Positions 1 through 64,000 of a stretch of DNA of 64,000 bases are shown here, piece by piece. The DNA comes from Plantactinospora sp. GCM10030261. Its GTDB lineage: Bacteria > Actinomycetota > Actinomycetes > Mycobacteriales > Micromonosporaceae. Each line of letters opens with the position of its first letter. Position 1 is the stretch's first letter. Under the pieces are notes generated by a model. That model did not search any database. It had not been told where the DNA came from and worked only from the letters and a program-made list of their open reading frames with translations. Both the position numbers and the translations under genes were made by a program. Location: assembly GCF_042666615.1 (NCBI RefSeq), contig NZ_JBHTDD010000005.1, positions 80,997-144,996 of the forward strand. Reading direction: 5' to 3'.

Positions 1-589
1 CGAGTCGGTGCGCCGCCGGCCGTACTCGGTGGTGCTGCTGGACGAGGTGGAGAAGGCGCACCCGGACGTGTTCGACGTGTTGCTCCAGGTGCTCGACGAC
101 GGTCGGCTGACCGACGGGCAGGGGCGCACGGTGGACTTCCGCAACGCGATCCTGATCCTCACCTCCAACCTGGGGTCGTCGGTGGTCAGCGATCTGACGC
201 TGGGCGAGGAGCAGCGCCGGGAGGCGGTGCTGGCGGTGGTCCGCTCGCACTTCAAGCCGGAGTTCCTCAACCGGCTGGACGACATCGTGGTCTTCGCCGG
301 TCTCGGCAGCGAACAGTTGCGGTCCATCGTGGACATCCAGCTCGACCGGTTGGGACGGCGGTTGGCGGACCGCCGGCTGGTGCTCGACGTGTCCGACGCC
401 GCGCGGGCCTGGTTGGCCGAGCACGGGTACGACCCGATCTACGGTGCCCGCCCGCTGCGCCGTCTGGTGCAGTCGGCGATCGGCGACCAGCTCGCCAAGG
501 CGCTGCTGTCCGGCGACGTGCGCGACGGCGACACGGTCCGGGTCGATCTCGCCGACACCAAGGACGCCCTGACCATCACCCAAACCTGA
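1..589 (+). CDS. clpB: ATP-dependent chaperone ClpB, C-terminal fragment (5' end outside window)
   Basis: Translation 'VVLLDEVEKAHPDVFDVLLQVLDDGRLTDGQGRTVDFRNAILILTSNLGS...YDPIYGARPLRRLVQ' matches the AAA+ D2 small domain / C-terminus of ClpB/Hsp104-type chaperones; ORF runs off the 5' edge. Confidence 0.9.
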   Translation, partial: ESVRRRPYSVVLLDEVEKAHPDVFDVLLQVLDDGRLTDGQGRTVDFRNAILILTSNLGSSVVSDLTLGEEQRREAVLAVVRSHFKPEFLNRLDDIVVFAGLGSEQLRSIVDIQLDRLGRRLADRRLVLDVSDAARAWLAEHGYDPIYGARPLRRLVQSAIGDQLAKALLSGDVRDGDTVRVDLADTKDALTITQT

Positions 590-768
590 CCCCCACCCCC
601 ACCCCCACCCCCACCCCCGCACTCGCACTCGCACTCGCACTCGCACTCGCACTCGCCGGGTTGATCAAGAGGTTTGCGTCGGAGAAAGCCGTGATCACTG
701 ACGCAAACCTCTTGATCAACACGGTGGGGGGATCGACAGGGTGGGGGGATCGACGGGGTGGGGGAGGA
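590..768. repeat. Composite intergenic palindromic element, copy A: (CCCCCA)n tract, (GCACTC)7 hexamer microsatellite, 20-bp-arm hairpin (661-680 / 700-719, 19-nt loop), then G-tract direct repeats 'GGGTGGGGGGATCGAC' x2
   Basis: Seen directly. The C-rich 5' flank is complementary to the G-rich 3' flank. The inner hairpin 'TTGATCAAGAGGTTTGCGTC...GACGCAAACCTCTTGATCAA' recurs at 27521-27578 and 28659-28717. Confidence 0.8.
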
Positions 769-1165
769 TGGAGATATGGGTGGGAGAGGTGACTGGTCCG
801 GGATCGACGCGGCGTTGCGGGAGTTGGCCGGCGCCGACACGCTCGCCTTCGGTGGAGTCGGATTCGCCGGCCAGGTGCTGCCGGTGACCGAGGCGTACCG
901 GCTGGTGGAGCAGGCCCTGCCGGCGCGGGCCGAGGAACTGCGGCCGCGGCTGATGGAGCTGATCGAGAACGGATCGGCGGCCGGTCGGGCGTACGCCGTC
1001 ACGTTGCTCGACCGCTTCGACCCGGCCGCGGCCGGCGCCGCGTGGCGGTCGCTGCTCGACGACCGGTCCGAGTTCACCACGTTCACCGGTTGTGTCATGG
1101 GAAAAACAAGTCTGGGCGATTACGCGGCCGAGCGCATGCGCCCTGGACCACCACTGCGTGACTGA
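758..1165 (+). CDS. Hypothetical small protein, possibly HEAT/PBS-lyase-like repeat
   Basis: ORF with high GC3 codon bias; 'AAGRAYAVTLLDRFDPAAAGAAWRSLLDD' resembles HEAT-like repeats. The start sits inside the G-tract of the repeat element, so it is uncertain. Confidence 0.4.
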   Translation: MGEDGDMGGRGDWSGIDAALRELAGADTLAFGGVGFAGQVLPVTEAYRLVEQALPARAEELRPRLMELIENGSAAGRAYAVTLLDRFDPAAAGAAWRSLLDDRSEFTTFTGCVMGKTSLGDYAAERMRPGPPLRD

Positions 1166-1250
1166 CTGAATACTCAACAACGCCGGCATTTGCAGATGTG
1201 CACGGGGTTGTTACCGTCTCGCCCGACGCGAAGTCGATGGGGGCGGTGTG

Positions 1251-1892
1251 GTGAACGGGACGCTGACTTACCTGGTGACCGGCTTGGGGTGCCTGGTCGC
1301 CGTGGCCGGACTGGCGGTTGCTGTGATCATGTGGCGCCGGGCGCGGCGGCAGAGCACCGCGCCATCCGCCCCGGCCGACCCGTTCCGGCAGCCGGACGAC
1401 GACGCCGACGCGATGCGGGGCGATCCCCGCAAGCTGCGCCCGGGGGACATCGTCGAGATCCGTGGCAGCTCCTACGGGGTACGCGGCTCGCTGCACTTCA
1501 CCGAGGGTGACTGGGGCTGGGCCGAGCATCTGCTCGACGACGTACAGGGCGTCAAGCGGTGGCTCTCCGTCGAGGAGGACCCGGATCTGGAACTGGTGCT
1601 GTGGACCGCGGAACCGGGCGCCACCGTCACCCCGGGCGCGCCCACTGTCGACTTCGACGGCCGGCGGTTCGCCAGTGACGAGTCGGGTCGAGCCCGCTAC
1701 ACCGCCACCGGGACAACCGGACTCAATCCGACCGGCACCGTGCGGTACCACGATTACCAGGCGCCCGGCGGGGCCCGATTGTCGTTCGAGGCGTACGGCG
1801 ACAGCGGCAGCTGGGAAGTGGCCCGCGGCGAGGTGCTGCGCCGTCCCGAGGTCATGATTTATCCGCAGTCGGCCCCCGAGGGGAAGCGCTGA
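1251..1892 (+). CDS. DUF4178-domain membrane protein (Rv2597-like), first gene of a conserved operon
   Basis: N-terminal TM segment; the C-terminal 'WEVARGEVL...' region matches the DUF4178 pattern; size and position match mycobacterial Rv2597 upstream of speE. Confidence 0.7.
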   Translation: MNGTLTYLVTGLGCLVAVAGLAVAVIMWRRARRQSTAPSAPADPFRQPDDDADAMRGDPRKLRPGDIVEIRGSSYGVRGSLHFTEGDWGWAEHLLDDVQGVKRWLSVEEDPDLELVLWTAEPGATVTPGAPTVDFDGRRFASDESGRARYTATGTTGLNPTGTVRYHDYQAPGGARLSFEAYGDSGSWEVARGEVLRRPEVMIYPQSAPEGKR

Positions 1893-2392
1893 TGCTCGTC
1901 GACATAGACACCCCGTACGCCGACACCACGGCCGCCGACCTGAGCCTCGCCATCGACGGTCCGGAGCGGCCGGCGCTACACGTGCTCACGGTCACCCTGC
2001 CCGGCCTGGCCACGGTGCATCTGCGACTGCTCGGCGCCTCGCATCAGGTGGTGCTCGACATCTCCGGTACGGCCGTCCGGTCGGAGACCGTCGCCTGCCT
2101 CCCCGGCGCCGACCGGTTGCCCCGGGAGATGCACGACGACGCCGGGCGCTACCGGTTCACCTCCCGGGTGCTCCGGCTCGACCGGGTGGCCTTCGTCGAG
2201 CAGGTGGCGACGCTGCGCGACGAGCTGACCGACGACCCGCACGCGCTGGTAGGCGTTTTTCCCGGCGACCGGGACGCGGTCACGGCCCTGCGGGTCCGAC
2301 CCGATGGGGAGCGGGCCGTGCGGTGGCAGACCTGGCACGCGTACCCACAGACCGGTGAACTGGTCCAGACCGAGACGGTGGTGACCCCATGA
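1892..2392 (+). CDS. DUF2617-like conserved hypothetical protein (Rv2598-like)
   Basis: 166 aa. The start ATG overlaps the upstream stop (TGATG), indicating translational coupling. Position and size match Rv2598. Confidence 0.65.
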   Translation: MLVDIDTPYADTTAADLSLAIDGPERPALHVLTVTLPGLATVHLRLLGASHQVVLDISGTAVRSETVACLPGADRLPREMHDDAGRYRFTSRVLRLDRVAFVEQVATLRDELTDDPHALVGVFPGDRDAVTALRVRPDGERAVRWQTWHAYPQTGELVQTETVVTP

Positions 2393-2814
2393 CGCCTCGC
2401 AAGTGGTTCCTGCTCGGCACGATCTTCGCCGTGGTCGGTGTGCTGGTGGCGGCCTTCGGAATCTTCTACGGCAACTTCTCCCCCCGTGGCTACGTCGAGG
2501 ACCGGTACACCCGGGCGGCGGCGCGCGACATCGGGCGGGACGCCGTCGCGTACACCGCGAACCGGCCGCCGAGCCAGGTGGCGAAGGAGGTCACGGACGC
2601 CTGGCGGCCGGCCGACGAGTACGTCGACGGCAGTGGCGTCTACCTGCGCTACGACGACGACTCCGTGGTGATCCTGCCGCTCGCGGCCGGCTCGCTGATC
2701 CTGCTGGAGAAGACGTCCACCGCGTACCGGCGTTACCACTCCACCGTGGGCAACGCTTGGGGGTGGGGTCGGGGTAGCTCCGTCCGGGGCGGTGGCCCCG
2801 GGTCCGGCAAATAG
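2389..2814 (+). CDS. DUF4247-like membrane protein (Rv2599-like)
   Basis: 141 aa with an N-terminal TM helix ('WFLLGTIFAVVGVLVAAFGIFYG'); ATGA overlap with the upstream gene. Confidence 0.65.
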   Translation: MTPRKWFLLGTIFAVVGVLVAAFGIFYGNFSPRGYVEDRYTRAAARDIGRDAVAYTANRPPSQVAKEVTDAWRPADEYVDGSGVYLRYDDDSVVILPLAAGSLILLEKTSTAYRRYHSTVGNAWGWGRGSSVRGGGPGSGK

Positions 2815-2880
2815 GCCCGGCCCCGTATCCCTCAGTCCGCCGCTTCCGTCAGTCCGCCGCTTCCTCACCCTGGAGACACC

Positions 2881-3303
2881 GTGCCGAACCTCGTCACCGA
2901 CCTGATGATCACCCTGGCCTACGGCGCCGTCGGGGTGGTGCTCATGGGGATCGGGTACGTCCTTGTCGACCTGGCTACGCCGGGCCGGCTCAACGAGCTG
3001 ATCTGGGTCGACCGGAACCGCAACGCCGCTGTGCTACTCGCCTCCAACCTGGCCAGCGTCGGCATCATCGTGGTCGCCTCGATCATGGCGAGCGAGGACG
3101 ACTTCGCCCGCGGGATCATTGGCAGCGCGGCGTACGGCGTACTCGGCCTGGTGATCATGGCTGGGGCGTTCCTGCTGCTGGACGTGGCCACGCCGGGCAA
3201 GCTCGGGGAGATCCTGGTGGATCCGCAGCCGCATCCGGCGGTCTGGGTCTCCGCCACGGTGCACCTCGCCACCGGCGCGGTCATCGCGGCCGCCATCAGC
3301 TGA
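2881..3303 (+). CDS. DUF350-family small integral membrane protein (Rv2600-like)
   Basis: 140 aa. Two internally duplicated halves, each with 2 TM ('LAYGAVGVVLMGIGYVLVDLATPGRLNELI' and 'AAYGVLGLVIMAGAFLLLDVATPGKLGEIL'), which is typical of DUF350. Confidence 0.75.
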   Translation: MPNLVTDLMITLAYGAVGVVLMGIGYVLVDLATPGRLNELIWVDRNRNAAVLLASNLASVGIIVVASIMASEDDFARGIIGSAAYGVLGLVIMAGAFLLLDVATPGKLGEILVDPQPHPAVWVSATVHLATGAVIAAAIS

Positions 3304-4094
3304 TGCGCGGGTCGTACGTGGCCGGCCGGGCCGCCCTCGTCATGGTGGGCACGGCGACCGCCGTGTTCGGCTTCGCCGGTCCGGCGAGGGCCGAACCGGT
3401 GCCGCCGCCGACCCTGCCCGAACGGACCGACACCGTCGCGGTGCTGGACCGCTCGGCACAGAGCCAAAACATCTGCTTCGGCTGGCGGCTCGCCGACCGG
3501 TACCGGGACCGGGAGGTGAGCGTCGGGTCGAACCTGGGCGACGGGGTGCCGGTGGACAGCGACCCGCAGCGCTGCCCACGCTGGATCGAGGTCGCCGGCA
3601 CGGTCGTCTATACCTCGGAGAGCAGTGAGAGCGAGGACTACGCGAGCCTGTCGGTCGAGTCCTCCGCCGGCCTGGACGCCTTCGGCATGGAGGCCGACCT
3701 GGGGCGGTTCGGCCTCGACGAGAAGGCGTTCGTGGACGATCCGGGCTGGGCGATCTGCCGGGCCGCCACCATCCTCCCGCTGCTGGCGGTCGAGCGGGAA
3801 CTGGCCAGCCCGGCGCCGGTGATCACCGCCGAACCGGCCGCCGCGGTGACCCCGCTGGCCGACGCGGGCAGCGACATGTGGCGGGACCGCTGGGGTTACT
3901 TCGCCGGAGCGCTCGGTCTGCTGCTGGTGACCGGACTGCTGGTGGCTATCGGGCTGGTTCAGCGGCGCAAGGAGCACAACCGGGACGCCGAGGCGCAGCG
4001 CCGGCTCGCGGCCCGGCAGCGACGGCAGCAGCGGACCGCGAAGGACTTCGCCCCCGGCCCCCGGACCGGCCGACGTACCGGGGATGGCGGGTGA
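3303..4094 (+). CDS. Secreted, C-terminally membrane-anchored hypothetical protein
   Basis: Signal peptide '...AVFGFAGPARA/EP'; C-terminal TM 'GALGLLLVTGLLVAIGLV' followed by a basic tail; TGATG overlap with the upstream gene. This gene is inserted relative to the mycobacterial Rv2597-2601 layout. Confidence 0.65.
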   Translation: MRGSYVAGRAALVMVGTATAVFGFAGPARAEPVPPPTLPERTDTVAVLDRSAQSQNICFGWRLADRYRDREVSVGSNLGDGVPVDSDPQRCPRWIEVAGTVVYTSESSESEDYASLSVESSAGLDAFGMEADLGRFGLDEKAFVDDPGWAICRAATILPLLAVERELASPAPVITAEPAAAVTPLADAGSDMWRDRWGYFAGALGLLLVTGLLVAIGLVQRRKEHNRDAEAQRRLAARQRRQQRTAKDFAPGPRTGRRTGDGG

Positions 4095-5659
4095 GCGTCG
4101 CGACGCCGACCCACCCGCGCTGGCGACTGGCCCGCGCGGGTGTCCTGCTCGCGGTCTTCGTCTGCGCCGCCTGCGGCCTGGTGTACGAACTGGCGCTGGT
4201 GGCGCTCGGCAGCTACCTGATCGGTGACACGGTCGGGCAGGCGTCGATCGTGCTGGGCGTGATGGTTTTCGCGATGGGCCTCGGGGCGTTGGCCGCCAAG
4301 CCGTTGCAGTCCCGCGCGGCCGCCGCGTTCGCCGCCGTCGAGTTGGTCCTCGCGCTGCTCGGCGGGTTGTCGGTGCTGCTGCTCTACGCCGCGTTCGCCT
4401 GGCTCAACCTGTACGCACCGGCGCTGGTGGTGACCGCCTTCGTGCTCGGCCTGTTGATCGGTGCGGAGATCCCGCTGCTGATGGTGCTTTTGCAACGGAT
4501 CAGGGAACAGGCCGCCGGCAGCGCGGTGGCTGACCTGTTCGCCGCCGACTACGTGGGCGCGCTGCTCGGCGGGTTGGCCTTCCCGTTCCTGCTGATTCCG
4601 GTGTTCGGTCAGCTCAGGGGTGCCCTGGTGGTGGGGGCGGTGAACGCGCTCGCCGGGGTGGTCCTGGTCTTCACCGTTTTCCGGAAGGACCTCGGCCGGC
4701 GGTCCCGGATCGTGCTCACCGCCGGGTCCGCCGTGGTGGCGCTCTGTCTCGGGTACGCGTACGCCATGGCACACGACTTCGAGGTGACCTCGCGGCAGCA
4801 GCTCTACCGGGACCCGGTGGTGTACGCGGAACGCAGCCGTTACCAGGAGATCGTGTTGACCCGGTCGGCGTCGGTGGCCGGCCGGCCCGGCACCGACCTG
4901 CGGCTGTTCCTCAACGGCGACCTGCAGTTCAGTTCCGTCGACGAGTACCGCTACCACGAGGCGCTGGTCCACCCGGCGCTCGCCGGTGCCCGCTCGTCGG
5001 TGCTGGTTCTGGGGGCCGGTGACGGGCTGGCCGTGCGGGAACTGCTGCGTTACCCCGACGTACGGCGGGTCACCGTGGTCGACCTGGATCCGGCGGTGGT
5101 GGCGTTGGCCCGCCGGGAGCCGCAGTTGCGACAGCTCAACGCGCACGCCTTCGACGATCCCCGGGTCCGGGTGGTGAACGCGGACGCGTTCGGCTGGCTG
5201 CGCACCGCCGCCGAGCGGTTCGACGCGGTCGTGGCCGACCTGCCGGACCCGGACGAGACGGCCACCGCCAAGCTCTACACCGTCGAGTTCTACGAGCTGA
5301 TCCGGTCGGTGCTGGGCGACGAGGGCCGGCTGGTGGTGCAGTCCGGCTCGCCGTACTTCGCCCCCCGGTCGTTCTGGTCGATCGAGGCGTCCGTGCGGGC
5401 GGCCGGGTTCGCGACCACTCCGTACCACGTCGATGTGCCGTCTTTCGGCGACTGGGGGTTCGTGTTGGCGGCGCCGGGCGGCACCGCTCCCGAGCTGAGG
5501 CTGCCCGAGGAGCATCCGGCGACCCGCTTCCTCGATGGCGACACGCTGCGGATGGCGGCCGTCTTCCCCGCGGACCGGCGCCGGCTGGACGTGCCAGCGT
5601 CCACCCTGCTGCACCCCCGGGTGTTGGAGTTCTCCCGGGCCGAGTGGCGGGACTACTGA
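4092..5659 (+). CDS. speE: Polyamine aminopropyltransferase (spermidine synthase-like) with N-terminal multi-TM domain
   Basis: GTGA overlap start. The N-terminal half has 6-7 TM helices. The C-terminal half carries the spermidine-synthase fold motifs 'VLVLGAGDGLAVRELLRY...VVDLDPAVV...VVADLPDP'. About 522 aa, like Rv2601. Confidence 0.8.
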
Positions 5660-5772
5660 CCGCGCCGCGGTGCGGGCGAAACACGGCCTGGTCCGGCGGG
5701 TCGTTCCTGTTTCACCCCGATCGCTGGCAGGGTATCGATACCCTGTTTCGTGGCTCTAGGAAAGGAGCGTTC

Positions 5773-6531
5773 GTGTCGGATCCGAGCAATCCGGTCGCAC
5801 CGACGGCCGGGGCACGTCCGAGCAGCGTCACGATCTCCAGCTATCTGCTGTACGCGGTCGCCGCACTGCAGGTGATCAACGCCATCATCGGACTCGCCTA
5901 CCTTGGCAAGGTCCAGGACGCCTACCGTGATCTCTACGCGGGCACCAGCGTGGAGGGCGCGGAGACGGCGACGGCGATCGGCGCCATTGCCGGCACCGTC
6001 GTCCTCCTGCTCATCGCCATCGGCCTCGTCGTGCTGGCGGTGCTCAACAACCGGGGCAAGAACGCTTCCCGGATCACCACCTGGGTGGTCGGTGGCATCG
6101 GAGCCTGCTGCCTCGGCTTCGGCCTTCTCGGCACGGCCCTGAGCAACTCGATGGGCAACGCGGGCGGCGACGCGCCGAGCGCCGCCGAGATCCAGCAGCG
6201 GCTCGACGAGGTGCTCCCCGGCTGGTACGGCCCGGTCACCAACACGTTGACGACGCTCGCCCTGCTCGCGCTGCTTGCGGCGCTGATCCTGCTGGCCCTG
6301 CCGGCGTCCAACCAGTTCTTCCGCAAGCCGCAGCCGGGTCACGGGGAGCCACCGGTGCCGGGTGGCACCTACCCCGGCTACCCGCAGGGCGGCGGTGGCG
6401 CGCCGGAGCCGGGCTACCCGTCCGCCCCCGGCTACCCGTCCACCCCCGGGCAGCCGACGGCCCACCCGCAGGAGCCGGGCCCGCGGACGGACCGGGACGA
6501 CAAGCCGCCGTCGACCCCACCGGCCGGCTGA
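5773..6531 (+). CDS. Membrane protein with 4 TM helices and Pro/Gly-rich C-terminal tail
   Basis: Strong RBS 'AGGAAAGGAG' 6 nt before GTG at 5773; hydrophobic segments; C-terminus 'PGYPQGGGGAPEPGYPSAPGYPSTPGQP'. Confidence 0.65.
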   Translation: MSDPSNPVAPTAGARPSSVTISSYLLYAVAALQVINAIIGLAYLGKVQDAYRDLYAGTSVEGAETATAIGAIAGTVVLLLIAIGLVVLAVLNNRGKNASRITTWVVGGIGACCLGFGLLGTALSNSMGNAGGDAPSAAEIQQRLDEVLPGWYGPVTNTLTTLALLALLAALILLALPASNQFFRKPQPGHGEPPVPGGTYPGYPQGGGGAPEPGYPSAPGYPSTPGQPTAHPQEPGPRTDRDDKPPSTPPAG

Positions 6532-6623
6532 GTCGTACCGGCACGACGTCCGATCCCCCCGGGTAGGTTGCTCACAACACAACTCCCGGGGGGATCGTCG
6601 TGTCTCAGGCAGGAGGAGATTCG

Positions 6624-7232
6624 ATGTCGGACGCTCCGCCGCACCGGCCCGCGGCCGTGACCGGCGCGGCCGCGATGCTGGTGCTGATGGCGACGGTCGG
6701 CCTGGCGCACGCGGTGCTCGGCCTGGCGATCCTGTCGGGCACGGTCGACCGGTTCCGCGCGGCCACCGCCAGCACCGCCGCCAGCCGGTCGGAGCTTGGC
6801 ACGGTGGTGTTCCTGATGCGCGGCGCCGCGGCCCTCGCCACGCTGATCGGGGTGGGCGTCGCGGTGCTTCTGGTGCTGCTGGCCCTGGGATTGATCCGGG
6901 GGACGCCGGGCGCCCGGGTCGCGACCTGGGTGGTCTGCGGGCTCGGCACGCTGCTCGGCTGCGGAGCGCTCACCGTGACGGTGCTGCAACGGACGGTGCC
7001 GATGGAGTTCGGCCCCGACGAACTGGCCACGGAACAACTGGTCACAGCCGCGGGAAGCGCCTATCCGGACTGGTGGGCCGGCCTGGGCGCGACCCTTTCG
7101 GTGGCTCAGGGCCTCGGCTACCTTGTGGTGGCCGGACTGCTCGCGTTGCCGCCGGCGGCCGCCTTCTTCCGCCGGCGCGGGGGTGACGACCACACCCGAG
7201 CGCGACCCCCTGTTCCGGCCGTCCCGTCGTAG
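6624..7232 (+). CDS. Membrane protein, paralogous in architecture to the 5773-6531 gene
   Basis: RBS 'GGAGGAG' before ATG at 6624; 4 predicted TM helices in the same layout as the upstream gene. Confidence 0.6.
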   Translation: MSDAPPHRPAAVTGAAAMLVLMATVGLAHAVLGLAILSGTVDRFRAATASTAASRSELGTVVFLMRGAAALATLIGVGVAVLLVLLALGLIRGTPGARVATWVVCGLGTLLGCGALTVTVLQRTVPMEFGPDELATEQLVTAAGSAYPDWWAGLGATLSVAQGLGYLVVAGLLALPPAAAFFRRRGGDDHTRARPPVPAVPS

Positions 7233-7254
7233 ACCAGCGAGGTGAGGACCGCCC

Positions 7255-8088
7255 GTGTCAGCCCCTGACGTGCCCAGCTCTGAACGATCGTCGCGTCGCG
7301 CCGGGGCGGCCCTCGTCACCGGGGCCACCTCCGGTATCGGTGCCGCCTTCGCCCGCCGTCTCGCCGCCGACGGATGGCGCCTGGTGCTGGTGGCGCGGGA
7401 CGCCGAACGGTTGGCGGTGGTCGCCGCCGAGCTGCGCGAGCGGCACGGTACGCCGGTGGACGTGCTGCCCGCGGACCTGTCCACCGAGGCCGGCACAGGA
7501 CAGGTCGAGGATCGGCTCCGGTCCGCCGACGAACCCGTGGACCTGTTGGTGAACAACGCCGGGATCAGCTTGAACCGGCCGTTCCTGCGCTCCTCCGCGG
7601 ACGATGAGGCCCGGCTGCTCAGGCTCAACGTGTTGGCTGTCCTGCGCTTGACGCACGCGGCCCTGCCCGGGATGACCGAACGCCGGCGTGGGGCAGTGAT
7701 AAATGTCTCTTCGGTTGCCGGGTTCGGGGCGGTTATGCCGGGGTCGACCTACTCGGCGAGCAAAGCGTGGGTAACCAACTCCAGCGAATCCGTCGGCCAG
7801 TCGGTGCGTCCGTTCGGCGTACGGGTGATGGCGCTGTGTCCCGGCTACACGCGGACCGAGTTCCACGACCGGGCTGGCATCAACATGTCCAAGACGCCCC
7901 GCTGGCTCTGGCTGCGGGCCGACGACGTGGTCGCCGAGGGCCTACGTGACCTGCACAAAGGCAAGCTTGTCAGCGTCCCTGACTGGAAGTACAAGCTTGC
8001 CGTGTTCGGCCTGCGGCACACGCCCCGAGGTGTGCTGCACGGCGTGGCCCGAGACACCCGCGGCCGGATCGGGCGGGACGCGGGATAA
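7255..8088 (+). CDS. SDR-family short-chain dehydrogenase/oxidoreductase
   Basis: Cofactor motif 'LVTGATSGIGAAFARRLA', 'NNAGI', and catalytic 'YSASKAW'. Confidence 0.85.
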   Translation: MSAPDVPSSERSSRRAGAALVTGATSGIGAAFARRLAADGWRLVLVARDAERLAVVAAELRERHGTPVDVLPADLSTEAGTGQVEDRLRSADEPVDLLVNNAGISLNRPFLRSSADDEARLLRLNVLAVLRLTHAALPGMTERRRGAVINVSSVAGFGAVMPGSTYSASKAWVTNSSESVGQSVRPFGVRVMALCPGYTRTEFHDRAGINMSKTPRWLWLRADDVVAEGLRDLHKGKLVSVPDWKYKLAVFGLRHTPRGVLHGVARDTRGRIGRDAG

Positions 8089-8211
8089 CCCCGCCACCGG
8101 GTCGGGCACCCCTGCGGGGTCGGGCAGACATCGATGCCGTCGGTTCCCTCCGAGAGCGACGGCCCGGGCCACTCAACTAACTCTCAGGCACGCGCAGTAC
8201 GATCTTCGACC

Positions 8212-8748
8212 ATGGGCGACCGTGACGACCTGCGAAAATTCATCACCGACTTGGCCGTGGTCCATGGACGAGTGGTGTTGTCGTCAGGTCGCGAGGCCGA
8301 CTGGTACGTCGATCTGCGACGGGTGACGCTGCACCACGCGGCGGCACCTCTGGTGGGTCGGGTGATGTCGGACCTCACCAAGGACTGGGACTACACGGCC
8401 GTCGGCGGGTTGACCCTCGGCGCCGATCCGATCGCCGCCGCGATGTTGCACGCGGGGGCGGACCGGCGGCCGGTGGACGCGTTCGTGGTCCGCAAGACCG
8501 ACAAGACGCACGGCCTGCAACGACGGATCGAGGGTCCGGACGTCGTCGGCCGTCGGGTGTTGGCGGTCGAGGACACCTCGACGACGGGCAGCAGCGTGCT
8601 GTCCGCGGTCGAGGCATTACGTGGAGTCGGAGCCGAGGTGGTGGGTGTGGCGGTTATCGTCGATCGAGGGGCGGGAGAGGCGGTACGCGCCGCCGGACTG
8701 CCGTATCGGGCCGCCTATACGTTGGCTGACCTCGGCCTACCGGCTTAA
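8212..8748 (+). CDS. pyrE: Orotate phosphoribosyltransferase
   Basis: PRPP-binding motif 'VLAVEDTSTTGSSVLSAVEAL' and overall OPRT architecture. The ATG at 8212 is the likely start; the ORF extends upstream to 8134. Confidence 0.85.
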   Translation: MGDRDDLRKFITDLAVVHGRVVLSSGREADWYVDLRRVTLHHAAAPLVGRVMSDLTKDWDYTAVGGLTLGADPIAAAMLHAGADRRPVDAFVVRKTDKTHGLQRRIEGPDVVGRRVLAVEDTSTTGSSVLSAVEALRGVGAEVVGVAVIVDRGAGEAVRAAGLPYRAAYTLADLGLPA

Positions 8749-8805
8749 AAGTTTACCGATTCGGATCTGCTGATATGCAGGCGGGTCGATGCTGTTGGTG
8801 GAAGG

Positions 8806-9183
8806 ATGGAATACGTGGGAACTGCGTTGGCCGAAATGACTATGCCTCAGATCTCGCCGCTCGCCGGCGAGCCGATCGAACGTGCCGACGCCGAGCGACT
8901 GGCGGGAGTGCTCAAGGCACTCGCCGACCCGGCTCGGCTGCGGCTGCTCAGCCTCATCCAGTCGGCCCCCGAGGGCGAGGCGTGCGTGTGTGACCTCACC
9001 GCGCCGCTGGGCCTCTCCCAGCCGACGGTGAGCCACCACCTCCGCATCCTCACCGAAGCGGGCCTGCTCGAGCGGGAAAAGCGTGGTGTGTGGGCCTACT
9101 ACCGGCTGGTGCCGACGGCGATCGCGACGATCGCCGATCTGCTCACCCCGCCGCGCAAGCGCGCCACCAAGAAGGCTCGCTGA
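8806..9183 (+). CDS. ArsR/SmtB-family metalloregulator-like transcriptional regulator
   Basis: Winged HTH 'LKALADPARLRLLSLI...CVCDL...LSQPTVSHHLRILTEAGLL'; the CVC metal-site residues are typical of the ArsR/SmtB family. Confidence 0.85.
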   Translation: MEYVGTALAEMTMPQISPLAGEPIERADAERLAGVLKALADPARLRLLSLIQSAPEGEACVCDLTAPLGLSQPTVSHHLRILTEAGLLEREKRGVWAYYRLVPTAIATIADLLTPPRKRATKKAR

Positions 9184-9198
9184 CCCGACCGGCCGCCC

Positions 9199-9224
9199 GG
9201 TGCCCCTCCCGGTGGAGGGGCACC
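9199..9224. terminator. Bidirectional hairpin terminator between convergent arsR-like and dedA genes
   Basis: Perfect 11-bp stem 'GGTGCCCCTCC' / 'GGAGGGGCACC' with a 4-nt loop, seen directly. Confidence 0.6.
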
Positions 9225-9331
9225 GCACGGCCGGCGCGAGTCGTCGTACCCGGCGGCGTGCCGATCAGGCGCTGACCCGATCGGTGTGCCCGTGCGCGGT
9301 GCGATGGGTCAGTGCGCCTTGGTGAACACCC

Positions 9332-10045
9332 TCAGTGCTGGCCGTAGTGCTGCCGCGTCTCGCGGATCGCCTGTTCCGCCGCGGCGCGCTCCTCGGGAGT
9401 GGTCCCCCGTTTCGCGGCCATGCGCGCGCGGAGCAACTCGATCGCGATCGGCACCACCGAAATCGCCACGATCGCGATCAGGATCATTTCGATGTTCGCC
9501 TTGACGAACGGGATCTGGCCGAGGAAGTAACCAAGAACGGTCACGCCGGTGCCCCAGAGGATGCCGCCGATCACGTTGTAGGTGACGAAGGTCCGGTAGC
9601 GCATGCCGCTGACGCCCGCGACGATCGGCGTGAAGGTCCGCACGATCGGTACGAACCGCGCCAGCACGATTGATCGGGCACCGTACTTCTCGAAGAACTC
9701 GTGTGCCTTGATCACGTTCTCCTGCTTGAACAGGCGCGAGTTCGGGCGCCGGAACAACGCCGGCCCCACCTTCTTGCCGAAGGCGTACCCGACCTGGTCA
9801 CCGGCGATCGCCGCGATGGTGATCAGCAGGCAGACCAGCCACAGCGGGTAGGTGATGTATTTCCCGTCCGCGGTGAGCAGCCCTGCGGTGAACAGCAGCG
9901 AGTCGCCCGGCAGGAAGAAGCCGATCAGCAGGCCGGATTCGGCGAAAACGATGGCCAGGATGCCCAGCAGGCCGAATGTCGAGATCAGCCACTCCGGTTC
10001 CAGCCAGTCCGGACCGAGGGCGAGGGTGATGGTGGGCGACGACAA
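9332..10045 (-). CDS. DedA-family (VTT domain) membrane protein
   Basis: 'FLPGDSLLFTAGLL...VLARFVPIVRTFTPIVAGVSGMRYRTF' DedA signature with multiple TM helices. Confidence 0.85.
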   Translation of the reverse strand: MSSPTITLALGPDWLEPEWLISTFGLLGILAIVFAESGLLIGFFLPGDSLLFTAGLLTADGKYITYPLWLVCLLITIAAIAGDQVGYAFGKKVGPALFRRPNSRLFKQENVIKAHEFFEKYGARSIVLARFVPIVRTFTPIVAGVSGMRYRTFVTYNVIGGILWGTGVTVLGYFLGQIPFVKANIEMILIAIVAISVVPIAIELLRARMAAKRGTTPEERAAAEQAIRETRQHYGQH

Positions 10046-10163
10046 GAGGTGACCTCCGAGGCTCTGCCGCTAGTGTCGGATCGGTACCCGCCGACATCGG
10101 CACGCCGGACAGTCTAGGACCGCTTCCGACACCGCGGCGCCCGACGGCCGAAACCGGGCGCGA

Positions 10164-11093
10164 TCATGCCCCTGAGCGGGGATCCGAGTCCGCGACATCG
10201 CCCGCCGCCCGCCGCAGCCGACGACGCTCGACCATGATCATCGTTATGACCAGGGACATGCCCACGATGACGAGCAGTGCCACGATCGGCACGTTGCCGC
10301 CCGGCGCCTGGAGGGCTCGGTCGTCAGTCTGCCAAGGCCACAGGGCACGCAGACTGCCGACAATCACACCGGTCATCACCGCCAGAGTCATCCGCCGGTG
10401 TCGGTCGAGCAGCCACTGCAACGTCTTGACGAAGAGTGCCAGCCCGATGACCATGCCGGCGGCGAAGATCGCCAGGTAGCCGAAGTCCCGGTCGTTGACG
10501 GCGCTGATCGTCGGCTCGTAGAGGCCCAGGGTGAGCAGCAGGAACGATCCGGAAACTCCCGGCAGCGCCAGAGCGCATACCGCCAGGGCGGCGGCGAGCA
10601 ACACGACCACTGGCTTCGGTGTCACCGAAGCCGGGGGCAGGCCGGTCAACACGAAGGCTCCCACCGCGGCGGCGAGCGAAGCGGCAACCTCGCCACCCCG
10701 CCACCGCCTGCCGACCATCGCGATCGGCACCAGGATCGAGGCGAGCACCAGCCCGAAGAACAACCCCCGGGTCTGCTGCGGGTAGTCGTGCAGCATCGGC
10801 TCCAGCAGTCGCGCCGCCAGCAGCAGGCCCGGCACCATGCCGAGGACGAGGGGAATCAGCACCACCCAGTGCGCTTGGCGCAGTTCATGCGTGACCCGCG
10901 TCCAGCCGCGCCCCCGCAGCCCGTCCGAGGCGGTGAACCGAACCGCATTCACCAGGTGACCGGCAGACTCGATGAGCCGCTCGTACACACCGGTGACCAG
11001 GGCGATGGTGCCGCCGCTGATCCCGGGTACGGCTTCGGCCACGCCGATGGCCGTCCCCCGGAAGACATGGCCGATGCGCTCGCCTGCTGCCAT
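10164..11093 (-). CDS. DUF368-family integral membrane protein
   Basis: 'GISRSG-like' motif 'VPGISGGTIALVTG', then a second half-repeat 'LPGVSGSFLLLTLG'; polytopic. Confidence 0.8.
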   Translation of the reverse strand: MAAGERIGHVFRGTAIGVAEAVPGISGGTIALVTGVYERLIESAGHLVNAVRFTASDGLRGRGWTRVTHELRQAHWVVLIPLVLGMVPGLLLAARLLEPMLHDYPQQTRGLFFGLVLASILVPIAMVGRRWRGGEVAASLAAAVGAFVLTGLPPASVTPKPVVVLLAAALAVCALALPGVSGSFLLLTLGLYEPTISAVNDRDFGYLAIFAAGMVIGLALFVKTLQWLLDRHRRMTLAVMTGVIVGSLRALWPWQTDDRALQAPGGNVPIVALLVIVGMSLVITMIMVERRRLRRAAGDVADSDPRSGA

Positions 11094-11295
11094 ACGTAAG
11101 GTCCAATCATTGAGTCGGTCTGGCCCCGCGGACCCGCCGGGCGTCGGCCACGGCCCACCAGGCTACCCGCGGCCGGATCGGCCGCCGCCGAGCCGGCGCG
11201 CGTCCGGCGGGGATCCGCCGCGTCCGAAACCGGCCGACCCGGAGCGGCCCGCTGCCGCCGAACCGGCCGCGTCCGGCGCCCACGGCCACGGCCAG

Positions 11296-13821
11296 TCAGA
11301 GCCGCGGGTCGACCGGCTCCGACTCACAGGCCAGGATCGCGAAGACCAGTTCGTGCCGCCGCCACAGCGGCGCGCCCTCGGTCAGTCCGTCCAGCGCCGC
11401 CAGGCCCAGCCCGTGTTCGCGCAGCGCGAGACCGCGCTTGCGTCCCAGCGACCTGCCACGGAGCGCGGCGAGCTGGTCGGGCCGGTCGTACTCGGGACCG
11501 TAGATGATCCGCAGGTAGTCCCGGCCCCGACACTTGATGCCCGGCTGCACCAACCGGCCATTCCCGTCGGTCGCGGCCAGGCCGGCGTACGGCTTGACCA
11601 CCATGCCCTCGCCGCCGGCCGCGGTCAGCGCCAGCCACCACTCGGTCGCGTCCGTCACCGCACCGGAGTCGGCGAGATCCACCACCCGCCGGTCGGTCCG
11701 GGTGATGAACTCGGGGTCGGCCTCTCGCAGCCGGTCGGCCAGCGCGAGATGCCAACCGTGATCCCGACCGGTGTGTGCCGCCCCCGCGCTGGCCAGCACC
11801 GCGAACGGCGCAAGCGTCACCCCGGTCAGCCCGTCCGTCGGCCGAACGTACGCCCGGTACGCCACGGCATACCGGGCCAGATCGTCGGCGCGTCGGGTCA
11901 TCCGGTCCCGAAGCTCGGCCACCGGCAACCCACGGTCCGCGGCTGCGGACAGGGCGGCCAGCGCGGCCGGCAACGCGGCGCCCCCGGCGGCGGCCACCGG
12001 GGCGTACTGCTCGCGGATCAGTCCGGTCGCCTTGGCCGACCAGGGCAGCAGTTCACAGTCCAGCAGCAGCCAGTCGGTGTTCAACTCGGTCCACAGGCCC
12101 GCGCGGTCGATGGCTGATCGCACCCGGTCCACAAGCGCGGACCCCAGCGGCTCGGCGAACACCGGCCGGCCGGTCCGGGTGTACGCCACGCCACCGCCCG
12201 CGCCGAACCTCGCGTCGGCGGAATCCCGGCACACGAGCAGCACGGCGCGGGAGCCCATGTGCTTCTCCTCGCACACCACCCGATCCACCCCGGCCGCCCG
12301 GTAGTCGGCGAACGCGTCGGCCGGGTGCTCCAGGAAGCCGTCCACGGTCGCCGTCGAACACGGCGCCATCGTCGGCGGCAGCCACACCAGCCGGTGCGGG
12401 TCGACCGCGAACCGGCTCATCACCTCCAGGGCGGCCGCGGCGTTCTCGGCCGGCACGGTCAGCCGGCCGTACCGGTGCTCGACGTGCCGGCGGCCCGTGA
12501 CATCCGCGAGGTCCAGCACGTCCGCCGGGCGCTCGGGCGCCGGCACGACGAGCGGCCGGGCCGGCGGGTAGTACTCCTTCGCGGCCGGCACCGACACCAG
12601 GTCCCGTTCCGGGTAACGCAGGGCGGTCAACGAGCCGCCGAAAACGCAGCCGGTGTCGATGCAGATGGTGTTGTTGACCCACTCGGGTGTCGGCGTCGGG
12701 GTGTGCCCGTAGACCACGGTGGCCGAACCACGATAGTCACGGGCCCACGGGTAGCGGACCGGAAGGCCGTACTCGTCGGTCTCACCGGTCGTCTCGCCGT
12801 ACAACGCGAAGGCCCGGACCCGTCCGGACGCCCGCCCCTGGTATGCCTCCTTCAGCCCGGCGTGGGCCACCACCAGCCGGCCACCGTCCAGCACGTAGTG
12901 GCTGACCAGGCCGTCGATGAACGTCTCCACCCCGGCGACGAACTCCGGTGGCTCGGTCGCCAACTGGGCCAGCGTCTCGGCCAGGCCGTGGGACACCGTG
13001 ACCTTGCGGCCGCGCAGCTTGCGTACCAGCTTCTGCTCGTGGTTGCCCGGCACGCAGAGCGCGGTGCCGGCGGCGACCATGCCCATCACCAGGCGCAGCA
13101 CCCCCGGCGAGTCCGGGCCGCGGTCCACCAGGTCGCCCACGAAGATCGCGGTACGCCCCAGCGGGTGCGTCGCGTTGACCGGCCTGCCGGTGGCGTCCCG
13201 GTGCACCGTCCAGCCCAGCCGTTCTAGCAGCGCCTCCAGTTCGGCCCGGCAGCCGTGCACGTCACCGACGATGTCGAACGGGCCGGTCAGCTCCTTGCGG
13301 TCGTTGAACAGCCGCTCGTAGTGGATCTCGGTCGCGTCGATCTCGGCGGGGCCGCGCAGCACGTGCACCTTGCGGAAGCCCTCACGGGCCAGCCCGGACA
13401 GCGACCGGCGCAGGTCGCGGTGCATCCGGTGCAGAACCTGCCGGCCGAACGGACGGTCGGCGCGGGCCTCGGTCCGCTCCCAGCACAGCGGCTCGGGCAC
13501 GTCCAGCACGACCGCGACCGGCAGCACGTCGTGCTCCCGGGCCACCGCGACCAGGCCGGCCCGGGCGTGCGACTGGAGATTCGTCGCGTCGACCACCGTC
13601 AGCCGGCCGGCCCGCAGCCGCTTGCCGGCGACGTAGTGCAGCACGTCGAAGGCGTCGGCGGAGGCCGACTGGTCGTTCTCGTCGTCGGCGACCATCGCCC
13701 GGAACGCGTCCGAGGAGAGCACCTGGCTGGGCCGGAAGTGCCGCCGGGCGAATGTGGACTTACCCGACCCGGAGATGCCGACGAGGGCCACCAGCGCCAG
13801 CTCCGGAATGTCGATCCGCAT
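11296..13821 (-). CDS. pnkp: Polynucleotide kinase-phosphatase-ligase (bacterial Pnkp, RNA repair)
   Basis: N-terminal P-loop kinase 'GISGSGKSTF'; central calcineurin-like phosphoesterase motifs 'GDLVDRGPDS' and 'GNHE'; C-terminal adenylyltransferase-type ligase domain with 'EEKHMGSR'. 841 aa, the same tri-domain order as Clostridium thermocellum Pnkp. RBS 'AAGGGGG' before the ATG. Confidence 0.85.
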   Translation of the reverse strand: MRIDIPELALVALVGISGSGKSTFARRHFRPSQVLSSDAFRAMVADDENDQSASADAFDVLHYVAGKRLRAGRLTVVDATNLQSHARAGLVAVAREHDVLPVAVVLDVPEPLCWERTEARADRPFGRQVLHRMHRDLRRSLSGLAREGFRKVHVLRGPAEIDATEIHYERLFNDRKELTGPFDIVGDVHGCRAELEALLERLGWTVHRDATGRPVNATHPLGRTAIFVGDLVDRGPDSPGVLRLVMGMVAAGTALCVPGNHEQKLVRKLRGRKVTVSHGLAETLAQLATEPPEFVAGVETFIDGLVSHYVLDGGRLVVAHAGLKEAYQGRASGRVRAFALYGETTGETDEYGLPVRYPWARDYRGSATVVYGHTPTPTPEWVNNTICIDTGCVFGGSLTALRYPERDLVSVPAAKEYYPPARPLVVPAPERPADVLDLADVTGRRHVEHRYGRLTVPAENAAAALEVMSRFAVDPHRLVWLPPTMAPCSTATVDGFLEHPADAFADYRAAGVDRVVCEEKHMGSRAVLLVCRDSADARFGAGGGVAYTRTGRPVFAEPLGSALVDRVRSAIDRAGLWTELNTDWLLLDCELLPWSAKATGLIREQYAPVAAAGGAALPAALAALSAAADRGLPVAELRDRMTRRADDLARYAVAYRAYVRPTDGLTGVTLAPFAVLASAGAAHTGRDHGWHLALADRLREADPEFITRTDRRVVDLADSGAVTDATEWWLALTAAGGEGMVVKPYAGLAATDGNGRLVQPGIKCRGRDYLRIIYGPEYDRPDQLAALRGRSLGRKRGLALREHGLGLAALDGLTEGAPLWRRHELVFAILACESEPVDPRL

Positions 13822-13879
13822 TATGAGCCCCCTTTCGTTCGCGACTGCGGGGCTCGCAAACCCGGCTCACTCCTCGCGC

Positions 13880-15352
13880 TCACGGTGAGCCCCCTTCCCG
13901 GATGAACGTGGCGAGCTGGGTGGAGCAGCCGACCTCGGGATCCTCGTCGCCGACACCGGACCGGGTTACCCGGTAGCCGTGTGCGTCGGCCACCCGGTCG
14001 GTCCACGCCGCGAACTCGGCGCGGGTCCACTCGAACCGGTGATCCGAGTGGCGCAGCCGCCCCGCGGGCAGACCCTCGTACCGGACGTTGTACTCCACGT
14101 TGGGGGTCGTCACGATCACCGTTCCCGGTCGGGCGTGACCGAAGACCGCGTCCTCCAGCGCCGGTAGCCGCTCCGCGTCCAGGTGTTCCACCACCTCCAT
14201 GAGCACCGCGGCGTCGTACCCCCGGAGGCGGTCGTCGCGGTAGGTGAGCGCCGACTGCCACAGCTTGATCCGGTCCCGCTGGCGCTGCGGCAACCGGTCC
14301 AGGCGAAGCCGGCGCTCGGCCATGGCGAGCGCGCCGACGGACACGTCGGTGCCGACGATCTCGGTGTGCCGCCGCTCGGCGACCAGGTCGACCAGCAGCG
14401 CGCCGCCGCCGCAGCCCAGATCCAGCACGCGGCTCGCCCCGACCCGGGCCAACTCGGCGAGTACGGCTCGCCGGCGGTGCACCGCGAGCGGCTGCCGGCG
14501 CACCGCCTCCGGCAGTTGAGCGTCCTCGTCGCCCGGTCGCTCTCCGGCAGCCGGATCCGGGTCGACGGAGTCCGGATCGGCCGCGTCGTCGGCTAGCCGC
14601 AGCTCGGCCAGCCGGCGCTCGTCGAGCTGGGCCAGCGCCCTCCCGGCGAGGGCCCGGCGGTGCACCAGGTATCGCCGGGCGATCAGGCCACGCTGTGGAT
14701 GGCTGGCCAGCCATCCCTCACCGGCCCGCAACAGCTTGTCGATCTCGTCGGGGGCCACCCAGTAGTGCTTCGCGTCGTCAAGCACCGGCAGCAGCACGTA
14801 CACCTGATTGAGGGCGTCGGCGAGCCGGATGACGCCGCGCAGGGTCAGGTCGACGTACCGGCTGTCCCCCCAGTCCGGTCGCCGCTCGTCGAGGGGGACC
14901 GGCGTCGCGGTCACCGTCCAGCCGAGCGGTCCGAACAGCGACTCGGCCAGGGCCGAGCCACCGCGGCAGCGCAGCGCGGGAACCTGGATCTCCAGGGGGA
15001 TGGTCGCCGCGACCAGCTCCGGCCGGTCCCTGGACGCGCCGCGCAGCGCCGATCGGAACACCTTGGACAGCGCGGAGGCGAGCAGGCTGGAGGCCGCGTA
15101 CGGGCGGTCGTTGACGTACCGGCCGAGGGTGAAGTCGGCCGGGGTGGTCCGCCGGTTACGGCCGCCGGCCAGCCGTCGCGGGTCCACGTCGAGCAGCAGG
15201 GCGGCCGTGCAGCGGTCCGCCGCCGCCTCCGGGTAGAAGACGTGCGCGGTGCCGGTCGGCACGTCGAACGTGTGCACCCGGTCGGGGTGCTTCACCAGCA
15301 GGTAGCCAAGGTCGGTGGCCGGCCGGTGGGTGGTGGTGACGGTGAGCAGCAC
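13880..15352 (-). CDS. hen1: 3'-terminal RNA ribose 2'-O-methyltransferase Hen1 (bacterial)
   Basis: N-terminal 'LLTVTTTHRPATDLGYLLVKHP' is the bacterial Hen1 N-domain; the C-terminal SAM-MTase carries 'VLDLGCGGGALL' and 'AVLMEVVEHL'. The gene lies directly upstream of pnkp. The ORF extends to 15409 (TTG), but the GTG at 15352 is the more plausible start. Confidence 0.8.
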   Translation of the reverse strand: MLLTVTTTHRPATDLGYLLVKHPDRVHTFDVPTGTAHVFYPEAAADRCTAALLLDVDPRRLAGGRNRRTTPADFTLGRYVNDRPYAASSLLASALSKVFRSALRGASRDRPELVAATIPLEIQVPALRCRGGSALAESLFGPLGWTVTATPVPLDERRPDWGDSRYVDLTLRGVIRLADALNQVYVLLPVLDDAKHYWVAPDEIDKLLRAGEGWLASHPQRGLIARRYLVHRRALAGRALAQLDERRLAELRLADDAADPDSVDPDPAAGERPGDEDAQLPEAVRRQPLAVHRRRAVLAELARVGASRVLDLGCGGGALLVDLVAERRHTEIVGTDVSVGALAMAERRLRLDRLPQRQRDRIKLWQSALTYRDDRLRGYDAAVLMEVVEHLDAERLPALEDAVFGHARPGTVIVTTPNVEYNVRYEGLPAGRLRHSDHRFEWTRAEFAAWTDRVADAHGYRVTRSGVGDEDPEVGCSTQLATFIREGGSP

Positions 15353-15479
15353 CTGATCATGATGGCAGCAACCGCGGGTCCCGCGCCGCCCGGTTTGGCC
15401 GGACGACAACGCCGGAGGGGCCCCTTATCGACGCATAGCGATGATAAGAGGCCCCTCCGGGCGATCCATCCGCCGTGGA

Positions 15480-17042
15480 TCAGGCCACGAACCGGGTACG
15501 CCGACGGCGGGCCAGCACGAATCCGGCGGCCCCGGCGGCGAGCAGCACAACGCCCACCCCCACGACGACGCCGGTGGACGAGCCGGTGATGGGCAGGGTG
15601 CCGCCCCCACCCGAACCGCCGTCGTCGGTCGGGTTCACCAGGAGTTGGGCGACGTCGTTGGTCCGGTTCGGGTCCCCGTCGAACCGCCCGTCACAGTCGC
15701 ACCTGGCGTTGGCCCTGACCTGGCCGGTCGCGTCGGGCACGACGGTGTCGATCCGCAGCTTGAAGTCGATCGTCTCGACCTGACCCACCCCCAGGTACGG
15801 ACCGGAGCCGCAGAAGTAGGTGGGGACGCTCGGCTTACCGGCCAGGTCCCAGGCGCTGTCACCCGGCCTCAGCAGGTAGCAGTTCTCCGGCGCCGCCGTC
15901 ACGGAGGTACCGGCCGGCACGCTGACCGTGTAGTAGGTGGCCGGCAGGGCGGCGTCCAGGGCAGCGGGACCGTTGTTGCCGACGCCGACCTTCGCGGTGA
16001 CCACGTCACCCGCCTTGCCGGTCACGGCGGTCCCGATGGCGTACAGGTCGGCGGGGTTCTTCCCGGTCACCGTGACCATCATGTATCCCCAGTTGTTGTA
16101 CGGCTCGGTGTCCGCCTGGAACGAGGCCCGGGCGCGGGCGGCGGCCAACGTCAGCGTCCCGCCGGTGCCCGGCTTGCCGAAAGTGTAGCCCCGGCTCCTG
16201 GAGTAAGCCTCGTAGTCCTCGAACTCCGCAAGCGTGAACAGGCCATGCTGCCCGTAGACCTCACCCGGCGCGAGGGTGTCCGCCCGCAGCCGGTAGGGCA
16301 GTGCGGCGCTGTACGCGGCACCCGGTGCCAACTCCTGGTCGAAGCGGCAGGAGCGCAGCACGTTGTCCTCGTAGGTGCAGTTGCTGTACTGCTGACCGGC
16401 CTCGACGGCGTGTTCGGCGTGGAAGACGACGACCAGACCCTGCACGGTGGTGGTGCCGGCGTTTACCACGTTGACCGGAGACGTGAACGCCTTCCCAGGC
16501 GTCGCGCTCGACTCGTACCACTCGGCTTCGTCCCCGGTCTGACCGGTGGAGAGGTCGACGCCCTCGCCGACGCGGACCTTCGCCCGGTGACTGACCGTCG
16601 CGTAGCCCGCGGAGCCGAAGGTCACGGTGATGGTGCCGGTGTCGCCGTCCTTCGCCGTGTCCTTCGGCGTGATGAACAGCGGCGCGAGCCCGATGGCCCC
16701 CCACTCGTCCAGGTTGGTCGGATCGTCGATGGAGCAGCGGATGATCTTCCCTGTCGTGGTGCAATCCCCGGAGTCGTCGGCCTTAGCGCTGACCGTCGAC
16801 GGCAAGTCGCCGAGGTCGTACGTCACAGTGATTCCGTTCAGCACGACCGGCTTCGAGGCCGACAGGATCGGAAACTCGATCCTGCCCTCCGACTTCTCGG
16901 CGATGGTCGTGTCCCGCAGGTAGACGCCGAGCTTGGCGTCGTCGTCCGCCAGGGCGGGCGAAGCGGTGGCGGCGACGAGTGCGCCGACGGCACCGACCAC
17001 GCCAAGTCCGGCGAGCAGCCGCCGGACAGGCTTGATCCGCAT
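15480..17042 (-). CDS. Secreted cell-wall-anchored surface protein (LPXTG-type sorting signal)
   Basis: Signal peptide 'AVGALVAATASPALA/DD'. The C-terminus has 'LPITG', then a hydrophobic stretch and 'RRRRTRF'. The body looks like a beta-rich adhesin. Confidence 0.75.
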   Translation of the reverse strand: MRIKPVRRLLAGLGVVGAVGALVAATASPALADDDAKLGVYLRDTTIAEKSEGRIEFPILSASKPVVLNGITVTYDLGDLPSTVSAKADDSGDCTTTGKIIRCSIDDPTNLDEWGAIGLAPLFITPKDTAKDGDTGTITVTFGSAGYATVSHRAKVRVGEGVDLSTGQTGDEAEWYESSATPGKAFTSPVNVVNAGTTTVQGLVVVFHAEHAVEAGQQYSNCTYEDNVLRSCRFDQELAPGAAYSAALPYRLRADTLAPGEVYGQHGLFTLAEFEDYEAYSRSRGYTFGKPGTGGTLTLAAARARASFQADTEPYNNWGYMMVTVTGKNPADLYAIGTAVTGKAGDVVTAKVGVGNNGPAALDAALPATYYTVSVPAGTSVTAAPENCYLLRPGDSAWDLAGKPSVPTYFCGSGPYLGVGQVETIDFKLRIDTVVPDATGQVRANARCDCDGRFDGDPNRTNDVAQLLVNPTDDGGSGGGGTLPITGSSTGVVVGVGVVLLAAGAAGFVLARRRRTRFVA

Positions 17043-17239
17043 GAGGTCCTCCCCGTGAAAGTGGTACAGCCAGCGGAGCCTAAGCGGTCATTGATCAGCG
17101 GATGTTCCCCCAGAGGTCGGATCGGTCACGAAGGGCCGGTCCGGTGCTGGGATCCACCCGAACGGATGATCGGGTAGAACGACGCAGTGATTCGGCGGTC
17201 CCGATCCGTCAACACCATCGTGGACCGGCGGAGGTGTCG

Positions 17240-17722
17240 ATGACGTACGAGGAGTTCGCCGACGCGCGACTCGGCGCGCTGGTGCGGTATGCCGTGCTGC
17301 TGACCGGCGATCCGCACCTCGCGGAGGATCTGGTGCAGGAAACCATGGTGCGGGTCCAGCTGAACTGGCGTCGGGTGCGCCGTGCGGACTCGCCCGAGCG
17401 GTACGTCCGACGGATGTTGACCAATCAGTACATCGACTGGCGTCGCGGCTCGTGGTTCCGCCGGGTGTTGCTGCGCGGCGAATCGGACGACCGGCCCGCG
17501 CCGGCCATCGACCACGCGCAGGCCACCGCCGACCGGGACGATGTCTGGTCCCGCCTGGCCACGCTTCCGCGCCGCCAGCGCGCCGCCCTCGTCCTGCGGT
17601 TCTACGAGGACCTGCCGGACGGCGAGATCGCCGAGGTGCTCGGCTGCGCCGTCGGCACCGTCCGGTCCGCCATCTCCCGGGCCCTGGCCACCCTTCGCGC
17701 CGAACTGGTGGAGACACGATGA
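17240..17722 (+). CDS. ECF sigma factor (sigma-70 group 4, SigE-type)
   Basis: Sigma-2 region 'DLVQETMVRV', sigma-4 'LPRRQRAALVLRFYEDLPDGEIAEVLGCAVGTVRSAISRAL'; RBS GGAGG before ATG 17240. Confidence 0.85.
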   Translation: MTYEEFADARLGALVRYAVLLTGDPHLAEDLVQETMVRVQLNWRRVRRADSPERYVRRMLTNQYIDWRRGSWFRRVLLRGESDDRPAPAIDHAQATADRDDVWSRLATLPRRQRAALVLRFYEDLPDGEIAEVLGCAVGTVRSAISRALATLRAELVETR

Positions 17723-18774
17723 TCGAGGACGAGATCCGGGCGGCGTTCGCCCGGCACGTACACCTGGCACCACCGACCGGTCCGCTGCGGTCGGCCATCG
17801 ACCGGCTGGCCCGGCGGCGTCGCCGGCGCCGGCTCGCCGTTGCCTCGACCGGCACGGTGCTGGCTGTGCTGGCCGCCGTGGCGCTACCGGTGCTGGGTCG
17901 GGACGTGGCGGTCGGGCCGCCACCGATCCCCGGCGCGTCGCCAGCGGTCCCCGCGGGACCGACAAACCTCCTGCTGCTCGGTCTCGATGACCACGGTGCC
18001 GGGGCCGGCCATCGGACCGACCTGGTGCTGCTGGCCCATATACCGGCCGACCGCGGCCGGGTGTTCCTGATCGCGCTGCCCCGCGACCTCGTGGTCGAGA
18101 TCCCTGGCCGGGGGACCGACCGGCTCAACGCGGCGTTCATGATGGGCAGCGCGCGACCCGGGGGCCGACCTGACCTGACCGCCGGGGCCCGGCTCACCGC
18201 ACGCACCGTGGCCGACCTCACCGGCGTCGCGCCCACCGGCACGGTGGTCGTCACCTATCAGGGGCTGCAAGCCGTCACCGACGCCGCCGGCGGGGTCCGG
18301 ATGTGCCTCCCCCAGCGGACGCCCTCGACACACACCGGGCGGGTGTTCCCGGCCGGCTGCCAGCGGTTGGACGGCGCGGCCGTCCGGGACCTGCTGCGCC
18401 AGCGGTACGGGTTGCGTGAGGGCGCCTTCGACCGGGACCGGAACGCGCAGCGGTTCCTCGCCGCGCTGGCGGATCAGGTGCGAGAATCCGGAACGAATCC
18501 CGCCCGGCTGTCCGCCCTGCTGCGGGCGGCCGAGAGGGGAATCGTGGCCGACCGCGTGGCGCTCACCGACCTGCTGCCGCTGCTTCCGCAACTCGCCAAC
18601 GCCGAGGTCACCGGCATCGGCTGGTCGCTGGACGAGTCCTGGGATACGCGTGCCACGCCCTCCGGCGTCAGCCTCGATCCGGAATCCAGCCGGTCCCTGT
18701 TCGACGCGTTGCGCCGGGACGACCTGACCCACTGGGTCCGGACGCATCCGGACCAGGTCACCGACCTGGGCTAG
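17719..18774 (+). CDS. LytR-CpsA-Psr (LCP) family protein with N-terminal anti-sigma-like cytoplasmic/TM segment
   Basis: ATGA overlap with the sigma gene; one TM ('VLAVLAAVALPVL'); LCP core 'LLLLGLDDHG...RTDLVLLAHIPADRGRVFLIALPRDL'. Confidence 0.75.
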   Translation: MIEDEIRAAFARHVHLAPPTGPLRSAIDRLARRRRRRRLAVASTGTVLAVLAAVALPVLGRDVAVGPPPIPGASPAVPAGPTNLLLLGLDDHGAGAGHRTDLVLLAHIPADRGRVFLIALPRDLVVEIPGRGTDRLNAAFMMGSARPGGRPDLTAGARLTARTVADLTGVAPTGTVVVTYQGLQAVTDAAGGVRMCLPQRTPSTHTGRVFPAGCQRLDGAAVRDLLRQRYGLREGAFDRDRNAQRFLAALADQVRESGTNPARLSALLRAAERGIVADRVALTDLLPLLPQLANAEVTGIGWSLDESWDTRATPSGVSLDPESSRSLFDALRRDDLTHWVRTHPDQVTDLG

Positions 18775-18819
18775 GTCCTGGCTCGCCCGTCGGATCCGCC
18801 AGCTGAACTGAGGGGCCGC

Positions 18820-19035
18820 TCAGCGGTCGTAATCGTCGTCGTCCGGCCCGATGATGCGGGCCTGCTCCATCGCGTCCCAGTCGTCGACCTCCAGGCCGCG
18901 GCGCACGTCGGTCTCCTCGACGTACGGGTCGGCGGCCGTCGCCTGCTCCACCGCGTCGCTCTCCGGAGCCTCCGGGTCGCGCTCGTCGTGGGCGAGGTGG
19001 TCGCCTGGCGTGAAGTCCTCGTCGGGCTGGGTCAT
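18820..19035 (-). CDS. Small highly acidic hypothetical protein
   Basis: RBS 'AGGAGG' before the ATG (MTQPDEDFTPGDH...DDDDYDR); 71 aa, pI strongly acidic. Confidence 0.5.
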   Translation of the reverse strand: MTQPDEDFTPGDHLAHDERDPEAPESDAVEQATAADPYVEETDVRRGLEVDDWDAMEQARIIGPDDDDYDR

Positions 19036-19193
19036 CCCGCCTCCTAACCTCCGATCCGGCCTGCCACTACCACCGTACGGGCTGGCGTACCTGCCCGCCG
19101 ACCGACTCTCCTGCCCAGTCGGCACCTGTCGAAACCGCTGATGTTCCGCGATTTGGCCGGTCAGGGTTGGTATCGAGATGCCAAGATGGCAGC

Positions 19194-19568
19194 GTGGCGT
19201 TCGTCATCCGGCTCGCGATCACGGCGGTTGCGCTGTGGATCGCCACCCTGATCGTGTCCGGCATCGACGTCACCGCCCGGACGACCGGTGGCGAGGTGGC
19301 GACGGTGCTGGTCGTGGCACTGATCTTCGGGATCGTCAACGCGGTGCTGAAGCCGATCATCCGGGTGGTCGGCTGCGTCTTCTACCTGCTCACCCTCGGC
19401 CTGTTCGCGCTGGTCGTCAACGCGCTGCTGTTTATGTTGACGGGCTGGATCGCCGAACGGACCGGCCTGCCGTTCGCCGTCGACGGGTTCTGGCCGGCGT
19501 TCTGGGGGGCCATCATCGTGGCGGTGGTCAGCTGGGTGATCAGCCTGGTGGTGCCGGAGCCCGACTGA
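19194..19568 (+). CDS. Phage-holin-superfamily-IV-like small membrane protein
   Basis: Four hydrophobic helices ('AITAVALWIATLIVSGI', 'VLVVALIFGIVNAVL', 'YLLTLGLFALVVNALLFML', 'AIIVAVVSWVISLVV'). The pattern matches the mycobacterial 4-TMS holin-like family. Confidence 0.55.
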   Translation: MAFVIRLAITAVALWIATLIVSGIDVTARTTGGEVATVLVVALIFGIVNAVLKPIIRVVGCVFYLLTLGLFALVVNALLFMLTGWIAERTGLPFAVDGFWPAFWGAIIVAVVSWVISLVVPEPD

Positions 19569-19767
19569 CCGGGGTCCGGACCGGGTCCGGACCCGCGCCG
19601 GACCCGCGCGGATCGGTGCCGGTCGCCGGGCCCGGCCCCGGTCAGGTCGGTTGTGCCGGAGCCGACCGGCTACGGGATACTGCCCGGACATGACAGCGCG
19701 GTCAGGCGCCCACACCGGAGACAGCGGCCCACGGGGGCCGAGAGCGGTTCAGTAAGGAGCGTGCAAG

Positions 19768-20793
19768 ATGCCCATCGCTTCGCCCGAGGTGTACGCGGAG
19801 ATGCTCGACCGGGCCAAGGCCGGCCGGTTCGCGTACCCGGCGATCAACGTGACGTCGTCGCAGACCCTCAACGCCGCGCTGCGCGGCTTCGCCGACGCCG
19901 AGAGCGACGGCATCGTCCAGGTCTCCACCGGTGGCGCCGAGTACCTCTCCGGCCCGACCGTGAAGGACATGGTCACCGGCGCCGCGGCGTTCGCCGCGTA
20001 CGCGCACGAGGTCGCCAAGAACTACCCGGTGAACATCGCCCTGCACACCGACCACTGCCCGAAGGACAAGCTGGACAAGTTCGTCCGGCCGCTGATGGCC
20101 ATCTCGAAGGAGCGGGTGGCCCGCGGCGAGGAGCCGCTGTTCCAGTCGCACATGTGGGACGGGTCGGCGGTGCCGGTGGGCGAGAACCTGGAGATCGCCG
20201 CGGAACTGCTGGACCGGGCCGCCGAAGGCAAGATCGTTCTGGAGATCGAGGTCGGCGTCGTCGGTGGCGAGGAGGACGGCGTCGAGAACGCCATAAACGA
20301 GAAGCTCTACACGACGGTCGACGACGGCCTGGCGATGGTGGACGCGCTCGGGCTTGGTGAGAAGGGCCGTTACATGGCGGCGCTCACCTTCGGCAACGTG
20401 CACGGCGTCTACAAGCCGGGCAACGTGAAGCTGCGCCCCGAGGTGCTGAAGAACATCCAGGAAGCGGTGGGCGCCAAGTACGGCAAGGAGAAGCCGCTAA
20501 GCCTCGTCTTCCACGGCGGGTCCGGCTCGCTGCTGTCGGAGATCCGGGAGGCGTTGGACTACGGCGTGGTGAAGATGAACATCGACACCGACACCCAGTA
20601 CTGCTTCACCCGGCCGGTCGCGGACCACATGTTGCGCAACTACGACGGCGTCCTCAAGGTGGACGGCGAGGTTGGCAACAAGAAGATGTACGACCCGCGG
20701 GTCTGGGGCAAGGCCGCCGAGGCGGGTATGGCCGCGCGGGTGGTGGAGGCCTGCGAGGCGCTCCGGTCCACCGGCACCAAGCTGGGCAAGTAG
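19768..20793 (+). CDS. fba: Class II fructose-bisphosphate aldolase
   Basis: 'MPIASPEVYAEMLDRAKAGRFAYPAINVTSSQTLNAALRGFA...HTDHC' class II FBA signature; RBS 'TAAGGAG'. Confidence 0.9.
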   Translation: MPIASPEVYAEMLDRAKAGRFAYPAINVTSSQTLNAALRGFADAESDGIVQVSTGGAEYLSGPTVKDMVTGAAAFAAYAHEVAKNYPVNIALHTDHCPKDKLDKFVRPLMAISKERVARGEEPLFQSHMWDGSAVPVGENLEIAAELLDRAAEGKIVLEIEVGVVGGEEDGVENAINEKLYTTVDDGLAMVDALGLGEKGRYMAALTFGNVHGVYKPGNVKLRPEVLKNIQEAVGAKYGKEKPLSLVFHGGSGSLLSEIREALDYGVVKMNIDTDTQYCFTRPVADHMLRNYDGVLKVDGEVGNKKMYDPRVWGKAAEAGMAARVVEACEALRSTGTKLGK

Positions 20794-20804
20794 CGGCGCG
20801 GAGG

Positions 20805-20837
20805 GGCCCTGGTCGACGCCCGGCGTCGACCAGGGCC
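20805..20837. terminator. Palindromic terminator between convergent fba and LOG-family gene
   Basis: Perfect palindrome 'GGCCCTGGTCGACGCC c GGCGTCGACCAGGGCC'. Confidence 0.55.
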
Positions 20838-20841
20838 GTCC

Positions 20842-22161
20842 TCACGTCAGCAGGCGGACCGCGGTGTCCACGTCGTCGGTGACGTGCACCAGCTTTGTGA
20901 GATCACCGCCCCGGGACCGGGCCAGCAGCGGCTCCAGCAGGGCTCCGACCGGCAGCGTCTCGGTCCAGTAGGCGCGGTCCAGGAACACGTACGGTCCGCT
21001 CGTCCCGTCCGTGCCGTAGAACGTCTTGGTGGCCGCCTGGAACACCTCCTGCACGGTGCCGGCCTGTCCGGGCGCGAAGACGATGCCACCCCGGGCCAGC
21101 CGCAGAATCGTGTCCTCGCGAATCGCATTGGAGAAGTACTTCGCGATCCGCCCGGCGAACAGGTTCGCCGGCTCGTGGCCGTACAGCCAGGTGGGAATTG
21201 CCAGACCGCCCCGACGGGCCCAGTCGGTGTCCGGATTCGCGCGGACGCCGGCGGCCGACCGTGGCGGCGGCACGGTCGGATCGGGCATTGCGACCGGCGG
21301 AGCGGCGCCCGAGGTTGGCTGGGTCGCCGTGGCGCCGGCGGTCGGCCCTGGCGCGATGCCGCCCGCGGTTGGGCCGGCACCGGCGAACCGTTCGCGGATC
21401 CGCAGTGCGGCGGCCGTGTAACGGTCGTGGTCGGTGTAGTCCGGCGTGCCGGCCAACTCGGCGATCACCGTGGTCAGGACGTCCGCCGGCCAGTCGGCGA
21501 GGAACGCGCCGAGGTTGGCGGCCTCCATCACGCCGGGGCCACCGCCCGTAACGACCAGCCGCCCGGCCCGGGTCAGTTCCCAGCCGAGCGTCGCCGCGAG
21601 CCGGTACGCCGTGGCGCCGCGCGGCACCGCGTGCCCGCCCATCACCCCGACCACCGAACCGGGCCCGTGTCTGGCGAGCCAGGACCGGGTGGCGTCGGCC
21701 AGGGCATTGTCGATCGCGTGGTCGTGCAGCCGCTGGGCGAGCGCCTCGCGGACCGCCGGCAGCGCTCCGCCGTGCGCCCGGAAGTGCTGGTAGACCCGGG
21801 TGTCGTACATGCCGGTGAAGCCGGCAGCGGCGAAGCCGGTGGCGAGGTCGTCCGGCGTGTAGAGCCGGGCGGGATGCGTCGGGTACGGCAGGGCGACGAA
21901 CGGGGGCACCACGTGCGCGCCGCGCCGGACCAGCGCGGCCTCAGCCTCGGCGCTGGCGAACCGGCAGCCCACGAACAGGGTGTCGGTGAGGTCGACGTGG
22001 CTCAGGTCCGGCACCGGGTCGACGTCCAGCCGCAACCCTTGCAGGGTGAGGCCGGCCAGGCTGCCGACGGCCAGGTGCCTGTCGAGTTCAGCCCGGGTCT
22101 CGATCTCCTCGGGCGTGGTGTCGTGCGGTTGGACGACATCGGCGGGGGGAGGGCTCGGCAC
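20842..22161 (-). CDS. LOG-family (TIGR00730 Rossmann-fold nucleotide-binding) protein with ~150-aa N-terminal extension
   Basis: 'VVTGGGPGVMEAANLGA' and 'FAPGQAGTVQEVF' (PGGxGTxxE-like) LOG motifs. Confidence 0.7.
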   Translation of the reverse strand: MPSPPPADVVQPHDTTPEEIETRAELDRHLAVGSLAGLTLQGLRLDVDPVPDLSHVDLTDTLFVGCRFASAEAEAALVRRGAHVVPPFVALPYPTHPARLYTPDDLATGFAAAGFTGMYDTRVYQHFRAHGGALPAVREALAQRLHDHAIDNALADATRSWLARHGPGSVVGVMGGHAVPRGATAYRLAATLGWELTRAGRLVVTGGGPGVMEAANLGAFLADWPADVLTTVIAELAGTPDYTDHDRYTAAALRIRERFAGAGPTAGGIAPGPTAGATATQPTSGAAPPVAMPDPTVPPPRSAAGVRANPDTDWARRGGLAIPTWLYGHEPANLFAGRIAKYFSNAIREDTILRLARGGIVFAPGQAGTVQEVFQAATKTFYGTDGTSGPYVFLDRAYWTETLPVGALLEPLLARSRGGDLTKLVHVTDDVDTAVRLLT

Positions 22162-22380
22162 CCGGCCATCATGGCGGGAGCCCGGTGACGGCGGGTCACC
22201 GGGCTCCCTTCAACCGGTCCTGGGGAGGTTCCGGAAGTCCATTCTCCGTGCGAGACATTCGGAATCGCACCCCTCATACCGTACGGTTCACCTGGCCGTA
22301 CCGGGGGGACGACCTCGGCCGTTCAGTCAGGTCGTGCCCCCGGTTCGCGGGCCACCGTCCCGGAGAGGTTGAATGGGGCG

Positions 22381-22809
22381 ATGCAGAACCTCTTGCCTGA
22401 GCCACCAGCCACCCTCCTGCCGGGCAACGAGGCCGCCGAGGCGGCGCTCGCCGAGGCGGGACAGAAGGACACCGACGAGGCGTACGCCGAGGTCGCGGCC
22501 CGATTCCCGACCTTCAGCGCCGCCTGGGGTGCGCTGGCCGGGCGCGCCTACGCCGACGGCCAGCTCATCCGTGGGTACGCCTACGCCCGTACCGGCTATC
22601 ACCGCGGCCTCGACCAGTTGCGCCGCAGCGGCTGGAAGGGGCACGGCCCGGTGCCCTGGTCGCACGCTCCCAACCAGGGCTTCCTCCGGTGCCTCTACGT
22701 GCTGTCCCGGATCGCCGACGAGATCAGCGAGTCCGACGAGGCGGCTCGGTGCGCCCAGTTCCTCCGCGACTGCGACCCGGCCGCGGCGGACGCCCTCGCC
22801 GGCTCCTGA
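22381..22809 (+). CDS. DUF3151-family protein
   Basis: 'RGYAYARTGYHRGLDQLRRSGWKGHGPVPWSHAPNQGFLRCLYVL' conserved DUF3151 core; this family is commonly linked to fba in actinobacteria. RBS GGAGAGG. Confidence 0.7.
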   Translation: MQNLLPEPPATLLPGNEAAEAALAEAGQKDTDEAYAEVAARFPTFSAAWGALAGRAYADGQLIRGYAYARTGYHRGLDQLRRSGWKGHGPVPWSHAPNQGFLRCLYVLSRIADEISESDEAARCAQFLRDCDPAAADALAGS

Positions 22810-22863
22810 GGTGGACTTCTCGGGCTCGCCGGCGCACGACCTGGCGCGGCCAGCGCCCAGGCG

Positions 22864-25035
22864 TCACAGTCCCTCGGCCACCGCCGCGGCGATCTTCAGC
22901 CAGGCGTCCTTGGTCGCCGACGACAGGCTGCCGTAGCGGAGCGGCTCCCCGGTGTCGATCGACCGCTCGTACGGGGCAAGCAGCACCGCCCGGGTCCGGG
23001 CGGCGAAGTGCCGCTGGATCGGTGGCAGGTCGATCTCCTTGCTGGAGGGCGGCATGGAGACCACGGTGACCGCCTGCCGGACGAGCCGGTGCCGACCGCT
23101 CTGCTCCAGGTGGTCGAGCATCCGCGCGGCGGTCTCGGCCGAGTCGTTCCGGGCCGACATGGTGATCAATAGTTGGTCGGTGGCGTCGATGGCGGCCTGC
23201 CAGTTCTGCGCCCGCACGTTGTTCCCCGTGTCCACGAAAATCAGTTTGTAGAACCGGCTGACCACCTCGCGGATCTCCGCGAACGCGTCGGCGGTCAACA
23301 TCTCACCACCGGTGGCCGACTCGTCCGAGGCCAGCACGTCGAACATGCCCGCCCCCTGCGCCCGGACGTACTGCGACAGGTCACCGATCCGGCCGTGCGC
23401 CCCCTGGAACTGTCCCAGGTCGCGCAGCAGGTCGCGCACCGTGCGGTGGTGGAAGTCCTGCTGCGCCCGCATGCCGAGGGTGCCCTGGGTCTCGTTGTTG
23501 TCCCAGGCCAGCACGTAACCGCCGCGCTTCTGCCCGAACGTCATGGCGAGCAGCAGGATCGCGACGGTCTTGCCGGCACCGCCCTTCGGATTGACAACGG
23601 TCACCTGACGCAGGCCGCCGAAGTTGCGGCGGACCATCTCGACGTCCTGTCGAATCTCCTGCTCGTGGCGGCTGGGCGCCAGCCGCACCAGGCCAAGCTT
23701 GTTGACCACCGCCCGGACGCCCATCTCGGCCACTGGCTCGGCGGGCTTGGCGGCCCGGCGGCGGGCGAACTCCTCGGCGGTGGGCACCGACGGGTCGGGC
23801 GCCCACGGCTGCTCGTCGTAGACGTCCGGGGTCGCCGGCCGGCCCTGCGTCTGCGGGTACGCCCACTGCGGCGCCGGCCCGTGGTTGACCTGTGGCTGGT
23901 TGACCTGCGGTGGATGGCTGACCGGTGGATGGTTCACCTGCGGGTGGCCGTACTGGGTGGCCGGCGGGCCACCGTGCGCGCCCCACACCGGTGGGGTCGG
24001 AGGTGGTTGCTGCGCCCCCCAGCCACCCTGGTTGGGTGGGGCGGTCATCGGCCCCGGCGGAGGTGGACCGGGCACCCGCGCCTGTCCCATCGACGGACCG
24101 GGCGGAGCGGGTGTCGACGTACGCGACGGCGGCTGCGCCCACGGCGAGACCGGCTCCCCCATCCGGGGGCCTTCGTCGGGGCTGGGGTCGGCCGTCGACC
24201 CGTCCCGGGCCGAGACATCGTCGCGCGGCTCCGGCGCGCTCTTGGAGACGGGGGCGTCCGGATGCGACTCGGTCCGGTCACCCGACTCGGTGACGGCCGG
24301 ATCAAGGGTGAACGGCTCGTCCAGGTCCACCCCGGCCGAGCCGCCACGGTCGTCCGGGCCGTTGCCGTCGCGATCGTCCCCGTCGCCGATCGTCGGGCCG
24401 GCCTCCGCCGCCGACTGAGGTGCGCCGCGACCGTTCACGATCGGCCAGGCGCGGGTCGGCAGGTCGGCCGCGACGGACTGGGGCGGGACGTCCGAGTCGG
24501 CCGGCGTCATGTCGTCCGGTACGCGTGGCACGTCGACCGGTGGGCGTGGTGAGTTCACCGGCGGCTGTGGTGGGCCGAACGGTGTCTGGGTCGGCTGGAA
24601 CGGCGGCTGCGGCGGGACGACCGGATGCTGAGCCGGTCCGCCGTGCACCGGCGGCTCCGGCGGCCGGACCGGCGGCTGAGCCGTGATCCACGGCGGCAGC
24701 GGCTGAGTCGTCGCCCAGCTGGGCCGCTCGGTCGAACTCTGCTGCGGGGGCGGCGAAACCGGCGACCGGGAGACCGGATCCGGTCCCGGTTCCGGCTCGG
24801 GAGGCGGAGTGGGCGCGGCCGCGTTGGCGAGCCGTTGCGCGGCCGTGGTGATCTGAGTCCGCGGTCCGCGGTGTTCGGCCGGCTCGTGGTCCGGTGGCGG
24901 GGCCTGCTGGATCCACGGTGGGATCGGCAACTCCTCGCGCGGCGCCGACGTGCCGCCCTGCTGCGCGGCCTGTCCTTCCTCGGCCGGCAGGTGAGTTCCG
25001 TCCCTGTCCTCGTGCACCACAGATACCTCCCCCAT
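22864..25035 (-). CDS. ParA/MinD-family ATPase with ~400-aa Pro-rich N-terminal low-complexity region
   Basis: Deviant Walker A 'NPKGGAGKTV' in the C-terminal ~300 aa; the N-terminus is PPxP-rich ('HPPVSHPPQVNQPQVNH'); RBS GAGGAG. Confidence 0.8.
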   Translation of the reverse strand: MGEVSVVHEDRDGTHLPAEEGQAAQQGGTSAPREELPIPPWIQQAPPPDHEPAEHRGPRTQITTAAQRLANAAAPTPPPEPEPGPDPVSRSPVSPPPQQSSTERPSWATTQPLPPWITAQPPVRPPEPPVHGGPAQHPVVPPQPPFQPTQTPFGPPQPPVNSPRPPVDVPRVPDDMTPADSDVPPQSVAADLPTRAWPIVNGRGAPQSAAEAGPTIGDGDDRDGNGPDDRGGSAGVDLDEPFTLDPAVTESGDRTESHPDAPVSKSAPEPRDDVSARDGSTADPSPDEGPRMGEPVSPWAQPPSRTSTPAPPGPSMGQARVPGPPPPGPMTAPPNQGGWGAQQPPPTPPVWGAHGGPPATQYGHPQVNHPPVSHPPQVNQPQVNHGPAPQWAYPQTQGRPATPDVYDEQPWAPDPSVPTAEEFARRRAAKPAEPVAEMGVRAVVNKLGLVRLAPSRHEQEIRQDVEMVRRNFGGLRQVTVVNPKGGAGKTVAILLLAMTFGQKRGGYVLAWDNNETQGTLGMRAQQDFHHRTVRDLLRDLGQFQGAHGRIGDLSQYVRAQGAGMFDVLASDESATGGEMLTADAFAEIREVVSRFYKLIFVDTGNNVRAQNWQAAIDATDQLLITMSARNDSAETAARMLDHLEQSGRHRLVRQAVTVVSMPPSSKEIDLPPIQRHFAARTRAVLLAPYERSIDTGEPLRYGSLSSATKDAWLKIAAAVAEGL

Positions 25036-25082
25036 CTCCTCCGAGGATATGCCCGTCCGCCCGTGCGGGGTCAGGAGCGGCT

Positions 25083-27496
<2,414 letters not shown>

Positions 27497-27643
27497 CCAC
27501 CCCCCACCCCCTGTACCGGGTTGATCAAGAGATCTGCGTCAGGATTCGAGCTGACCCTGACGCAGATCTCTTGATCAACCCGGGGACGCGGGCCCGGGGA
27601 CGCGGGCCCGGGGACAGGGGTGGGGGACAGGCGCGGGACAGGT
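27497..27643. repeat. Composite palindromic element, copy B: C-tract, hairpin 27521-27540 / 27559-27578, tandem 'CCCGGGGACGCGGG' x2 and G-tract
   Basis: Same architecture as copy A (590-768). The hairpin arms differ from copy A by compensatory substitutions: GGTTT/AAACC in A versus GATCT/AGATC in B. Confidence 0.8.
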
Positions 27644-27732
27644 TCCGGGCTGAGCGGGGGCGCCGGTGCGGGTTATCCACAGGGTTATCCACAGGGGTGT
27701 TGGAGTGTGGGTCTAGGCGCGAGGGTGGACGG

Positions 27733-28662
27733 GTGACCACTCCTCCATCGCTGCGCCGGGTGGCTGCCGGTCAGGACGGCGTCGTGTCCCTCCGCCAGGC
27801 GCTTCGTGCCGGTCTTTCCCGGGACGAGGTCCGGCAGCGGTGTCGGGCTGGCCGCTGGATCCGGCTGTTGCCTGGGTACTTCCTGATCGACCCCGCGGCC
27901 TGTGTCGCACCGATCCGCCGGGCCCGGATCAGGGCTGCGGTCGCCAGCCTGGGCCGAGGGGCCTGCGCCGTCCTGGAAACCGCCGCGGAGTTGCAGGGCA
28001 TCGCCGGCCTTCGGCCCAGCACGATGATCCATGTCTCGGTCCCGGTGGCCCGGCCCCGACCCCAACGGCATGCCCATGCTGGGCTCACGGTGCACCAGTT
28101 GACGGTCAGCGATGAGGACGTGCACCGCATCGATGACATCCCGGTGACAACCCCGCTTCGCACTTTGGCGGACGTGATCCTGCGGACTGACCGGTACTCC
28201 GCTGTGTCCGCGATCGACTCGGCGCTGCACCGAGGGCTGGTCGACGCGTCCCAGCTGCCGCTGGTCGCGCGCTCGATCTCTCGCCGGCGGGGGGCTGTGG
28301 CCGCCCGGGGCTACCTCCTGGAGGCGGATGGTCGGGCACAGTCACCGCTCGAAACCCGGGTGCGGTTGCGCTGCGTCGACGGCCGGGTCCCACCCGACGA
28401 TCTACAGGTCGAGGTCCGTGACGCCGACGGCTACCTGCTAGGCATCGGTGATCTGGGCTGGCGGCGCGCGAGGGTGATCGCCGAGGCGGATGGGAGAGGC
28501 CCGCACGGTGGTCCGGACGCGGTGTTCGCCGACCGTTGGCGACAGAATCGCCTGGTCAACGCCGGCTGGGCGGTGGTCCGCTTCACCTGGGCGGACACCC
28601 TCCGGTCCGACTACATCCCGTTCACGGTAAGGAACGCTCTCGCCGTCGCGGCAGCTCGTTGA
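27733..28662 (+). CDS. DUF559 (Vsr-endonuclease-fold) domain protein with N-terminal AbiEi-like winged-helix region
   Basis: C-terminus 'VIAEADGRGPHGGPDAVFADRWRQNRLVNAGWAVVRFTW' matches the DUF559 pattern E-x-DG...D..R...L...GW.V.RF; GTG start in frame with the long 26158-28662 ORF. Confidence 0.75.
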   Translation: MTTPPSLRRVAAGQDGVVSLRQALRAGLSRDEVRQRCRAGRWIRLLPGYFLIDPAACVAPIRRARIRAAVASLGRGACAVLETAAELQGIAGLRPSTMIHVSVPVARPRPQRHAHAGLTVHQLTVSDEDVHRIDDIPVTTPLRTLADVILRTDRYSAVSAIDSALHRGLVDASQLPLVARSISRRRGAVAARGYLLEADGRAQSPLETRVRLRCVDGRVPPDDLQVEVRDADGYLLGIGDLGWRRARVIAEADGRGPHGGPDAVFADRWRQNRLVNAGWAVVRFTWADTLRSDYIPFTVRNALAVAAAR

Positions 28663-28717
28663 CCAAGAGGTTTGCGTCATGAAACGGGCCCTTGGGTGAC
28701 GCAAACCTCTTGATCAA
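28659..28717. repeat. Palindromic hairpin, copy C (arms 28659-28678 / 28698-28717), overlapping the DUF559 stop codon
   Basis: 'TTGACCAAGAGGTTTGCGTC...GACGCAAACCTCTTGATCAA', with one arm mismatch. This copy lacks the long C/G flanks. Confidence 0.75.
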
Positions 28718-28753
28718 CGCGGGTCGGTGGCTGACGCCGTAGGATCCGGGGTT

Positions 28754-30007
28754 GTGCGGGTACTTCTTCTCGGTGGGGGTGGGCGCGAGCACGCCCTGGC
28801 CCTCGGGCTGGGCGCCGACCCGGCCGTCACCCACTTGGTCGTGGCCCCTGGTAACCCGGGCATCGCCCAAGGTGCCGAGACACGGGCCGTCGACGCCACC
28901 GATCCGCAGGCGGTCGCGGCGCTGGCCACCGATGTCGCCGCGGATCTCGTGGTGATCGGTCCGGAGGCGCCGCTGGTCGCGGGGGTCGCCGACGCGGTGC
29001 GGGCCAAGGGGATCGCGGTGTTCGGCCCATCCGCCGCCGCGGCCAGCCTGGAGGGTTCGAAGTCGTTCGCCAAGGAGGTCATGGCGGCGGCCGGCGTGCC
29101 GACCGCCGGGGCCCGGACCTGCGGCACCGATGCCGAGGTTGCCGCCGCGCTCGACGAGTTCGGCCCGCCGTACGTGGTGAAGAACGACGGTCTCGCCGCA
29201 GGCAAAGGCGTGGTGGTCACCGGCGACCGGCACGCCGCGGAGCGGCACGCCCGCGACTGCGGCCGGGTGGTGGTGGAGGAGCACCTCGCCGGCCCGGAGG
29301 TCTCCCTGTTCGTCGTGACGGACGGTGAGGCGGCGCTGCCGCTGCTCCCGGCCCAGGACTTCAAGCGGATCGGCGACGGCGACACCGGTCCCAACACCGG
29401 CGGCATGGGCGCGTACGCCCCGCTGCCCTGGGCGCCACCGGACCTGGTGGACGAGGTCATGGCCACGGTGGTCCGACCCACTCTCGCGGAGATGCGCCGC
29501 CGCGGTACGCCGTTCAACGGGCTGCTCTACGTCGGGCTGGCCCTCACCGCCACCGGTCCTCGGGTGATCGAGTTCAACGCCCGGTTCGGCGACCCGGAGA
29601 CCCAGGCGGTGCTCGCGTTGCTGGACACGCCGCTGGCCGGCCTGCTGCACGCCGCCGCGACCGGCACCCTGGCCGACCATCCGCCGCTGCGCTGGCGTCC
29701 GGGGGCGGCGGTCACGGTGGTCGTCGCGGCGGCTGGTTATCCCGGTACGCCGCGCACCGGCGATCCGATCACCGGCGCCGACCGGCCGGGCGTCATCCAT
29801 GCCGGCACGGCTCGTTCCGCCGACGGCCGGCTGGTCTCCGCCGGCGGTCGCGTGCTCTGCGGTACGGCCACCGGGCCGACCCTCGCCGAGGCGCGGGAGG
29901 CCGCGTACGCGCTGGTGGACGGCATCGGCCTGGCGGGCTCCCAGCATCGGCGGGACATCGCCCGGGCGGCCGTCGAGGGCCGGGTGCCGGTCCCACCCAT
30001 CGACTGA
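28754..30007 (+). CDS. purD: Phosphoribosylamine--glycine ligase
   Basis: 'VRVLLLGGGGREHALA' N-terminus and ATP-grasp motifs; the GTG at 28754 fits the conserved start. Confidence 0.9.
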   Translation: MRVLLLGGGGREHALALGLGADPAVTHLVVAPGNPGIAQGAETRAVDATDPQAVAALATDVAADLVVIGPEAPLVAGVADAVRAKGIAVFGPSAAAASLEGSKSFAKEVMAAAGVPTAGARTCGTDAEVAAALDEFGPPYVVKNDGLAAGKGVVVTGDRHAAERHARDCGRVVVEEHLAGPEVSLFVVTDGEAALPLLPAQDFKRIGDGDTGPNTGGMGAYAPLPWAPPDLVDEVMATVVRPTLAEMRRRGTPFNGLLYVGLALTATGPRVIEFNARFGDPETQAVLALLDTPLAGLLHAAATGTLADHPPLRWRPGAAVTVVVAAAGYPGTPRTGDPITGADRPGVIHAGTARSADGRLVSAGGRVLCGTATGPTLAEAREAAYALVDGIGLAGSQHRRDIARAAVEGRVPVPPID

Positions 30008-30176
30008 CGACGTCGCCCGTGTCAGGACGCTCCCTGGCTCTTCGTGTGGGCGAGGACACCGACGGTGATTCAGCCGTTCGGCGGCCCTCTCCGGGTTGAC
30101 CTGGCGTGTCACCATCGCGCATGTTGACGGCGCTGATCATAGCGTTGACGACGATCGCGACGGGGGAGGTCAGTGC

Positions 30177-30854
30177 ATGGGTGGATTCCTCGGGGCCGTG
30201 CTCGAGTTCCCGACCGTGCTCTTCACCTTCCTGCTGGTCGTGGTGATCGGCTACTGGCTACTGGCGCTGACCGGCGTGCTCGACCTGGGAGACGGCGCCG
30301 ACGCGACCGCGGGATTGGACACCGACGCCGGCGCCGAGCCGGCCGGGCGCGGCGGCGCGGCCGGCACGCTGGCCGGTGTCGGTCTCGGTGCTGTCCCGCC
30401 GGGTGTGGTGGGTTCGTTGCTGGTGGCGGTGGCCTGGTTCGTCAGTCTTGCCGGCGGCGTCCTGCTGGACGCGCTCGGCTTCGGGCCGGTCGCCCGTATG
30501 GCGACCGGGTTCGCCGTGCTGGTCGTGGCGCTGCTCGGCGCCTGGCTGGTCTGCCGGTTGGTGGTGATGCCGCTGCGGCGGCTCTTCCCAGCCGGGTCGG
30601 AGGACACCCGCAGCGCCTTTGTCGGACGGCTGTGCGTGATCCGGACCGGCCGGGTGACCGCCGATTTCGGCCAGGCCGAGGTGACCGCCGATGACGGCTC
30701 GACGGCCATCGTGCAGGTGCGCCAACCCGGGGACGAGACGATGCGCGCCGGCAGCATGGCCCTCATCTATGACTATGAACCCCTCGGCGAGTTCTTCTGG
30801 GTGACGCTGGCCGGCGCCGCGTTCGACCAGCCGACGCCCCGTACGCCCACGTAA
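30177..30854 (+). CDS. NfeD/YqiJ-like membrane protein (TM helices plus C-terminal OB-fold)
   Basis: RBS 'GGGGGAGG'; N-terminal TM helices; C-terminal 'GRVTADFGQAEVTADDGSTAIVQVRQ...GSMALIYDYE' beta-barrel as in NfeD/DUF1449 partners of SPFH proteins. Confidence 0.75.
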   Translation: MGGFLGAVLEFPTVLFTFLLVVVIGYWLLALTGVLDLGDGADATAGLDTDAGAEPAGRGGAAGTLAGVGLGAVPPGVVGSLLVAVAWFVSLAGGVLLDALGFGPVARMATGFAVLVVALLGAWLVCRLVVMPLRRLFPAGSEDTRSAFVGRLCVIRTGRVTADFGQAEVTADDGSTAIVQVRQPGDETMRAGSMALIYDYEPLGEFFWVTLAGAAFDQPTPRTPT

Positions 30855-30953
30855 GCCCGCCCCCCGCCAATCCTCGACCCGCCCGCCCACGACGAGCCCG
30901 CGCACCGTGTGGGTTCGGCGAACCCGTGCCGTCCAATGAGACCCGAAGGGAGG

Positions 30954-33014
30954 ATGCGTGGCCCGCCCGCCGGCCGCGCAACTCACATGGATGTCATCTC
31001 CACCGGCCTCGGCGTCCTGCTCGCCGTCGTCCTCCTCATCGTCATCGTCCTGGCGATCATGGTCAGCCGACTCTTCAAGAAGGTCGAGCAGGGCAAGGCG
31101 CTGATCGTCTCGAAGGTGCGCCGGGTCGACGTGACCTTCACCGGTGCCGTCGTGCTGCCGGTCCTGCACAAGGCCGAGGTGATGGACATCTCGGTCAAGA
31201 CCATCGACATCGAGCGGTCCGGGCACGATGGCCTGATCTGCCGGGACAACATCCGCGCCGACATCAAAATCACGTTTTTTGTCCGGGTCAACAAGACCGT
31301 CGAAGACGTGATCAAGGTGGCACAGGCGATCGGTACCGCGCGGGCCAGCGACCAGCAGACCCTCCAGGCGCTGTTCAACGCGAAGTTCTCGGAGGCGCTG
31401 AAGACGGTCGGCAAGCAACTCGACTTCGTCGACCTCTACACCAAGCGGGACGAGTTCCGGGATCGGATCATCCAGGTCATCGGCACCGACCTCAACGGTT
31501 ACAGCCTCGAAGACGCGGCCATCGACATCCTCGAGCAGACCCCGCTCGACCAACTCGACCCGCGAAACATCCTCGATGCCCAGGGCATCCGAAAGATCAC
31601 TGAGCTGACCGCGGCCGAGCACGTGCGCACCAACGAATACCGGCGCAGCGAGGAGAAGGAGATCACCCGGCAGAACGTCGACGCCCGGGAGGCCATCCTG
31701 GAGCTGGAGCGGCGGGAGGCCGACGCGGAGGCGAAGCAGCGCCGCGAGGTCGAGACGATGCGGGCCCGCGAGGAGGCCGAGACCGCCCGGGTGCAGGCGG
31801 AGGAGCGGCTCAAGTCCGCCAGCGCGAACATCCGGACCGACGAGCAGTTGGGTATCCAGCACGAGAACCGCGCCCGGGAGATCGCCGTCGCGGAGAAGAA
31901 CCGGGAACGGGTCATCGCCATCGAGACCGAGCGGATCGAGAAGGACCGCATGCTCGAGGTGATCGGCCGGCAGCGGGAGACCGAACTGTCCACGATCGCC
32001 AAGGACAAGGAGGTCGAGGCCGAGAAGCGGGCGATCGCCGAGGTGATCCGGGAGCGGATCGCGGTCGAGAAGACCGTGGCCGAGCAGGAGGAGAACATCA
32101 AGCGCCTGCGGGTCGTCGAGGAGGCCGAGCGGACCCGCCAGGCGGTGGTCATCCAGGCCGAGGCCGAGGCCCAGGAGAACCTGGTCAAGGACATCAAGGC
32201 GGCCGAGGCGGCCGAGGCGGCGGCCAAGCACAAGGCCCGCGAGGAACTCGTGCTGGCCGAGGCCCGGCAGCAGGCGGCGGAGCTGGAGGCCCGGGCCAAG
32301 ATCCGGTTGGCGGAAGGCGTCCAGGCCGAGGCCGCGGCGAGCGGGCTGGCCGACGTCCAGGTCAAGGAGCGCAGCGCCGAGGCGATCGAGAAGGTCGGTC
32401 GCGCCGAGGTGGCCGTCGAACGCGAGCGTGCGATCATCGCCGCCGAGGCGGTCCGCGAGAAGCTCAAGGGCGAGGCGGAGGGCCTCACCGAGAAGGCCGC
32501 CGCGATGGCGGCGCTGGACGACGCGACCCGCGAGCACGAGGAGTACCGCATCCGGCTGGAAATGGAGAAGGAGGTCCGGCTCGCCGGCATAGATGTCCAC
32601 CGGCAGGTCGCCGAGGCACAGGCCATGGTGGTCTCGGCCGGTCTCGAGAAGGCGAACATTGACATCGTCGGCGGCGACAGCGTCTTCTTCGACAAGCTGC
32701 TCGGCTCGATCACGCTGGGCAAGAGCGTCGACGGGTTCATGAACCACTCGGACACCGCGCGTGGGCTCGCGAAGCCGTGGCTCGACGGAAGCTCGTCGTT
32801 CACCGACGACCTGACCAGAATGCTCGGCTCGATGGGCACCGCCGACATGCAGAACCTGACGATCTCGGCCTTCCTCCTCCAGCAGATCAAGGCGGGCGGG
32901 GCCGAGACGTCGGGCAAGCTGCGCGAACTGCTGGACGCGGCGCGGCGCCTGGGCGTTGCCGACGCGCCGCTGGCGGCCCTGACCGGAAACCGCGCGGTCC
33001 GGGCGGGTGAGTGA
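30954..33014 (+). CDS. Flotillin-family SPFH (band-7) protein, YqiK-like
   Basis: RBS 'GGGAGG' before ATG 30954; N-terminal TM helix; SPFH domain 'ALIVSKVRRVDVTFTGAVVLPVLHKAEVMDISVKTIDI'; long EA-rich coiled coil, C-terminal flotillin tail. Confidence 0.9.
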   Translation: MRGPPAGRATHMDVISTGLGVLLAVVLLIVIVLAIMVSRLFKKVEQGKALIVSKVRRVDVTFTGAVVLPVLHKAEVMDISVKTIDIERSGHDGLICRDNIRADIKITFFVRVNKTVEDVIKVAQAIGTARASDQQTLQALFNAKFSEALKTVGKQLDFVDLYTKRDEFRDRIIQVIGTDLNGYSLEDAAIDILEQTPLDQLDPRNILDAQGIRKITELTAAEHVRTNEYRRSEEKEITRQNVDAREAILELERREADAEAKQRREVETMRAREEAETARVQAEERLKSASANIRTDEQLGIQHENRAREIAVAEKNRERVIAIETERIEKDRMLEVIGRQRETELSTIAKDKEVEAEKRAIAEVIRERIAVEKTVAEQEENIKRLRVVEEAERTRQAVVIQAEAEAQENLVKDIKAAEAAEAAAKHKAREELVLAEARQQAAELEARAKIRLAEGVQAEAAASGLADVQVKERSAEAIEKVGRAEVAVERERAIIAAEAVREKLKGEAEGLTEKAAAMAALDDATREHEEYRIRLEMEKEVRLAGIDVHRQVAEAQAMVVSAGLEKANIDIVGGDSVFFDKLLGSITLGKSVDGFMNHSDTARGLAKPWLDGSSSFTDDLTRMLGSMGTADMQNLTISAFLLQQIKAGGAETSGKLRELLDAARRLGVADAPLAALTGNRAVRAGE

Positions 33015-36000
33015 GCCGGTGACCGCCGCGCAGCCGCGACCCGGTGCCGGTCCGGTGACGCCCGCCGGGGGCGCAGCCGGTCCGGCGCCGGACGCCGGCA
33101 CAGCTGCTGGTCCGGTGACGCCCGCCGGGGGCGCTGCCGGTCCGGTGACGGACGCCGGCACCGCAGCCGGCCCGGGGCTGGACGCCGGCAGCTACGAGGT
33201 GCTCCGGACCCGACTCGCCGACCGGGCCGCCGAACTGGCCCGCCGGGCGGATCGGCTGAACGCGGACCGACTCGCCGTGTTCGGTGGCACCGAACTGCGA
33301 CTGCTGGGCACCGAGCGGATTCGCACCAGACACAACTGCGTGCCTCGGGACATCGTGCCGATCGGCGGGCTGATGCTGTTCGGCTACAACGTCTTCATCG
33401 GTCTCAAGCCGGAGACGGAGGTCGACGACGTCTTCTCCCTGCACCGTTTTGTGCGGGAACCGGCCGAGGGCGGTCAGCCCGCCGACGGTGCCGGTCGACC
33501 GGCCGACGGTGCCGGTCGACCGGCCGACGGTGATGGTCAGCCCGCTGACGGTGCCGGTCGACCGGCCGGGAACAGCGGCGAGGACACCTTCCGGTTCGCC
33601 GACGTGCCGGCCGACGACCTGCCCGAGCTGCTCCGCGACCCGCAGTTCCGCCGCGACTTCGCCGAGCTGTACCGCTACTACCGGCAGACCCGGCTGCTGC
33701 AACTGCGCCGCTTGGGCGGTCGCCTGCTGGCGGTCTTCGCCACCGGCGAGCGGGCCGACGACATCCGGGTACTGCGCTGGCGGATCGGCACCGACGGCTC
33801 CGTCGAATACCTGGACAACCGGGGCGAGCGGGAGCACGTCTTCCCACCCGCTCATGACTTCGAGTGGATCGAGACGACCCGGGAAGACCACGTCCTCGGT
33901 CGGCATCCGCACGTCTCCATTCAGGGCAAGGTGTTCGTCGAGACGGTCGGGGGAACGCTTACCGTCAAGGTGGAGGACAACACCGAGTCCGGCGAGGGCA
34001 TCTACACCGAACCGGTCGACGAACCGTTGCAGAGCCTCGCCGACTCCGACATCCACTACGCGCCGGTCGGGCCGCTGATCCTGATGCGGCTGCGGCCGTA
34101 CCGGGAAACCACCTGGCGTCACCTGGTTTTCAACACCCTGACCAACGACGTCGTGCGGCTGGACGGGATAGGGACAGCCTGCCAGCGCCTGCCCGAGGAC
34201 CAGGGGATCATCTTCCCGGGCGGCTACTACCTGACCACCGGCGCCCGGCGCACCTTCGACACCGACGTGACCGACCTGGAGTTCGAGGGGGCCATCCGGT
34301 CCAGCAACGGCGAGGACGTGCTGTACGTCTTCCACGCCCGCGCTGAGGGTCGGTCGCTGCTGTTGCCGTACAACATGATTCGCAAGGAGGTCGGGACGCC
34401 GATTCCCGGGCACGGCTACTCGCTGTTCGAGGACGGCACGCTTGTCGTGTTCCGGGCCACGTCGGAGGAACCGACCCGGGTCCATCCGATGCAGATCTGG
34501 CAAACCCCGTACCTGTCCGAGAGCTACGCCGCCGCACAACCCGTCGGCACCGGGCCGCTGGAACGGGTCGGCAACGCCGATCTCGTCCGCGGCATCTCCG
34601 ACTGCCTGTCGGTGGCGCGCATGGTGGACGAGATGAGCCCGGCCGCGCCGGTCTTCGAGGCGTTGATCGCGGCCTGCGCACGGGCGTTCGACCACTACCA
34701 CTGGTTGGCGGACGAGGAGTTCGGGCGGCTCGCCGAACCGCTGACCGAGGTGCGGGCCACCGCCCAACAGGTGCTTGACGAGTTCGAGAAGGTCCAGTCG
34801 CTCACCGCGCACGCCAACGCCCAGGTGGACGAGGCGGAGGAGCGGATCGGCGCGCTGGTCCGGCGGGCCCACGGAGCCACCCCGCTCACCGCCGACGAGT
34901 GGATCCGGCAGCTCGCGGCGCTCCGTCAGGAGCAGGGCCACCTGGTCACCCTGCGGGAGTTGCGGTACGTCGACGTCGACCGGCTCGCCGGGCTGACCTC
35001 CCGGCTGGACGGGGAGCTGGACACCACGGGCCGCCGGGCGATCGAGTTCCTGCGCCGGGACGACGCGTTCGCCGGCTACGCGACCGAGGTGGACCGGCTG
35101 GCCACCGAGGCCAAGGAGATCGGAACGGCGGCCGAGGCCGGCCCGATCGCCGAGCGATTGGCCGAACACACCGCCGGCCTGCAGACGGTCACCGACGTGG
35201 TGAGCACGCTGGACATCGGCGACGCGACCGTTAGGACCGGCATCCTGGCCCGGGTCGGTGAGGTGCTCGGCGGCGTCAACCGGGCCCGTGCCCAGCTCGA
35301 CGCCCGCCGCCGGGATCTGCTCGCCGCCGAGGGACGGGCCGGGTTCGCGGCCGAGTTCGCGCTGCTCGGCCAGGCGATCACCGGAGCCCTGGCGGCGGCC
35401 GACACCGCCGAGAAGTGTGACGAGCAGCTCGGGCGGCTGCTGCTGCGGGTGGAGGACCTGGAATCCCGGTTCGCCGACTTCGACGACTTCCTGGCCGAGC
35501 TGGCCACCCGGCGTACCGACGTCTACGAGGCGTTCTCGGCCCGCAAGCAGACCTTGCTGGACGAGCGGGCCCGCCGGGCGGACCGGCTGGTCTCCTCGGC
35601 GGACCGCATCCTGGTGAGCGTGCAGCGGCGGCTGGCCGGGCTGCGCTCGCTCGACGAGGTGAACACCTACTTCGCCGGCGATCCGATGATCACCAAGCTG
35701 CGCTCGGTGGTCGAGGAACTGCGTACCCTGGGCGACCCGGTCCGGGCCGCGGAGCTGGACGGCCGGATCGGCGCCGCCCGGCAGGAAGCCGGGCGGGCCC
35801 TGCGGGATCGGCTCGACCTGTACTCCGACGGCGGCGCCACCGTGCGGTTGGGGCGGCACCGGTTCCCGGTCAACTCCCAACCCGTCGACGTCACGCTGAT
35901 CCCCCAGGACGGGCGGATGACGGTGGCGGTCACCGGAACCGACTACCGGGTCCCGGTCCGCGACGGGGTCCTGGACGGCGGCCGGGAGTTCTGGGACCAG

Positions 36001-38298
36001 CTTCTCGTCTCGGAGTCGCCGGAGGTCTACCGGGCCGAGTTCCTGGCCACCGCCATCCTGGCGGACGCCGAGGTCGGTCGGGATGGGCCGGACCTGGACG
36101 CGTTGCACCAGGCGGCCGTCGATCCGGACGCGTTGCGGGAGCTGGTGCGGGCGACGGCCGAGACCCGGTACGACGAGGGCTACGAGCGCGGCGTGCACGA
36201 TCGGGACGCCGCCGAGATCCTCGCCGCGCTGCTCCGCATGCACGCCGGCGTCGGGCTGCTCCGCTACCCGCCAGCCGCCCGCGCCGCGGCTCAACTGTTC
36301 TGGAGTCACGGCGCCGACGAGTCGGCCCGGACCGGCTGGGCGATGCGGGCCACCTCGCTGGCCCGGGCCCGGGCCCGGTTCGGTCGCCGCGCCGGCACGG
36401 CGGCGGCCCTCGACGAGTTGCACGCCGAGCTGGGTGGCGGCATCGATGAGTTCCTGCGCGATGCCGGCCTGCCCGGGCCGGCGGCCGAACACCGGCTGGC
36501 CGGGGAGTACCTGGCCGAGGAGCTGGCGCAGGCGCCGCCGGGCTTCGTCACCAGTGCCGGTGCCCGCGAACTGCTCCGCCGGTTCCGGGCCGCGCTGGGT
36601 GGCCCGCAGGCGCCGGCCGCCAAGGAACTCGGCGACGACCTGCGGGCCCTCGGTGACGACCTGGCCGCCCGGCACCAACTGGTCGAGGCGTGGCTCTCCG
36701 CCTTCCTGGCCGAGGCCGGGGCGGCCGGCACCGAGGCGGGTTCGGCCGGTGGCGAGGCGGGTTCGGCCGGTGGCGAGGCCGGCGCTGCGGACAGCAGCGC
36801 GGCCAGCGCGGTCGACCTCCCGGAAGCCGTGGCGATCGAAGTCTGTGGCGCCGGTCTGCCGCGGCACGATTCGGCCGCGACCCGCACCGAGACGGTGGGT
36901 GGGCTGCTCGGCGCCCATCCCCGGATCACCGGCTCGGCGCTGACCCTGCGGTTGGACGAGGTGCTTGCCCGAACCCGACGGTTCCGGGTGGAGCGGGTGC
37001 CCGCCTATCGGGAGTACCAGCGGCGGCGCAACGATCTGGTGGCGACGGAACGGGACCGGCTGCGGCTCGCCGAGTACCGCCCCAAGGTGATGAGCGCGTT
37101 CGTCCGCAACCGGCTGCTGGACGAGGTCTACCTGCCGTTGATCGGCGACAACCTGGCCCGCCAGCTCGGCTCGGCAGGCGACGGCGAGCGGGTCGACCAG
37201 ATGGGCCTGCTGTTGCTGATCTCGCCGCCGGGCTACGGCAAAACCACCGTCATGGAGTACGTCGCCAGCCGGCTCGGCCTCGTCTTCGTCAAGGTGAACG
37301 GGCCGGCGCTCGGCTCGGGGGTGACCTCGGTGGACCCCGCCGAGGCGCCGAACGCGACCGCGCGACAGGAGGTGGAGAAGATCTCCTTCGCCCTGGAGTG
37401 CGGCAGCAACGTGCTGCTCTATCTGGACGACATCCAGCACACCTCGCCGGAGCTGCTACAGAAGTTCGTCTCGCTGTGCGACGCGCAGCGCCGGATGGAG
37501 GGCGTCTGGGACGGCCGCACCCGCACGTACGACCTGCGCGGCAAGCGGTTCGCGGTGTGCATGGCCGGAAACCCGTACACCGAGTCGGGGCAGCGGTTCC
37601 GGGTGCCGGACATGCTCGCCAACCGGGCCGACGTGTGGAACCTCGGTGACGTGCTGGCCGGCCGGGAGGAGGTGTTCGCGCTGAGTTATCTGGAGAACGC
37701 GCTGACGTCGAACCCGGTGCTCGCGCCCGTGGCCGGACGGGAACGCGGCGACATCGAGTTGCTGGTCCGGATCGCCCGGGGCGACGGGTCGGTGCGCGCG
37801 GACCAGCTGGACCACCCGTACTCGCCGGTGGAACTCGAACAGATCGTCTCGGTGCTGCGCAAGCTGATCCGGGTGCAGCAGGTCGTGCTGGCGGCCAACC
37901 AGGCGTACATCGCCTCTGCCGCCCAGGCCGACGCGTCCCGTACCGAACCGCCGTTCCAGCTCCAGGGTTCGTACCGGAACATGAACAAGATGGCCGCCCG
38001 GATCGTCCCGGTGATGGACGACGAGGAACTGGAGGCGTTGATCGACGACCACTATGTCGGTGAGGCGCAGACCCTGGCCGCCGGCGCCGAGGCGAACCTG
38101 CTCAAGCTCGCCGAGTTGCGTGGCCGGCTCACCGACGAGCAGGCCCGACGGTGGGCCGAGGTGAAGGCCGGCTTCCTGCGGGCCAAGGCGCTCGGCGGTT
38201 CGGGTGACGACCCGGTGGACCGGGCGGTCGGCGCTCTGGGCCTGCTCGCCGACCGGGTCGGCGCCGTCCAGACCGCCATCGAACGCGCCGCCCGGTAA
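33007..38298 (+). CDS. 1763-aa giant protein: repeat-rich disordered N-terminus, ~1100-aa helical body, single C-terminal MoxR/AAA_5-like AAA+ ATPase domain
   Basis: The GTG start overlaps the flotillin stop by 8 nt. Tandem repeats 'PVTPAGGAAGP' (~33060-33180), 'ADGAGRPADGAGRP' (~33475-33570) and 'GSAGGEAGSAGGEAG' (~36750-36790). Walker A 'LLLISPPGYGKTT' (~37220), Walker B 'VLLYLDDIQH', and 'CMAGNPYTESGQRFRVPDMLANRAD' (sensor/Arg-finger-like, as in MoxR). Confidence 0.8.
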   Translation: MSEPVTAAQPRPGAGPVTPAGGAAGPAPDAGTAAGPVTPAGGAAGPVTDAGTAAGPGLDAGSYEVLRTRLADRAAELARRADRLNADRLAVFGGTELRLLGTERIRTRHNCVPRDIVPIGGLMLFGYNVFIGLKPETEVDDVFSLHRFVREPAEGGQPADGAGRPADGAGRPADGDGQPADGAGRPAGNSGEDTFRFADVPADDLPELLRDPQFRRDFAELYRYYRQTRLLQLRRLGGRLLAVFATGERADDIRVLRWRIGTDGSVEYLDNRGEREHVFPPAHDFEWIETTREDHVLGRHPHVSIQGKVFVETVGGTLTVKVEDNTESGEGIYTEPVDEPLQSLADSDIHYAPVGPLILMRLRPYRETTWRHLVFNTLTNDVVRLDGIGTACQRLPEDQGIIFPGGYYLTTGARRTFDTDVTDLEFEGAIRSSNGEDVLYVFHARAEGRSLLLPYNMIRKEVGTPIPGHGYSLFEDGTLVVFRATSEEPTRVHPMQIWQTPYLSESYAAAQPVGTGPLERVGNADLVRGISDCLSVARMVDEMSPAAPVFEALIAACARAFDHYHWLADEEFGRLAEPLTEVRATAQQVLDEFEKVQSLTAHANAQVDEAEERIGALVRRAHGATPLTADEWIRQLAALRQEQGHLVTLRELRYVDVDRLAGLTSRLDGELDTTGRRAIEFLRRDDAFAGYATEVDRLATEAKEIGTAAEAGPIAERLAEHTAGLQTVTDVVSTLDIGDATVRTGILARVGEVLGGVNRARAQLDARRRDLLAAEGRAGFAAEFALLGQAITGALAAADTAEKCDEQLGRLLLRVEDLESRFADFDDFLAELATRRTDVYEAFSARKQTLLDERARRADRLVSSADRILVSVQRRLAGLRSLDEVNTYFAGDPMITKLRSVVEELRTLGDPVRAAELDGRIGAARQEAGRALRDRLDLYSDGGATVRLGRHRFPVNSQPVDVTLIPQDGRMTVAVTGTDYRVPVRDGVLDGGREFWDQLLVSESPEVYRAEFLATAILADAEVGRDGPDLDALHQAAVDPDALRELVRATAETRYDEGYERGVHDRDAAEILAALLRMHAGVGLLRYPPAARAAAQLFWSHGADESARTGWAMRATSLARARARFGRRAGTAAALDELHAELGGGIDEFLRDAGLPGPAAEHRLAGEYLAEELAQAPPGFVTSAGARELLRRFRAALGGPQAPAAKELGDDLRALGDDLAARHQLVEAWLSAFLAEAGAAGTEAGSAGGEAGSAGGEAGAADSSAASAVDLPEAVAIEVCGAGLPRHDSAATRTETVGGLLGAHPRITGSALTLRLDEVLARTRRFRVERVPAYREYQRRRNDLVATERDRLRLAEYRPKVMSAFVRNRLLDEVYLPLIGDNLARQLGSAGDGERVDQMGLLLLISPPGYGKTTVMEYVASRLGLVFVKVNGPALGSGVTSVDPAEAPNATARQEVEKISFALECGSNVLLYLDDIQHTSPELLQKFVSLCDAQRRMEGVWDGRTRTYDLRGKRFAVCMAGNPYTESGQRFRVPDMLANRADVWNLGDVLAGREEVFALSYLENALTSNPVLAPVAGRERGDIELLVRIARGDGSVRADQLDHPYSPVELEQIVSVLRKLIRVQQVVLAANQAYIASAAQADASRTEPPFQLQGSYRNMNKMAARIVPVMDDEELEALIDDHYVGEAQTLAAGAEANLLKLAELRGRLTDEQARRWAEVKAGFLRAKALGGSGDDPVDRAVGALGLLADRVGAVQTAIERAAR

Positions 38299-38301
38299 CC
38301 C

Positions 38302-38330
38302 GGGCAACCTCGCACCGCCCCGACTCCGTT
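38302..38330 (+). promoter_or_regulatory. Candidate ECF-type promoter (GGCAAC-N18-CGTT) upstream of the second ECF sigma gene
   Basis: 'GGGCAACctcgcaccgccccgactcCGTT' resembles the ECF 'GGAAC-N16-17-CGTT' autoregulated promoter consensus. Spacing is 1 nt long. Confidence 0.35.
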
Positions 38331-38358
38331 TGATCGGTGTAGACGAGGGGGTGGCCGG

Positions 38359-38901
38359 TTGTCGGCGGACGTCGAGGGATACCGCGAGTACGTGACGGCG
38401 CGGCTGGATCCGCTGCGCCGGACGGCGTACCTGCTCTGCGGCGACTGGCACACGGCGGACGACCTGGTGTCGACGGCACTTGTGAAGCTGCTCCGCCACT
38501 GGCGTCGGGTGTCCCGGATGGACAACATCGACGCCTACGTCCGGCGGACGCTGCTGCGGGCCTGGCTCGACGAGCGGCGCCGGCCGTGGCGGCGGGAGGC
38601 GTCCTGGGCACAGGTGCCCGACGTTCCGGTGCCGGCCGGCGGCGCCAACCGGGTGACGGAGGGCAGTGACCAGACCGTCGACCGGCTCGCCATCCTCGCT
38701 CTGCTGGCCGAGTTGCCGCCCCGGCGGCGGGCCGTGCTCGTGCTGCGGTTTTTCTGCGACCTGTCGGTCGAGGAGACCGCCGAGGAGATGGGCTGCTCAC
38801 CGGGCACTGTGAAGAGTCAGACCGCCCGGGCGATCGAGTCGTTGCGCGCGCGACTCGCCCGCCCGGCGGTCGTCAGCGAGGGAGTACGCAACGATGGATG
38901 A
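38359..38901 (+). CDS. ECF sigma factor (SigE-type, TIGR02983-like)
   Basis: 'DLVSTALVKLLRHWRRV' sigma-2, 'LPPRRRAVLVLRFFCDLSVEETAEEMGCSPGTVKSQTARAIESLR' sigma-4; TTG start after 'GAGGGGG'. Confidence 0.8.
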   Translation: MSADVEGYREYVTARLDPLRRTAYLLCGDWHTADDLVSTALVKLLRHWRRVSRMDNIDAYVRRTLLRAWLDERRRPWRREASWAQVPDVPVPAGGANRVTEGSDQTVDRLAILALLAELPPRRRAVLVLRFFCDLSVEETAEEMGCSPGTVKSQTARAIESLRARLARPAVVSEGVRNDG

Positions 38902-39769
38902 CCTACCCAATCTGCTGCGCGCCGCGGCGACCGACCCGCCGCCGACCCGCCTCGACATCGACCGGCTGATCAACACCGAACGGCGCCGGTCCCGTACCCG
39001 GGCCTGGACCCTCACCGGCACCGGCGCCGCCGCGTTGGTGGCCGCCGTCCTGGTCATCCCGGCAGTGGTGGCCGGGCCCGGTGCCGGCCCGGTCGGCGGG
39101 GGACTGCCGGTCGCCGCCCCGAACGGCACCACCTCGGCCGCCACCCCGAACGGCACCACCCCGACCGCGGTCGCGCCCTGCGCGCCGGTCGTGCCCGAGG
39201 CGAGCGGGCCACCGGGGCCGTTGCAGTCGTACGACACGGTCCAGCCGCGGCCGACGGAGGCCCCGGATGACGCGGTCGTCCGGCTGACCCTGACGCTCAA
39301 CGAGACGCTCGCCCGAGCGTTGCCGGCCGGCAGCCGGGTGGAACCGGTGCAGCCGTCCTGCCGGCAACCGCAGTTCCAGTACGACCCCCAGCGCCGCGAG
39401 TACACGGCCGTCGCCCGGTTGCACCGCGATGACCGGGTCGGTGGCCTGATCGTGGTGCTCCAACCGAGCGGCACCCAGCGACTCGTCTGCATTCACACCG
39501 ACGACCCGAACGGCTGCCAGCGCAGCGAGTTGCCCGGCGGCGGACAACTGCTCGCCGAGGAGGTCGCCCCGGAGGGACCGACGGGGTTCGTGCAGCGTTC
39601 GCTGCTGCTGGAACGCCCGGACGGGACGACGGTGCGGTTCACGCTCACCAACACCGTGGAAACCAGACCGGAGCAGGGACCGCTGCCCAGCGGGAAACTC
39701 CCGCCATTGAGCCTGGCTGAGCTGACCGCTCTGGGCACCGAAGGCTCCGCTCTCACCCTGTATCCGTAG
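38894..39769 (+). CDS. Putative anti-sigma-factor-like membrane protein (partner of the upstream ECF sigma)
   Basis: Overlaps the sigma stop by 8 nt; short cytoplasmic N-terminus, a single TM helix 'GAAALVAAVLVIPAVVAG', and an extracytoplasmic C-terminal domain. Confidence 0.6.
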   Translation: MDDLPNLLRAAATDPPPTRLDIDRLINTERRRSRTRAWTLTGTGAAALVAAVLVIPAVVAGPGAGPVGGGLPVAAPNGTTSAATPNGTTPTAVAPCAPVVPEASGPPGPLQSYDTVQPRPTEAPDDAVVRLTLTLNETLARALPAGSRVEPVQPSCRQPQFQYDPQRREYTAVARLHRDDRVGGLIVVLQPSGTQRLVCIHTDDPNGCQRSELPGGGQLLAEEVAPEGPTGFVQRSLLLERPDGTTVRFTLTNTVETRPEQGPLPSGKLPPLSLAELTALGTEGSALTLYP

Positions 39770-39830
39770 GGCTCAGCCGACACCGGCGCCGGGCCGGCGG
39801 GCCGGCGAGGGGATCCGGCACCATGAACGG

Positions 39831-40376
39831 GTGCTGATCAGAGAAGCCACCCCCGAGGACTGGCCGGCGATCTGGCCGTTCCTGCGCCGGATCGTGGCCG
39901 CTGGCGAGACGTACGCGATGGACCGGGACATCACCGCGGACCGGGCGCGGACCTGGTGGATGCCGCCACCACCGACCCGCGTCGTGGTCGCGGTGGACGG
40001 TGCCGGCACGGTCGTCGGGTCGGCGAAGCTCTACCCCAACCACCCCGCGCAGGGCTCGCACGTGGGCAGCGCCAGCTTCATGGTGGACCCGGACCGCGCC
40101 GGGGAGGGAATCGGCCGGGCCCTCGGCGAGTACATCGTCGAACAGGCCCGCGCCGAGGGCTTTCGCGCCATGCAGTTCAACGCCGTGGTCGAGACGAACT
40201 CCTCGGCCGTACGGCTGTGGCGGTCGCTCGGTTTCGCGGTGCTCGCCACCGTGCCGGAGGCGTTCCATCATCCGGCGCACGGCTACGTGGGTTTGCACAT
40301 CATGCACCGCTGGCTTCGACGCTCACCTCCCGCGGCTGGGTCGACGCGATCAGGATCGCGATCGCCCCGCCGGTGA
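39831..40376 (+). CDS. GNAT-family N-acetyltransferase
   Basis: Acetyl-CoA-binding motif 'RAGEGIGRALGEYIVEQARAEGFRAMQ'. Confidence 0.8.
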   Translation: MLIREATPEDWPAIWPFLRRIVAAGETYAMDRDITADRARTWWMPPPPTRVVVAVDGAGTVVGSAKLYPNHPAQGSHVGSASFMVDPDRAGEGIGRALGEYIVEQARAEGFRAMQFNAVVETNSSAVRLWRSLGFAVLATVPEAFHHPAHGYVGLHIMHRWLRRSPPAAGSTRSGSRSPRR

Positions 40377-41685
40377 GGAGAAGCCCGTACGCCAGCGCGA
40401 AACCGGTGGTGCCGGCAACGGTGCTGAGCAGCGTCGCGGACACCGCGAGCAGCGCGGCCGCGGCCATGTTCTCGCCGGCTTGCAGCGCGGAACTGTATTG
40501 TCCGTGTTCGCTTTCGTCGGCCATGGACAGCGTCGCGCTGGAGATCCTCGGGTAGGCGATCCCCATGCCGATGCCCATGGCGACGCAGGCGCCGATGACG
40601 ACGACGAGGTGTGCCAGGTCGAGGGTGTAGAGCAGGACGCAGGCCGGTCCCGACGCGACCAGCGGCGCGGCCGAGCGGATGAGCAACCGGTGGGTGTCCG
40701 CGCCGCCGCCGAGGCGACCCTGTATCCAGGCCCCCGCCGCCCATCCGGTGGCCCCGATCGCGATGACGAGACCCGCTGTGGCCGGCGGGAAGCCCCGCTC
40801 ACCCTGGAGATAGAAGGTGAGGTACACGTCGCTCGCGGTGACGACGGCGCCGAGCATGGCTCTGAGCGCGACCAGCCGCTGCGGCGCTCCGCGAAGCCGC
40901 AGAGTCCCGGGCGGCAGGATTCGACTCGCCGTCACCACGAGGGCCACCAGAGCGATCGGTACCGCGATCACGGACTGCCGGGTTGGATGCTGCCCGCTGA
41001 GGTGCAGGACGAGGAGAAGTCCGGCGGCGACCACCGCGAGGACACCGGGTCGGCCGAACAGCGGGATGGCCATCCTGGGCGTACGGGTCCGAGGTGCGGT
41101 GTCCCGCGTGACGACCATCAGGCCGGCCAACGAGGCGGCCGCTCCGGCCAGGACGATGCCGAGCACCACCCTCCAGTTGGTGAGTTCGGTGAGCAGCCCC
41201 GCGAGCACTGGACCGATCATGGACGGCAGCAGCCACGCGGTGGTGAGCAGGCCGAACATCCGGGGGCGCAGTTCGGCCCGGATGTGCCGGGCGATGAGGA
41301 CGTAGAGCACCACCGAGTCGATTCCGCCGCCGACGCCCTGGAGCAACCGCCCCAGGACGAAGGCCGCGGCGTTGGGCGCCAGCCCACACATGGCGATCCC
41401 GACGACGAACAGTGTCCCGCCCACGGCGAGGGGAAGGCGTGGACCGCTGCGGTCGGCCCAGTTGCCGCCCACGATCATCCCGACGAGTGCCGTGGTGAGC
41501 GTGGCCGCGTAGGACAGGGAGTACCACCGCGTACCGTCGAGGTCCGCCATCGCCACCGGCAGCACGGTCGTGATCGCGAAGGACTCGAAGGCGATGAAGG
41601 TCATCAACGCCAACATGCTCGTGACGAACGGCCACCTGCGCGCCGTCCACAGCCGGTCGTGGCGTGGCTGCTGGTCGACGCTCAC
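40300..41685 (-). CDS. MFS transporter (drug:H+ antiporter-like)
   Basis: 12+ TM helices and MFS motif 'GNWADRSGPRLPL'. GTG start proposed at 41685, overlapping the upstream TGA (GTGA coupling); the ORF is open to 41871. Confidence 0.75.
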   Translation of the reverse strand: MSVDQQPRHDRLWTARRWPFVTSMLALMTFIAFESFAITTVLPVAMADLDGTRWYSLSYAATLTTALVGMIVGGNWADRSGPRLPLAVGGTLFVVGIAMCGLAPNAAAFVLGRLLQGVGGGIDSVVLYVLIARHIRAELRPRMFGLLTTAWLLPSMIGPVLAGLLTELTNWRVVLGIVLAGAAASLAGLMVVTRDTAPRTRTPRMAIPLFGRPGVLAVVAAGLLLVLHLSGQHPTRQSVIAVPIALVALVVTASRILPPGTLRLRGAPQRLVALRAMLGAVVTASDVYLTFYLQGERGFPPATAGLVIAIGATGWAAGAWIQGRLGGGADTHRLLIRSAAPLVASGPACVLLYTLDLAHLVVVIGACVAMGIGMGIAYPRISSATLSMADESEHGQYSSALQAGENMAAAALLAVSATLLSTVAGTTGFALAYGLLLTGGAIAILIASTQPREVSVEASGA

Positions 41686-42610
41686 CGCGGCATGCCAACC
41701 GCCAGGACGACCTTCCCACGGCCGTGACCGCTTTCCACGTCCCGGTGGGCGTCCGGCGCCTCGGCCAGTGGGTAGACGCGCCGGACATGCACGCGCAAGC
41801 GACCATCGGCGACCAGCAGGGCCAGCGTCGCCAACCGGGTGGCCGACCGTTGGCTCCGTAGCACGCGGCAACCAAGCGCGGCGGCGAGTCGCATGTCGAC
41901 GATGGTCGCGATCCGCGTGCGGTCGGCGACGAGTTCGACCGCGTCCCGCAGGTTATCGTGGCCAGCGGCGTCGAACGCCACGTCGATGGTGTCGGCGACC
42001 GCTCGGATCCGCTCCACCTGACCGTCCCCGTAGGCGACCGGCGTCGCTCCGAGCCCACGCAGGTACTCGTGGTTGACTTCGCTGGCCGTGCCGATCACTC
42101 GGGCGCCGGCGAGCCGGCCAGTTGGGTGAACATGCTTCCGACGCCGCCGGCCGCGCCGTGGACGACCACGGTCTCGCCAGCGGAGACGGACAGTTCCTCC
42201 AGTACGGTGTGCGCTGTCTGACCTGACGCCGAGAGCGCCCCGGCGGCCTGCCACCCGACCGGCTCGGGCTTGTGCACGATCTGGGACGCCGGGACCGAGA
42301 CGTACTCGGCGTAGCAGCCCAGGGTGTTGAAGCCCAGCACCGCGTCGCCGACCGAGAATCCGCGGACGGCCGGACCGACGGCCTCGACGGTGCCCGCGAA
42401 CTCGTTGCCGAGGATCTGCGGGAAGGCGATGGTCGCGCCGGGCGGCGTCCATCCCGCCCGGATAGCGGCGTCGGTGACCTGCACCCCGGCGTTCACCACC
42501 CGGACCAGCACCCGATCCGCCTCGGTGTCGGGGCGGGGCAGGTCGTGCATGCGAAGCGACTCTGGCGGGCCGAAGGAGTCGATGGCCGCCGCCTTCATCC
42601 GAGGGCTCAC
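41682..42610 (-). pseudogene. NADPH:quinone oxidoreductase / zinc-type alcohol dehydrogenase family, frameshifted
   Basis: The N-terminal 171 aa (42095-42610) carry 'MKAAAIDSFGPPESL...GETVVVHGAAGGVGSMFTQLAG'. They continue in a second frame with 'ARVIGTASEVNHEYLRGLGA...GKVVLAVG' (41682-~42120), so there is a single-nucleotide indel near 42110-42130. Confidence 0.6.
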
Positions 42611-43245
42611 CGCGCGGCCCCGTCACCCGAGATGAAGCCGACCAGTTCGTCGATCGACCGGCTGCCCGACAACATCCGGTCACCGATCGCCACGGTCGGC
42701 ACGGCTCGTACGCCGGCGCGCTCGGCGTCCCGGTGGTCGTCGAGCACCCCGCCGGCGAACTCATCGCCCGCGACGAGGCGGTCGACGGCGACCGCTCCGA
42801 GCCCCAGTTGCGTCGCCACCTCCACGGTGCCGTCCCGGCGGGACAGGTCCAGGTTGCGCCGGAAATGCGCGTCGAAGGCCACGTCCCACGCGGCTTCCTG
42901 GTCGTCCTCGCCCCGCTCGGCCGCCACCAGCTTCAGCAGCCGGTGCAGCAACCGGGAGTCGAAGGCCCGGAGCGAGTCGGAGTTGATTTCCAGGCCGGTG
43001 CGCCGCCCCTCGGCCTCGATCACCGCCGTCCGCTCCCGCCACCACTCGGGGGGCATTCCCCACTCGGTCACCGCCACCTCCGCCAGGGGCTTACCCGGGC
43101 TCGGTGGGCCGTCCGGCTCCAGCAGGAAGCTGCGCCGACGCACCCGCACCTCGCCCGGTACGCGGGCGACCGCCGCGCTCAGCCGGCGGTGGCCGATCCA
43201 GCACCAGGGGCACCGCACGTCAGCCCACACGTCCACCGTGACCAT
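42607..43245 (-). CDS. DsbA-family (FrnE-like) thiol-disulfide oxidoreductase
   Basis: 'VDVWADVRCPWCWIGHRRL' CPWC active site at the N-terminus. Confidence 0.8.
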   Translation of the reverse strand: MVTVDVWADVRCPWCWIGHRRLSAAVARVPGEVRVRRRSFLLEPDGPPSPGKPLAEVAVTEWGMPPEWWRERTAVIEAEGRRTGLEINSDSLRAFDSRLLHRLLKLVAAERGEDDQEAAWDVAFDAHFRRNLDLSRRDGTVEVATQLGLGAVAVDRLVAGDEFAGGVLDDHRDAERAGVRAVPTVAIGDRMLSGSRSIDELVGFISGDGAAR

Positions 43246-43292
43246 CAGGTTCCTCGCTCCCTCGTCAAGTTGAGTTCACGTAAAGTCGACTA

Positions 43293-43310
43293 CATCAAGT
43301 CGACTTGACG
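43293..43310. promoter_or_regulatory. Candidate SoxR box in the soxR / dsbA-like divergent intergenic region
   Basis: 'CATCAAGTCGACTTGACG' is a 16/18 palindrome with the TCAAG-N4-CTTGA core of SoxR operators (E. coli soxS box CCTCAAGTTAACTTGAGG). An extra half-site 'CGTCAAGT' lies at 43263-43270. Confidence 0.5.
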
Positions 43311-43341
43311 TCAACCCTCATGCCGGGAGAGAGCCGAACCG

Positions 43342-43791
43342 ATGCCGCAGATCCCCAAGGACGTCCTCTGGCTCAAGCCGGGACAGGTCGCCGAGCGGGC
43401 CGGAGTGGCCGTCTCGACCCTGCACTACTACGAGAGCCTCGGCCTGATCCACAGTCGACGGACGGGTGGCAACCGGCGTGAGTACCGCCGCGACACGCTG
43501 CGTGTCCTGGCGTTCATCCGGGCCTCGCAGCGGGTCGGGGTGAGTCTCGATCGGATCAAGGCGGCGCTCGACGAACTGCCCCGTGACGGCCTGCCGACGA
43601 AGCGGGACTGGGCCCGGATCTCACGAGAGTGGCAGGACGACCTCAACGAGCGGATCGAGTTCCTCATCGGGTTGCGGGATCGCTTCTCCAGTTGCATCGG
43701 CTGCGGCTGCCTGTCCCTGAAGTCCTGCCCCTACTCCAACCCGGACGACATCCTCGGCGCCGATGGCCAGGGCGCGCGCCGTCTCCGCTGA
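43342..43791 (+). CDS. soxR: Redox-sensitive MerR-family activator SoxR ([2Fe-2S])
   Basis: MerR HTH 'GQVAERAGVAVSTLHYYESLGLI' and the diagnostic cluster motif 'CIGCGCLSLKSCPYSNPDD'. Confidence 0.9.
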   Translation: MPQIPKDVLWLKPGQVAERAGVAVSTLHYYESLGLIHSRRTGGNRREYRRDTLRVLAFIRASQRVGVSLDRIKAALDELPRDGLPTKRDWARISREWQDDLNERIEFLIGLRDRFSSCIGCGCLSLKSCPYSNPDDILGADGQGARRLR

Positions 43792-44006
43792 GCGCGGTAG
43801 TCTTGGGGGTTGCGCATCGGTGAGGCTCCCTTGCCAGGGGTGGCACGATGCCAGGTCCGGCATCGACTCCAGAGCGTACTCACCTCCGGCGATCTGGCAG
43901 GGTCGTGGCTGCTGGGCGGGCTGGCGGGATCACCGACTCATCGAACCCTGAATGTTCGTTTACTCAATGTGATGGAGGCGTGCGTCCGCCTACCGTCTTC
44001 TGCCGT

Positions 44007-44132
44007 CCTTTGCGCTGCTGTAGCCCACGCAACAGCTACTTAGAGCGACCCAACTGCCGATTCACAAGAATCGGCCGCGGACAATAATGTGAGCTTGGTG
44101 CTGGTGTTGCGTGGGCTACAGCAGCGCAAAGG
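44007..44132. repeat. 28-bp perfect inverted repeat pair (44007-44034 / 44105-44132) flanking a 70-nt spacer with an internal 7-bp hairpin; locally low GC
   Basis: 'CCTTTGCGCTGCTGTAGCCCACGCAACA' ... 'TGTTGCGTGGGCTACAGCAGCGCAAAGG'; spacer contains 'CCGATTCacaaGAATCGG'. Seen directly. Confidence 0.6.
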
Positions 44133-44330
44133 GCGACCGAGACCCGAGGCGAGGACCGATTCACCGTCACGCAACGTATATCCGGGAAGATTTGACGCTA
44201 TCGTTACCCTGCGTGAAGATTAGTGGCCCCCGTAAGGACGAGCCAGCCCACAGCACGGTCTCGCGGCAAAGTCCTGCCGCCTTCGCCGAACGCCGCCGCT
44301 GCGGAGCGGCGGCAGCGACGAGGGACGCCG

Positions 44331-45902
44331 TTACCTCGTCGGGCCGCCGTGCTGGCGGCGCAGTTCCGGGGTGAGCACCTTGCCGGTGGCGTTGCGCGGC
44401 AGATACGGCAGGAACACCACGTCCCGGGGCACCGAGAAGCGGGCCCGGTAGCGGCGGACGTACTCGCGCACCGCGTCCGGGTCGAGGGTCTCGCCGGGCC
44501 GCAGCACGAGGAAGGCGGCCAGCCGCTGGCCGTACCGCGCATCCGGTACGCCGATCACGGCGACCTCCCGCACCTGCGGCAGCCCGGCGAGCAGGTCCTC
44601 CACCTCGGCGGGGAACACGTTCTCGCCCCCCGAGACGATCATGTCGTCCTGTCGGCCGTCGACGAACAGCAGCCCGTCCGGGCCGAGATGGCCCAGGTCG
44701 CCGGTGTCCAGCAGCCCGTCGTGGCTCTGCCGCCCGCCGCCGGCGGTGTACCCCTCGAACAGCATCTCGTTGCCGACGAAGATCCGGCCGACCTGCCCGG
44801 GCGGCACCGGTTCGCCGTACCGGTCGAGGATGGCCAGCCTGGTGCCGTGTGGTGGGCGGCCGGCGGTGGTCGGTGCCCGGCGGAGGTCCGCCGGGGTGGC
44901 GATCGACGCCCAGGAGACCTCCGTCGATCCGTACAGGTTGTAGAGCACGTCGCCGAACCGGTCCATGAAACCGGTGGCCAGGGCGCCGGGCAGGGCCGAG
45001 CCGCTGACCGCCACCACCCTGAGTGGGGGACGCGCCGGCGGCGCCGCCTCCAGCAGTCGCTGCAGCATCACCGGTACGGCGAACAGCACGCCACACCGGT
45101 AGGTCTCTATGCCGCGCAGCGTGGCCACCGGGTCGAACCGGCGGTGCAGCACCACCGTGGCCCGCAGCGCGAAGGAGAGCTGCAGGGCCGCGTACCCCCA
45201 GGTGTGGAAGAGCGGCGCGGCGATGAAAACCCGGTCGTGGCAGTGCACCGGGATGCGGTCGATGATGGACACCAGCGGCCCGAAGCCGGTGGGGGTGCGC
45301 CGCCGGGCGCCCTTCGGTGTGCCGGTGGTGCCGGAGGTGAGCACGATGGTCCGGCCGTCCCGGGATGGTGGGGTGAGCACGGCCGGCGGGGCCGTGGCGA
45401 TCAGCCGTTCCTGGCGCCGCTCTTCGATCCGCGCGACGGCCGGTGGCAGCGCCGCCACCAGTTCGGCGAATTCGGCGTCGTGCAGCAGGACGCGCAGCTC
45501 CTGCTCCCGCGCGACGGTGACCAACTGCGGACCGGACAGGCCGGTGTTGACCAGGACCGGGTCGGCACCGAGCAGGGCCGTGGCCACCGTGGCCTCGATC
45601 ATTCCGGCGTGGTTGCGGCAGAGCACCCCGACCCGGTGGCCCGGCTCGATGCCGTGGCTGCCACGCAGCGCCTTGGCCAGGCGTTCGCACCGGTCGAGCA
45701 GCTCCTGGTAGCTGATCTCGCCCCGATGGTCGTCGATGATCGCCGTACGGTCCGGGTCGCGGGCGGTGGCCTGGCGCAACTCCCCGGCGAGGCTCCAGCC
45801 CCAGGTGCGCAGCGCGGCGAGTTGGGCGGCGATCCGGACCGGCGAACCGGGGCTGAGCAGGCCGCGGCGGGTCAGGGTGGCGACGACGAACGGCAGCTCC
45901 AC
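44331..45902 (-). CDS. Acyl-CoA synthetase (AMP-dependent synthetase/ligase, FadD-like)
   Basis: AMP-binding motif 'TSGTTGTPKGA' and the C-terminal 'GKVLTPELRRQ' lysine region. Confidence 0.85.
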   Translation of the reverse strand: MELPFVVATLTRRGLLSPGSPVRIAAQLAALRTWGWSLAGELRQATARDPDRTAIIDDHRGEISYQELLDRCERLAKALRGSHGIEPGHRVGVLCRNHAGMIEATVATALLGADPVLVNTGLSGPQLVTVAREQELRVLLHDAEFAELVAALPPAVARIEERRQERLIATAPPAVLTPPSRDGRTIVLTSGTTGTPKGARRRTPTGFGPLVSIIDRIPVHCHDRVFIAAPLFHTWGYAALQLSFALRATVVLHRRFDPVATLRGIETYRCGVLFAVPVMLQRLLEAAPPARPPLRVVAVSGSALPGALATGFMDRFGDVLYNLYGSTEVSWASIATPADLRRAPTTAGRPPHGTRLAILDRYGEPVPPGQVGRIFVGNEMLFEGYTAGGGRQSHDGLLDTGDLGHLGPDGLLFVDGRQDDMIVSGGENVFPAEVEDLLAGLPQVREVAVIGVPDARYGQRLAAFLVLRPGETLDPDAVREYVRRYRARFSVPRDVVFLPYLPRNATGKVLTPELRRQHGGPTR

Positions 45903-45914
45903 CGGTGCCCTCTC

Positions 45915-47126
45915 CTACAAACGGTGGCCCGAGATGGCGCGGGCGATCACCAGGCGCTGGATCTCCGACGTGCCCTCGAAGATGGTGTAGATCTTGGCGT
46001 CGCGGTACCAGCGTTCGACGGGGTGTTCGCGCAGGAACCCGGCTCCGCCCAGGATCTGCACCGCCTTCTCGGTGACCGAGACGGCCACCTCGCCGGCCTT
46101 GAGCTTGGACATCGAGCCCTCCCCGGCGGTGAACGGCCGGTTGTTGCGGCCCATCCAGGAGGCCCGCCAGACCAGCAGCCGGGCGGCGTCGATCTCCGTC
46201 TTCATGTCGGCGAGCGCGAACGCCACGGCCTGGTTCTCGACGATCGGCCGGCCGAACTGCACCCGGCTCTTCGCGTAGTCGAGCGCGTACTCGTACGCGG
46301 CCCGGGCAACGCCGATCGCCTGGGCCCCGACCGTCGGCCGGGTCATCTCGAAGGTCCGCATCGCCGCCTGGGTGGCGGCCCGCTTACCGGTTCGGGCCCG
46401 GTCCAGGCGTTCCAGCAACGCGTCCCGGCCACCGAGCAGGCAGCGTCCGGGCACCCGTACCTCATCGAGGAAGACGTCGGCGGTATGCGAGGCGCGGAGG
46501 CCGAGCTTGGCCAGTTTGCGGGTGGTGGCCAGGCCCGCGGTTCCCGGCGGCACCACGAACGCGGCCTGGCCTCGGGAGCCGAGGGCCGGATCCACCACCG
46601 CCGTGACCACGTGTACGCCGGCGATGCCGCCGTTCGTGGCGTACGCCTTCTGCCCGGTCAGCACCCACTCGTCGGCGGCCTCGTCGTGGACGGCGCGCGT
46701 GCGCATGGCTCCCACGTCGGACCCGGCCTCGGGTTCGGTGCTGCAGAACGCGGCGACGGCGGGTTCGTCCGGTGTGCCGAAGCACTGCGGCACCCATTCC
46801 ACGAGCTGGTCCGGGGTGCCCGCGCCGTAGATGGCGGCCACCGCGAGGGAGGTGCCGAAGATGCTCAGCCCGATGCCGGCGTCACCCCAGAAGAGTTCCT
46901 CGCTGGCGATCGGCAACGACAGCCCGGCGGGGTCGGCCCAGCAGTTGGCGAGGAACTCGAAGCCGTACAATCCGATCTTGGCGGCCTCCTGGATGACGGG
47001 CCACGGAGTCTCCTCGCGGGCGTCCCACTCAGCCGCGGCCGGGCGCACGACCTCGGTGGCGAAGCCGTGCACCCAGTCCCGCAGGTCCCGCTGTTCCTCG
47101 GTCAGGTCGAGCGAGAACTCGGCCAT
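45915..47126 (-). CDS. Acyl-CoA dehydrogenase
   Basis: ACAD N-terminal, middle and C-terminal motifs, including 'YATNGGIAGVHVV' and 'FEGTSEIQRLVIAR'. Confidence 0.9.
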   Translation of the reverse strand: MAEFSLDLTEEQRDLRDWVHGFATEVVRPAAAEWDAREETPWPVIQEAAKIGLYGFEFLANCWADPAGLSLPIASEELFWGDAGIGLSIFGTSLAVAAIYGAGTPDQLVEWVPQCFGTPDEPAVAAFCSTEPEAGSDVGAMRTRAVHDEAADEWVLTGQKAYATNGGIAGVHVVTAVVDPALGSRGQAAFVVPPGTAGLATTRKLAKLGLRASHTADVFLDEVRVPGRCLLGGRDALLERLDRARTGKRAATQAAMRTFEMTRPTVGAQAIGVARAAYEYALDYAKSRVQFGRPIVENQAVAFALADMKTEIDAARLLVWRASWMGRNNRPFTAGEGSMSKLKAGEVAVSVTEKAVQILGGAGFLREHPVERWYRDAKIYTIFEGTSEIQRLVIARAISGHRL

Positions 47127-47128
47127 GG

Positions 47129-47581
47129 TCAGGCCTTGGGGATGTCGAACAGGTTGGCGATGTTGGCGGCCAGGCCCAGGTCTCCCTTGGCCTTCAGCTT
47201 GCCGGACATGAACATCATGACCGGGTTGCCGCTACCAGAGACGATCTTGAGGAATTCCACCGGGCCCATCGTGAGGCTCAGCTTCGGGTCCCGCTGCGGC
47301 GTCTCCGAGACGGTGCAGGTGCCGTTCTCGATGACCACCTCGTAGGTGTCGGTGCCGCCGTCCGGGCGACCGGTGATGCCCCAGTGGATGACGGCGTTGG
47401 TGGAGCCGGCGCGGTCCGCCCGGAACAGGGCCGGCATCCGGCCGAAGACCTCGTTGAGGATCTTGCCGCGGGCATCGCTCTGCATGATCTCGGCGAGTTT
47501 CGCGTCCGGGGTGGACTTGACGAGCTGGGCGAACTCCTTGGGGCCGACCGAGGCGAAGTTGGCCGGATCGAAGTCGGTCAT
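47129..47581 (-). CDS. SCP2 sterol-carrier-like domain protein
   Basis: 'VMMFMSGKLKAKGDLGLAANIANLF' SCP-2 C-terminal signature; 3-nt gap to the upstream ACAD gene. Confidence 0.85.
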   Translation of the reverse strand: MTDFDPANFASVGPKEFAQLVKSTPDAKLAEIMQSDARGKILNEVFGRMPALFRADRAGSTNAVIHWGITGRPDGGTDTYEVVIENGTCTVSETPQRDPKLSLTMGPVEFLKIVSGSGNPVMMFMSGKLKAKGDLGLAANIANLFDIPKA

Positions 47582-47609
47582 CGTTGTACCTTCCGTACGC
47601 GAACGTGGT

Positions 47610-47637
47610 TACTCGTGCGTAACCCTACGCACGAGTA
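47610..47637. promoter_or_regulatory. Candidate TetR operator: 12-4-12 perfect inverted repeat between tetR and the SCP2-ACAD-fadD operon
   Basis: 'TACTCGTGCGTA accc TACGCACGAGTA' seen directly in the 59-nt divergent intergenic region. Confidence 0.5.
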
Positions 47638-47640
47638 GGT

Positions 47641-48309
47641 ATGCTGGCAAGGGTGCCGGCCACCTTCAAGCGATTGCCCCGCGCGCTCCGCGAGCAGCAG
47701 ATGCTCGACGCGGCGGTCCGGGTCTTCTCCCGGCGTGGCTTCCACACCGCCAGCATGGACGAGATCGCCGACGTGGCGGGGATCAGCAAGCCCATGGTGT
47801 ACGCCTACCTGGGCGCCAAGGAGGACCTGTTCATCGCCTGCCTGCACCGGGAGGGCACCCGACTCATGGAGGCGGTCGCCGCCGCCGTCGCCCCCGACCT
47901 GGCGCCCGACGAGCAACTCTGGCGCGGCCTGCGGGCGTTCTTCCGGTTCGTCGGAGCGCACCGGGACGGCTGGGCTGTGCTCTACCGGCAGGCCCGGGGC
48001 GAGCAGCCGTTCGCCGGCCAACTCGCCGAGATGCGGGCCCGGATGGTCGAGGTGGTGGCCGGGATGCTCCATCGGGCACTGGTCGCCCGCGGTCGCCCGG
48101 TGCCCGAGGACGACCTTGAGGTCATGGCCTACGCGCTGGTGGGGGCGACGGAGTCGATGGCCGACTGGTTGGCCGACCATCCGGACGCCGACCCGGAGTG
48201 GACCGCCACCCGGGTGATGAACGTGGCCTGGCTCGGTGCGGGTCAACTGATGGACGGTCAGTCCTGGCGGCCGACCGGCGCCAGCGGATCAGCTCGACCA
48301 CAAGCGTGA
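47641..48309 (+). CDS. TetR-family transcriptional regulator
   Basis: HTH 'FHTASMDEIADVAGISKPMVYAYLGAKEDLF'. Confidence 0.85.
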   Translation: MLARVPATFKRLPRALREQQMLDAAVRVFSRRGFHTASMDEIADVAGISKPMVYAYLGAKEDLFIACLHREGTRLMEAVAAAVAPDLAPDEQLWRGLRAFFRFVGAHRDGWAVLYRQARGEQPFAGQLAEMRARMVEVVAGMLHRALVARGRPVPEDDLEVMAYALVGATESMADWLADHPDADPEWTATRVMNVAWLGAGQLMDGQSWRPTGASGSARPQA

Positions 48310-48892
48310 CGCCGAGCGCGAGGCCGAGGCCCAGCAGCAGCCCCTTGAGCGGATCGCGCTCGAACGCCATCCCACCCAGATAACCGATCAGCGCGGAGTA
48401 GAGCCCCCAGCTGATCGCCGCGAGCGAGTCGACGAGGGCGAACGATCGCCACGGGTGCCGGATCGTGCCCAGGGTGAGGGTGACCGCGGTCCGGCCGCCG
48501 GGGACGTACCGGGCGACCACCAGGATCAGCCCGCCGCGCACCGTGATGCCCCGTCGGGCCCGCTCGTAGGCAGTCCGTCGTCGACTGTCGGCGGGTAGCC
48601 GGTCGATCAACCGGGTTCCTCCCCACCGCCCGATCGCGTACGAGATGTGGTCACCGACGAACGCCCCGGCGGCGGCGACGCCGATCAGCGGCAGCAACTC
48701 GGGCTGACCGCTCGCCGCGAACACCCCCGCCGTGATCACCGCGGTTTCGCTCGGCACGGCCGGGAAGAAGCCGTCGATCACCGCGACCGCGAAGATGGCG
48801 GCGTAGACCCACGGCGAGCCCATCGTCTGGTGCAGCAGGTCGAGTACGGGTTCCATGATCTCGATCGTGGTGGACCCGGTGCGGCTGGACAT
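48122..48892 (-). CDS. DedA-family (VTT domain) membrane protein; 3' ~45 codons overlap the tetR 3' end on the opposite strand
   Basis: 'FFPAVPSETAVITAGVFAASG...VVARYVPGGRTAVTLTLG'. The C-terminal tail 'RTDRPSVDPHRARP...' is low complexity and antisense to tetR, so the end is uncertain. Confidence 0.7.
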   Translation of the reverse strand: MSSRTGSTTIEIMEPVLDLLHQTMGSPWVYAAIFAVAVIDGFFPAVPSETAVITAGVFAASGQPELLPLIGVAAAGAFVGDHISYAIGRWGGTRLIDRLPADSRRRTAYERARRGITVRGGLILVVARYVPGGRTAVTLTLGTIRHPWRSFALVDSLAAISWGLYSALIGYLGGMAFERDPLKGLLLGLGLALGVTLVVELIRWRRSAARTDRPSVDPHRARPRSSPGWRSTPGRRPDGRPTSRPSTPSPPPARRP

Positions 48893-48980
48893 CGGCCCTC
48901 GGTCAGCCGCCGGCCCCGACTTAAGTAGGGCCCGACCCTGGCCACCGTCGGGGTGCGTCCCTGACTCCTATCCTCGACGC

Positions 48981-49666
48981 ATGACCCTCGGCAGGCTGCG
49001 GACGCCGGCACTCGCCTGGCAACCCCACCTGCTCGCCGTGACGCTCGCCGCCCTCGTCTGGTTCGCCGGCACGGGCGAGGCCGGGGTGGACTCGCGCTGG
49101 CCACCCCTCGCCATCGTGCCCGTCGCGCTCGCCTCCGGCGCGGCGGCCTGGTCGGTCCGGAACCGCCGCTGGCCGCTGTTCACCATGGCGGCCGTCGGCT
49201 GGCTCGGGATGGCGGCCTGGCCGGCGCCGGTGGTGGCCTCGTACTACGCCGCCACCCGGCTGTCTCGCAGGCACCTCGTCGGTTACCTGGTCGGGGCGTT
49301 CGTCGTTCTGCTCGCGCAGGTGACGGTCGCCGAAGCGGTCGGCGGCCGCGCACTCTGCCCGTGACCGTGCAGCGCACCATCTACCGGGTGGTCCAGGAGG
49401 CGTTGACCAACATGCGGAAACACGCCCCCCACACGGACGCCACGATCACTCTCCGCTATTTGGCCGGATCCGTCGGGGTGCGCGTACACAATGGTCCGTC
49501 CCCGGAGACGGACGGTGCCGGGACCACGGACCTGCCCGGAGCGGGCCTGGGGTTGGTCGGGCTACGGGAGCGGGTCGACCTGCTGGGCGGCCGGTTGGCC
49601 GCGGGGCCAGCCGAAGACGGCGGTTTCCTGGTGGAGGCCGAGCTGCCGGCGGGAGATCCGGCGTGA
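48981..49666 (+). pseudogene. Degenerate NarL-type sensor histidine kinase: membrane sensor fragment (48981-49364) and HATPase_c fragment (49361-49666) in separate frames, HisKA_3 phospho-acceptor box missing
   Basis: The first ORF has only TM helices and no His box. The second begins 'RTIYRVVQEALTNMRKHAP...GAGLGLVGLRERVDLLGGRL', which is a HATPase_c domain. The two overlap by GTGA. Confidence 0.55.
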
Positions 49667-50316
49667 TCCGGGTCCTCATCGCTGACGACGAGCAGTTGGT
49701 CCGGACCGGGCTCCGGCTGATCCTGGAGGCCGACCCGGGGCTCGCGGTGGTCGGCGAGGCGGCGGACGGGGCCGAAGCCGTACGCCAGACCGGCCGGCTC
49801 CGCCCGGACGTGGTGCTGCTGGACGTACGCATGCCACAGACCGACGGGCTGACCGCCGCGACAGAGATCGGTGCCCTGCCGGACCCGCCGGCCGTCATCA
49901 TGCTGACCACCTTCGACCTGGACGAGTATGTCCACCGGACGCTGCGGGCCGGTGCCGTCGGGTTCCTGCTGAAGGACACGCCGCCGAAGGAACTGGCCAT
50001 CGCCGTCCGGACCGTGGCGGCCGGCAACGCCATGCTGGCGCCGACGGTCACCCGCCGGTTGATCAGTTCGTTCGCCGAACGCGGCCCGGTCAGGCACGAT
50101 GTCGCCCGTCGGCAACTCGACCGGCTCACCCCGCGGGAGCGGGCGGTGGTCCGTGAGGTGGGCCGCGGCCTCGCCAACGCGGAGATCGCCAGCCGGCTGA
50201 CCATGGGCGAAGCCACGGTCAAGGCGCACGTCAGCTCGGCCCTGGCCAAGCTCGACCTGACCAACCGCGTGCAGCTCGCACTACTCGTCCACGACGCCGA
50301 CCTGGGGGAGAACTGA
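49663..50316 (+). CDS. NarL/LuxR-family response regulator
   Basis: REC 'IRVLIADDEQLVRTGLRLIL...DVVLLDVRMP' plus a LuxR HTH 'LTPRERAVVREVGRGLANAEIASRLTMGEATVKAHVSSALAKL'. Confidence 0.9.
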   Translation: MIRVLIADDEQLVRTGLRLILEADPGLAVVGEAADGAEAVRQTGRLRPDVVLLDVRMPQTDGLTAATEIGALPDPPAVIMLTTFDLDEYVHRTLRAGAVGFLLKDTPPKELAIAVRTVAAGNAMLAPTVTRRLISSFAERGPVRHDVARRQLDRLTPRERAVVREVGRGLANAEIASRLTMGEATVKAHVSSALAKLDLTNRVQLALLVHDADLGEN

Positions 50317-50322
50317 CCGTCC

Positions 50323-51210
50323 TCAGACGGTTCCGGTGAGGTGGGGCTTGCCGGAGCGGGCGCTGTGCAGGGCGAACGACCAGCCGGCGTCGACCGCGTC
50401 CGCGCTGAACGCGACTGTGGACGGCAGCGGCAGCGGCAGTTTGAACGACACGTCCACCGTGTACGCGTCGGGCAGCCGCCCCTCCAGCGCCGCCAGGCAG
50501 CGGGCCTTGCTCCACATGCCATGCGCGATCGGGCGCGGGAAGCCGAGCAGCCGGGCGCCGAGTCGCGAGGTGTGGATCGGGTTGTGGTCGCCGGACACCT
50601 TCGCGTACTCCGGGCCGACTCGCGGCTCGACCCGCCAGTGCGCGGACGGGGCCGGCGGCGCCGGACGGTCGCCCCGGTCGCGCCGCTCGCCGCCGTTCGG
50701 GGTGCGCTCCTTGCTCAGATACGTCGACACGTCGCGCCACACCTCGACACCATCGACCGTGGCGGTGGCGATGACGTCGACCTGCCGTCCTCGCGGATGC
50801 GGGCGCAGGTCGGCGGCGCGGACCGACAGGTCGAGGCGGTCGCCCGCGTCGATCGGCTGGCGCACCGTGATCCGGTTGGTCAGGTGCACGAGGCCGACCA
50901 TGGGAAACGGGAAGTCCGGCGCCGTCATCAGTCGCAGGGTCAACGGGAAGGCCAGCACGTGCGGGTACGTCACCGGCAGCGTGTCGGTGAGCCGGAACCC
51001 GCAGACCCGGTCGTAGCGGGCCAGGTGGTCCCGGTCGACGGGCACGTCCCGCACGGTCAGTTCCACGTCGGGCAACTCGCCCGCGCGGCGGGCCCCGCCC
51101 AGCCCTGGAACCAGGGACAGCGCCGCCCGCCGGTAGAGCGGACCGGCGGCCGGCATCGCCGGCAACTCGACCACTGACATGTTCACGCCCCCAACAGGCT
51201 CTGCCCACAC
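50323..51210 (-). CDS. MaoC-like (R)-hydratase/dehydratase, HtdX-like double hot-dog
   Basis: Hot-dog fold motif 'YAKVSGDHNPIHTSRLGARLLGFPRPIAHGM'. It lies adjacent to a fabG4-like gene, as in mycobacterial Rv0241c-Rv0242c. Confidence 0.8.
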   Translation of the reverse strand: MWAEPVGGVNMSVVELPAMPAAGPLYRRAALSLVPGLGGARRAGELPDVELTVRDVPVDRDHLARYDRVCGFRLTDTLPVTYPHVLAFPLTLRLMTAPDFPFPMVGLVHLTNRITVRQPIDAGDRLDLSVRAADLRPHPRGRQVDVIATATVDGVEVWRDVSTYLSKERTPNGGERRDRGDRPAPPAPSAHWRVEPRVGPEYAKVSGDHNPIHTSRLGARLLGFPRPIAHGMWSKARCLAALEGRLPDAYTVDVSFKLPLPLPSTVAFSADAVDAGWSFALHSARSGKPHLTGTV

Positions 51211-52589
51211 ACCCGTACGACGTTGCCGGTGATCCCGCCGGAGGCGGGGCTGGCGAACCAGGCGATGGCCTCGGCGACGTCCACCGGCAGGCCACCCTGC
51301 GCCATGCTGTTCATCCGCCGGCCGGCCTCACGCAGCATGACCGGGATGCGGGCGGTCAGCCGGGTCTCGATGAAACCGGGCGCCACCGCGTTGACGGTGA
51401 TCTCGCGGGGGGCCAGGACCGGCGCCATGGCCTGGACCAGACCAATCACCCCGGCCTTGGAGGTGGCGTAGTTGGTCTGCCCACGGTTGCCCGCGATACC
51501 CGCGATCGACGACACGCCGATGAGCCGGCCGCCGGCGCGGATCAGGTCCCGGTCCAGCAGCACCTCGTTGATCCGCTCCTGGCTGGACAGGTTGACGTCG
51601 AGCACGGTGTCCCAGCGGGCCGGGTCCATCCGGCCGAGCGTCTTGTCCCGGGTGATGCCGGCGTTGTGCACCACGATGTCGAGCTGCCCGTGCCGGTCGG
51701 CGACGTGCCGGGCCAACCGAACCGGTGCGTCCGCGGCGGTCAGGTCGAGCTGCACCGCCTCACCGCCGATGCTGTTCACCACCCGCATCAGCTCGTCGCC
51801 GGCGGCCGGGATGTCCAGGGCGATGACCCGTGCCCCGTCCCGGGCGAGCACCTTCGCCAGTTCCGCGCCGATGCCCCGGGCCGCGCCGGTGACCAGCGCC
51901 ACCCGCCCCGACAGCGGCCGGACCCAGTCGTCCGGGGCGGTGGCCGCGCCAGCGCCGATCCGGATCACCTGCCCGGAGACGTACGCCGACCGGCCGGAGA
52001 GCAGGAACCGCAGGGTCGACTCCAGGCTCACCAGGGTGGCGGCGGCCGGCCCGTCCGCGGTCGTGGCGACATAGACGAGCTGGGCGGTGGTGCCGCGGCC
52101 GAACTCCTTACCGATGCTGCGGGTGAGGCCCTCCAGGGCCCGCTGTGCGGTGGCCGCCCGGGGTGAGTCGCACTCCTCCGGCGGGGTGCCGAGGACGATC
52201 ACCCGTCCACTCGGGCCGAGCGACCGGGCCAGCGGGTGGAAGAAGTCGTACAGGGCGCGCAGGCCGGTGGAGTCGGCGATCCCGGACGCGTCGAAGATCA
52301 GCGCGGCCGGGCGCTGGGAGCGCTCGCCGTCCGTCGGGCCGCTTGCCGGTTCCGCCGCCTGCCGCGACTCGGCGTCGGGCGGGCCCACCTCGACCCCGGC
52401 ACCGGTGAGGATCTCCTCGACGGCTTTGGCCAGCCGGCCCTCCGGCGCGGCACCCAGCAGCGCGGGACCGGGCAGCAGCGGGTCGCCGAGCCGGTAGCGG
52501 CGCAGCCGGGGAGGGTCGGGCAGGCCGAGCCGTTTGACCAGGGTCCGGCCCGGCGCGGTGTTGGCGAAGCTCGCGTACCGGTCGCTCAT
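51183..52589 (-). CDS. 3-oxoacyl-ACP reductase, FabG4-like (long form with N-terminal extra domain)
   Basis: 468 aa; the C-terminal SDR has 'VALVTGAARGIGAELA', 'NAGIT' and 'YATSKAG'; the N-terminal ~200-aa pseudo-SDR domain resembles Rv0242c. Confidence 0.85.
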   Translation of the reverse strand: MSDRYASFANTAPGRTLVKRLGLPDPPRLRRYRLGDPLLPGPALLGAAPEGRLAKAVEEILTGAGVEVGPPDAESRQAAEPASGPTDGERSQRPAALIFDASGIADSTGLRALYDFFHPLARSLGPSGRVIVLGTPPEECDSPRAATAQRALEGLTRSIGKEFGRGTTAQLVYVATTADGPAAATLVSLESTLRFLLSGRSAYVSGQVIRIGAGAATAPDDWVRPLSGRVALVTGAARGIGAELAKVLARDGARVIALDIPAAGDELMRVVNSIGGEAVQLDLTAADAPVRLARHVADRHGQLDIVVHNAGITRDKTLGRMDPARWDTVLDVNLSSQERINEVLLDRDLIRAGGRLIGVSSIAGIAGNRGQTNYATSKAGVIGLVQAMAPVLAPREITVNAVAPGFIETRLTARIPVMLREAGRRMNSMAQGGLPVDVAEAIAWFASPASGGITGNVVRVCGQSLLGA

Positions 52590-52650
52590 AGGCGTAGCCT
52601 ACTGGTGAGTAGGTTAGACGCAAGCCCCGAATCGCTGAAGGAGGCGTGCC

Positions 52651-53943
52651 GTGCAGGGTGTCCGTCGAGTCGTGGTCGTCGGAGGAAACCGGATCCCGTT
52701 CGCCCGGTCCAACGGCCGGTACGCCCGCGCGTCGAACCAGGACATGCTCACCGCCGCGCTGGACGGGCTGGTCGCCCGGTTCGGCCTGGCCGGTGAGCGG
52801 ATGGGCGAGGTGGTCGCCGGTGCCGTCCTGAAGCACTCCCGGGACTACAACCTGACCCGTGAGGTGGTGCTCGGTTCGCGGCTCGACCCGCACACTCCCG
52901 CGTACGACATCCAGCAGGCCTGCGGCACCGGCCTGGAGGCGGCCATCCTGGTCGCCAACAAGATCGCTCTGGGTCAGCTCGACGCCGGGATCGCCGGCGG
53001 CGTCGACACCACCTCGGACGCGCCGCTCGCGGTCAACGAGGACCTGCGCCAGGCGCTGCTGCGGATCAACTCCGCCCGTGGCCTCGGTGCCCGGCTGAAG
53101 GCCGCCACCGCGCTGCGTCCGCACCACCCGTTCCGGCCGGAGCTCCCGCGCAACGCCGAGCCGCGCACCGGACTGTCGATGGGCGAGCACGCGGCGATCA
53201 CCGCCCGGCGCTGGCACATCGACCGGGTCGCGCAGGACGAGCTGGCGCTCGCCTCGCACCAGCGACTCGCCGCCGCGTACGACCGGGGCTTCTTCGACGA
53301 CCTGCTCACCCCGTACCTCGGCCTGCAGCGTGACCAGAACCTGCGGCCGGACACCAGTCTGGAGAAGCTCGGCGCGCTCAAGCCGGTGTTCGGAGCCCGG
53401 GGTGCGGAAGCGGAGACCGCCACCCTGACCGCCGGCAACTCGTCGCCGCTCACCGACGGCGCCTCGACCGTGCTGCTGGCCACCGAGGAGTGGGCGCGGG
53501 CGCGTAGCCTGCCGGTGTTGGCCCGTTTCGTCGACGCGGAAACCGCCGCCGTCGACTTCGTGCACGGTGACGAAGGGCTGCTCATGGCACCCGTGTACGC
53601 GGTGCCCCGGCTGCTCGCGCGCAACGGGCTCACCCTCCAGGACTTCGACTTCTACGAGATCCACGAGGCGTTCGCCGGACAGGTGCTGGCCACCCTGGCC
53701 GCCTGGGAGTCCGCGGAGTTCTGCAAGGACCGGCTGGGACTGGACGCCCCACTCGGATCCATCGACCGGGCCAAGCTCAACGTCAACGGCTCGTCGCTGG
53801 CCGCCGGCCACCCGTTCGCCGCCACCGGGGGTCGGATCGTGGCAACCCTGGCGAAGCTGCTGGCGGAGAAGGGCAGCGGTCGCGGCCTGATCTCCATCTG
53901 CGCCGCCGGCGGCCAGGGCGTGGTAGCCATCCTGGACCGCTGA
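52651..53943 (+). CDS. Acetyl-CoA C-acyltransferase (thiolase, FadA2-like)
   Basis: Thiolase catalytic Cys region 'DIQQACGTGLEA' and C-terminal 'NVNGSSLAAGHPFAATGGR...ICAAGGQG'. Confidence 0.9.
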   Translation: MQGVRRVVVVGGNRIPFARSNGRYARASNQDMLTAALDGLVARFGLAGERMGEVVAGAVLKHSRDYNLTREVVLGSRLDPHTPAYDIQQACGTGLEAAILVANKIALGQLDAGIAGGVDTTSDAPLAVNEDLRQALLRINSARGLGARLKAATALRPHHPFRPELPRNAEPRTGLSMGEHAAITARRWHIDRVAQDELALASHQRLAAAYDRGFFDDLLTPYLGLQRDQNLRPDTSLEKLGALKPVFGARGAEAETATLTAGNSSPLTDGASTVLLATEEWARARSLPVLARFVDAETAAVDFVHGDEGLLMAPVYAVPRLLARNGLTLQDFDFYEIHEAFAGQVLATLAAWESAEFCKDRLGLDAPLGSIDRAKLNVNGSSLAAGHPFAATGGRIVATLAKLLAEKGSGRGLISICAAGGQGVVAILDR

Positions 53944-53963
53944 CCCCGGCGCGGGCACCACGG

Positions 53964-55394
53964 TTACCTTGCGCGCCACGCGGTGAGCAGGTCTGCGGCG
54001 TCGTAGGAGGCGGCGAGGCCGGTCGCGGTGCTTCCGTTCCGGCTGACCGCCACCAGCGGCAACGGTTCGTCGGTGAGCGAGGCGCGGTGCCCCTGGAGCG
54101 CGGCCAGATCGTGATTGTCGAACGGTGAGCGTTCCAACCACTTGATGGATCCGAGGAAGTGCACTTCCCTGGCGATCGGTTCCCGGTCCGCGCCAACGAT
54201 GTCGATTTCCACTGTGTTGGAGCGGTTCCAGTAACTGCCGACGGCGGGTGCCGCGGGCAGCGCTTCGTCCGGGAGCAGCCGGGCGAGCGACTCGCGGAGC
54301 AACGGCTCGATCGCCCTGCCCCGCCACGCCGTCCATCCCGTACGGATGCGTCGCACGGTGAGGTCGCCGCGCAACCGTTCGATCTCCGGCAGGTACGGGC
54401 CGATGAAGCGGAGCCAGAACCGCAGGTACGGATCGGTGACGCGGTATCGCCGATCCTTTGACGGCCGAGTCCACAGCGGCAACTCCGCGGCCACGATGCG
54501 CTTGGCGAGCAGCACGTCGAGGGAACGGGTGAGGCTGGTGTGGGCGATGCCGCCGGCGGCCCGGGCGATGTTGGTGAACGTGCGCTCGCCGGTGCCGATC
54601 GCGGACAACACCTCGCGCGCGTTCGCCGAGCCGGGAAACTCGGCAGCCAGCGACCGTTCCGCCGATACGAGCAGTGCGGACACGGGGTTGGTGAGTTGAT
54701 TCTCGAGGAACTTCCACAGGTCGTCACCTTGCCGCCATGCCGCGCAGTGCAGTGGCAGCCCGCCAGTGACCAGCGTCGCGTCGAACGCCTCAGCAGGGTT
54801 TAGCGCCAGCATCTCGGCGACCTCGGCCGGGTTGAGCGGGCCGAGCACCAACTCCTGGCCCCGCTGATGGAATGGACGGCCGTACGAACCCAGGGACTCC
54901 ATCATCGACAGGTCCGACCCGATCAACACGAGTAGTACCGGGCGTCGGCTCAACTCCCGATCCCAGGCGCGTTGCAGTACGCCCTCGAACGCGTCGACCC
55001 TGTCCATCAGGTACGGCACCTCGTCGATCACCACGATGCTCGGCTGATCGTCCGGCAGTATGCCGGCCAACTGACGGAAGGCCGCGCTCCAGTTGCCGGG
55101 CACCGCGTCCGTGAAAACGTCCCGGTCCGGCAACGAGGACATGCCGATCGCGTCCCGCAGCGCCGTCAGTTCCGCGTCGGCCGAGGCGCCGGCCGCGGTG
55201 AAGAACACCGACGGAGCGCCCGATCTGTCGACGAACTCCTCGACCAAGCTCGACTTGCCGATCCGTCGGCGACCCCGGATGAGCAGGCATTGTCCCGGTC
55301 GAGCCGACCCTGCTTGGGACGCCACCGTCCGGAACAGTTCGTCGAGCGTGTTGAGTTCTCGTTCCCGACCAACGAAATCGACCATGCCCACCAC
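53964..55394 (-). CDS. ATP-binding protein of the archaeal-type ATPase (PF01637) / DUF234 family
   Basis: 'FVGRERELNTLDELF...CLLIRGRRRIGKSSLVEEF' P-loop; 'IVVIDEVPYL' Walker B; C-terminal DUF234-like region. Confidence 0.75.
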   Translation of the reverse strand: MVGMVDFVGRERELNTLDELFRTVASQAGSARPGQCLLIRGRRRIGKSSLVEEFVDRSGAPSVFFTAAGASADAELTALRDAIGMSSLPDRDVFTDAVPGNWSAAFRQLAGILPDDQPSIVVIDEVPYLMDRVDAFEGVLQRAWDRELSRRPVLLVLIGSDLSMMESLGSYGRPFHQRGQELVLGPLNPAEVAEMLALNPAEAFDATLVTGGLPLHCAAWRQGDDLWKFLENQLTNPVSALLVSAERSLAAEFPGSANAREVLSAIGTGERTFTNIARAAGGIAHTSLTRSLDVLLAKRIVAAELPLWTRPSKDRRYRVTDPYLRFWLRFIGPYLPEIERLRGDLTVRRIRTGWTAWRGRAIEPLLRESLARLLPDEALPAAPAVGSYWNRSNTVEIDIVGADREPIAREVHFLGSIKWLERSPFDNHDLAALQGHRASLTDEPLPLVAVSRNGSTATGLAASYDAADLLTAWRAR

Positions 55395-55469
55395 CGCGTT
55401 GAGTGTCCGCGCAATGGTATCACTGGCGGTAGTATCACTGGCGGTAGTATCGCTGCCGGCAGTAAGGGT

Positions 55470-55988
55470 CTATTGGGGTCGCGGACGAAGGGACACGCCG
55501 GAGGCGGCCAGGACGCGGGCGACGAACTCCCGCTTGTCGGCCGTGTACGCCGCGACATCGTCGTGTTCGCCGGCCAGCCGCAGCTTGAGCGCCTGATATT
55601 CGTCACGGAGTCCGGCATCGGCCCGTAGTGCGTCGCGAAATGTCAAGCGCTCCCGCCACAGCGCGCTGCCCGGCTCGGTGAGGTGCAGGCCGTGGGTCGG
55701 AGTGCCGGACAGCGGCTTGTGGAACCAGTGCGCCTCGTCGGGCCGGTGCCGACCGTGCGCCCAGCCGAGCCCGGCCAGCACCGGAATGGCAGCTCGGGAC
55801 TCGGCGAGGTCCCGGACCCCGGCCATCATGTCGATGATCGGCTTGGCGGCCAATCCTGGGATCGAGGTCGAGCCGGTGTGGTGCACGCCCTCGATCAGCC
55901 AAGGTGCCAACGTCTCGGCCAGCGCGGCCCGCTCCGCCTCGAACCGGCGCGGCCACTCCGGGTCGTACGGGATCACGTTGATCGACAT
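55470..55988 (-). CDS. GrpB-family (UPF0157) protein
   Basis: 'YDPEWPRRFEAE...VHHTGSTSIPGLAAKPIIDMM'. The ATG at 55988 (MSINVIPYD) is the likely start; the ORF is open upstream to 56156. Confidence 0.8.
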   Translation of the reverse strand: MSINVIPYDPEWPRRFEAERAALAETLAPWLIEGVHHTGSTSIPGLAAKPIIDMMAGVRDLAESRAAIPVLAGLGWAHGRHRPDEAHWFHKPLSGTPTHGLHLTEPGSALWRERLTFRDALRADAGLRDEYQALKLRLAGEHDDVAAYTADKREFVARVLAASGVSLRPRPQ

Positions 55989-56026
55989 GCGGGTGAGTTT
56001 GCCAGAACCTTCTCTCCAATAACTGT

Positions 56027-56056
56027 TTGACAGTGGAACATCGATCCGGCTATGGT
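56027..56056 (+). promoter_or_regulatory. Candidate housekeeping-type promoter TTGACA-N18-TATGGT, giving a leaderless or short-leader arsR-like/MFS transcript
   Basis: The -35 TTGACA (56027-56032) and -10 TATGGT (56051-56056) are seen directly. The ATG of the downstream gene at 56064 is ~7 nt past the -10, as expected for a leaderless mRNA. Confidence 0.4.
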
Positions 56057-56063
56057 CCCCAAC

Positions 56064-56645
56064 ATGTCTTTGGGAGATGCGGACGAGGCGCCGGACGACG
56101 CGAGCGAGACGCCGGACGACGCCCATCGCACCGCCAACCTGCGGGCTCTCGCCCATCCCCTCCGGTTACGGATCCTCTCGCTGCTCACCAGCGGTGCCTT
56201 CACCGCCGCCGAGGTGGCGCGCGAACTGGACGTCACCCACGCCAACGCCAGCTATCACCTGCGGCAACTGCACGCGGTGGGGGTCGTCGAACTCGTCGGC
56301 GAGGAGCGCATCCGGGGCGGGGTGGCCAAGCGCTACCGCTACAACATCGAGCGCGATCTGTCCCGTCCGCCGCGACACCCCGGTGAGGGTGAGTCGACTG
56401 CCCTGGATCCGTTGATCTACACCGCCCACCTGACGGAACTGCGTCGCCGGATCGCCCTGGGCAGGCGTGCCATGGGCAACTATCTCGCCGACGGTGAGTT
56501 CTGGGTCGATCCCGATGTCTGGCGGGAGGTCCGCGACCAGATCGCTGATGCCGCCGCCCGGCTGCACCGGGCCGCCCAGCTCCCGCGTACCCCCGGCGCG
56601 ATCCACGTCAGCGCCAGCGTCGTCATGTTCCGGATGGAGGATTAG
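56064..56645 (+). CDS. ArsR-family winged-helix transcriptional regulator with acidic N-terminus
   Basis: 'LRALAHPLRLRILSLLTSGAFTAAEVARELDVTHANASYHLRQLHAVGVVEL'. Confidence 0.8.
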   Translation: MSLGDADEAPDDASETPDDAHRTANLRALAHPLRLRILSLLTSGAFTAAEVARELDVTHANASYHLRQLHAVGVVELVGEERIRGGVAKRYRYNIERDLSRPPRHPGEGESTALDPLIYTAHLTELRRRIALGRRAMGNYLADGEFWVDPDVWREVRDQIADAAARLHRAAQLPRTPGAIHVSASVVMFRMED

Positions 56646-57893
56646 ATGTTCGCGCCGTTGCGCTATGCCGCGTTCCGATATCTGGCCGTCGGTCGCCTGG
56701 TGAACATGCTGGGTAACGCGGTAGCGCCGGTCGCGCTGACCTTCGCCGTCCTCGACCTGACCGGCTCGGTACGCGATGTGGGTCTCGTCGTCGGCGCCCG
56801 ATCCCTGATGAACGTGGCGTTCGTGCTGTTCGGCGGGGTGGTCGCCGATCGGATTCCACGCCGCGTGGTGCTGGTCGGCTCCAACGTGCTCGGGGCGCTG
56901 ACCCAGGGGGCGGTGGCCGCTCTGGTGCTCACCGGTGACGCGACGATCCCGCTGCTGATGGCGCTCAGCGCGGCCAACGGCATCGTGAGCGCGCTCGCCC
57001 AGCCGGCATCCGCGGCTCTGACCCCGCAGACGGTGCCGCCGGAACTGATCCAGCCGGCGAGTGCGGTCGTCCGACTCGGCGTGAACGCGGGCATGATCGG
57101 TGGTACGGCACTCGGCGGTGTCCTGATCGCAGCCGTCGGACCGGGCTGGGGTCTGGCCGTTGACGCGTTCACCTTCGTCGTCGCGGCGGTGGCCTTCGCC
57201 GGCATTCGGGTGACGACGGCGACGACCCGGAAGGTCCGCACCGGCATCGTGGCGGACCTCCGGGAAGGCTGGACCGAGTTCGCCTCCCGGAGTTGGGTGT
57301 GGGTCGTTGTGCTCGGCTTCATGGTGTTGAACGCATCGTTCGTCGGCGGCGTGTACGTCCTCGGGGCGGCGGTCGCCGACGAGACCATCGGGCGCAGCGC
57401 CTGGGGTCTGGTGCTCGCGGCGGAGGCCACCGGGCTGGTGATCGGCGGTTTGATCGCCATGCGGATCCGGGTGCGGCGCCTGCTGCTGCTCGGCGTGGTG
57501 TGCACGATCGCCGAGACGTTCCTGCTGCTCGGCCTGGCACTGAAACCGACCATCCCGGTGTTGCTGACCGCCGCACTGGTGGTCGGGATCGCGATCGAGC
57601 AGTTCGCGGTGGCCTGGGAGACCTCGATGGCGCAGCACATCCCGAGCGACAAGCTGGCCCGCGTCTACTCGTACGACATGTTGGGCTCCTTCGTCGCCAT
57701 CCCGATCGGCCAGGTGTCCGTCGGCCCGGTCGCGGGGATGATCGGGACCCGCGACACGCTGCTGATCCTCGCGGGGCTGGTGGCGGTCGCGGTGGTCGGC
57801 ATGCTGGCCAGCCGGGACGTCCGCACGCTGGAGTCGGTGTCTCCCGGGCGCGCCGAGGCCGAGCCGGCCGACGCCTCCGTCGCGCCTGTGTGA
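56646..57893 (+). CDS. MFS transporter (12 TM)
   Basis: Starts immediately after the upstream stop (TAGATG); 'GGVVADRIPRRVVLVGS' MFS loop motif; 12 hydrophobic segments. Confidence 0.85.
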   Translation: MFAPLRYAAFRYLAVGRLVNMLGNAVAPVALTFAVLDLTGSVRDVGLVVGARSLMNVAFVLFGGVVADRIPRRVVLVGSNVLGALTQGAVAALVLTGDATIPLLMALSAANGIVSALAQPASAALTPQTVPPELIQPASAVVRLGVNAGMIGGTALGGVLIAAVGPGWGLAVDAFTFVVAAVAFAGIRVTTATTRKVRTGIVADLREGWTEFASRSWVWVVVLGFMVLNASFVGGVYVLGAAVADETIGRSAWGLVLAAEATGLVIGGLIAMRIRVRRLLLLGVVCTIAETFLLLGLALKPTIPVLLTAALVVGIAIEQFAVAWETSMAQHIPSDKLARVYSYDMLGSFVAIPIGQVSVGPVAGMIGTRDTLLILAGLVAVAVVGMLASRDVRTLESVSPGRAEAEPADASVAPV

Positions 57894-58032
57894 CCCGCGC
57901 GGACCCACCGGGAGCGGACGGGTCCGGGCCGTACCGTTCGTCGCCGTACCCGTTCGGCACCGTGCCCGCTGTCGTGACACACCCAGCCACTAGCCTGTCC
58001 GGACGAATCACAGTCGACCCGTAAGGCGTTCC

Positions 58033-59733
58033 TTGTCTGCCACACCACCGCCGTCCGATGTGCAGCAGCCCACCGTGCCGCCAGCCGGTCCGGGCCCCAC
58101 CGTCCCGCCGGGGCCCCGGGGGGCGGTGAGCAGGTCGACCGGAGACGCCGGCAGGACAGTTCAGATCGTCGTCGGGCTGCTGCTGACGTTCCCGGCCGTC
58201 GGCGGCCTGCTCTGGTCGTACGTGCTGCCGACGATCAACACCGTGACGGAGAGCTTCGGGACGGAAGCCGACCCCCTCGGCCGATCCGTCGGGGCCTCGG
58301 GGGATGGAAACTACAAGCAAACGTTCGACAGCGGATTCGTCGGTGACGTCGGGTTCGCGCTGCTGCTCGCCATCGTCCCGCTGCTGCTGGCGCTGGTGGT
58401 CGCGCCGCTGCTGGCGCTGGCCGCCAGCCGGGCGGGCCGGATGGCCCGCCTGGCGACCCGGGCGCTGCTCGCCCTGCCGCTCGCCGCGTACGCGCCGCTC
58501 GCGGTGGCCGCGTCGTGGACCAGCCACCGTTTCGGCACCGACACCACGGCGTGGCGGGAGTCGCCGACAGCCACCTCGGTCCGCACGGTGGCGTTGCTTA
58601 CCGCTGGGCTGGTGGTGGCGGTGAGCGCCACGCTGTTCCTCAGCGTGCTGCGCCGTCCCGGCCGGAAGGGGCCGGCCCTGGCGGCTGTCGGAGGCGTGCT
58701 CGGCCTCGCCGTCGTCGCCGTGACGGTGCAGTCCTGGTCCTTGCAACTCCCCATGCTCGCCGGCGGATCGGACCACACCGGCCCGATGCCGACGGCCATC
58801 CTCGGCGGTGTTCGCGGCCTGGGGATGGGCGTCGGGGCGGCCGGAAGCACGCTGCTCCTCGCGCTGCTGGCGGTGCTCGGCCTCGCGGCGGTCGCTCTGC
58901 TGTTGCTCACCCGGACCCGGATCACCTTCACCGGATGGCGGGACCGGTCGGACGAGCCGGCTGGCGAGGACCGGAGCCCGGGGGCGCTCGCGCTGACCGC
59001 CGTCGGGCTGCTGGCGTTCGTCGGGGTGCTGGCGTACGTGTTTTCGCCCTGGTTGGGCGACCTGTTCGGCGATTCGGAACTGCCTTCCGGGCTGTCCACC
59101 GGCGAGATCCGGGCCAACACCTGGCTTCCGCCGCTGGTCTCGACGGTGGTCGGGGTGTCCCTCGCCGTCCTGGCGGGATTCGGCATCGGCGGCCTGCGTC
59201 CGCTCGGCCGGGCCAGCGAACTCCTCCTGTTGCCGTTCGCGCCGTGGCTCTTCGTGGGCGATGGCCCGCTCGCTCTCGCCCACTTCCAGCGGACGCAGGA
59301 GGCCGACCAGATCAGCACCTTCGCCGGTCTGGTGTCACCGGGCTGGTTGTGCATCCCCGCGCTTGTGGTGTTCACGCTCTTCTTCCGTGGGCAGCACGAA
59401 CGATGGACGGCCGGTGGTCGGTTCGCATCCACCATGCTGGTGCCGGCACTGCCGCTGGTGGCCGCCGCCGGGCTGCTCACGTGGCTGGTCAATGCCCAGG
59501 GCTGGCTCTGGTCGCAACTGGTCGTTACCGACATGGACCGCGCCCCGGCGAGCAACCTGCTCATGGCGGGGATAGCCCAGTTCGGCCAACGGCCCGAGCG
59601 GATGCGCGCGTTCATCGCCGAGGTGCTGCCGCTTCCGCTGTTGCTGTTCTTCCTGGTGGCATTCGTGGCAGCGCAGGTGTTCCTCCTCGACCGACTGGCC
59701 ATCCGAGCCGGCCGAACCGACCGCGACGCCTGA
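58033..59733 (+). CDS. Polytopic membrane protein (>=10 TM), Pro-rich N-terminal tail; function unknown
   Basis: Long ORF with strong coding bias and many hydrophobic helices; I recognised no catalytic motif. Confidence 0.55.
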   Translation: MSATPPPSDVQQPTVPPAGPGPTVPPGPRGAVSRSTGDAGRTVQIVVGLLLTFPAVGGLLWSYVLPTINTVTESFGTEADPLGRSVGASGDGNYKQTFDSGFVGDVGFALLLAIVPLLLALVVAPLLALAASRAGRMARLATRALLALPLAAYAPLAVAASWTSHRFGTDTTAWRESPTATSVRTVALLTAGLVVAVSATLFLSVLRRPGRKGPALAAVGGVLGLAVVAVTVQSWSLQLPMLAGGSDHTGPMPTAILGGVRGLGMGVGAAGSTLLLALLAVLGLAAVALLLLTRTRITFTGWRDRSDEPAGEDRSPGALALTAVGLLAFVGVLAYVFSPWLGDLFGDSELPSGLSTGEIRANTWLPPLVSTVVGVSLAVLAGFGIGGLRPLGRASELLLLPFAPWLFVGDGPLALAHFQRTQEADQISTFAGLVSPGWLCIPALVVFTLFFRGQHERWTAGGRFASTMLVPALPLVAAAGLLTWLVNAQGWLWSQLVVTDMDRAPASNLLMAGIAQFGQRPERMRAFIAEVLPLPLLLFFLVAFVAAQVFLLDRLAIRAGRTDRDA

Positions 59734-59835
59734 CCGGGGCCCGGACCTGCCCTGGGCCCAGCGGTCCGGACCTGTCCGGTCCGAGAGCGCGGACCCTCCG
59801 GCCCGGGGGCCGGGCGGGTCGGGGGTGCCGGACAA

Positions 59836-61268
59836 TGGTGGTCGTGACGACGATCCCGAACGTGCTCGCCGCCCGGTACGCCTCCGCCGAACTCGCCCAG
59901 CTCTGGTCGCCGGAGGAGAAGATTCGGCTGGAGCGCCGGCTCTGGCTCGCTGTGCTCCGCGCGCAGCGGGACCTGGGCGTGCCGGTGCCTGACGGGGTGG
60001 TCGAGGCGTACGAGCGGGTGCTGGAGACCGTCGACCTGGACTCGATCGCGGCGCGGGAGCGGGTCACCCGGCACGACGTCAAGGCGCGGATCGAGGAGTT
60101 CAGCGCGCTGGCCGGGCACGAGCAGATCCACAAGGGCATGACCTCGCGCGACCTGACCGAGAACGTCGAACAGCTCCAGGTACGCAGGTCGCTGGAGCTG
60201 GTCCGAGACCGCGTGGTGGCCACCCTCGCACGGCTGGCGCGGCTCGCCGTGGAGCATTCCGACCTGGTCATGACCGGGCGGTCGCACAACGTCGCCGCCC
60301 AGGCGACCACGCTGGGCAAGCGGTTCGCGTCGACCGCCGAGGAACTGCTCATCGGGTACGAACGACTGGCGGGCCTGATCGAGCGCTACCCGCTGCGCGG
60401 CATCAAGGGTCCGGTGGGGACCGCGGCCGACCAGCTCGACCTGTTCGACGGCGACGCCGGCAGGGTCGCGGAGTTGGAGCGGCGGGTGGCCGGTCACCTC
60501 GGCTTCACCCGGGTGCTGGACAGCGTGGGGCAGGTCTACCCGCGCTCGCTGGACTTCGACGTACTTTCGGCGCTGGCCCAGGCCGCCGCCGCGCCGTCGT
60601 CGCTGGCCACCACCATCCGGCTGATGGTGGGTCAGGAGCTGGCCACCGAGGGCTTCAAGCCGGGTCAGGTCGGGTCCAGCGCCATGCCGCACAAGATGAA
60701 CACCCGGTCCAGCGAGCGGGTGAACGGCCTTGCCGTGGTCATCCGGGGTTACCTGTCGATGGTCGGCGAGCTGGCCGGCGACCAGTGGAACGAGGGTGAT
60801 GTCTCCTGCTCGGTGGTTCGCCGGGTGGCACTGCCGGACGCGTTCTTCGCCGCCGACGGCCTGTTCCAGACCTTCCTCACCGTGCTTGACGAGTTCGGGG
60901 CGTACCCGGCGGTGATCGGGCGAGAGCTGGACCGGTACCTGCCGTTCCTGGCCACCACCAAGATCCTGGTGGCGGCGGTCCGGAGGGGGGTCGGCCGGGA
61001 GGTCGCGCACGAGGTGATCAAGGAGCACGCGGTCGCCGTGGCGCTTGGTATGCGGGAGAAGGGCGCCGCCGACAACGATCTGTTCGACCGGCTGGCGGCC
61101 GATGACCGGCTGAGGCTGAGCCGTGCTGAGATCGACGAACTGGTGGCCGACCGGTCGGCCTTCGTCGGCGCCGCCCCCGCCCAGGTGCGGGCGGTCGTCG
61201 AGCGGATGGCGGCGGTGGTCGACGCCCATCCCCGAGCGGCGGACTACCACCCCGCACCGATCCTCTAG
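59836..61268 (+). CDS. purB: Adenylosuccinate lyase
   Basis: 'IPNVLAARYASAELAQLWSPEEKIRLERRLWLAVLRAQRDLG' and fumarate-lyase signature 'GSSAMPHKMNTRSSE'. Confidence 0.9.
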
Positions 61269-61312
61269 CCGGTTCGGGCGGACCCATGGAAGGCGCACGC
61301 CGGAGCCACAAC

Positions 61313-61396
61313 TGAGCCAACCTGAGCCAAGATGATGCCATTCTGAGCCAAATACTGTTGCCATGGCGCCTTCCTGGTGCCATAGTGGTGCCATGG
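61313..61396 (+). promoter_or_regulatory. Two sets of phased direct repeats: TGAGCCAA x3 (61313, 61323, 61344) and GTGCCAT(G/A)G x3 (61358-61396) upstream of the RHH gene
   Basis: Seen directly. Spacing of 10/21 and 20/10 bp places the repeats on one helical face. The region is locally low in GC. Confidence 0.45.
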
Positions 61397-61914
61397 AACT
61401 GACGTCGTATGTACACGGCCTCGGCCGCGAGTTCGCCACCCTTGCCGAGGCCGGCGGCGACGAGGCGCGCGCGTTGATCGAGCGCCTGGCCGGGTCGCTC
61501 GATTCGGCCATCCGCATGACCCTGCTGGACGCACTGTCCGCCGCCGCCGACGAGATAACCCGCGACCTGGCTCCGGGCTCCGTGGAGCTGCGCCTGCGGG
61601 GGCGCGATCCGGAGTTCGTGGTGACGTCACCGCCCGCCGGACCGGTCGAGGGCGCCGCCGAGCACGCCACGGCGACGGCCGACGGAGAGCCGCTGATCGC
61701 CGAGGACGGCCCGGCCGTGCGGATCAACGTCCGGCTACCCGAGCAGCTGAAGGTGGCCGCCGAGGAGGCCGCGACCAGGGAGGGACGCTCGGTCAACGCC
61801 TGGCTGGTCCGAGCGGCCACCGCCGCCCTGGCGCGGTCCGACCGGGAGCAACGTCCCCAGCCGCGCGGCAGCTCGAAACGCGCCAAGCAGGGCTTCACCG
61901 GCTGGGTGCACTGA
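61393..61914 (+). CDS. Hypothetical protein with C-terminal ribbon-helix-helix (CopG/Arc-like) DNA-binding motif
   Basis: 'RINVRLPEQLKVAAEEAATREGRSVNAWLVRAATAAL' has the RHH strand-helix-helix pattern. The ORF is open from 61363, but the repeats favour the ATG at 61393 (MELTSYV...). Confidence 0.55.
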   Translation: MELTSYVHGLGREFATLAEAGGDEARALIERLAGSLDSAIRMTLLDALSAAADEITRDLAPGSVELRLRGRDPEFVVTSPPAGPVEGAAEHATATADGEPLIAEDGPAVRINVRLPEQLKVAAEEAATREGRSVNAWLVRAATAALARSDREQRPQPRGSSKRAKQGFTGWVH

Positions 61915-62022
61915 CCGCACCGCACACCGCATGACCACGCGCCGGACAACCACCGCGCCGTCGCGCATCGCGTCCCCCTGACCTGCGGGGACGACTCACC
62001 AACCGATGAATAGGGGACAACC

Positions 62023-62865
62023 ATGCCTGCTTACGAAACGCCGGGACCGATCTCCGTCATGATCGAACTTGGCGTCGCGCACGTCCGCGTCGCCGCGAGC
62101 GACCGGGCCAACACCGTCGTCGAGGTTCGACCGAGTGACGAGTCCGACGACTCCGACGTCCAGGCCGCCGCGCAGGTCCGGGTCGAGCACAGCGACGGCA
62201 CGCTGCGGATCACCGGCCCGAAGCGCACGTTCGACTTCTCCAGGAAGACCCGGTCGGTGGACGTTTCCATCGAGCTGCCAAGCGGTTCCTCGGTCTCCGC
62301 TCACCTGTTGATGGGCGACATTCGCGGTGCCGGCACGCTCGGCGTGTGCCGGCTCAAGACCACCGGCAACGTCTGGCTCGACCGGACTGGCCCGCTGCGC
62401 CTGCACACCGGGTTCGGGAACGTCACCGTCAACAGCGTCACGGGCGACGCTGAGGAGATCTCCACGGGCTCCGGCACGATCCAGGTTGGTGCGATCGAGG
62501 GCGCCGCGACGGTCAAGAACTCCAACGGCGACAGCACAATCGAGCTGGTCACCCACGACGTGCGGGTACGCAACGCCAACGGCGCCATCGACATCGAGCG
62601 CGTCGGCGCCGGCGTCGACGCGAAGACGTCCAACGGCAGCATCCGGCTCGGCGAGGTCACGCGAGGCTCGGCCACGCTCGAAACGGCGGCCGGCGACCTG
62701 GACATCGGCATCGCTCAGGGCACCGCCGCCTGGCTGGACCTGAACACCGGGTTCGGGCGCGTCCGCAACGAGCTGGAGAACGCCGCCGGACCGGGTGACA
62801 CGGCCCAGACCGTCGAGGTACGCGGTCGCACTTCCTACGGCGACATCACCATCCACCGTTCCTGA
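62023..62865 (+). CDS. DUF4097-family beta-strand-repeat protein (putative adhesin / LiaG-like)
   Basis: Repetitive beta-helix-like segments 'GDIRGAGTLGVCRLKTTGNVWLD', 'GNVTVNSVTGDAEEISTGSGTIQVG', 'SNGSIRLGEV...AAGDLDIGI'. Confidence 0.7.
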   Translation: MPAYETPGPISVMIELGVAHVRVAASDRANTVVEVRPSDESDDSDVQAAAQVRVEHSDGTLRITGPKRTFDFSRKTRSVDVSIELPSGSSVSAHLLMGDIRGAGTLGVCRLKTTGNVWLDRTGPLRLHTGFGNVTVNSVTGDAEEISTGSGTIQVGAIEGAATVKNSNGDSTIELVTHDVRVRNANGAIDIERVGAGVDAKTSNGSIRLGEVTRGSATLETAAGDLDIGIAQGTAAWLDLNTGFGRVRNELENAAGPGDTAQTVEVRGRTSYGDITIHRS

Positions 62866-63015
62866 TCCAGTTCCACCCGGTGCGCTGAAACCGGCGTGAA
62901 ACCGCGGCAAGTCCGGCGCCACGCACGATTTTCGAGCCGTGCCGGCACCGCCGCGGCAGGCCCCCGGGACGCACCGGGACCACCCGATACCTCGAACGAG
63001 AGAACGGATGACCAG

Positions 63016-63819
63016 ATGACATCCAGCGAGATCCAGGGAACCGCGATCCACGTGCGGGGCCTGGAGAAGTCGTACAAGGCGCTGAAGGTCCTGCGCGGAG
63101 TGGACTTCGACGTGGCGCGAGGCAGCATCTTCGCCCTGCTCGGCTCGAACGGGGCGGGCAAGACCACCGTCGTGAAGATCCTGTCCACGCTGCTCAAGGC
63201 CGACGCCGGGGAGGCCACCGTCAATGACTTCGATGTCGCCACGAAGGCGGCACAGGTGCGGGAGTCGATCAGCCTCACCGGGCAGTTCGCGGCCGTCGAC
63301 GAGGTGCTCAGCGGGCGGGAGAATCTGGTGCTGGTCGCCCGGCTGCGGCACCTCAGGGACCCGGGCGGGATCGCGGACGACCTGCTGAGGCGTTTCTCGC
63401 TCACCGACGCCGGCGCACGGAGGGTGTCGACGTACTCGGGTGGCATGCGCCGCCGTCTCGACATCGCGATGAGCCTCATCGGGAACCCACCTGTCATCTT
63501 CCTGGACGAGCCGACGACCGGGCTCGACCCGCAGGCGCGGATCGAGGTGTGGCAGGCCGTGCAGGAACTCGCCGGTCAGGGCACCACGGTGCTGCTCACG
63601 ACGCAGTACCTGGACGAGGCCGAGCAACTCGCCGACCGGATCGCGATCCTCCACGAGGGCCGGATCATCGTGAACGGCACCCTCGCCGAACTCAAGCAGC
63701 TCCTCCCACCCGCCAAGACCGAGTACGTCGAGAAACAGCCGACGCTGGAGGAGATCTTCTTCGCCATCGTCGGCGCAACCGGCATCGCCAGTGACCGCAC
63801 CATCGGCGCGGACAAGTAA
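63016..63819 (+). CDS. ABC transporter ATP-binding protein (DrrA/ABC-2 type)
   Basis: Walker A 'GSNGAGKTT', signature 'YSGGMRRRL', Walker B 'VIFLDEPTTGLD'. Confidence 0.9.
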   Translation: MTSSEIQGTAIHVRGLEKSYKALKVLRGVDFDVARGSIFALLGSNGAGKTTVVKILSTLLKADAGEATVNDFDVATKAAQVRESISLTGQFAAVDEVLSGRENLVLVARLRHLRDPGGIADDLLRRFSLTDAGARRVSTYSGGMRRRLDIAMSLIGNPPVIFLDEPTTGLDPQARIEVWQAVQELAGQGTTVLLTTQYLDEAEQLADRIAILHEGRIIVNGTLAELKQLLPPAKTEYVEKQPTLEEIFFAIVGATGIASDRTIGADK

Positions 63820-63832
63820 AGGAACAGCAACG

Positions 63833-64000
63833 ATGACAAAGCACTTCCTCGGCGACACCGTCGTCCTGCTGGGCCGCTCCCTGACGCACGTCACCCGCAG
63901 CGTGGACACCATCATCACGACCGCGATCACGCCGATCGCCATGCTGCTGCTGTTCGTCTACGTACTCGGCGGCGCGATCGACGCGGGATCGGACTCGTAC
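63833..64000 (+). CDS. ABC-2 type transporter permease, N-terminal fragment (continues past window end)
   Basis: ATG at 63833, 14 nt after the ABC ATPase stop; 'ITTAITPIAMLLLFVYVLGGAI' first TM helix. Confidence 0.6.
   Translation, partial: MTKHFLGDTVVLLGRSLTHVTRSVDTIITTAITPIAMLLLFVYVLGGAIDAGSDSY

Follow-up and report, generated by a model that had tools for sequence, protein, structure and literature searches.

The window, here the whole 64,000-nucleotide stretch of Plantactinospora sp. GCM10030261 DNA that was analyzed, contains three members of a family of hairpin repeats, which counts at least 114 full copies in the window and 110 Micromonospora loci taken together and spans dozens of Micromonospora species. 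The copies stand 3′ of genes, nearly always between flanks of opposite C/G skew, retain stem pairing through changes on both sides, occupy conserved positions, and evolve in concert within each genome. The explanation favored here, at about even chances, is that of a REP-like, symmetric transcript-end module acting in both directions, in which a stable hairpin would act together with a C tract resembling a rut site, termination would probably be assisted by Rho, and a copy-correction process or a sequence-specific factor would keep the family uniform throughout the genome.

Hairpin copies and family consensus

The three copies in the window are named A (661-719), B (27521-27578), and C (28659-28717), and their surroundings are listed in Table 1. 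The arm pattern TTGAYCAAGAGNNNTGCGTC matches the window six times, and these matches constitute the three hairpins exactly where the first-pass annotation had placed them, compared to a mean of 0.00 matches in 100 dinucleotide-preserving shuffles. With a length of ~58 nt, A, B, and C are the second to fourth longest inverted repeats of the window, and the RNA folding energies lie between -37 and -60 kcal/mol (z-scores, -5 to -13). Copy B shows two changed stem positions relative to A and C (GTT to ATC), both compensated in the opposite arm, as had also been described. Copy C contains an A·C mismatch on the sense strand.

C-rich tracts upstream and G-rich tracts downstream accompany A and B and are missing from C, because the latter abuts coding sequence and the purD promoter. 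Positions 714 to 764 are a tandem repetition of the right terminus of hairpin A plus a G tract. The same hairpin follows the orthologous clpB ends in loci L043, L082, and L091, and the site orthologous to hairpin B holds a hairpin in nine other genomes, where the C tracts corresponding to its 5′ flank measure 20 to 100 nt. Promoter-like elements follow the hairpins, with an operator-like repeat after B and TAGGAT-N7-8-GTG after C. The TAGGAT directly downstream of C looks like a putative leaderless purD promoter, and the arrangement of TAG(G/A)(A/G)T, 7 to 8 nt, and GTG is conserved in L118 and L120-L126.

Table 1. Hairpins A, B, and C and neighboring features in the window
Feature	Position	Strand	Basis
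clpB, 3′ end, precedes hairpin A	8..589	+	Pfam AAA_2 and ClpB_D2-small
Hairpin A 5′ flank, C-rich: (ACCCCC)x5 then (CGCACT)x6.5	589..656	.	TRF; family-wide 5′ C-richness
Hairpin A: G + TTGATCAAGAGGTTTGCGTC...GACGCAAACCTCTTGATCAA + C	660..720	.	RNA fold, -46.6 kcal/mol
Hairpin A 3′ flank, G-rich: (GATCGACAGGGTGGGGG)x3	714..764	.	TRF; sequence
purA, 3′ end precedes hairpin B	26210..27496	+	Pfam Adenylsucc_synt, E=9e-184
Hairpin B 5′ flank, C-rich; overlaps final purA codons	27480..27515	.	Sequence
Hairpin B: perfect 28-bp stem; core is the doubly compensated ATC/GAT variant	27516..27583	.	RNA fold, -57.8 kcal/mol
Hairpin B 3′ flank, G-rich: (CCCGGGGACGCGGG)x2.6 then GGGGTGGGGG	27579..27650	.	TRF
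Two tandem TTATCCACAGGG repeats, DnaA-box-like, upstream of the AbiEi/DUF559 gene	27673..27696	+	Sequence
Gene joining AbiEi-like DNA-binding domains with a putative DUF559/MTES_1575 (Vsr-like) nuclease domain	27733..28662	+	Pfam, fold match, synteny
Hairpin C; left arm with T to C (TTGACC)	28657..28719	.	Sequence, inverted-repeat search, RNA fold
-10-like TAGGAT; the probable purD GTG start (28754) follows after 8 nt	28740..28756	+	Sequence
purD	28754..30007	+	Pfam GARS_N/A/C

The family consensus is G-TTGATCAAGAGGTTTGCGTCA-N16-TGACGCAAACCTCTTGATCAA-C, starting with G-TTGATCAAGAG, and in the elements a hairpin of ~60 nt follows a C-rich tract and precedes a G-rich one. The stem of 21 to 22 bp contains the invariant motif GATCA and is closed by GATCA/TGATC, and the 16-nt loop is free in sequence and kept in length, with a span from GATC to GATC of 54 nt in 66 of 75 copies. 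Flanking DNA holds about one further copy per 121 kb. The copies known across the genus confirm the repeat family proposed from the window. The family is specific to the chromosomes of Micromonospora and Plantactinospora. Pattern matches in Streptomyces and Acidobacteriota are single arms within unrelated conserved sequence and are not counted as members, and a plasmid or phage origin is rejected, as the plasmid and phage collections searched gave no hits. Rfam gives no matches in the window at gathering thresholds and, at a permissive E value, its sole matches are to generic eukaryotic miRNA hairpins and stay below threshold. Literature searches by sequence and for Micromonospora palindromic repeats, actinobacterial REPIN/RAYT systems, and links between G-quadruplexes and terminators found no description of the family. 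Nothing comparable from high-GC, antibiotic-producing actinomycetes turned up in the literature searched, in Rfam, or among the plasmids and phages of the collections. As a closing motif, GATC is seen in 24 further long hairpins, compared to 0 to 3 for each of 15 other palindromic tetramers. Overly permissive scans, for solo TGATCA-type "empty sites" and for loose switches from C to G skew, revealed further GATC-closed families.

Pairing, placement, and conservation of sites

When hairpins are collected by way of protein synteny, changes on both sides are seen at 13 of 22 pairs, with a covariation score of 0.342 compared to 0.149 in shuffles (0/500) and 0.06 to 0.10 in slid controls, so that the earlier claim of preserved pairing holds. 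GATCA stays invariant while the inner stem covaries. On the sense strand of co-directional copies, G·U pairs prevail over A·C mismatches (20:6, p=0.009; 17:6, p=0.035, with orthologues collapsed), compared to a ratio of 18:20 in convergent contexts. This bias suggests a constraint at the RNA level; it could alternatively arise from a C-to-T bias on the non-template strand.

All copies lie 3′ of genes, usually 15 to 60 nt after the stop codon, which in ~14 cases is the hairpin's own TGA. The gene context of 97 copies is convergent in 51, co-directional in 46, and divergent in none. The 78 nt before the hairpin, read from either direction, show a median C/G of 2.45, compared to 1.03 after genes lacking a hairpin, and the ratio exceeds 1 in 99% of these windows. 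G4 motifs lie 3′ of 52 to 54% of copies, and none has the opposite sense. The C and G tracts had been interpreted as an outer stem around A and B; the tracts are present, and their pairing is not copy specific, with -50.0 kcal/mol for a copy's own flanks compared to -48.7 kcal/mol for flanks of different copies (p=0.24). A specific outer stem is therefore rejected in favor of a composition effect. The skew facing the 5′ end of a next gene equals that on the side of transcript arrival (0.33 and 0.31, p=0.57), which indicates a built-in symmetric property and not one selected only where mRNA arrives.

In 131 of 159 comparisons, which span flank identities of 73 to 91%, the catalogue lists a hairpin at the orthologous position. 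The other 28, where traced, are degenerate copies missed by the catalogue or mis-projected coordinates, apart from L038 compared with L033 and L050 compared with L019; none of the 159 comparisons shows a convincing empty site. At these fixed sites, the hairpin sequence tracks the genome rather than the site. Of 24 inner-stem positions, 4.9 differ between two sites of one genome, compared to 10.7 for the same site between species (p=1e-4), and genome-wide variant sharing is 0.415 compared to 0.179 (p<0.0005). In M. globbae and L126, both sites have switched jointly to the GATCATGAAGTT type. This is concerted evolution.

Proposed transcript-end module and rival explanations

In the proposed mechanism, RNA polymerase arriving from either side would first produce C-rich, G-poor RNA resembling a Rho loading (rut) site. 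A very stable hairpin would follow, which may pause the polymerase and shield the 3′ end against exonucleases, and the polymerase would then enter a stretch with a G-rich non-template strand. Within the window, the purA transcript would be ended by B, that of clpB by A, and that of the AbiEi/DUF559 gene by C, just before the purD promoter. The elements remain at fixed orthologous sites and their stems are kept uniform within each genome, which could result from copy correction, as ectopic gene conversion or as repair templated by the hairpin, or from co-evolution with a factor reading the GATC-closed stem. The invariance of GATCA and the fixed loop length go beyond hairpin stability and point to a partner that reads sequence and length on DNA or RNA.

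A consensus scan finds no U-tract terminator at A, B, or C, and the hairpin tail is CAAC followed by the G-rich tract. Without a U tract and with a 16-nt loop, the hairpin is not a canonical intrinsic terminator, which has a loop of 3 to 8 nt and a U tract. One study gives the U tract as a requirement of mycobacterial RNA polymerase (PMC3993855). In Streptomyces, structured 3′ ends with no U tract are common and fit Rho-terminated, exonuclease-trimmed transcripts (PMC8269248). These Rho-dependent or U-less 3′ ends ("I-shaped," HS-U-lack) resemble the family in showing ~80 nt of C-rich, G-poor sequence and then a stable stem-loop after the stop codon (PMC8269248). Ordinary terminators share structure and not sequence, in contrast to the genome-wide repeated sequence, invariant GATC, and fixed loop length seen here; the Micromonospora module is also symmetric even with a gene end on one side only.

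Most of the close study of REP-like repeat families has been in Proteobacteria, and REPs act in mRNA 3′-end stabilization and Rho-dependent attenuation. The likeness to REPs noted in the first-pass annotation is borne out: as with the REP/BIME and REPIN-RAYT systems of Enterobacteria and Pseudomonas, short extragenic palindromes are present in tens to hundreds of chromosomal copies, concentrated 3′ of genes and between convergent genes, with vertical persistence and lineage-specific sequences. REPINs are likewise described as two inverted units around a spacer (PMC3337134; bioRxiv 10.1101/2022.05.22.493013). Unlike these, the present family shows a single nearly perfect stem with a loop of fixed length, a palindromic GATC inside the stem base with no GTAG at the 5′ foot, long C-rich and G-rich skewed flanks, and genus-wide fixed sites homogenized in place in a high-GC actinobacterial host.

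Selfish REP/REPIN-like or MITE-like elements, copied by some enzyme (e.g., an HUH/Y1 transposase acting on single-stranded hairpins) and tolerated at gene ends only, with no host function, are a rather unlikely alternative source of the family. Copying of this kind agrees with the several sub-families of many near-identical copies, the genome-specific variants, the provision of stop codons by hairpins, the similarity of neighboring copies even in the loop (L053, L125), and the tandem, nested, and partial copies and duplicated termini (L124, L035, and positions 714 to 764 of the window). It is opposed by the RNA-level constraint that the G·U bias suggests, by the lack of empty sites, and by the absence from plasmids and phages in the collections searched. 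In addition, direct repeats of 2 to 8 nt at the boundaries are no commoner than in cross-copy controls, and neither solo arms nor a longer or autonomous element with the same ends was found in the Micromonospora loci searched. These searches do not support the MITE-like mobility suggested from the window. Neisseria Correia elements and enterobacterial ERIC/IRU are MITEs with terminator or RNA-processing activity; like the present family, such MITEs are small non-coding intergenic inverted repeats that fold into hairpins and can alter transcript ends. The family differs from them by its much smaller size of 60 nt and by the lack of target-site duplications, empty sites, and related autonomous IS elements. 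Judged distinctly unlikely is a site on double-stranded or cruciform DNA for a dimeric protein, a nucleoid protein, or a recombinase, with two inverted 21-bp half-sites 16 bp apart and secondary effects on transcription. Gyrase, for comparison, binds BIMEs. The invariant GATCA/TGATC beside a variable inner stem, the 54-nt span kept despite a free loop sequence, the preference for GATC among other long hairpins, and flank skews that are symmetric whatever the direction of transcription all suit a protein site, and genome-specific stem variants would fit co-evolution with the protein. Strict placement at 3′ ends and the strand asymmetry of G·U and A·C speak against it, no candidate protein has been identified, and inner-stem changes are compensated and not conserved, whereas a sequence-reading protein would not require compensation.

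The model built on the first-pass annotation, with hairpins as attC-like or MITE-end recombination sites bounding mobile cassettes and a DUF559 passenger inserted between purA and purD, is highly improbable as an account of the family and largely refuted at the purA-purD locus. Its recombinogenic aspect is supported at L053, where an oxidoreductase gene plus one hairpin lies between two identical hairpins and exactly that unit is absent from L037 and L041, which keep a single hairpin. Deletion between two direct copies explains this difference more simply. Single genes are bracketed in L053, in L054, and at the purA-purD locus, where B and C do enclose the DUF559 gene as annotated. Other ordinary genes are bracketed likewise, as a plain consequence of a hairpin standing at each gene end. 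A cassette is further contradicted by the convergent setting of 51 of 97 hairpins and by the differences between B and C in both loop and stem. Integron attC sites are similar as ~60-nt imperfect palindromes with conserved outer motifs and variable complementary inner parts that can bracket single genes. They are rejected on motif, gene orientation, and synteny: the ends GTTGATC...GATCAAC have one mismatch to each core (RYYYAAC...GTTRRRY), attC cassettes are promoterless and in a single orientation, compared to own promoter-like elements and both orientations here, and the bracketed AbiEi/DUF559 gene is syntenic across the genus.

The family is unusual in uniting a GATC that never varies at the base of the stem, a loop of fixed length and free sequence, and flanks that on both strands run strictly from C-rich to G-rich, and likewise in combining genus-wide conserved positions with sequence homogenization within genomes. 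If the elements are two-way Rho-assisted terminators, the engineering of Micromonospora gene clusters would gain a compact terminator of natural origin, and there would be a handle on how transcription ends where genomes have no U-tract terminators. The pairing of fixed sites with concerted evolution also makes a tractable case for asking what keeps dispersed short repeats uniform, be it gene conversion, hairpin-templated repair, or a dedicated enzyme.

The AbiEi/DUF559 gene between purA and purD

The bracketed gene was annotated as an inserted passenger, and comparison of the purA-purD interval shows it at this position in 10 of 10 genomes, with orthologue identities of 56 to 72% and strong purifying selection. 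Since all relatives checked carry it there, the gene is not a recent insertion or passenger and is an old, vertically inherited resident; the presence at one site in all relatives checked goes together with further hairpin copies elsewhere. Each genome examined contains one such gene with two flanking hairpins, and the TGA stop codon is the TGA within the TTGA of hairpin C. A tblastn search against 0.9 Mb of hairpin-bearing loci gave only the purA-purD orthologue and no DUF559 paralogues. P0080, considered as a second copy in M. avicenniae, is the purA-purD orthologue of another assembly.

For the window protein, a 100% match to P0001, Pfam assigns an AbiEi_4 winged helix at the N terminus together with an AbiEi_1 domain. 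Structure prediction bears out only the AbiEi-like N-terminal two-thirds, with fold matches to S. agalactiae AbiEi (6Y8Q) and Rv2827c (1ZEL). The putative nuclease domain is poorly modeled: residues 200 to 309 have low AlphaFold confidence, and the sole fold match there, to I-Bth0305I, is weak (E=1.3). Pfam DUF559 and MTES_1575 match the C terminus of 23 to 24 of 24 orthologues, with the window protein below the Pfam cutoff, and the nuclease motif E207, D240, E251, and D253 is invariant across orthologues. The AbiEi domains recall the AbiE type IV toxin-antitoxin system, unlike which no AbiEii (DUF1814) nucleotidyltransferase toxin is adjacent, the neighbors being purA and purD in all 10 genomes. 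Because AbiEi is fused to a putative nuclease domain, the label "antitoxin" describes the domain only.

In the loci covered, this gene is the sole hairpin-flanked gene with a putative nuclease domain, and its product is not an HUH protein. It is very doubtful, though conceivable, that this AbiEi/Vsr-like nuclease of the PD-(D/E)xK type would recognize or nick GATC-closed hairpins and drive their homogenization in place, in a partnership resembling REP and RAYT. Such a pairing of hairpin and nuclease would make a domesticated system of repeat maintenance in Actinobacteria that forms a new class, distinct from those based on HUH enzymes. The TTATCCACAGGG motif occurs upstream of the AbiEi/DUF559 gene in orthologous loci and nowhere else in ~1 Mb of loci, and the tandem repeats are probably an operator or promoter element of this gene, outside the hairpin family.

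Hairpins of the window and their relatives in Micromonospora

The arm pattern matches the window six times, corresponding to the three hairpins A, B, and C reported in the first-pass annotation (table), and has no match in dinucleotide-preserving shuffles of the window. The three hairpins are among the longest inverted repeats of the 64 kb, and the RNA of each strand folds at -37 to -60 kcal/mol. The compensatory arm mutations claimed for them are likewise present: two stem positions set hairpin B apart from A and C, and each of the two changes is compensated in the opposite arm.

The proposed membership in a repeat family is confirmed by a single scan of the 20-nt arm against a species-representative genome collection, which matched at least 117 stretches. 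All but 7 of those listed belong to Micromonospora, covering dozens of species. At least 114 full hairpins lie in Micromonospora loci, their arms paired without exception among the matches listed, and almost all of these copies are exactly 58 nt long. The consensus G-TTGATCAAGAGGTTTGCGTCA-N16-TGACGCAAACCTCTTGATCAA-C combines near-invariant arms with a 16-nt loop of free sequence; the conservation of the arms is partly an outcome of retrieval, as the scan demanded one exact arm. The 7 matches outside the genus, contributed by Streptomyces and one Acidobacteriota MAG, do not belong to the family: each is a lone arm within unrelated conserved sequence. In Streptomyces (loci L022, L034, L057, L061, L109, and L113), the conserved CAGTTGATCAAGAGACATGCGTCCCATCCGG was matched as a single arm without a partner; it is probably coding sequence unrelated to the hairpins.

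Sister families of the same build, obtained with the inner stem left open in the search, begin with GATCATGAAGTT, GATCTTGCACTT, GATCGTGAAGTC, or, in a 75-nt type, GATCCACTCGG. GATC closes 24 long hairpins outside the main family in ~1 Mb of loci, compared to 0 to 3 for each of the 15 other palindromic tetramers, among them far commoner ones like CCGG, which makes a stem base closed by GATC the hallmark of a superfamily. The 75-nt GATC-closed family (GATCCACTCGG...CCGAGTGGATC) shows a weaker flank skew, and further GATC-closed types are GATCTTGCACTT and GATCTTGGACAG. Another hairpin type found after stop codons, (A/C)GGA(A/G)GGGCCCCTT...AAGGGGCCC, is not closed by GATC and recurs in a few loci.

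The closest known systems are REP/BIME and REPIN-RAYT. The REP-like resemblance noted earlier holds for the genomic niche and the copy number, for persistence by vertical descent, and for sequences specific to a lineage. In contrast, the motif, architecture, flanks, and host phylum of the Micromonospora hairpins differ from those of both systems, and no RAYT was identified in the hairpin-bearing loci. The MITE-like assignment fails on the tested features, as does membership in the integron attC sites. No Rfam family matches the hairpins, the plasmid and phage collections contain no copies, and no mention of the hairpin sequence or of such a family was found in the searchable literature.

Coordinates of hairpins and associated repeats (L-numbers denote loci of other genomes)
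Feature	Coordinates	Remarks
Hairpin A	window 661-719	3' of clpB end
Hairpin B	window 27521-27578	3' of purA
Hairpin C	window 28659-28717	overlaps stop codon of AbiEi/DUF559 ORF; ~35 nt before probable purD start
75-nt family copies	L040 223-297 and 433-507; L043 588-662; L075 3764-3838; L023 3573-3646; L050 4613-4687	
Non-GATC hairpin type	window 15412-15460; L123 2650-2697; L122 about 11965-12030	
Oxidoreductase unit	L053 3623-4773 vs L037 2048-2105; L097 860-2111; L041 577 and 5350	
DnaA-box-like repeats	window 27673-27696; L099 2300; L118 2940/2952; L120 2931/2952; L121 2916; L122 3521; L123 9952; L124 9961/9973; L125 9928/9950; L126 about 3926-3962	
Longest inverted repeat	window arms 43999-44034 and 44105-44140	36-nt arms, 92% complementary, 70 nt apart

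Placement at gene ends and possible function

Calling of the surrounding genes by a simple third-codon-position GC method places, among the matches listed, 51 copies between convergent, 46 between co-directional, and none between divergent genes. The hairpin usually follows the stop codon at a distance of 15 to 60 nt, and in about 14 copies, as in hairpin C, the TGA of its own TTGA is the stop codon. The C and G tracts first described in the window are a family-wide feature, with 50 to 60% C in the 80-nt flank on the 5' side and 50 to 60% G on the 3' side. Within the 78 nt ahead of the hairpin, the C/G ratio exceeds 1 in 99% of cases in both reading directions, with a median of 2.45 compared to 1.03 after hairpin-less genes. 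Canonical G4 motifs are located 3' of 52 to 54% of the copies, with none in the opposite sense. The specific outer stem postulated together with the tracts is not upheld. A copy's own flanks pair no better than cross-copy flanks (-50.0 compared to -48.7 kcal/mol; p=0.24), so that the "outer stem" is a compositional polarity rather than a specific inverted repeat. Part of the tract sequence resembles microsatellites, and among orthologues a tract may be as short as about 20 nt or exceed 100 nt. In co-directional copies, the side toward the next gene start is skewed just as strongly; the flank skew is symmetric and inherent to the hairpin element.

The hairpins most likely represent a symmetric transcript-end module, as argued by their strict 3'-end placement, the presence of promoters after hairpins, and the C-rich, rut-like RNA that would precede a very stable hairpin at the transcript end, where Rho would assist the ending. 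Promoter-like elements after hairpins comprise, ahead of the AbiEi gene, a repeat resembling an operator and, ahead of purD, a -10-like TAGGAT (window 28740-28756) located 8 nt upstream of the probable GTG start. This layout is kept in 8 other genomes with the spacing TAGGAT-N7-8-GTG. The arrangement suggests a leaderless purD transcript beginning right after hairpin C, and the purD start probably lies downstream of the ORF start listed at 28727. Among co-directional copies, the sense strand has more G.U than A.C mismatches, at 20:6, or 17:6 with orthologues collapsed (p=0.035), and convergent copies show no such bias. The excess of G.U favors a constraint on the sense RNA, a pattern that strand-biased mutation could mimic.

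A canonical intrinsic terminator is ruled out by the missing U tract and the 16-nt loop. In Streptomyces, 3' ends that are structured yet have no U tract occur commonly; they are interpreted as "I-shaped" terminators or, alternatively, as what trimming leaves of transcripts ended by Rho (PMC8269248). The assistance of Rho is favored because mycobacterial RNA polymerase requires a U tract, as stated in PMC3993855. Termination does not account for the constancy of GATC, for a loop of fixed length, or for the homogenization within genomes; these three features point to a partner reading the stem as DNA or RNA or to a copy-correction process. The AbiEi/Vsr-like nuclease encoded between hairpins B and C is an improbable candidate for the cognate enzyme of the family; its gene is found once per genome examined, and no paralogues lie beside other hairpins in the hairpin-bearing loci examined.

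Stable sites and changing sequences

Retrieval of the purA-side and AbiEi-side hairpins through protein synteny avoids selection by arm sequence and recovers a hairpin at both sites in every genome. GATCA and TGATC are invariant in this set, and the inner stems diverge widely yet remain paired, with the variants GAGATCTGCGTCA, GGAGTTTGTGTCC, GGGAACGGCAGCA, GAGAAAAGCGTCA, and TGAAGTTATTGCC each accompanied by its complement. In the 19-sequence alignment, both partners have changed in 13 of 22 pairs, and the covariation score is 0.342, compared to 0.149 for shuffles (0 of 500 as high) and 0.06 to 0.10 with slid partners. Of 159 comparisons of a hairpin with an orthologous locus, 131 have a catalogued hairpin at the corresponding position. 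Those of the 28 apparent absences that were traced are degenerate copies missed by the catalogue or mis-projected coordinates, and two still count as apparent absences.

The hairpin sites are very stable, and the hairpin sequence tracks the genome, not the site. Within one genome, the pair flanking the AbiEi gene differs at 4.9 of 24 inner-stem positions, compared to 10.7 for the same site between species and 11.1 for unrelated sites (permutation p=1e-4). Non-consensus arm states are common to non-orthologous copies of the same genome at 0.415, compared to 0.179 expected (p<0.0005). M. globbae and a related assembly carry the GATCATGAAGTT type at both AbiEi-flanking sites. A luciferase-like oxidoreductase gene of M. 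parva lies between two hairpins, the second of which copies the first almost exactly, loop included. M. arborensis shows a different hairpin type downstream of this gene, and in two other species the gene and one hairpin are precisely missing, with a single hairpin kept. The switched and duplicated hairpins look as if hairpins had been replaced at their site, with a later deletion between two direct copies in one lineage.

Chimeric hairpins are found in locus L122. In M. rifamycinica (L124), two tandem hairpins after purA (9802-9944) are nested, the arms of one pairing better with those of the other than among themselves, and a solo left arm directly abuts a full hairpin after the AbiEi gene (11128-11210); these arrangements are evidence of local rearrangement at hairpin sites. 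In the window, the right terminus of hairpin A with its G tract occurs three times in tandem at 714-764, as GATC(A/G)AC(A/G)(C/G)GGTGGGGG, which looks like slippage, or abortive events, recurring at the GATC boundary, and a similarly duplicated left terminus lies around 1360-1390 of L035. The chimeras, the nested pair, the solo arm, and the duplicated termini indicate that the sites are recombinationally active.

The AbiEi/DUF559 gene and the region beyond purD

The first-pass annotation interpreted the DUF559 gene as an inserted passenger. This is contradicted by the order purA - AbiEi/DUF559 - purD in 10 of 10 genomes examined (the window, M. avicenniae, M. sp. L5, M. siamensis, M. pattaloongensis, M. 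rifamycinica, M. globbae, and three further assemblies), the gene being present at this position in every relative examined. Hairpins B and C do bracket the gene; as a sign of mobility, the bracketing fails, since ordinary genes are bracketed too, namely those for a luciferase-like oxidoreductase (L053) and for a secreted protein (L054). It is simply the outcome of consecutive genes each ending in a hairpin.

The orthologous proteins show 56 to 72% identity with the window copy, which contains AbiEi_4 and AbiEi_1 domains and a weak match to a restriction-endonuclease-like domain. The window protein is identical to one recorded for a Plantactinospora species, an indication of its source organism. 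Among 24 aligned orthologues, AbiEi_4 and MTES_1575 are matched in all and DUF559 in 23, with invariant nuclease-domain residues including E207, D240, E251, and D253. The N-terminal two-thirds of the predicted structure match the AbiEi and Rv2827c structures, and the nuclease domain is poorly modeled. No AbiEii toxin partner lies beside the gene. Just upstream of it, orthologous loci contain TT(A/G/T)TCCACAGGG repeats, TTATCCACAGGG in the window, which fit the DnaA-box consensus TTATCCACA. About half of these loci carry two exact copies, and none occur elsewhere in about 1 Mb of loci. The repeats may form a DnaA-binding site or the gene's own operator, the latter because AbiEi proteins autoregulate through promoter repeats (PMC7319586).

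The region of about 14 kb from purD to an acyl-CoA synthetase gene (window about 30050-44330) is missing from M. avicenniae (L099) and is a variable hot spot adjoining the hairpin locus. Its right border (43950-44250) is unusually AT-rich and carries the longest inverted repeat of the window, which has no Rfam match. In the window, the cargo genes specify a 1763-aa "DNA repair" ATPase (DUF3686) that includes an AAA domain, together with two unknown proteins, an ECF sigma factor, an MFS transporter, DsbA-like and ADH-like proteins, and a MerR regulator. The same slot holds other cargo in other species, namely, a DMFA2_C, MFS, beta-lactamase, or KH-domain protein.

Follow-up and report, generated by a model that had tools for sequence, protein, structure and literature searches.

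The locus described here is, on the evidence of its sequence, very probably a canonical Hen1-Pnkp RNA repair cassette of two intact genes, carried on the chromosome of a Plantactinospora strain (Micromonosporaceae), and its hen1 gene lies upstream of pnkp, as is normal in this system. The cassette is already known: it is a textbook case, belongs to a characterised system and is correctly named in the public record, and both proteins are present at NCBI under these names with Plantactinospora sp. GCM10030261 as the source. The identity proposed in the initial annotation is backed by equivalog HMMs, Pfam architecture, catalytic residues and structure matches. Beyond its correct annotation the locus carries little significance, and the "inverted order" that had been suggested for it is not a novelty to chase. 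Of possible interest to specialists are the family-wide synteny and conservation of the pair in an actinomycete family, and a strain in which the typical tight overlap between the two genes is missing.

Architecture and catalytic residues of the two proteins

Both open reading frames are found on the minus strand of the window (the whole 64-kb stretch of DNA that was analysed), as originally placed, at 11296-13821 (841 aa, ATG) and 13880-15409 (509 aa, TTG). The features of the locus are collected in Table 1. The most likely start of Hen1, however, is the GTG codon at 15352 (490 aa) and not the TTG at 15409 (509 aa), because the HMM and homologue alignments start at the GTG; the 490-aa sequence is exactly NCBI protein WP_377439631.1, while the 509-aa version had no entry in the NCBI protein collection searched. 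The Pnkp product has 100% identity with the NCBI entry 'polynucleotide kinase-phosphatase [Plantactinospora sp. GCM10030261]'. Hen1 matched TIGR04074 (bacter_Hen1) with 656 bits against a cut-off of 340, over model positions 1-461 of 462, and Pnkp matched TIGR04075 with 1346 bits against a cut-off of 750, with residues 1-841 falling on model positions 1-851.

Table 1. Positions of the genes, protein domains and other features of the hen1-pnkp locus in the window
Feature	Position	Strand	Remarks
Hairpin with 18-bp stem	15412..15460	(-)	between stop of upstream gene (15480) and hen1 start
hen1 CDS	13880..15352	(-)	490 aa, GTG start; open frame continues to TTG at 15409
Hen1 N-terminal ligase-activating (Pnkp-binding) domain	14624..15352	(-)	full-length match to PF12623 Hen1_L, 372.7 bits
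Hen1 C-terminal 2'-O-methyltransferase domain	13892..14509	(-)	matches 3jwh (E = 3e-60) and 3jwg (E = 8e-58)
hen1-pnkp spacer	13822..13879	(-)	58 nt, read directly from the sequence
pnkp CDS	11296..13821	(-)	841 aa, ATG; TIGR04075 bacter_Pnkp matched end to end
Pnkp 5'-OH polynucleotide kinase domain	13318..13821	(-)	residues 1-168; 4gp6 (C. thermocellum kinase), E = 9e-54
Pnkp 2',3'-phosphatase (binuclear metallophosphoesterase) domain	12559..13311	(-)	residues 171-421; 4j6o, E = 4e-108
Pnkp C-terminal ligase (adenylyltransferase) domain	11314..12435	(-)	residues 463-836; PF16542 full length, 537 bits

The absence of the Pnkp ligase motifs or of the Hen1 N-domain had been named as evidence that would speak against the cassette, and profile searches found both to be present. 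The ligase domain matched PF16542 (PNKP_ligase) with E = 3e-161 over positions 1-377 of 377, and the Hen1 N-domain matched PF12623 with E = 8e-112 over positions 1-241 of 242. Each of the solved C. thermocellum domains, including those in the Pnkp-ligase/Hen1-N complex 4drf/4e6n, showed 50-66% identity to its counterpart, with E = 7e-121 for the ligase domain against 4drf and E = 4e-75 for the Hen1 N-domain against the Hen1-N chain of 4dqz/4drf; the structure matches also include the Hen1 methyltransferases of Anabaena and C. thermocellum. In Pnkp, the Pfam domains follow one another in the order AAA_33 (residues 10-136), Metallophos (181-376) and PNKP_ligase (463-836), and the motifs reported earlier were seen as GSGKST (residues 18-23), GDLVDRG (at 229) and GNHE (at 259).

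The catalytic residues that were checked are all conserved with respect to the C. thermocellum and Anabaena proteins. The ligase motif I lysine K520 in KHMGSR (at 520) aligns with K531 of the C. thermocellum KHMGSR, the adenylylation site of that enzyme (Martins and Shuman 2005). The kinase residues K21, S22, D38, R41, R116, R120 and R123 are kept at identical C. thermocellum positions, and of these D38 is given as the general base of the kinase in a passage of PMC3902929. The phosphatase residues D187, H189, D230, R234, N260, H261, H320, H373 and D389 correspond to D187, H189, D233, R237, N263, H264, H323, H376 and D392 of C. thermocellum Pnkp. The latter are the binuclear metal ligands and phosphate-binding residues of that enzyme; PMC3675462 describes what H189 and R237 do, and the others are known from mutagenesis in the Shuman laboratory. 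The methyltransferase motifs of Hen1, DLGCGGG (D311), EVVEH (E386, E389, H390) and HRFEW (H438), are present and align to 3jwh. In the 490-aa numbering these five residues show a uniform offset of +20 from D291, E366, E369, H370 and H418 of C. thermocellum Hen1, which form its S-adenosylmethionine motif and metal ligands (Jain and Shuman 2011). Both hen1 and pnkp are under purifying selection, with dN/dS values of 0.21-0.34 for the two genes alike in comparison with five Micromonosporaceae orthologues.

Genomic setting and biological role

The system had been described as sporadically distributed and as a hallmark of toxin/phage conflict. The first description does not fit this lineage, as the pair is widespread and syntenic in Micromonosporaceae. 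No toxin or phage context was found around the window's pair. Its conserved position in the family lies between fbaA and pyrE, in the order fbaA, holin-like, sigma, hen1, pnkp, DedA, ArsR, pyrE-like and SDR, as found in Micromonospora, Plantactinospora, Actinoplanes, Pseudosporangium and others. The Micromonosporaceae orthologues share 75-83% protein identity with the window's proteins as well as flanking genes and orientation. This family-wide synteny and conservation speaks against the idea that the pair is spread through Micromonosporaceae in a purely sporadic and mobile way. The window differs from its relatives in a gene for a VCA0040-like membrane protein (10164-11093) downstream of the pair, which among the relatives' loci occurs only in L012.

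We consider it possible, if rather less than probable, that the same biochemistry serves a housekeeping role here, as a vertically inherited core-genome function of Micromonosporaceae that mends RNA damage from the cell's own nucleases or from stress, and not as a mobile means of countering ribotoxins that are triggered by phages or come from competitors. The constant position of the pair across the family and the purifying selection on both genes favour this reading, as do the surroundings, in which the neighbours are housekeeping genes (clpB, purA, purD, fbaA) and no toxin, integrase or defence genes were found. The PADLOC-DB 2.0 models gave no match to Pnkp and only a generic methyltransferase-region match of Hen1 to mad2 (E = 2e-11, residues 295-415), so that the cassette was not assigned to any defence system of that collection, and no full-length copy was present among 50,697 phage records. 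On the other side, the cassette is found elsewhere on plasmids and megaplasmids and also beside AbiE toxin-antitoxin and IS elements, and a pair of Hen1 and a Pnkp-type ligase is present on a viral contig, all of which is consistent with a conflict-related, mobile history. Moreover, a conserved position alone does not reveal the source of the RNA damage, and the screen for a cognate ribotoxin, which found none within about 20 kb, covered about 40 kb of genome. More tentative still is the wider proposal that Hen1-Pnkp has become a fixed, vertically inherited core function for endogenous RNA damage in Micromonosporaceae, and not one of sporadic toxin/phage conflict, with the 58-nt spacer as a possible small regulatory variant. 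If this were true, genetically tractable species of Micromonospora could offer a favourable setting in which to look for the in vivo substrate.

Predicted reaction and relation to other repair systems

From homology to the C. thermocellum and Anabaena proteins we infer the enzymatic activities of the pair, the formation of a complex and the in vivo substrate. By analogy with these systems and with 4drf/4e6n, Pnkp and Hen1 would assemble into a Pnkp2-Hen1-2 heterotetramer, in which the phosphatase domain of Pnkp would take off the cyclic phosphate, the C-terminal domain of Hen1 would methylate the 2'-OH of the 3'-terminal nucleotide with Mn2+ and S-adenosylmethionine, and the kinase domain of Pnkp would phosphorylate the 5'-OH. 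The ends would then be sealed by the ligase domain, adenylylated on K520, only when activated by the N-terminal domain of Hen1, and the junction would stay 2'-O-methylated, so that the same nuclease could not recut it (mechanism and heterotetramer: PMC3675462, PMC4411300). It is unlikely that the main substrates are something other than cleaved tRNA anticodon loops, such as rRNA, mRNA or DNA ends. The in vivo substrates of Pnkp-Hen1 are not known even in the model systems (PMC4411300, Discussion), and the neighbourhood of the locus contains neither tRNA genes nor known RNA elements; yet the published in vitro reconstitution worked on ribotoxin-cleaved tRNA (PMC4411300), and the methyltransferase is, by family, an enzyme of the RNA 3'-terminal ribose.

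In comparison with the Pnkp-Hen1 systems of C. thermocellum and Anabaena variabilis, the window encodes the same two proteins, co-oriented with hen1 first, and the domain order is common to all of them, with a ligase-activating N-domain followed by the methyltransferase in Hen1, and kinase, phosphatase and ligase in Pnkp. Unlike those systems, the window comes from a high-G+C actinomycete (72% G+C), and the locus is chromosomal and syntenic across its family, which represents no difference in kind. An actinobacterial representative, the Pnkp of Micromonospora aurantiaca, is included in PMC3675462. The Pnkp1-Rnl-Hen1 system of Capnocytophaga gingivalis shares the chemistry (heal, 2'-O-methylate and seal) and has an evolutionarily related ligase and Hen1, but its Rnl is separate, its Pnkp1 is of T4 type and hen1 is encoded about 55 kb away (PMC4411300). 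In the window one fused protein combines kinase, phosphatase and ligase, and hen1 is the neighbouring gene; by the definition in PMC4411300 the locus is thus not a member of the three-component group; its Hen1 gave a weak match to the Hen1 chain of 4xrp (E = 8e-7). Extended cassettes, in which RlaP (PF10127) nucleotidyltransferase or Thg1-like genes are inserted, share the hen1 ... pnkp frame and its order. Neither RlaP nor Thg1-like sequences were found anywhere in the 64-kb window, and no accessory gene lies between hen1 and pnkp.

Spacing, gene order and upstream hairpin

The spacer had been given as 58 nt, which is exact, with the hen1 stop codon TGA at 13882-13880 and the pnkp ATG at 13821. 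We infer that the two genes are co-transcribed across it. A Shine-Dalgarno-like sequence, AAAGGGGG, is located at 13835-13828, 6 nt before the pnkp ATG, and the predicted fold of the spacer is ordinary (z = -1.1). Most loci have a tight or overlapping junction instead of a spacer with its own ribosome-binding site, and in 29/31 Micromonosporaceae relatives the hen1 stop and the pnkp start overlap by 4 nt (ATGA/GTGA), which is not the case here. Spacers of 62-116 nt are nevertheless found in other intact cassettes (L022, L166, Nostoc), so the spacer, although it is the sole local oddity of the cassette, is a minor one. With the overlap replaced by the spacer, translational coupling and perhaps the 1:1 stoichiometry may be altered in this strain, yet pnkp has the Shine-Dalgarno-like site of its own.

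It is very improbable that the cassette of this strain is in decay or has lost its function, with the spacer being the product of a frameshift at the 3' end of hen1 that uncoupled the genes. The spacer is indeed open in the +2 frame up to a final TAATG that overlaps the pnkp ATG, a G-run at 13890-13894 could hold the frame switch, and most relatives have the overlapping stop and start. However, Hen1 was matched by its HMM through model position 461 of 462, so a frameshift would touch only the non-conserved C-terminal tail, which is short here and hypervariable across the family. Every catalytic residue is intact, and open frames of 20 codons are frequent by chance at 72% G+C; the separate ribosome-binding site and the similar spacers of intact cassettes likewise argue against decay.

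The initial annotation was mistaken in stating that characterised operons run pnkp then hen1. In Anabaena variabilis a single operon encodes both proteins, 'with Hen1 being synthesized first' in the words of the legend to Supplementary Fig. 3 of PMC4411300, and for the C. thermocellum cassette a legend in PMC3675462 names 'Hen1 and Pnkp' as neighbouring ORFs of one orientation. The two genes of the window are likewise adjacent and co-oriented on the minus strand. Upstream placement of hen1 was seen in 79/80 loci from actinobacterial genomes and in each of the 57 loci of metagenomic or viral origin that carry both genes (57/57); in total, hen1 came first in 136/136 informative loci, and the same holds for the annotated Nostoc and Deinococcus gobiensis records. 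The pnkp-before-hen1 order did not occur among the loci examined, and the stretch of up to 8 kb that follows pnkp contained no hen1 in any of them. We therefore give almost no credence to a rearranged variant in which hen1 was moved upstream, perhaps with different regulation or assembly: all of these loci speak against it and nothing supports it, the family-atypical spacer bearing on spacing and not on order.

A scan with sigma-70/E. coli-type consensus, which is weak for Actinobacteria, found no promoter upstream of the cassette. The region 15353-15482 folds as RNA with a z-score of -5.6 (0/200 shuffles fold as well), and the two arms of the hairpin located there were the only matches within the window. 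The hairpin was missed by a consensus terminator scan because it lacks a U-tail; it is probably the terminator of the upstream gene and would thus mark the 5' boundary of the hen1-pnkp unit.

Identity and active sites of the pair

The initial annotation had proposed a Hen1-Pnkp RNA repair cassette, and this identity was borne out by equivalog models, structure matches and active-site residues. The two ORFs lie in the same orientation in a window whose G+C content (~71%) is even throughout. Pnkp matched the NCBI equivalog TIGR04075 (bacter_Pnkp) end-to-end at 1346 bits (cut-off 750), and Hen1 matched TIGR04074 (bacter_Hen1) at 656 bits (cut-off 340), together with the whole Hen1_L model at 373 bits and SAM-methyltransferase families. 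The kinase, phosphatase and ligase domains of Pnkp matched the Clostridium thermocellum structures 4gp6 (E = 9e-54), 4j6o (E = 4e-108) and 4drf (E = 7e-121), respectively, while Hen1 matched the Hen1-N chain of the C. thermocellum Pnkp-ligase/Hen1-N complex (4dqz/4drf; E = 4e-75) and the methyltransferase structures 3jwh and 3jwg (Anabaena and C. thermocellum), identity to the solved structures being 50-66%.

When mapped onto the C. thermocellum sequence, the kinase residues K21, S22, D38, R41, R116, R120 and R123 were kept. The phosphatase residues D187, H189, D230, R234, N260, H261, H320, H373 and D389 were also kept (C. thermocellum counterparts D187, H189, D233, R237, N263, H264, H323, H376 and D392), and K520 is the ligase motif I lysine (C. 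thermocellum K531). In Hen1, D311, E386, E389, H390 and H438 (490-aa numbering) all stand at +20 relative to C. thermocellum D291, E366, E369, H370 and H418, the AdoMet and metal ligands of that enzyme. The ligase motifs and the Hen1 N-domain, either of whose absence the initial annotation had named as refuting, were both checked and found to be present.

In the long ORF, residue 20 is where the Hen1 model and homologue alignments start, and no 509-aa form of Hen1 was found in the protein collection searched; the 490-aa form is WP_377439631.1. Pnkp was 100% identical to the "polynucleotide kinase-phosphatase" of Plantactinospora sp. GCM10030261. Since both proteins match named entries, the pair is already annotated correctly in the public record; it is a canonical Hen1-Pnkp cassette and already known.

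[quoted passage not shown] The 2'-OH at the break would be methylated first and the break sealed after, the Hen1 N-domain would be needed for ligation, and RNA once repaired would be expected to resist re-cleavage. The sequence establishes family membership, domain architecture, active sites and operon form, activity, complex formation and substrate being predicted; PMC4411300 states that the in vivo substrates of Pnkp-Hen1 are unknown.

Features of the window and of variant cassettes at comparison loci (L-numbers, homologous loci gathered for comparison)
Feature	Position	Strand	Remarks
hen1, long ORF	13880-15409	minus	TTG, 509 aa
pnkp	11296-13821	minus	ATG, 841 aa
AAA_33	Pnkp residues 10-136	minus	profile match
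Metallophos	Pnkp residues 181-376	minus	profile match
PNKP_ligase	Pnkp residues 463-836	minus	537 bits, whole model
Direct repeat, 9-12 nt, GAAGGGGGCTCA / AAAGGGGGCTCA	13886-13897, 13824-13836	minus	brackets hen1 stop and spacer
Hairpin, near-perfect 18-bp inverted repeat	15412-15460	minus	fold z = -5.6
PF04018 membrane protein gene	10164-11093	minus	directly downstream of pnkp
Large ORF, coding-like GC3	33007-38298	plus	1763 aa
Large ORF, coding-like GC3	22864-25035	minus	723 aa
Large ORF, coding-like GC3	30909-33014	plus	701 aa
RlaP (PF10127) insertion, L118	5803-6579		
RlaP (PF10127) insertion, L151	2060-3840		
RlaP (PF10127) insertions, L120, L121, L160, L115			
RlaP (PF10127) insertion, L169	1252-2957		Deinococcus gobiensis plasmid P2
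AAA_33 kinase / Thg1-like insert, L099	2625-3825		metagenome
Divergent Hen1 locus, L162	6615-9041		IMGVR_UViG_3300002461_000623, 50.9-kb predicted viral contig
Hen1 and Pnkp remnants, L163	3679-7464		Pseudobacteroides sp. MAG

Gene order and the hen1-pnkp junction

The interest of the locus had been placed in its gene order, on the ground that characterised operons run from pnkp to hen1. For the test of order, 80 loci from genomes, 80 from metagenomes and 2 from viruses were used, together with 2 annotated plasmid records and published descriptions. In 79 of the 80 actinobacterial genome loci, retrieved by the ligase domain, hen1 preceded pnkp on the same strand; the remaining locus, on a 4.6-kb contig, carried no hen1 in the ~2 kb upstream of pnkp. 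Among the 82 broad metagenome and viral loci (G+C 37-72%), hen1 came first in every two-gene locus (57/57). In the other 25 hen1 was undetected, 21 of these offering at most 835 nt upstream of pnkp, and none of the 25 had hen1 downstream of pnkp within the up to 8 kb looked at. The annotated Nostoc cf. commune plasmid carries hen1, a 62-nt spacer and then pnkp, and the annotated Deinococcus gobiensis plasmid P2 carries hen1, two nucleotidyltransferases and then pnkp. For Anabaena variabilis, the legend to Supplementary Fig. 3 of PMC4411300 assigns the two genes to a single operon, "with Hen1 being synthesized first", and in C. thermocellum the same order is suggested by figure-legend wording in PMC3675462 and by the hen1-first arrangement in all of its closest metagenomic relatives. 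The pnkp-before-hen1 order was not found at any locus examined. On these loci, records and papers an unusual order is rejected, and its claimed novelty is therefore an error; the observation and the identification were correct, while the ground for interest was unfounded and interest is low.

The 58-nt spacer, from the hen1 stop TGA (13882-13880) to the pnkp ATG (13821), was confirmed by direct reading, and a Shine-Dalgarno-like AAAGGGGG stands 6 nt ahead of that ATG. For each relative, hen1 was extended as far as the stop codon, and the junction was measured from there to the located start of pnkp. A 4-nt stop/start overlap (ATGA/GTGA) was found in 27 of 28 Micromonosporaceae loci and in two of the three closest relatives, the third having an 82-nt spacer. 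One Catellatospora locus has a 116-nt gap, the two genes abut (0 nt) in three Nocardia loci, and the broad metagenome set, in which pnkp starts were estimated more roughly, mostly overlaps (median -4 nt). Since the relatives mostly overlap, the 58-nt spacer is a minority state, yet a recurrent one, as the Nostoc plasmid illustrates.

As to how the spacer arose, it is open in the +2 frame as far as a TAATG that overlaps the start of pnkp, and we speculate from this reading that a one-base frameshift in the G-run at 13890-13894 could have created it, uncoupling the genes. The loss would then be confined to the non-conserved Hen1 tail. Because that C-terminal tail and the junction are hypervariable, even between the closest relatives, homology cannot be traced across the junction and such a frameshift is unprovable. 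An origin by duplication of the hen1 3' end is unsupported: the direct repeat covers the flanks only, and the interior does not align. The spacer RNA showed no unusual structure (fold z = -1.1).

Upstream, the hairpin, predicted to be very stable, lies between the stop (15480) of a 520-aa LPXTG-type gene and the hen1 start (15352). Both of its arms are unique within the window and it has no U-tail. It probably terminates the LPXTG-type gene, and hen1-pnkp would therefore form a unit of its own. A promoter/terminator consensus scan gave no matches, the consensus being E. coli-type and uninformative for Plantactinospora.

Neighbourhood and distribution

The wider neighbourhood is of housekeeping character (clpB, spermidine synthase, purA, purD, fbaA). 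Pfam scans of ~30 neighbour ORFs (1-40 kb of the window) returned housekeeping, membrane, sigma-factor and unknown proteins exclusively, and no ribotoxin, toxin-antitoxin, integrase or defence genes were found within ~20 kb on either side. With PADLOC, Pnkp matched no model and Hen1 gave a generic methyltransferase match; the search for a cognate ribotoxin or defence context nearby thus yielded nothing of note from either approach. Rfam gave nothing at E <= 0.1 in 9000-19000, and the window holds no tRNA genes. Two of the three large ORFs in the table (723 and 701 aa) had no Pfam match.

Dozens of Micromonospora and Plantactinospora species, as well as related genera, carry Pnkp homologues of 75-83% identity, and the genome scan contained at least 591 confirmed relatives. 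The local order fbaA, holin-like, ECF sigma, (variable LPXTG-type protein), hen1, pnkp, DedA, ArsR, phosphoribosyltransferase, SDR is common to Micromonospora, Plantactinospora, Actinoplanes, Pseudosporangium and others, and is not kept in Nocardia or Streptomyces. Pairwise dN/dS against five orthologues was 0.21-0.34 for both genes, values that are probably too high, as synonymous sites are constrained by GC3 bias. Among plasmids, the system was present in 28 of 72,556 records (nearly full-length in 16), one copy adjoining AbiE toxin-antitoxin and IS3 genes; a full-length copy was absent from 50,697 phage records. The description of the system as sporadic and conflict-associated may hold globally, but in Micromonosporaceae it behaves as a stable chromosomal gene pair. 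The PF04018 gene, encoding a VCA0040-like / undecaprenyl-phosphate-translocase-like protein, was found among syntenic Micromonosporaceae loci only here and at L012, and is therefore a variable insertion in a conserved neighbourhood.

Variant cassettes at other loci

Some cassettes have an insert between hen1 and pnkp of one or two nucleotidyltransferase genes from the RlaP family, which is known to be associated with RNA ligases (bioRxiv 10.64898/2025.12.29.696909); in contrast, the pair studied here lacks the insert and the window holds no RlaP gene. At L099, a small AAA_33 kinase and a Thg1-like tRNA-His guanylyltransferase (PF04446 and PF14413) stand between hen1 and pnkp, and genes resembling this insert were seen at L123, L160 and L162. 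The protein P0201 resembles a Thg1 C-terminal domain fused to a PNKP-type ligase.

At L112 and L158 the match of the Pnkp-like proteins begins near residue 320 of Pnkp, the kinase and the start of the phosphatase being absent; L104 encodes a full-length Pnkp. No hen1 was found within 6.6-7.6 kb upstream at these three loci, which may be Hen1-less variants. At L162, the gene for a divergent Hen1 (Hen1_L and methyltransferase, ~28% identity) precedes one for a PNKP-type ligase of 351 aa that stands alone, lacking the kinase and phosphatase domains, and this could be a phage-borne form of the repair module. At L163, a T4 Rnl1-type RNA ligase gene and a kinase/HD gene are immediately followed by a 43-aa piece of Hen1_L and a 487-aa Pnkp remnant reduced to its ligase, and the locus looks like a decayed Hen1-Pnkp cassette next to a different RNA repair pair.

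Follow-up and report, generated by a model that had tools for sequence, protein, structure and literature searches.

Three co-directional genes in the Plantactinospora window

The window, a 64,000-nucleotide stretch of DNA from Plantactinospora sp. GCM10030261, includes three genes in the same direction, as an earlier note on this DNA had proposed: the ORFs of g1 (30177..30854; 225 aa), g2 (30987..33014; 675 aa) and g3 (33007..38298; 1763 aa) were confirmed on the + strand, with GC3 values (0.89, 0.94 and 0.91, respectively) as expected for true genes in a 71% GC genome. The g3 product is 100% identical to protein P0001 of Plantactinospora sp. GCM10030261, and its N-terminus (MSEPVT) agrees with the Micromonospora orthologue P0003. 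The 8-nt overlap reported between g3 and g2 is present in the sequence (33007..33014, + strand; g3 GTG at 33007, g2 stop TGA at 33012-33014); start/stop overlaps were also found in many other loci if the giant ORF is taken to begin at its earliest in-frame start, a 4-nt overlap being frequent in actinomycetes. Strong ribosome binding sites had been claimed for all three genes; this is clear only for g1, whose ATG (30177) lies 7 nt downstream of GGGGGAGG, since GAAGGGAGG, probably the sequence previously taken as the g2 ribosome binding site, is 34 nt upstream of the start conserved in the orthologue alignment (ATG 30987). GAAGGGAGG abuts an alternative in-frame g2 start (ATG 30954).

The g1 gene encodes a YqiJ/DUF1449-like (NfeD2-type) inner-membrane protein, for which three transmembrane helices are predicted. 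It also has an acidic loop and, at the C-terminus, a soluble beta domain (aa ~145-205; 30609..30791, + strand), a candidate NfeD-type OB fold judging by its sequence. The Pfam search of g1 gave no match; the resemblance to NfeD/YqiJ proteins claimed in the earlier note holds on membrane architecture, gene position, a weak profile match to E. coli YqiJ (hhalign 56.6% probability, E 1.1e-4), and the names of the orthologues in public sources ("DUF1449 family" or "OB-fold-containing"). It is the beta domain that aligns to the YqiJ C-terminus, and its conserved pattern (alignment A4) is VG..C.v.T..V...fGqAe...G......V......L..G..alv..yD.

The g2 product is a YqiK-type (SPFH2) flotillin, as previously suggested, based on Pfam, synteny and homology to E. 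coli YqiK (29% identity over 500 aa, E 2e-39). A single hydrophobic segment, the membrane anchor, is predicted at its N-terminus, followed by the SPFH/Band_7 domain (aa 32-179; 31080..31523, + strand; PF01145, E 1.9e-7), which is the best-conserved block of alignment A5, and by a long Glu/Ala-rich helical region. The protein ends in a C-terminal extension (aa ~555-675; 32649..33011, + strand) conserved in giant-linked flotillins and a candidate docking element for the giant: the motif IDIVGGDG.FFD...GKAVDGF...YL.G...L..D...NL..ALL is common to 11 of these flotillins and is absent beyond "VGG" in the single negative control, E. coli YqiK, a flotillin unaccompanied by a giant.

The giant protein and its AAA+ module

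Translation and Pfam searches (DUF3686, 712 bits, E 2.7e-214) assign g3 to a family combining DUF3686, DUF7902 and a C-terminal AAA+ module, with relatives in at least 588 species genomes. The earlier note could not assign the giant to any characterised family; the family is indeed uncharacterised, but g3 is no orphan. The only "function" attached to this large family is an unsupported database name: PF12458 is described as "ATPase involved in DNA repair", and PGAP names the family "DNA repair ATPase". These names are all that favours a role in DNA repair, which we consider highly improbable: g3 has neither a DNA-binding nor a nuclease domain, nor an ABC ATPase domain of the SMC/Rad50 type, and its NTPase is the C-terminal AAA+ module; NCBIfam gives only sub-threshold RuvB matches restricted to the P-loop, with 16 bits where 282 would be required; the gene that always accompanies g3 encodes a membrane scaffold and is no repair gene; and support for the name was not found in the literature searched.

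Transmembrane prediction gave no segment in g3, indicating a cytoplasmic protein. According to the AlphaFold models, its order is: N-terminal helix, diverged beta-propeller, helical bundles of ~430 aa, small beta domain, helical domain, AAA+ module and helical tail. The N-terminal ~1300 aa had been read as a helical scaffold; the helical bundles are indeed present, but a beta-propeller-like domain of ~400 aa was missed, which contains ~25 strands and many invariant residues and forms, together with the N-terminal helix, the DUF3686 domain (aa 76-565; 33232..34701, + strand). The rod of helical bundles (aa ~505-937; 34519..35817, + strand) includes DUF7902 (aa 686-769; 35062-35313, + strand), and the small beta domain (aa ~945-983; 35839..35955, + strand; residues 891-929 of the AF2 model, partly low confidence) lies between two helical regions. 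The C-terminal helical domain, lid plus tail (37807..38295, + strand), has invariant columns and helices with pLDDT ~90; it harbours the invariant motif EPPF.LQGSYRNMN (aa 1647-1661; 37945-37989), whose R1657 may play a sensor-2-like role.

The disordered repeat linkers proposed for g3 correspond to three tandem-repeat inserts detected by TRF on the + strand, which largely coincide with pLDDT values below 50: insert 1 (33045..33190; repeating every 30/60 nt) belongs to the N-terminal tail and for the most part precedes the modelled region, whose N-terminal residues 1-5 have pLDDT < 50; insert 2 (33458..33568; PADGAGR x 4-5, 21-nt period) occupies a DUF3686 loop, with pLDDT 34-49 at model residues 102-136; and insert 3 (36709..36782; GEAGSAG x 3.5, 21-nt period) is part of the helical domain that precedes the AAA+ module, with pLDDT < 50 at residues 148-159 of the C-terminal model. 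Orthologues could be compared for two of the three inserts: insert 1 is variable or absent, and insert 2 is absent in P0116 and P0035.

All the ATPase motifs announced in the earlier note, including AGNP...RFRVPDMLANRAD (aa 1520-1542), were found in the AAA+ module (aa ~1365-1600; 37099..37806, + strand), which has a pre-sensor-1 beta-hairpin. The Walker A motif SPPGYGKTT (aa 1406-1414; 37222..37248, + strand) is invariant in alignments A1, A3 and A6. The Walker B motif LLYLDD (aa 1470-1475; 37414..37431, + strand) has the family-invariant form DD-IQH, not DE (D1474, D1475, I1476, Q1477 and H1478 are all invariant), and this could mean that the module is a switch and not a motor. In the segment AGNPYTESGQRFRVPDMLANRAD (aa 1520-1542; 37564..37632, + strand), GNPYTE, PDML and N1539-R1540 are invariant; the model suggests N1522 as the putative sensor 1 and R1540 as the putative arginine finger. 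Across 18 relatives, with identities as low as 30%, the core residues SPPGYGKTT, DDIQH, GNPYTE and PDML.NR do not vary. At the pore-loop position, neither the model nor the alignment shows an aromatic residue. The nearest solved folds are the MoxR proteins NorQ and CbbQ, in agreement with the MoxR-like character proposed, albeit by a small margin; AAA_5 is just above the Pfam cut-off, AAA_3 (MoxR) gave no Pfam match, and the sequence-level match to solved proteins is limited to the Walker A stretch. The reported lack of a VWA partner gene was confirmed among the neighbours tested and the other annotated loci.

Distribution and gene neighbourhood

The flotillin gene is directly upstream of the giant gene in all the loci with upstream DNA (82/82), and the g1 orthologue precedes the flotillin gene in 69. 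These loci come from Actinomycetota, Myxococcota, Gammaproteobacteria and one Clostridia MAG, and Deinococcus is added by plasmid records; the triad has unrelated flanks in Nocardiopsis, Saccharothrix, Simiduia, Psychrobacter, Deinococcus, Proteus, the plasmid pQBR103 and an unassigned metagenomic contig. The flotillin identity to the window broadly tracks that of the giant across lineages. The g1 gene is decayed in 13 Streptomyces loci, indicating that it is not essential to the flotillin-giant pair. The operon is real, widely conserved and horizontally mobile, and the distribution of the giant is tied to that of flotillin, which supports the envelope-linked, flotillin-associated system envisaged in the earlier note; the position between purD and an ECF sigma gene, used there as an argument, has no such value, because those neighbours are common only to Micromonosporaceae. 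The earlier note had named two results that would speak against it, membership of a well-characterised family distributed independently of flotillin/NfeD and a lack of conserved synteny; both were checked, and neither refuted the proposal.

This operon type, considered previously an uncharacterised system, is uncharacterised experimentally (no experiments on any DUF3686-family giant were found in the literature searched), but its architecture was already reported by Ravi et al. 2024 (mSystems, PMC11237479) as a PspA-linked module, including an abbreviated form widespread in bacteria and archaea; a chaperone-like role of the operon in membrane dynamics was proposed there. The novelty is much lower than initially assumed. 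The Ravi operon (CesT/Tir-PspA, YqiJ/YuaF, Band-7/flotillin and beta-propeller/coiled-coil/AAA+ ATPase) encodes these three proteins in the order seen in the window, as illustrated by Dokdonia donghaensis in the supplement of that work (YqiJ-YuaF, Band-7+CC+flotillin, beta-propeller+CC+AAA). The window lacks the YjfI/PspA pair and the PLD gene of the full form, and no PspA gene was found in its 64 kb; it corresponds to the abbreviated form, the longer versions having YjfI (CesT-like) and then a protein of the PspA/IM30 family at their start. The full form, with orthologues of the window genes, was recovered in Simiduia (DUF2170(YjfI)-PspA-g1-g2-giant) and in pQBR103 (YjfI-PspA-rhomboid-DUF2491-DUF350-DUF1190-GspS-like-g1-SPFH-giant); a YjfJ-type PspA was detected by phmmer in one of the ~85 loci scanned (Simiduia, L086), and pQBR103 carries one by annotation. 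Ravi et al. neither named the family of the ATPase nor described its structure, motifs or mechanism; the present analysis contributes the DUF3686/DUF7902 link, the MoxR-like fold, the DD form of Walker B, the lack of an aromatic pore loop and the conserved tail of the flotillin.

The patchy distribution in several phyla, the presence on megaplasmids (pQBR103, Deinococcus and Streptomyces plasmids) and the UvrD-like helicase and DNA methyltransferase encoded a few kb upstream on pQBR103 would fit an anti-phage or conflict system, in which a membrane protein and a large NTPase that senses through its propeller would cause membrane damage or abortive infection. However, this is very unlikely: PADLOC gave no meaningful match (only IetA/mad8, E ~0.01, over the P-loop); there were no relatives in 50,697 phage records; g1, g2 and g3 have no effector domain (nuclease, TIR, pore-former or protease); conservation is very strong, unlike that of fast-evolving defence genes, the identity of the AAA region being 58-62% between the window and Gammaproteobacteria or Deinococcus; the window flanks are housekeeping genes; and the genes added in the extended operons are PspA/YjfI envelope-stress genes. 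Support was looked for in favour of a defence or a DNA-repair role, and none was found.

Proposed function and comparison with known systems

We propose, with a probability of roughly 0.6, that the giant is an AAA+ remodeller dedicated to flotillin, which works without threading and serves membrane maintenance. Aided by the YqiJ-like protein, the flotillin would oligomerise into SPFH assemblies at the cytoplasmic side of the membrane, and the soluble giant would dock on these; this putative physical contact, suggested by gene order, would probably involve the N-terminal helix and the beta-propeller-like domain of the giant and the family-specific C-terminal extension of the flotillin. The giant would oligomerise via its single MoxR-like AAA+ module. 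Its ATP turnover, presumably slow and regulated given a Walker B of DD instead of DE, would act on the assemblies through the long helical arms and may thereby assemble, open or recycle the flotillin scaffold or the proteins that it holds; the giant would not thread polypeptides, because the module has no aromatic pore loop. The physiological role may be membrane stress tolerance and repair, alongside PspA-type systems. The dedication to flotillin is supported by the 82/82 linkage, the triads with unrelated flanks, the overlaps and the shared flotillin tail; and the link to PspA, by the long forms of Simiduia and pQBR103. The proposal also draws on the membrane-dynamics role suggested by Ravi et al., on the established pairing of SPFH2 with NfeD2 proteins (PMC2636767) and on the stabilisation of unfolded proteins by S. 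aureus FloA-NfeD (PMC11222466).

MoxR proteins such as NorQ and CbbQ mature specific client complexes and, being the nearest folds, suggest another function, possible but distinctly less probable: the flotillin and the YqiJ-like protein would hold unfolded or unassembled membrane-proximal proteins, and the giant would be an ATP-dependent MoxR-type maturation factor acting on these clients, not on flotillin, its beta-propeller replacing the VWA adaptor of the classical MoxR systems. The many invariant residues of the propeller-like domain, suggesting a defined ligand, are consistent with this, as is the chaperone-like assembly role favoured by Ravi et al. (PMC11237479). Moreover, FloA-NfeD of S. 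aureus is a holdase that needs no ATP to stabilise unfolded proteins (PMC11222466), leaving room for an ATP-dependent partner. However, the operon has no conserved client gene, flotillin is the sole universally co-inherited partner, and the conserved tail of this flotillin subfamily points to a direct giant-flotillin relationship, as in the flotillin remodeller we prefer.

The window resembles the NfeD2-SPFH2 operons YqiJ-YqiK of E. coli and YuaF-FloT of B. subtilis (Hinderhofer et al. 2009, PMC2636767), in which a flotillin follows a small protein that has several TM segments and ends in a beta domain. YqiK and FloT share with g2 the N-terminal anchor, the SPFH domain and the Glu/Ala-rich coiled coil; compared with YqiK, g2 has ~120 additional aa and carries the conserved C-terminal extension. 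Unlike the window, E. coli K-12 has no third gene after yqiK and, to our knowledge, neither has the B. subtilis operon. The MoxR class (NorQ, CbbQ, RavA) comprises stand-alone enzymes of ~250-500 aa with a VWA/MIDAS partner, whereas the g3 module is located at the end of a 1763-aa protein, with no VWA gene and with DD instead of DE in Walker B. In HflK/C-FtsH, an SPFH-family scaffold is functionally paired with an AAA+ ATPase at the membrane, a precedent for SPFH assemblies organising or regulating ATP-driven machines; FtsH, a protease anchored in the membrane and belonging to the classical AAA clade, is housed in a periplasm-facing HflK/C cage and threads substrates, whereas g3 is soluble, cytoplasmic, devoid of a protease domain and of a different AAA+ clade. 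Vps4 with ESCRT-III follows the same concept, a dedicated AAA+ enzyme recycling a membrane-bound polymeric scaffold; PspA is a member of the ESCRT-III superfamily, and a protein of the PspA/IM30 family is encoded beside the triad in the long operon forms.

A flotillin gene next to a giant AAA+ gene

Three open reading frames run in the same direction from 30177 to 38298, with GC3 values (0.89, 0.94 and 0.91) at the level of real genes. The first, g1 (30177-30854, + strand), encodes a YqiJ-like membrane protein of 225 aa and starts 7 nt downstream of GGGGGAGG. The second, g2 (30987-33014, + strand), encodes a YqiK-type flotillin of 675 aa, most likely starting at the ATG at 30987, which is favoured by the alignment of orthologues; GAAGGGAGG, near this start, abuts an alternative ATG at 30954. 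The third, g3 (33007-38298, + strand), encodes a giant protein of 1763 aa from a GTG start that overlaps the stop codon of g2 by 8 nt, and its product matches protein P0001 of Plantactinospora sp. GCM10030261 at 100%. The earlier note had described this arrangement from the sequence, and the direction of the genes and the 8-nt overlap between g3 and g2 were confirmed. A promoter and terminator scan of 29900-38600 returned no sites.

The g2 protein has a hydrophobic segment within aa 1-34 that forms an N-terminal anchor, an SPFH/Band_7 domain (PF01145, aa 32-179, E 1.9e-7, 31.7 bits, cut-off 23.6) and, after it, a long helical region rich in Glu and Ala. It is 29% identical to the Escherichia coli flotillin YqiK over 500 aa (E 2e-39), and searches of PDB sequences with it gave nothing. 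Orthology to FloT was rejected, because g2 reached 18 bits on the NCBIfam FloT equivalog, far under its threshold of 700. The flotillins linked to giant genes are approximately 90-180 aa longer than YqiK and have in common a conserved C-terminal extension that is absent from YqiK, the sole control.

The g1 protein comprises three hydrophobic segments followed by a conserved, soluble block, about 70 aa long, at the C-terminus, which is the layout of the NfeD2/YqiJ (DUF1449) proteins: several N-terminal transmembrane helices and a soluble C-terminal domain. Direct matches were missing: Pfam returned nothing for g1, NfeD and YqiJ models included, even at E = 10; 19 members of its family had no match to an NfeD or YqiJ model at E = 0.1; pairwise BLAST against E. 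coli YqiJ was not significant; and a profile search of PDB sequences gave nothing. The profile of the g1 family aligned with E. coli YqiJ over 137 columns in register (hhalign probability 56.6%, E 1.1e-4), and many g1 orthologues are named 'DUF1449 family' (the YqiJ family) or 'OB-fold-containing' in UniRef and NCBI. Both the architecture of g1 and its place upstream of an SPFH2 flotillin agree with the NfeD2-SPFH2 pairing rule (Hinderhofer et al. 2009, PMC2636767). On the basis of the profile alignment, the orthologue names, the architecture and the gene position, g1 is treated here as YqiJ-like, with a candidate OB fold.

Conservation of the flotillin-giant pair

Relatives of the giant protein were found in at least 588 species (one genome per species), and the best 80 loci among them come mainly from Actinomycetota; among the rest are Myxococcus, Corallococcus and one MAG each of deltaproteobacteria, Clostridia and Thermoanaerobaculia. 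In all 82 loci having upstream DNA (the best-scoring loci and others fetched), the gene immediately upstream of the giant gene encodes a flotillin orthologue, and in 69 related loci, as in the window, the flotillin directly follows a g1 orthologue. No g1 was detected in 13 Streptomyces loci, with flotillin and giant intact; the clearest case is L039, which retains fragments of g1 only (the Streptomyces loci observed include L035, L039, L042, L046 and L064). The flotillin-giant pair is therefore the conserved core: the giant gene is co-inherited with the flotillin gene, their start and stop codons overlapping. In the Streptomyces loci L035 and L046, g1 is truncated ahead of its C-terminal beta domain.

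The flanks of the triad are unrelated from genus to genus. In organisms further removed, triads whose giant is about 30% identical to that of the window occur in Psychrobacter and in an unassigned lineage, and others were found on a Deinococcus megaplasmid, on the chromosome of Proteus mirabilis and on the Pseudomonas fluorescens megaplasmid pQBR103. The Proteus mirabilis triad (NZ_OL790811.1: 3495769-3503707) consists of unannotated ORFs of 209, 731 and 1644 aa, on a replicon of 4.08 Mb that is filed as 'plasmid' in PLSDB. A long ORF that appeared to be a flotillin-giant fusion in Glycomyces was rejected as Rosetta-stone evidence, being a wrong-frame, Arg-rich artefact.

Of the genes beside the triad in the window, purA, purD and that for an ECF sigma factor are shared with Micromonosporaceae loci only and therefore lie outside the system; the ECF sigma/anti-sigma pair and purD were rejected as parts of it. 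The pair occupies 38359-39769 and encodes a Sigma70_r2/r4 protein and, from a second gene that overlaps the first by 8 nt, a protein of 291 aa. The latter has a single predicted transmembrane segment and no Pfam match, and is plausibly an anti-sigma factor. The sigma gene lies downstream of the giant gene in two of four Micromonosporaceae loci (L010 and L027), and the putative anti-sigma gene in L027 only. Other ORFs were observed at both sides. Upstream, a 455-aa ORF (20842-22209, - strand; SLOG cluster4, PF18306, E 8e-8) adjoins a 745-aa ORF without Pfam match (22864-25101, - strand), both with gene-like GC3. Beyond the putative anti-sigma gene, a stretch of approximately 2.3 kb (39770-42095) contains long ORFs overlapping on both strands; the likelier genes by GC3 are 39831-40376 (+ strand), with an N-terminus that resembles acetyltransferases by eye, and 40300-41871 (- strand), and Pfam had no match for two ORFs of this region.

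Domains and predicted fold of the giant protein

The giant protein matches DUF3686 (PF12458, 'ATPase involved in DNA repair') at aa 76-565 (712 bits, E 2.7e-214) and DUF7902 (PF25472) at aa 686-769 (106 bits). At aa 1402-1526, AAA (25.8 bits, cut-off 21.2) and AAA_5 (24.4 bits, cut-off 22) both score just over their cut-offs; AAA_22 was under its own, and there was no AAA_3 match at E ≤ 0.01. The same architecture, PF12458 and PF25472 followed by a C-terminal AAA+ module, is present in more than 200 relatives among the matches listed, and the N-terminal half has matches in about 930 clusters at 50% identity.

The relatives number thousands, most of them called 'DNA repair ATPase' by PGAP, a name for which the evidence here gives no support. 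Pfam, NCBIfam and fold searches found neither the coiled-coil-split ABC head of SMC, Rad50 and RecN nor a DNA-binding or nuclease domain, the NTPase being a single C-terminal AAA+ module. A role in DNA repair was rejected: neither the domains nor the genomic context gave a sign of it, and none of the papers searched backed it.

Two AlphaFold2 models, built from a 41-sequence alignment, cover aa 55-1150 (pLDDT 83) and aa 1100-1763 (pLDDT 85). They predict, from the N-terminus, a helix; a domain rich in beta structure, with about 25 strands (aa ~98-499); long helical bundles spanning about 430 aa; a small beta domain; a further helical domain; the AAA+ module; and a helical tail. The N-terminal two-thirds are thus not purely helical, which corrects the earlier note. 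The disordered repeat linkers of that note correspond to three tandem-repeat inserts (+ strand), for most of which the model confidence is low; these inserts are lineage-specific where homologues allow comparison. The protein is predicted to be cytoplasmic, since it has no transmembrane segment.

Every motif string quoted in the earlier note (Walker A, Walker B and the sensor/Arg-finger stretch) is present in g3. The modelled AAA+ fold is nearest to MoxR members and includes a pre-sensor-1 beta-hairpin; sequence searches of solved structures showed resemblance at the Walker A stretch only. The Walker B (37414-37431, aa 1470-1475 in g3) carries, in the whole family, an invariant LDDIQH, not the canonical hhhhDE. 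DnaA carries a similar motif, LLIDDIQF, and this analogy suggests that the enzyme is active but hydrolyses ATP slowly or under regulation. In AAA+ enzymes that thread their substrates, the pore loop has an aromatic residue; the family consensus at that position (GPSLGH.V.SLDP.EAPNATAR) has none, so that the AAA+ fold is MoxR-like but lacks such a pore loop. The giant differs from the MoxR-class ATPases in lacking a canonical Walker B DE and a VWA/MIDAS partner, none being found among the tested neighbours in the window, nor among the annotated genes around eight other loci.

Possible function and relation to known systems

[quoted passage not shown] The triad offers a candidate, the giant, for regulating flotillin assemblies at the expense of energy, and in no sampled locus was the giant seen apart from flotillin. 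The arrangement is real, and its interpretation in the earlier note, a flotillin-linked AAA+ membrane system, is supported. The giant would dock on cytoplasmic flotillin assemblies, plausibly through contacts of its propeller and helix with the flotillin tail; it would oligomerise via the AAA+ module, and under membrane stress ATP use would drive the remodelling of the flotillin scaffold or of what it contains. A more specific reading, to which we give a probability of roughly three in ten, makes the giant an ATP-driven remodeller dedicated to flotillin (SPFH) cages: it would dock on the family-specific C-terminal tail by propeller-and-helix arms, and its non-threading MoxR-like AAA+ ring would open, close or recycle the cage, serving SPFH scaffolds as Vps4 serves ESCRT-III. 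If this is true, flotillin assembly would gain its first known energy-dependent regulator, which would also explain the turnover of otherwise static SPFH domes under membrane stress.

In the main rival reading, the giant would mature clients held by flotillin and NfeD, as an ATP-dependent complement to a holdase; ATP-independent holdase activity was shown for FloA-NfeD of Staphylococcus aureus (PMC11222466). An anti-phage defence role is unlikely and was rejected: PADLOC had no match for g1 or g2 and only P-loop-level noise for g3 (E ~0.01), and the phage collection searched gave no match. The value of the locus resides in the experimental question that it poses; its functional interest is moderate, the giant being a testable candidate, and it is present where genetics are likely feasible (Streptomyces, Proteus mirabilis and pQBR103).

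The literature searched had no mention of DUF3686/PF12458, no link of 'DNA repair ATPase' to flotillin and no experimental work on the giant. Papers on SPFH proteins of Streptomyces and Pseudomonas deal with other SPFH paralogues and do not mention it, and the paper on MoxR-centred conflict systems (PMC7159879) describes no SPFH link. The operon type was published by Ravi et al. in 2024 (mSystems, PMC11237479), so that the novelty of the locus is low. Two loci connect the published operon with orthologues of the genes in the window, the triad being occasionally fused into PspA envelope-stress operons: in Simiduia, DUF2170(YjfI)-PspA precedes the triad, and pQBR103 of P. fluorescens SBW25 (NC_009444.1: 84437-97641, L089/L090) carries the longest version among the loci examined, YjfI-PspA-rhomboid-DUF2491-DUF350-DUF1190-glutathionylspermidine-synthase-like (GspS-like)-g1-SPFH-giant. 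On pQBR103 there is also a gene of the PLD family, about 8 kb downstream. Ravi et al. also report the same gene order in Dokdonia (supplement), and abbreviated operons without PspA as widespread (PMC11237479).

Searches by tblastn with the E. coli and Simiduia YjfI/YjfJ proteins found nothing in the 64-kb window. It therefore differs from the full form of Ravi et al., with CesT/YjfI-like and PspA/IM30 genes directly upstream, and fits their abbreviated form, for which the flotillin, the YqiJ-like protein and the AAA+ ATPase suffice (PMC11237479). The window is an instance of this published gene neighbourhood, and the locus itself is not new.
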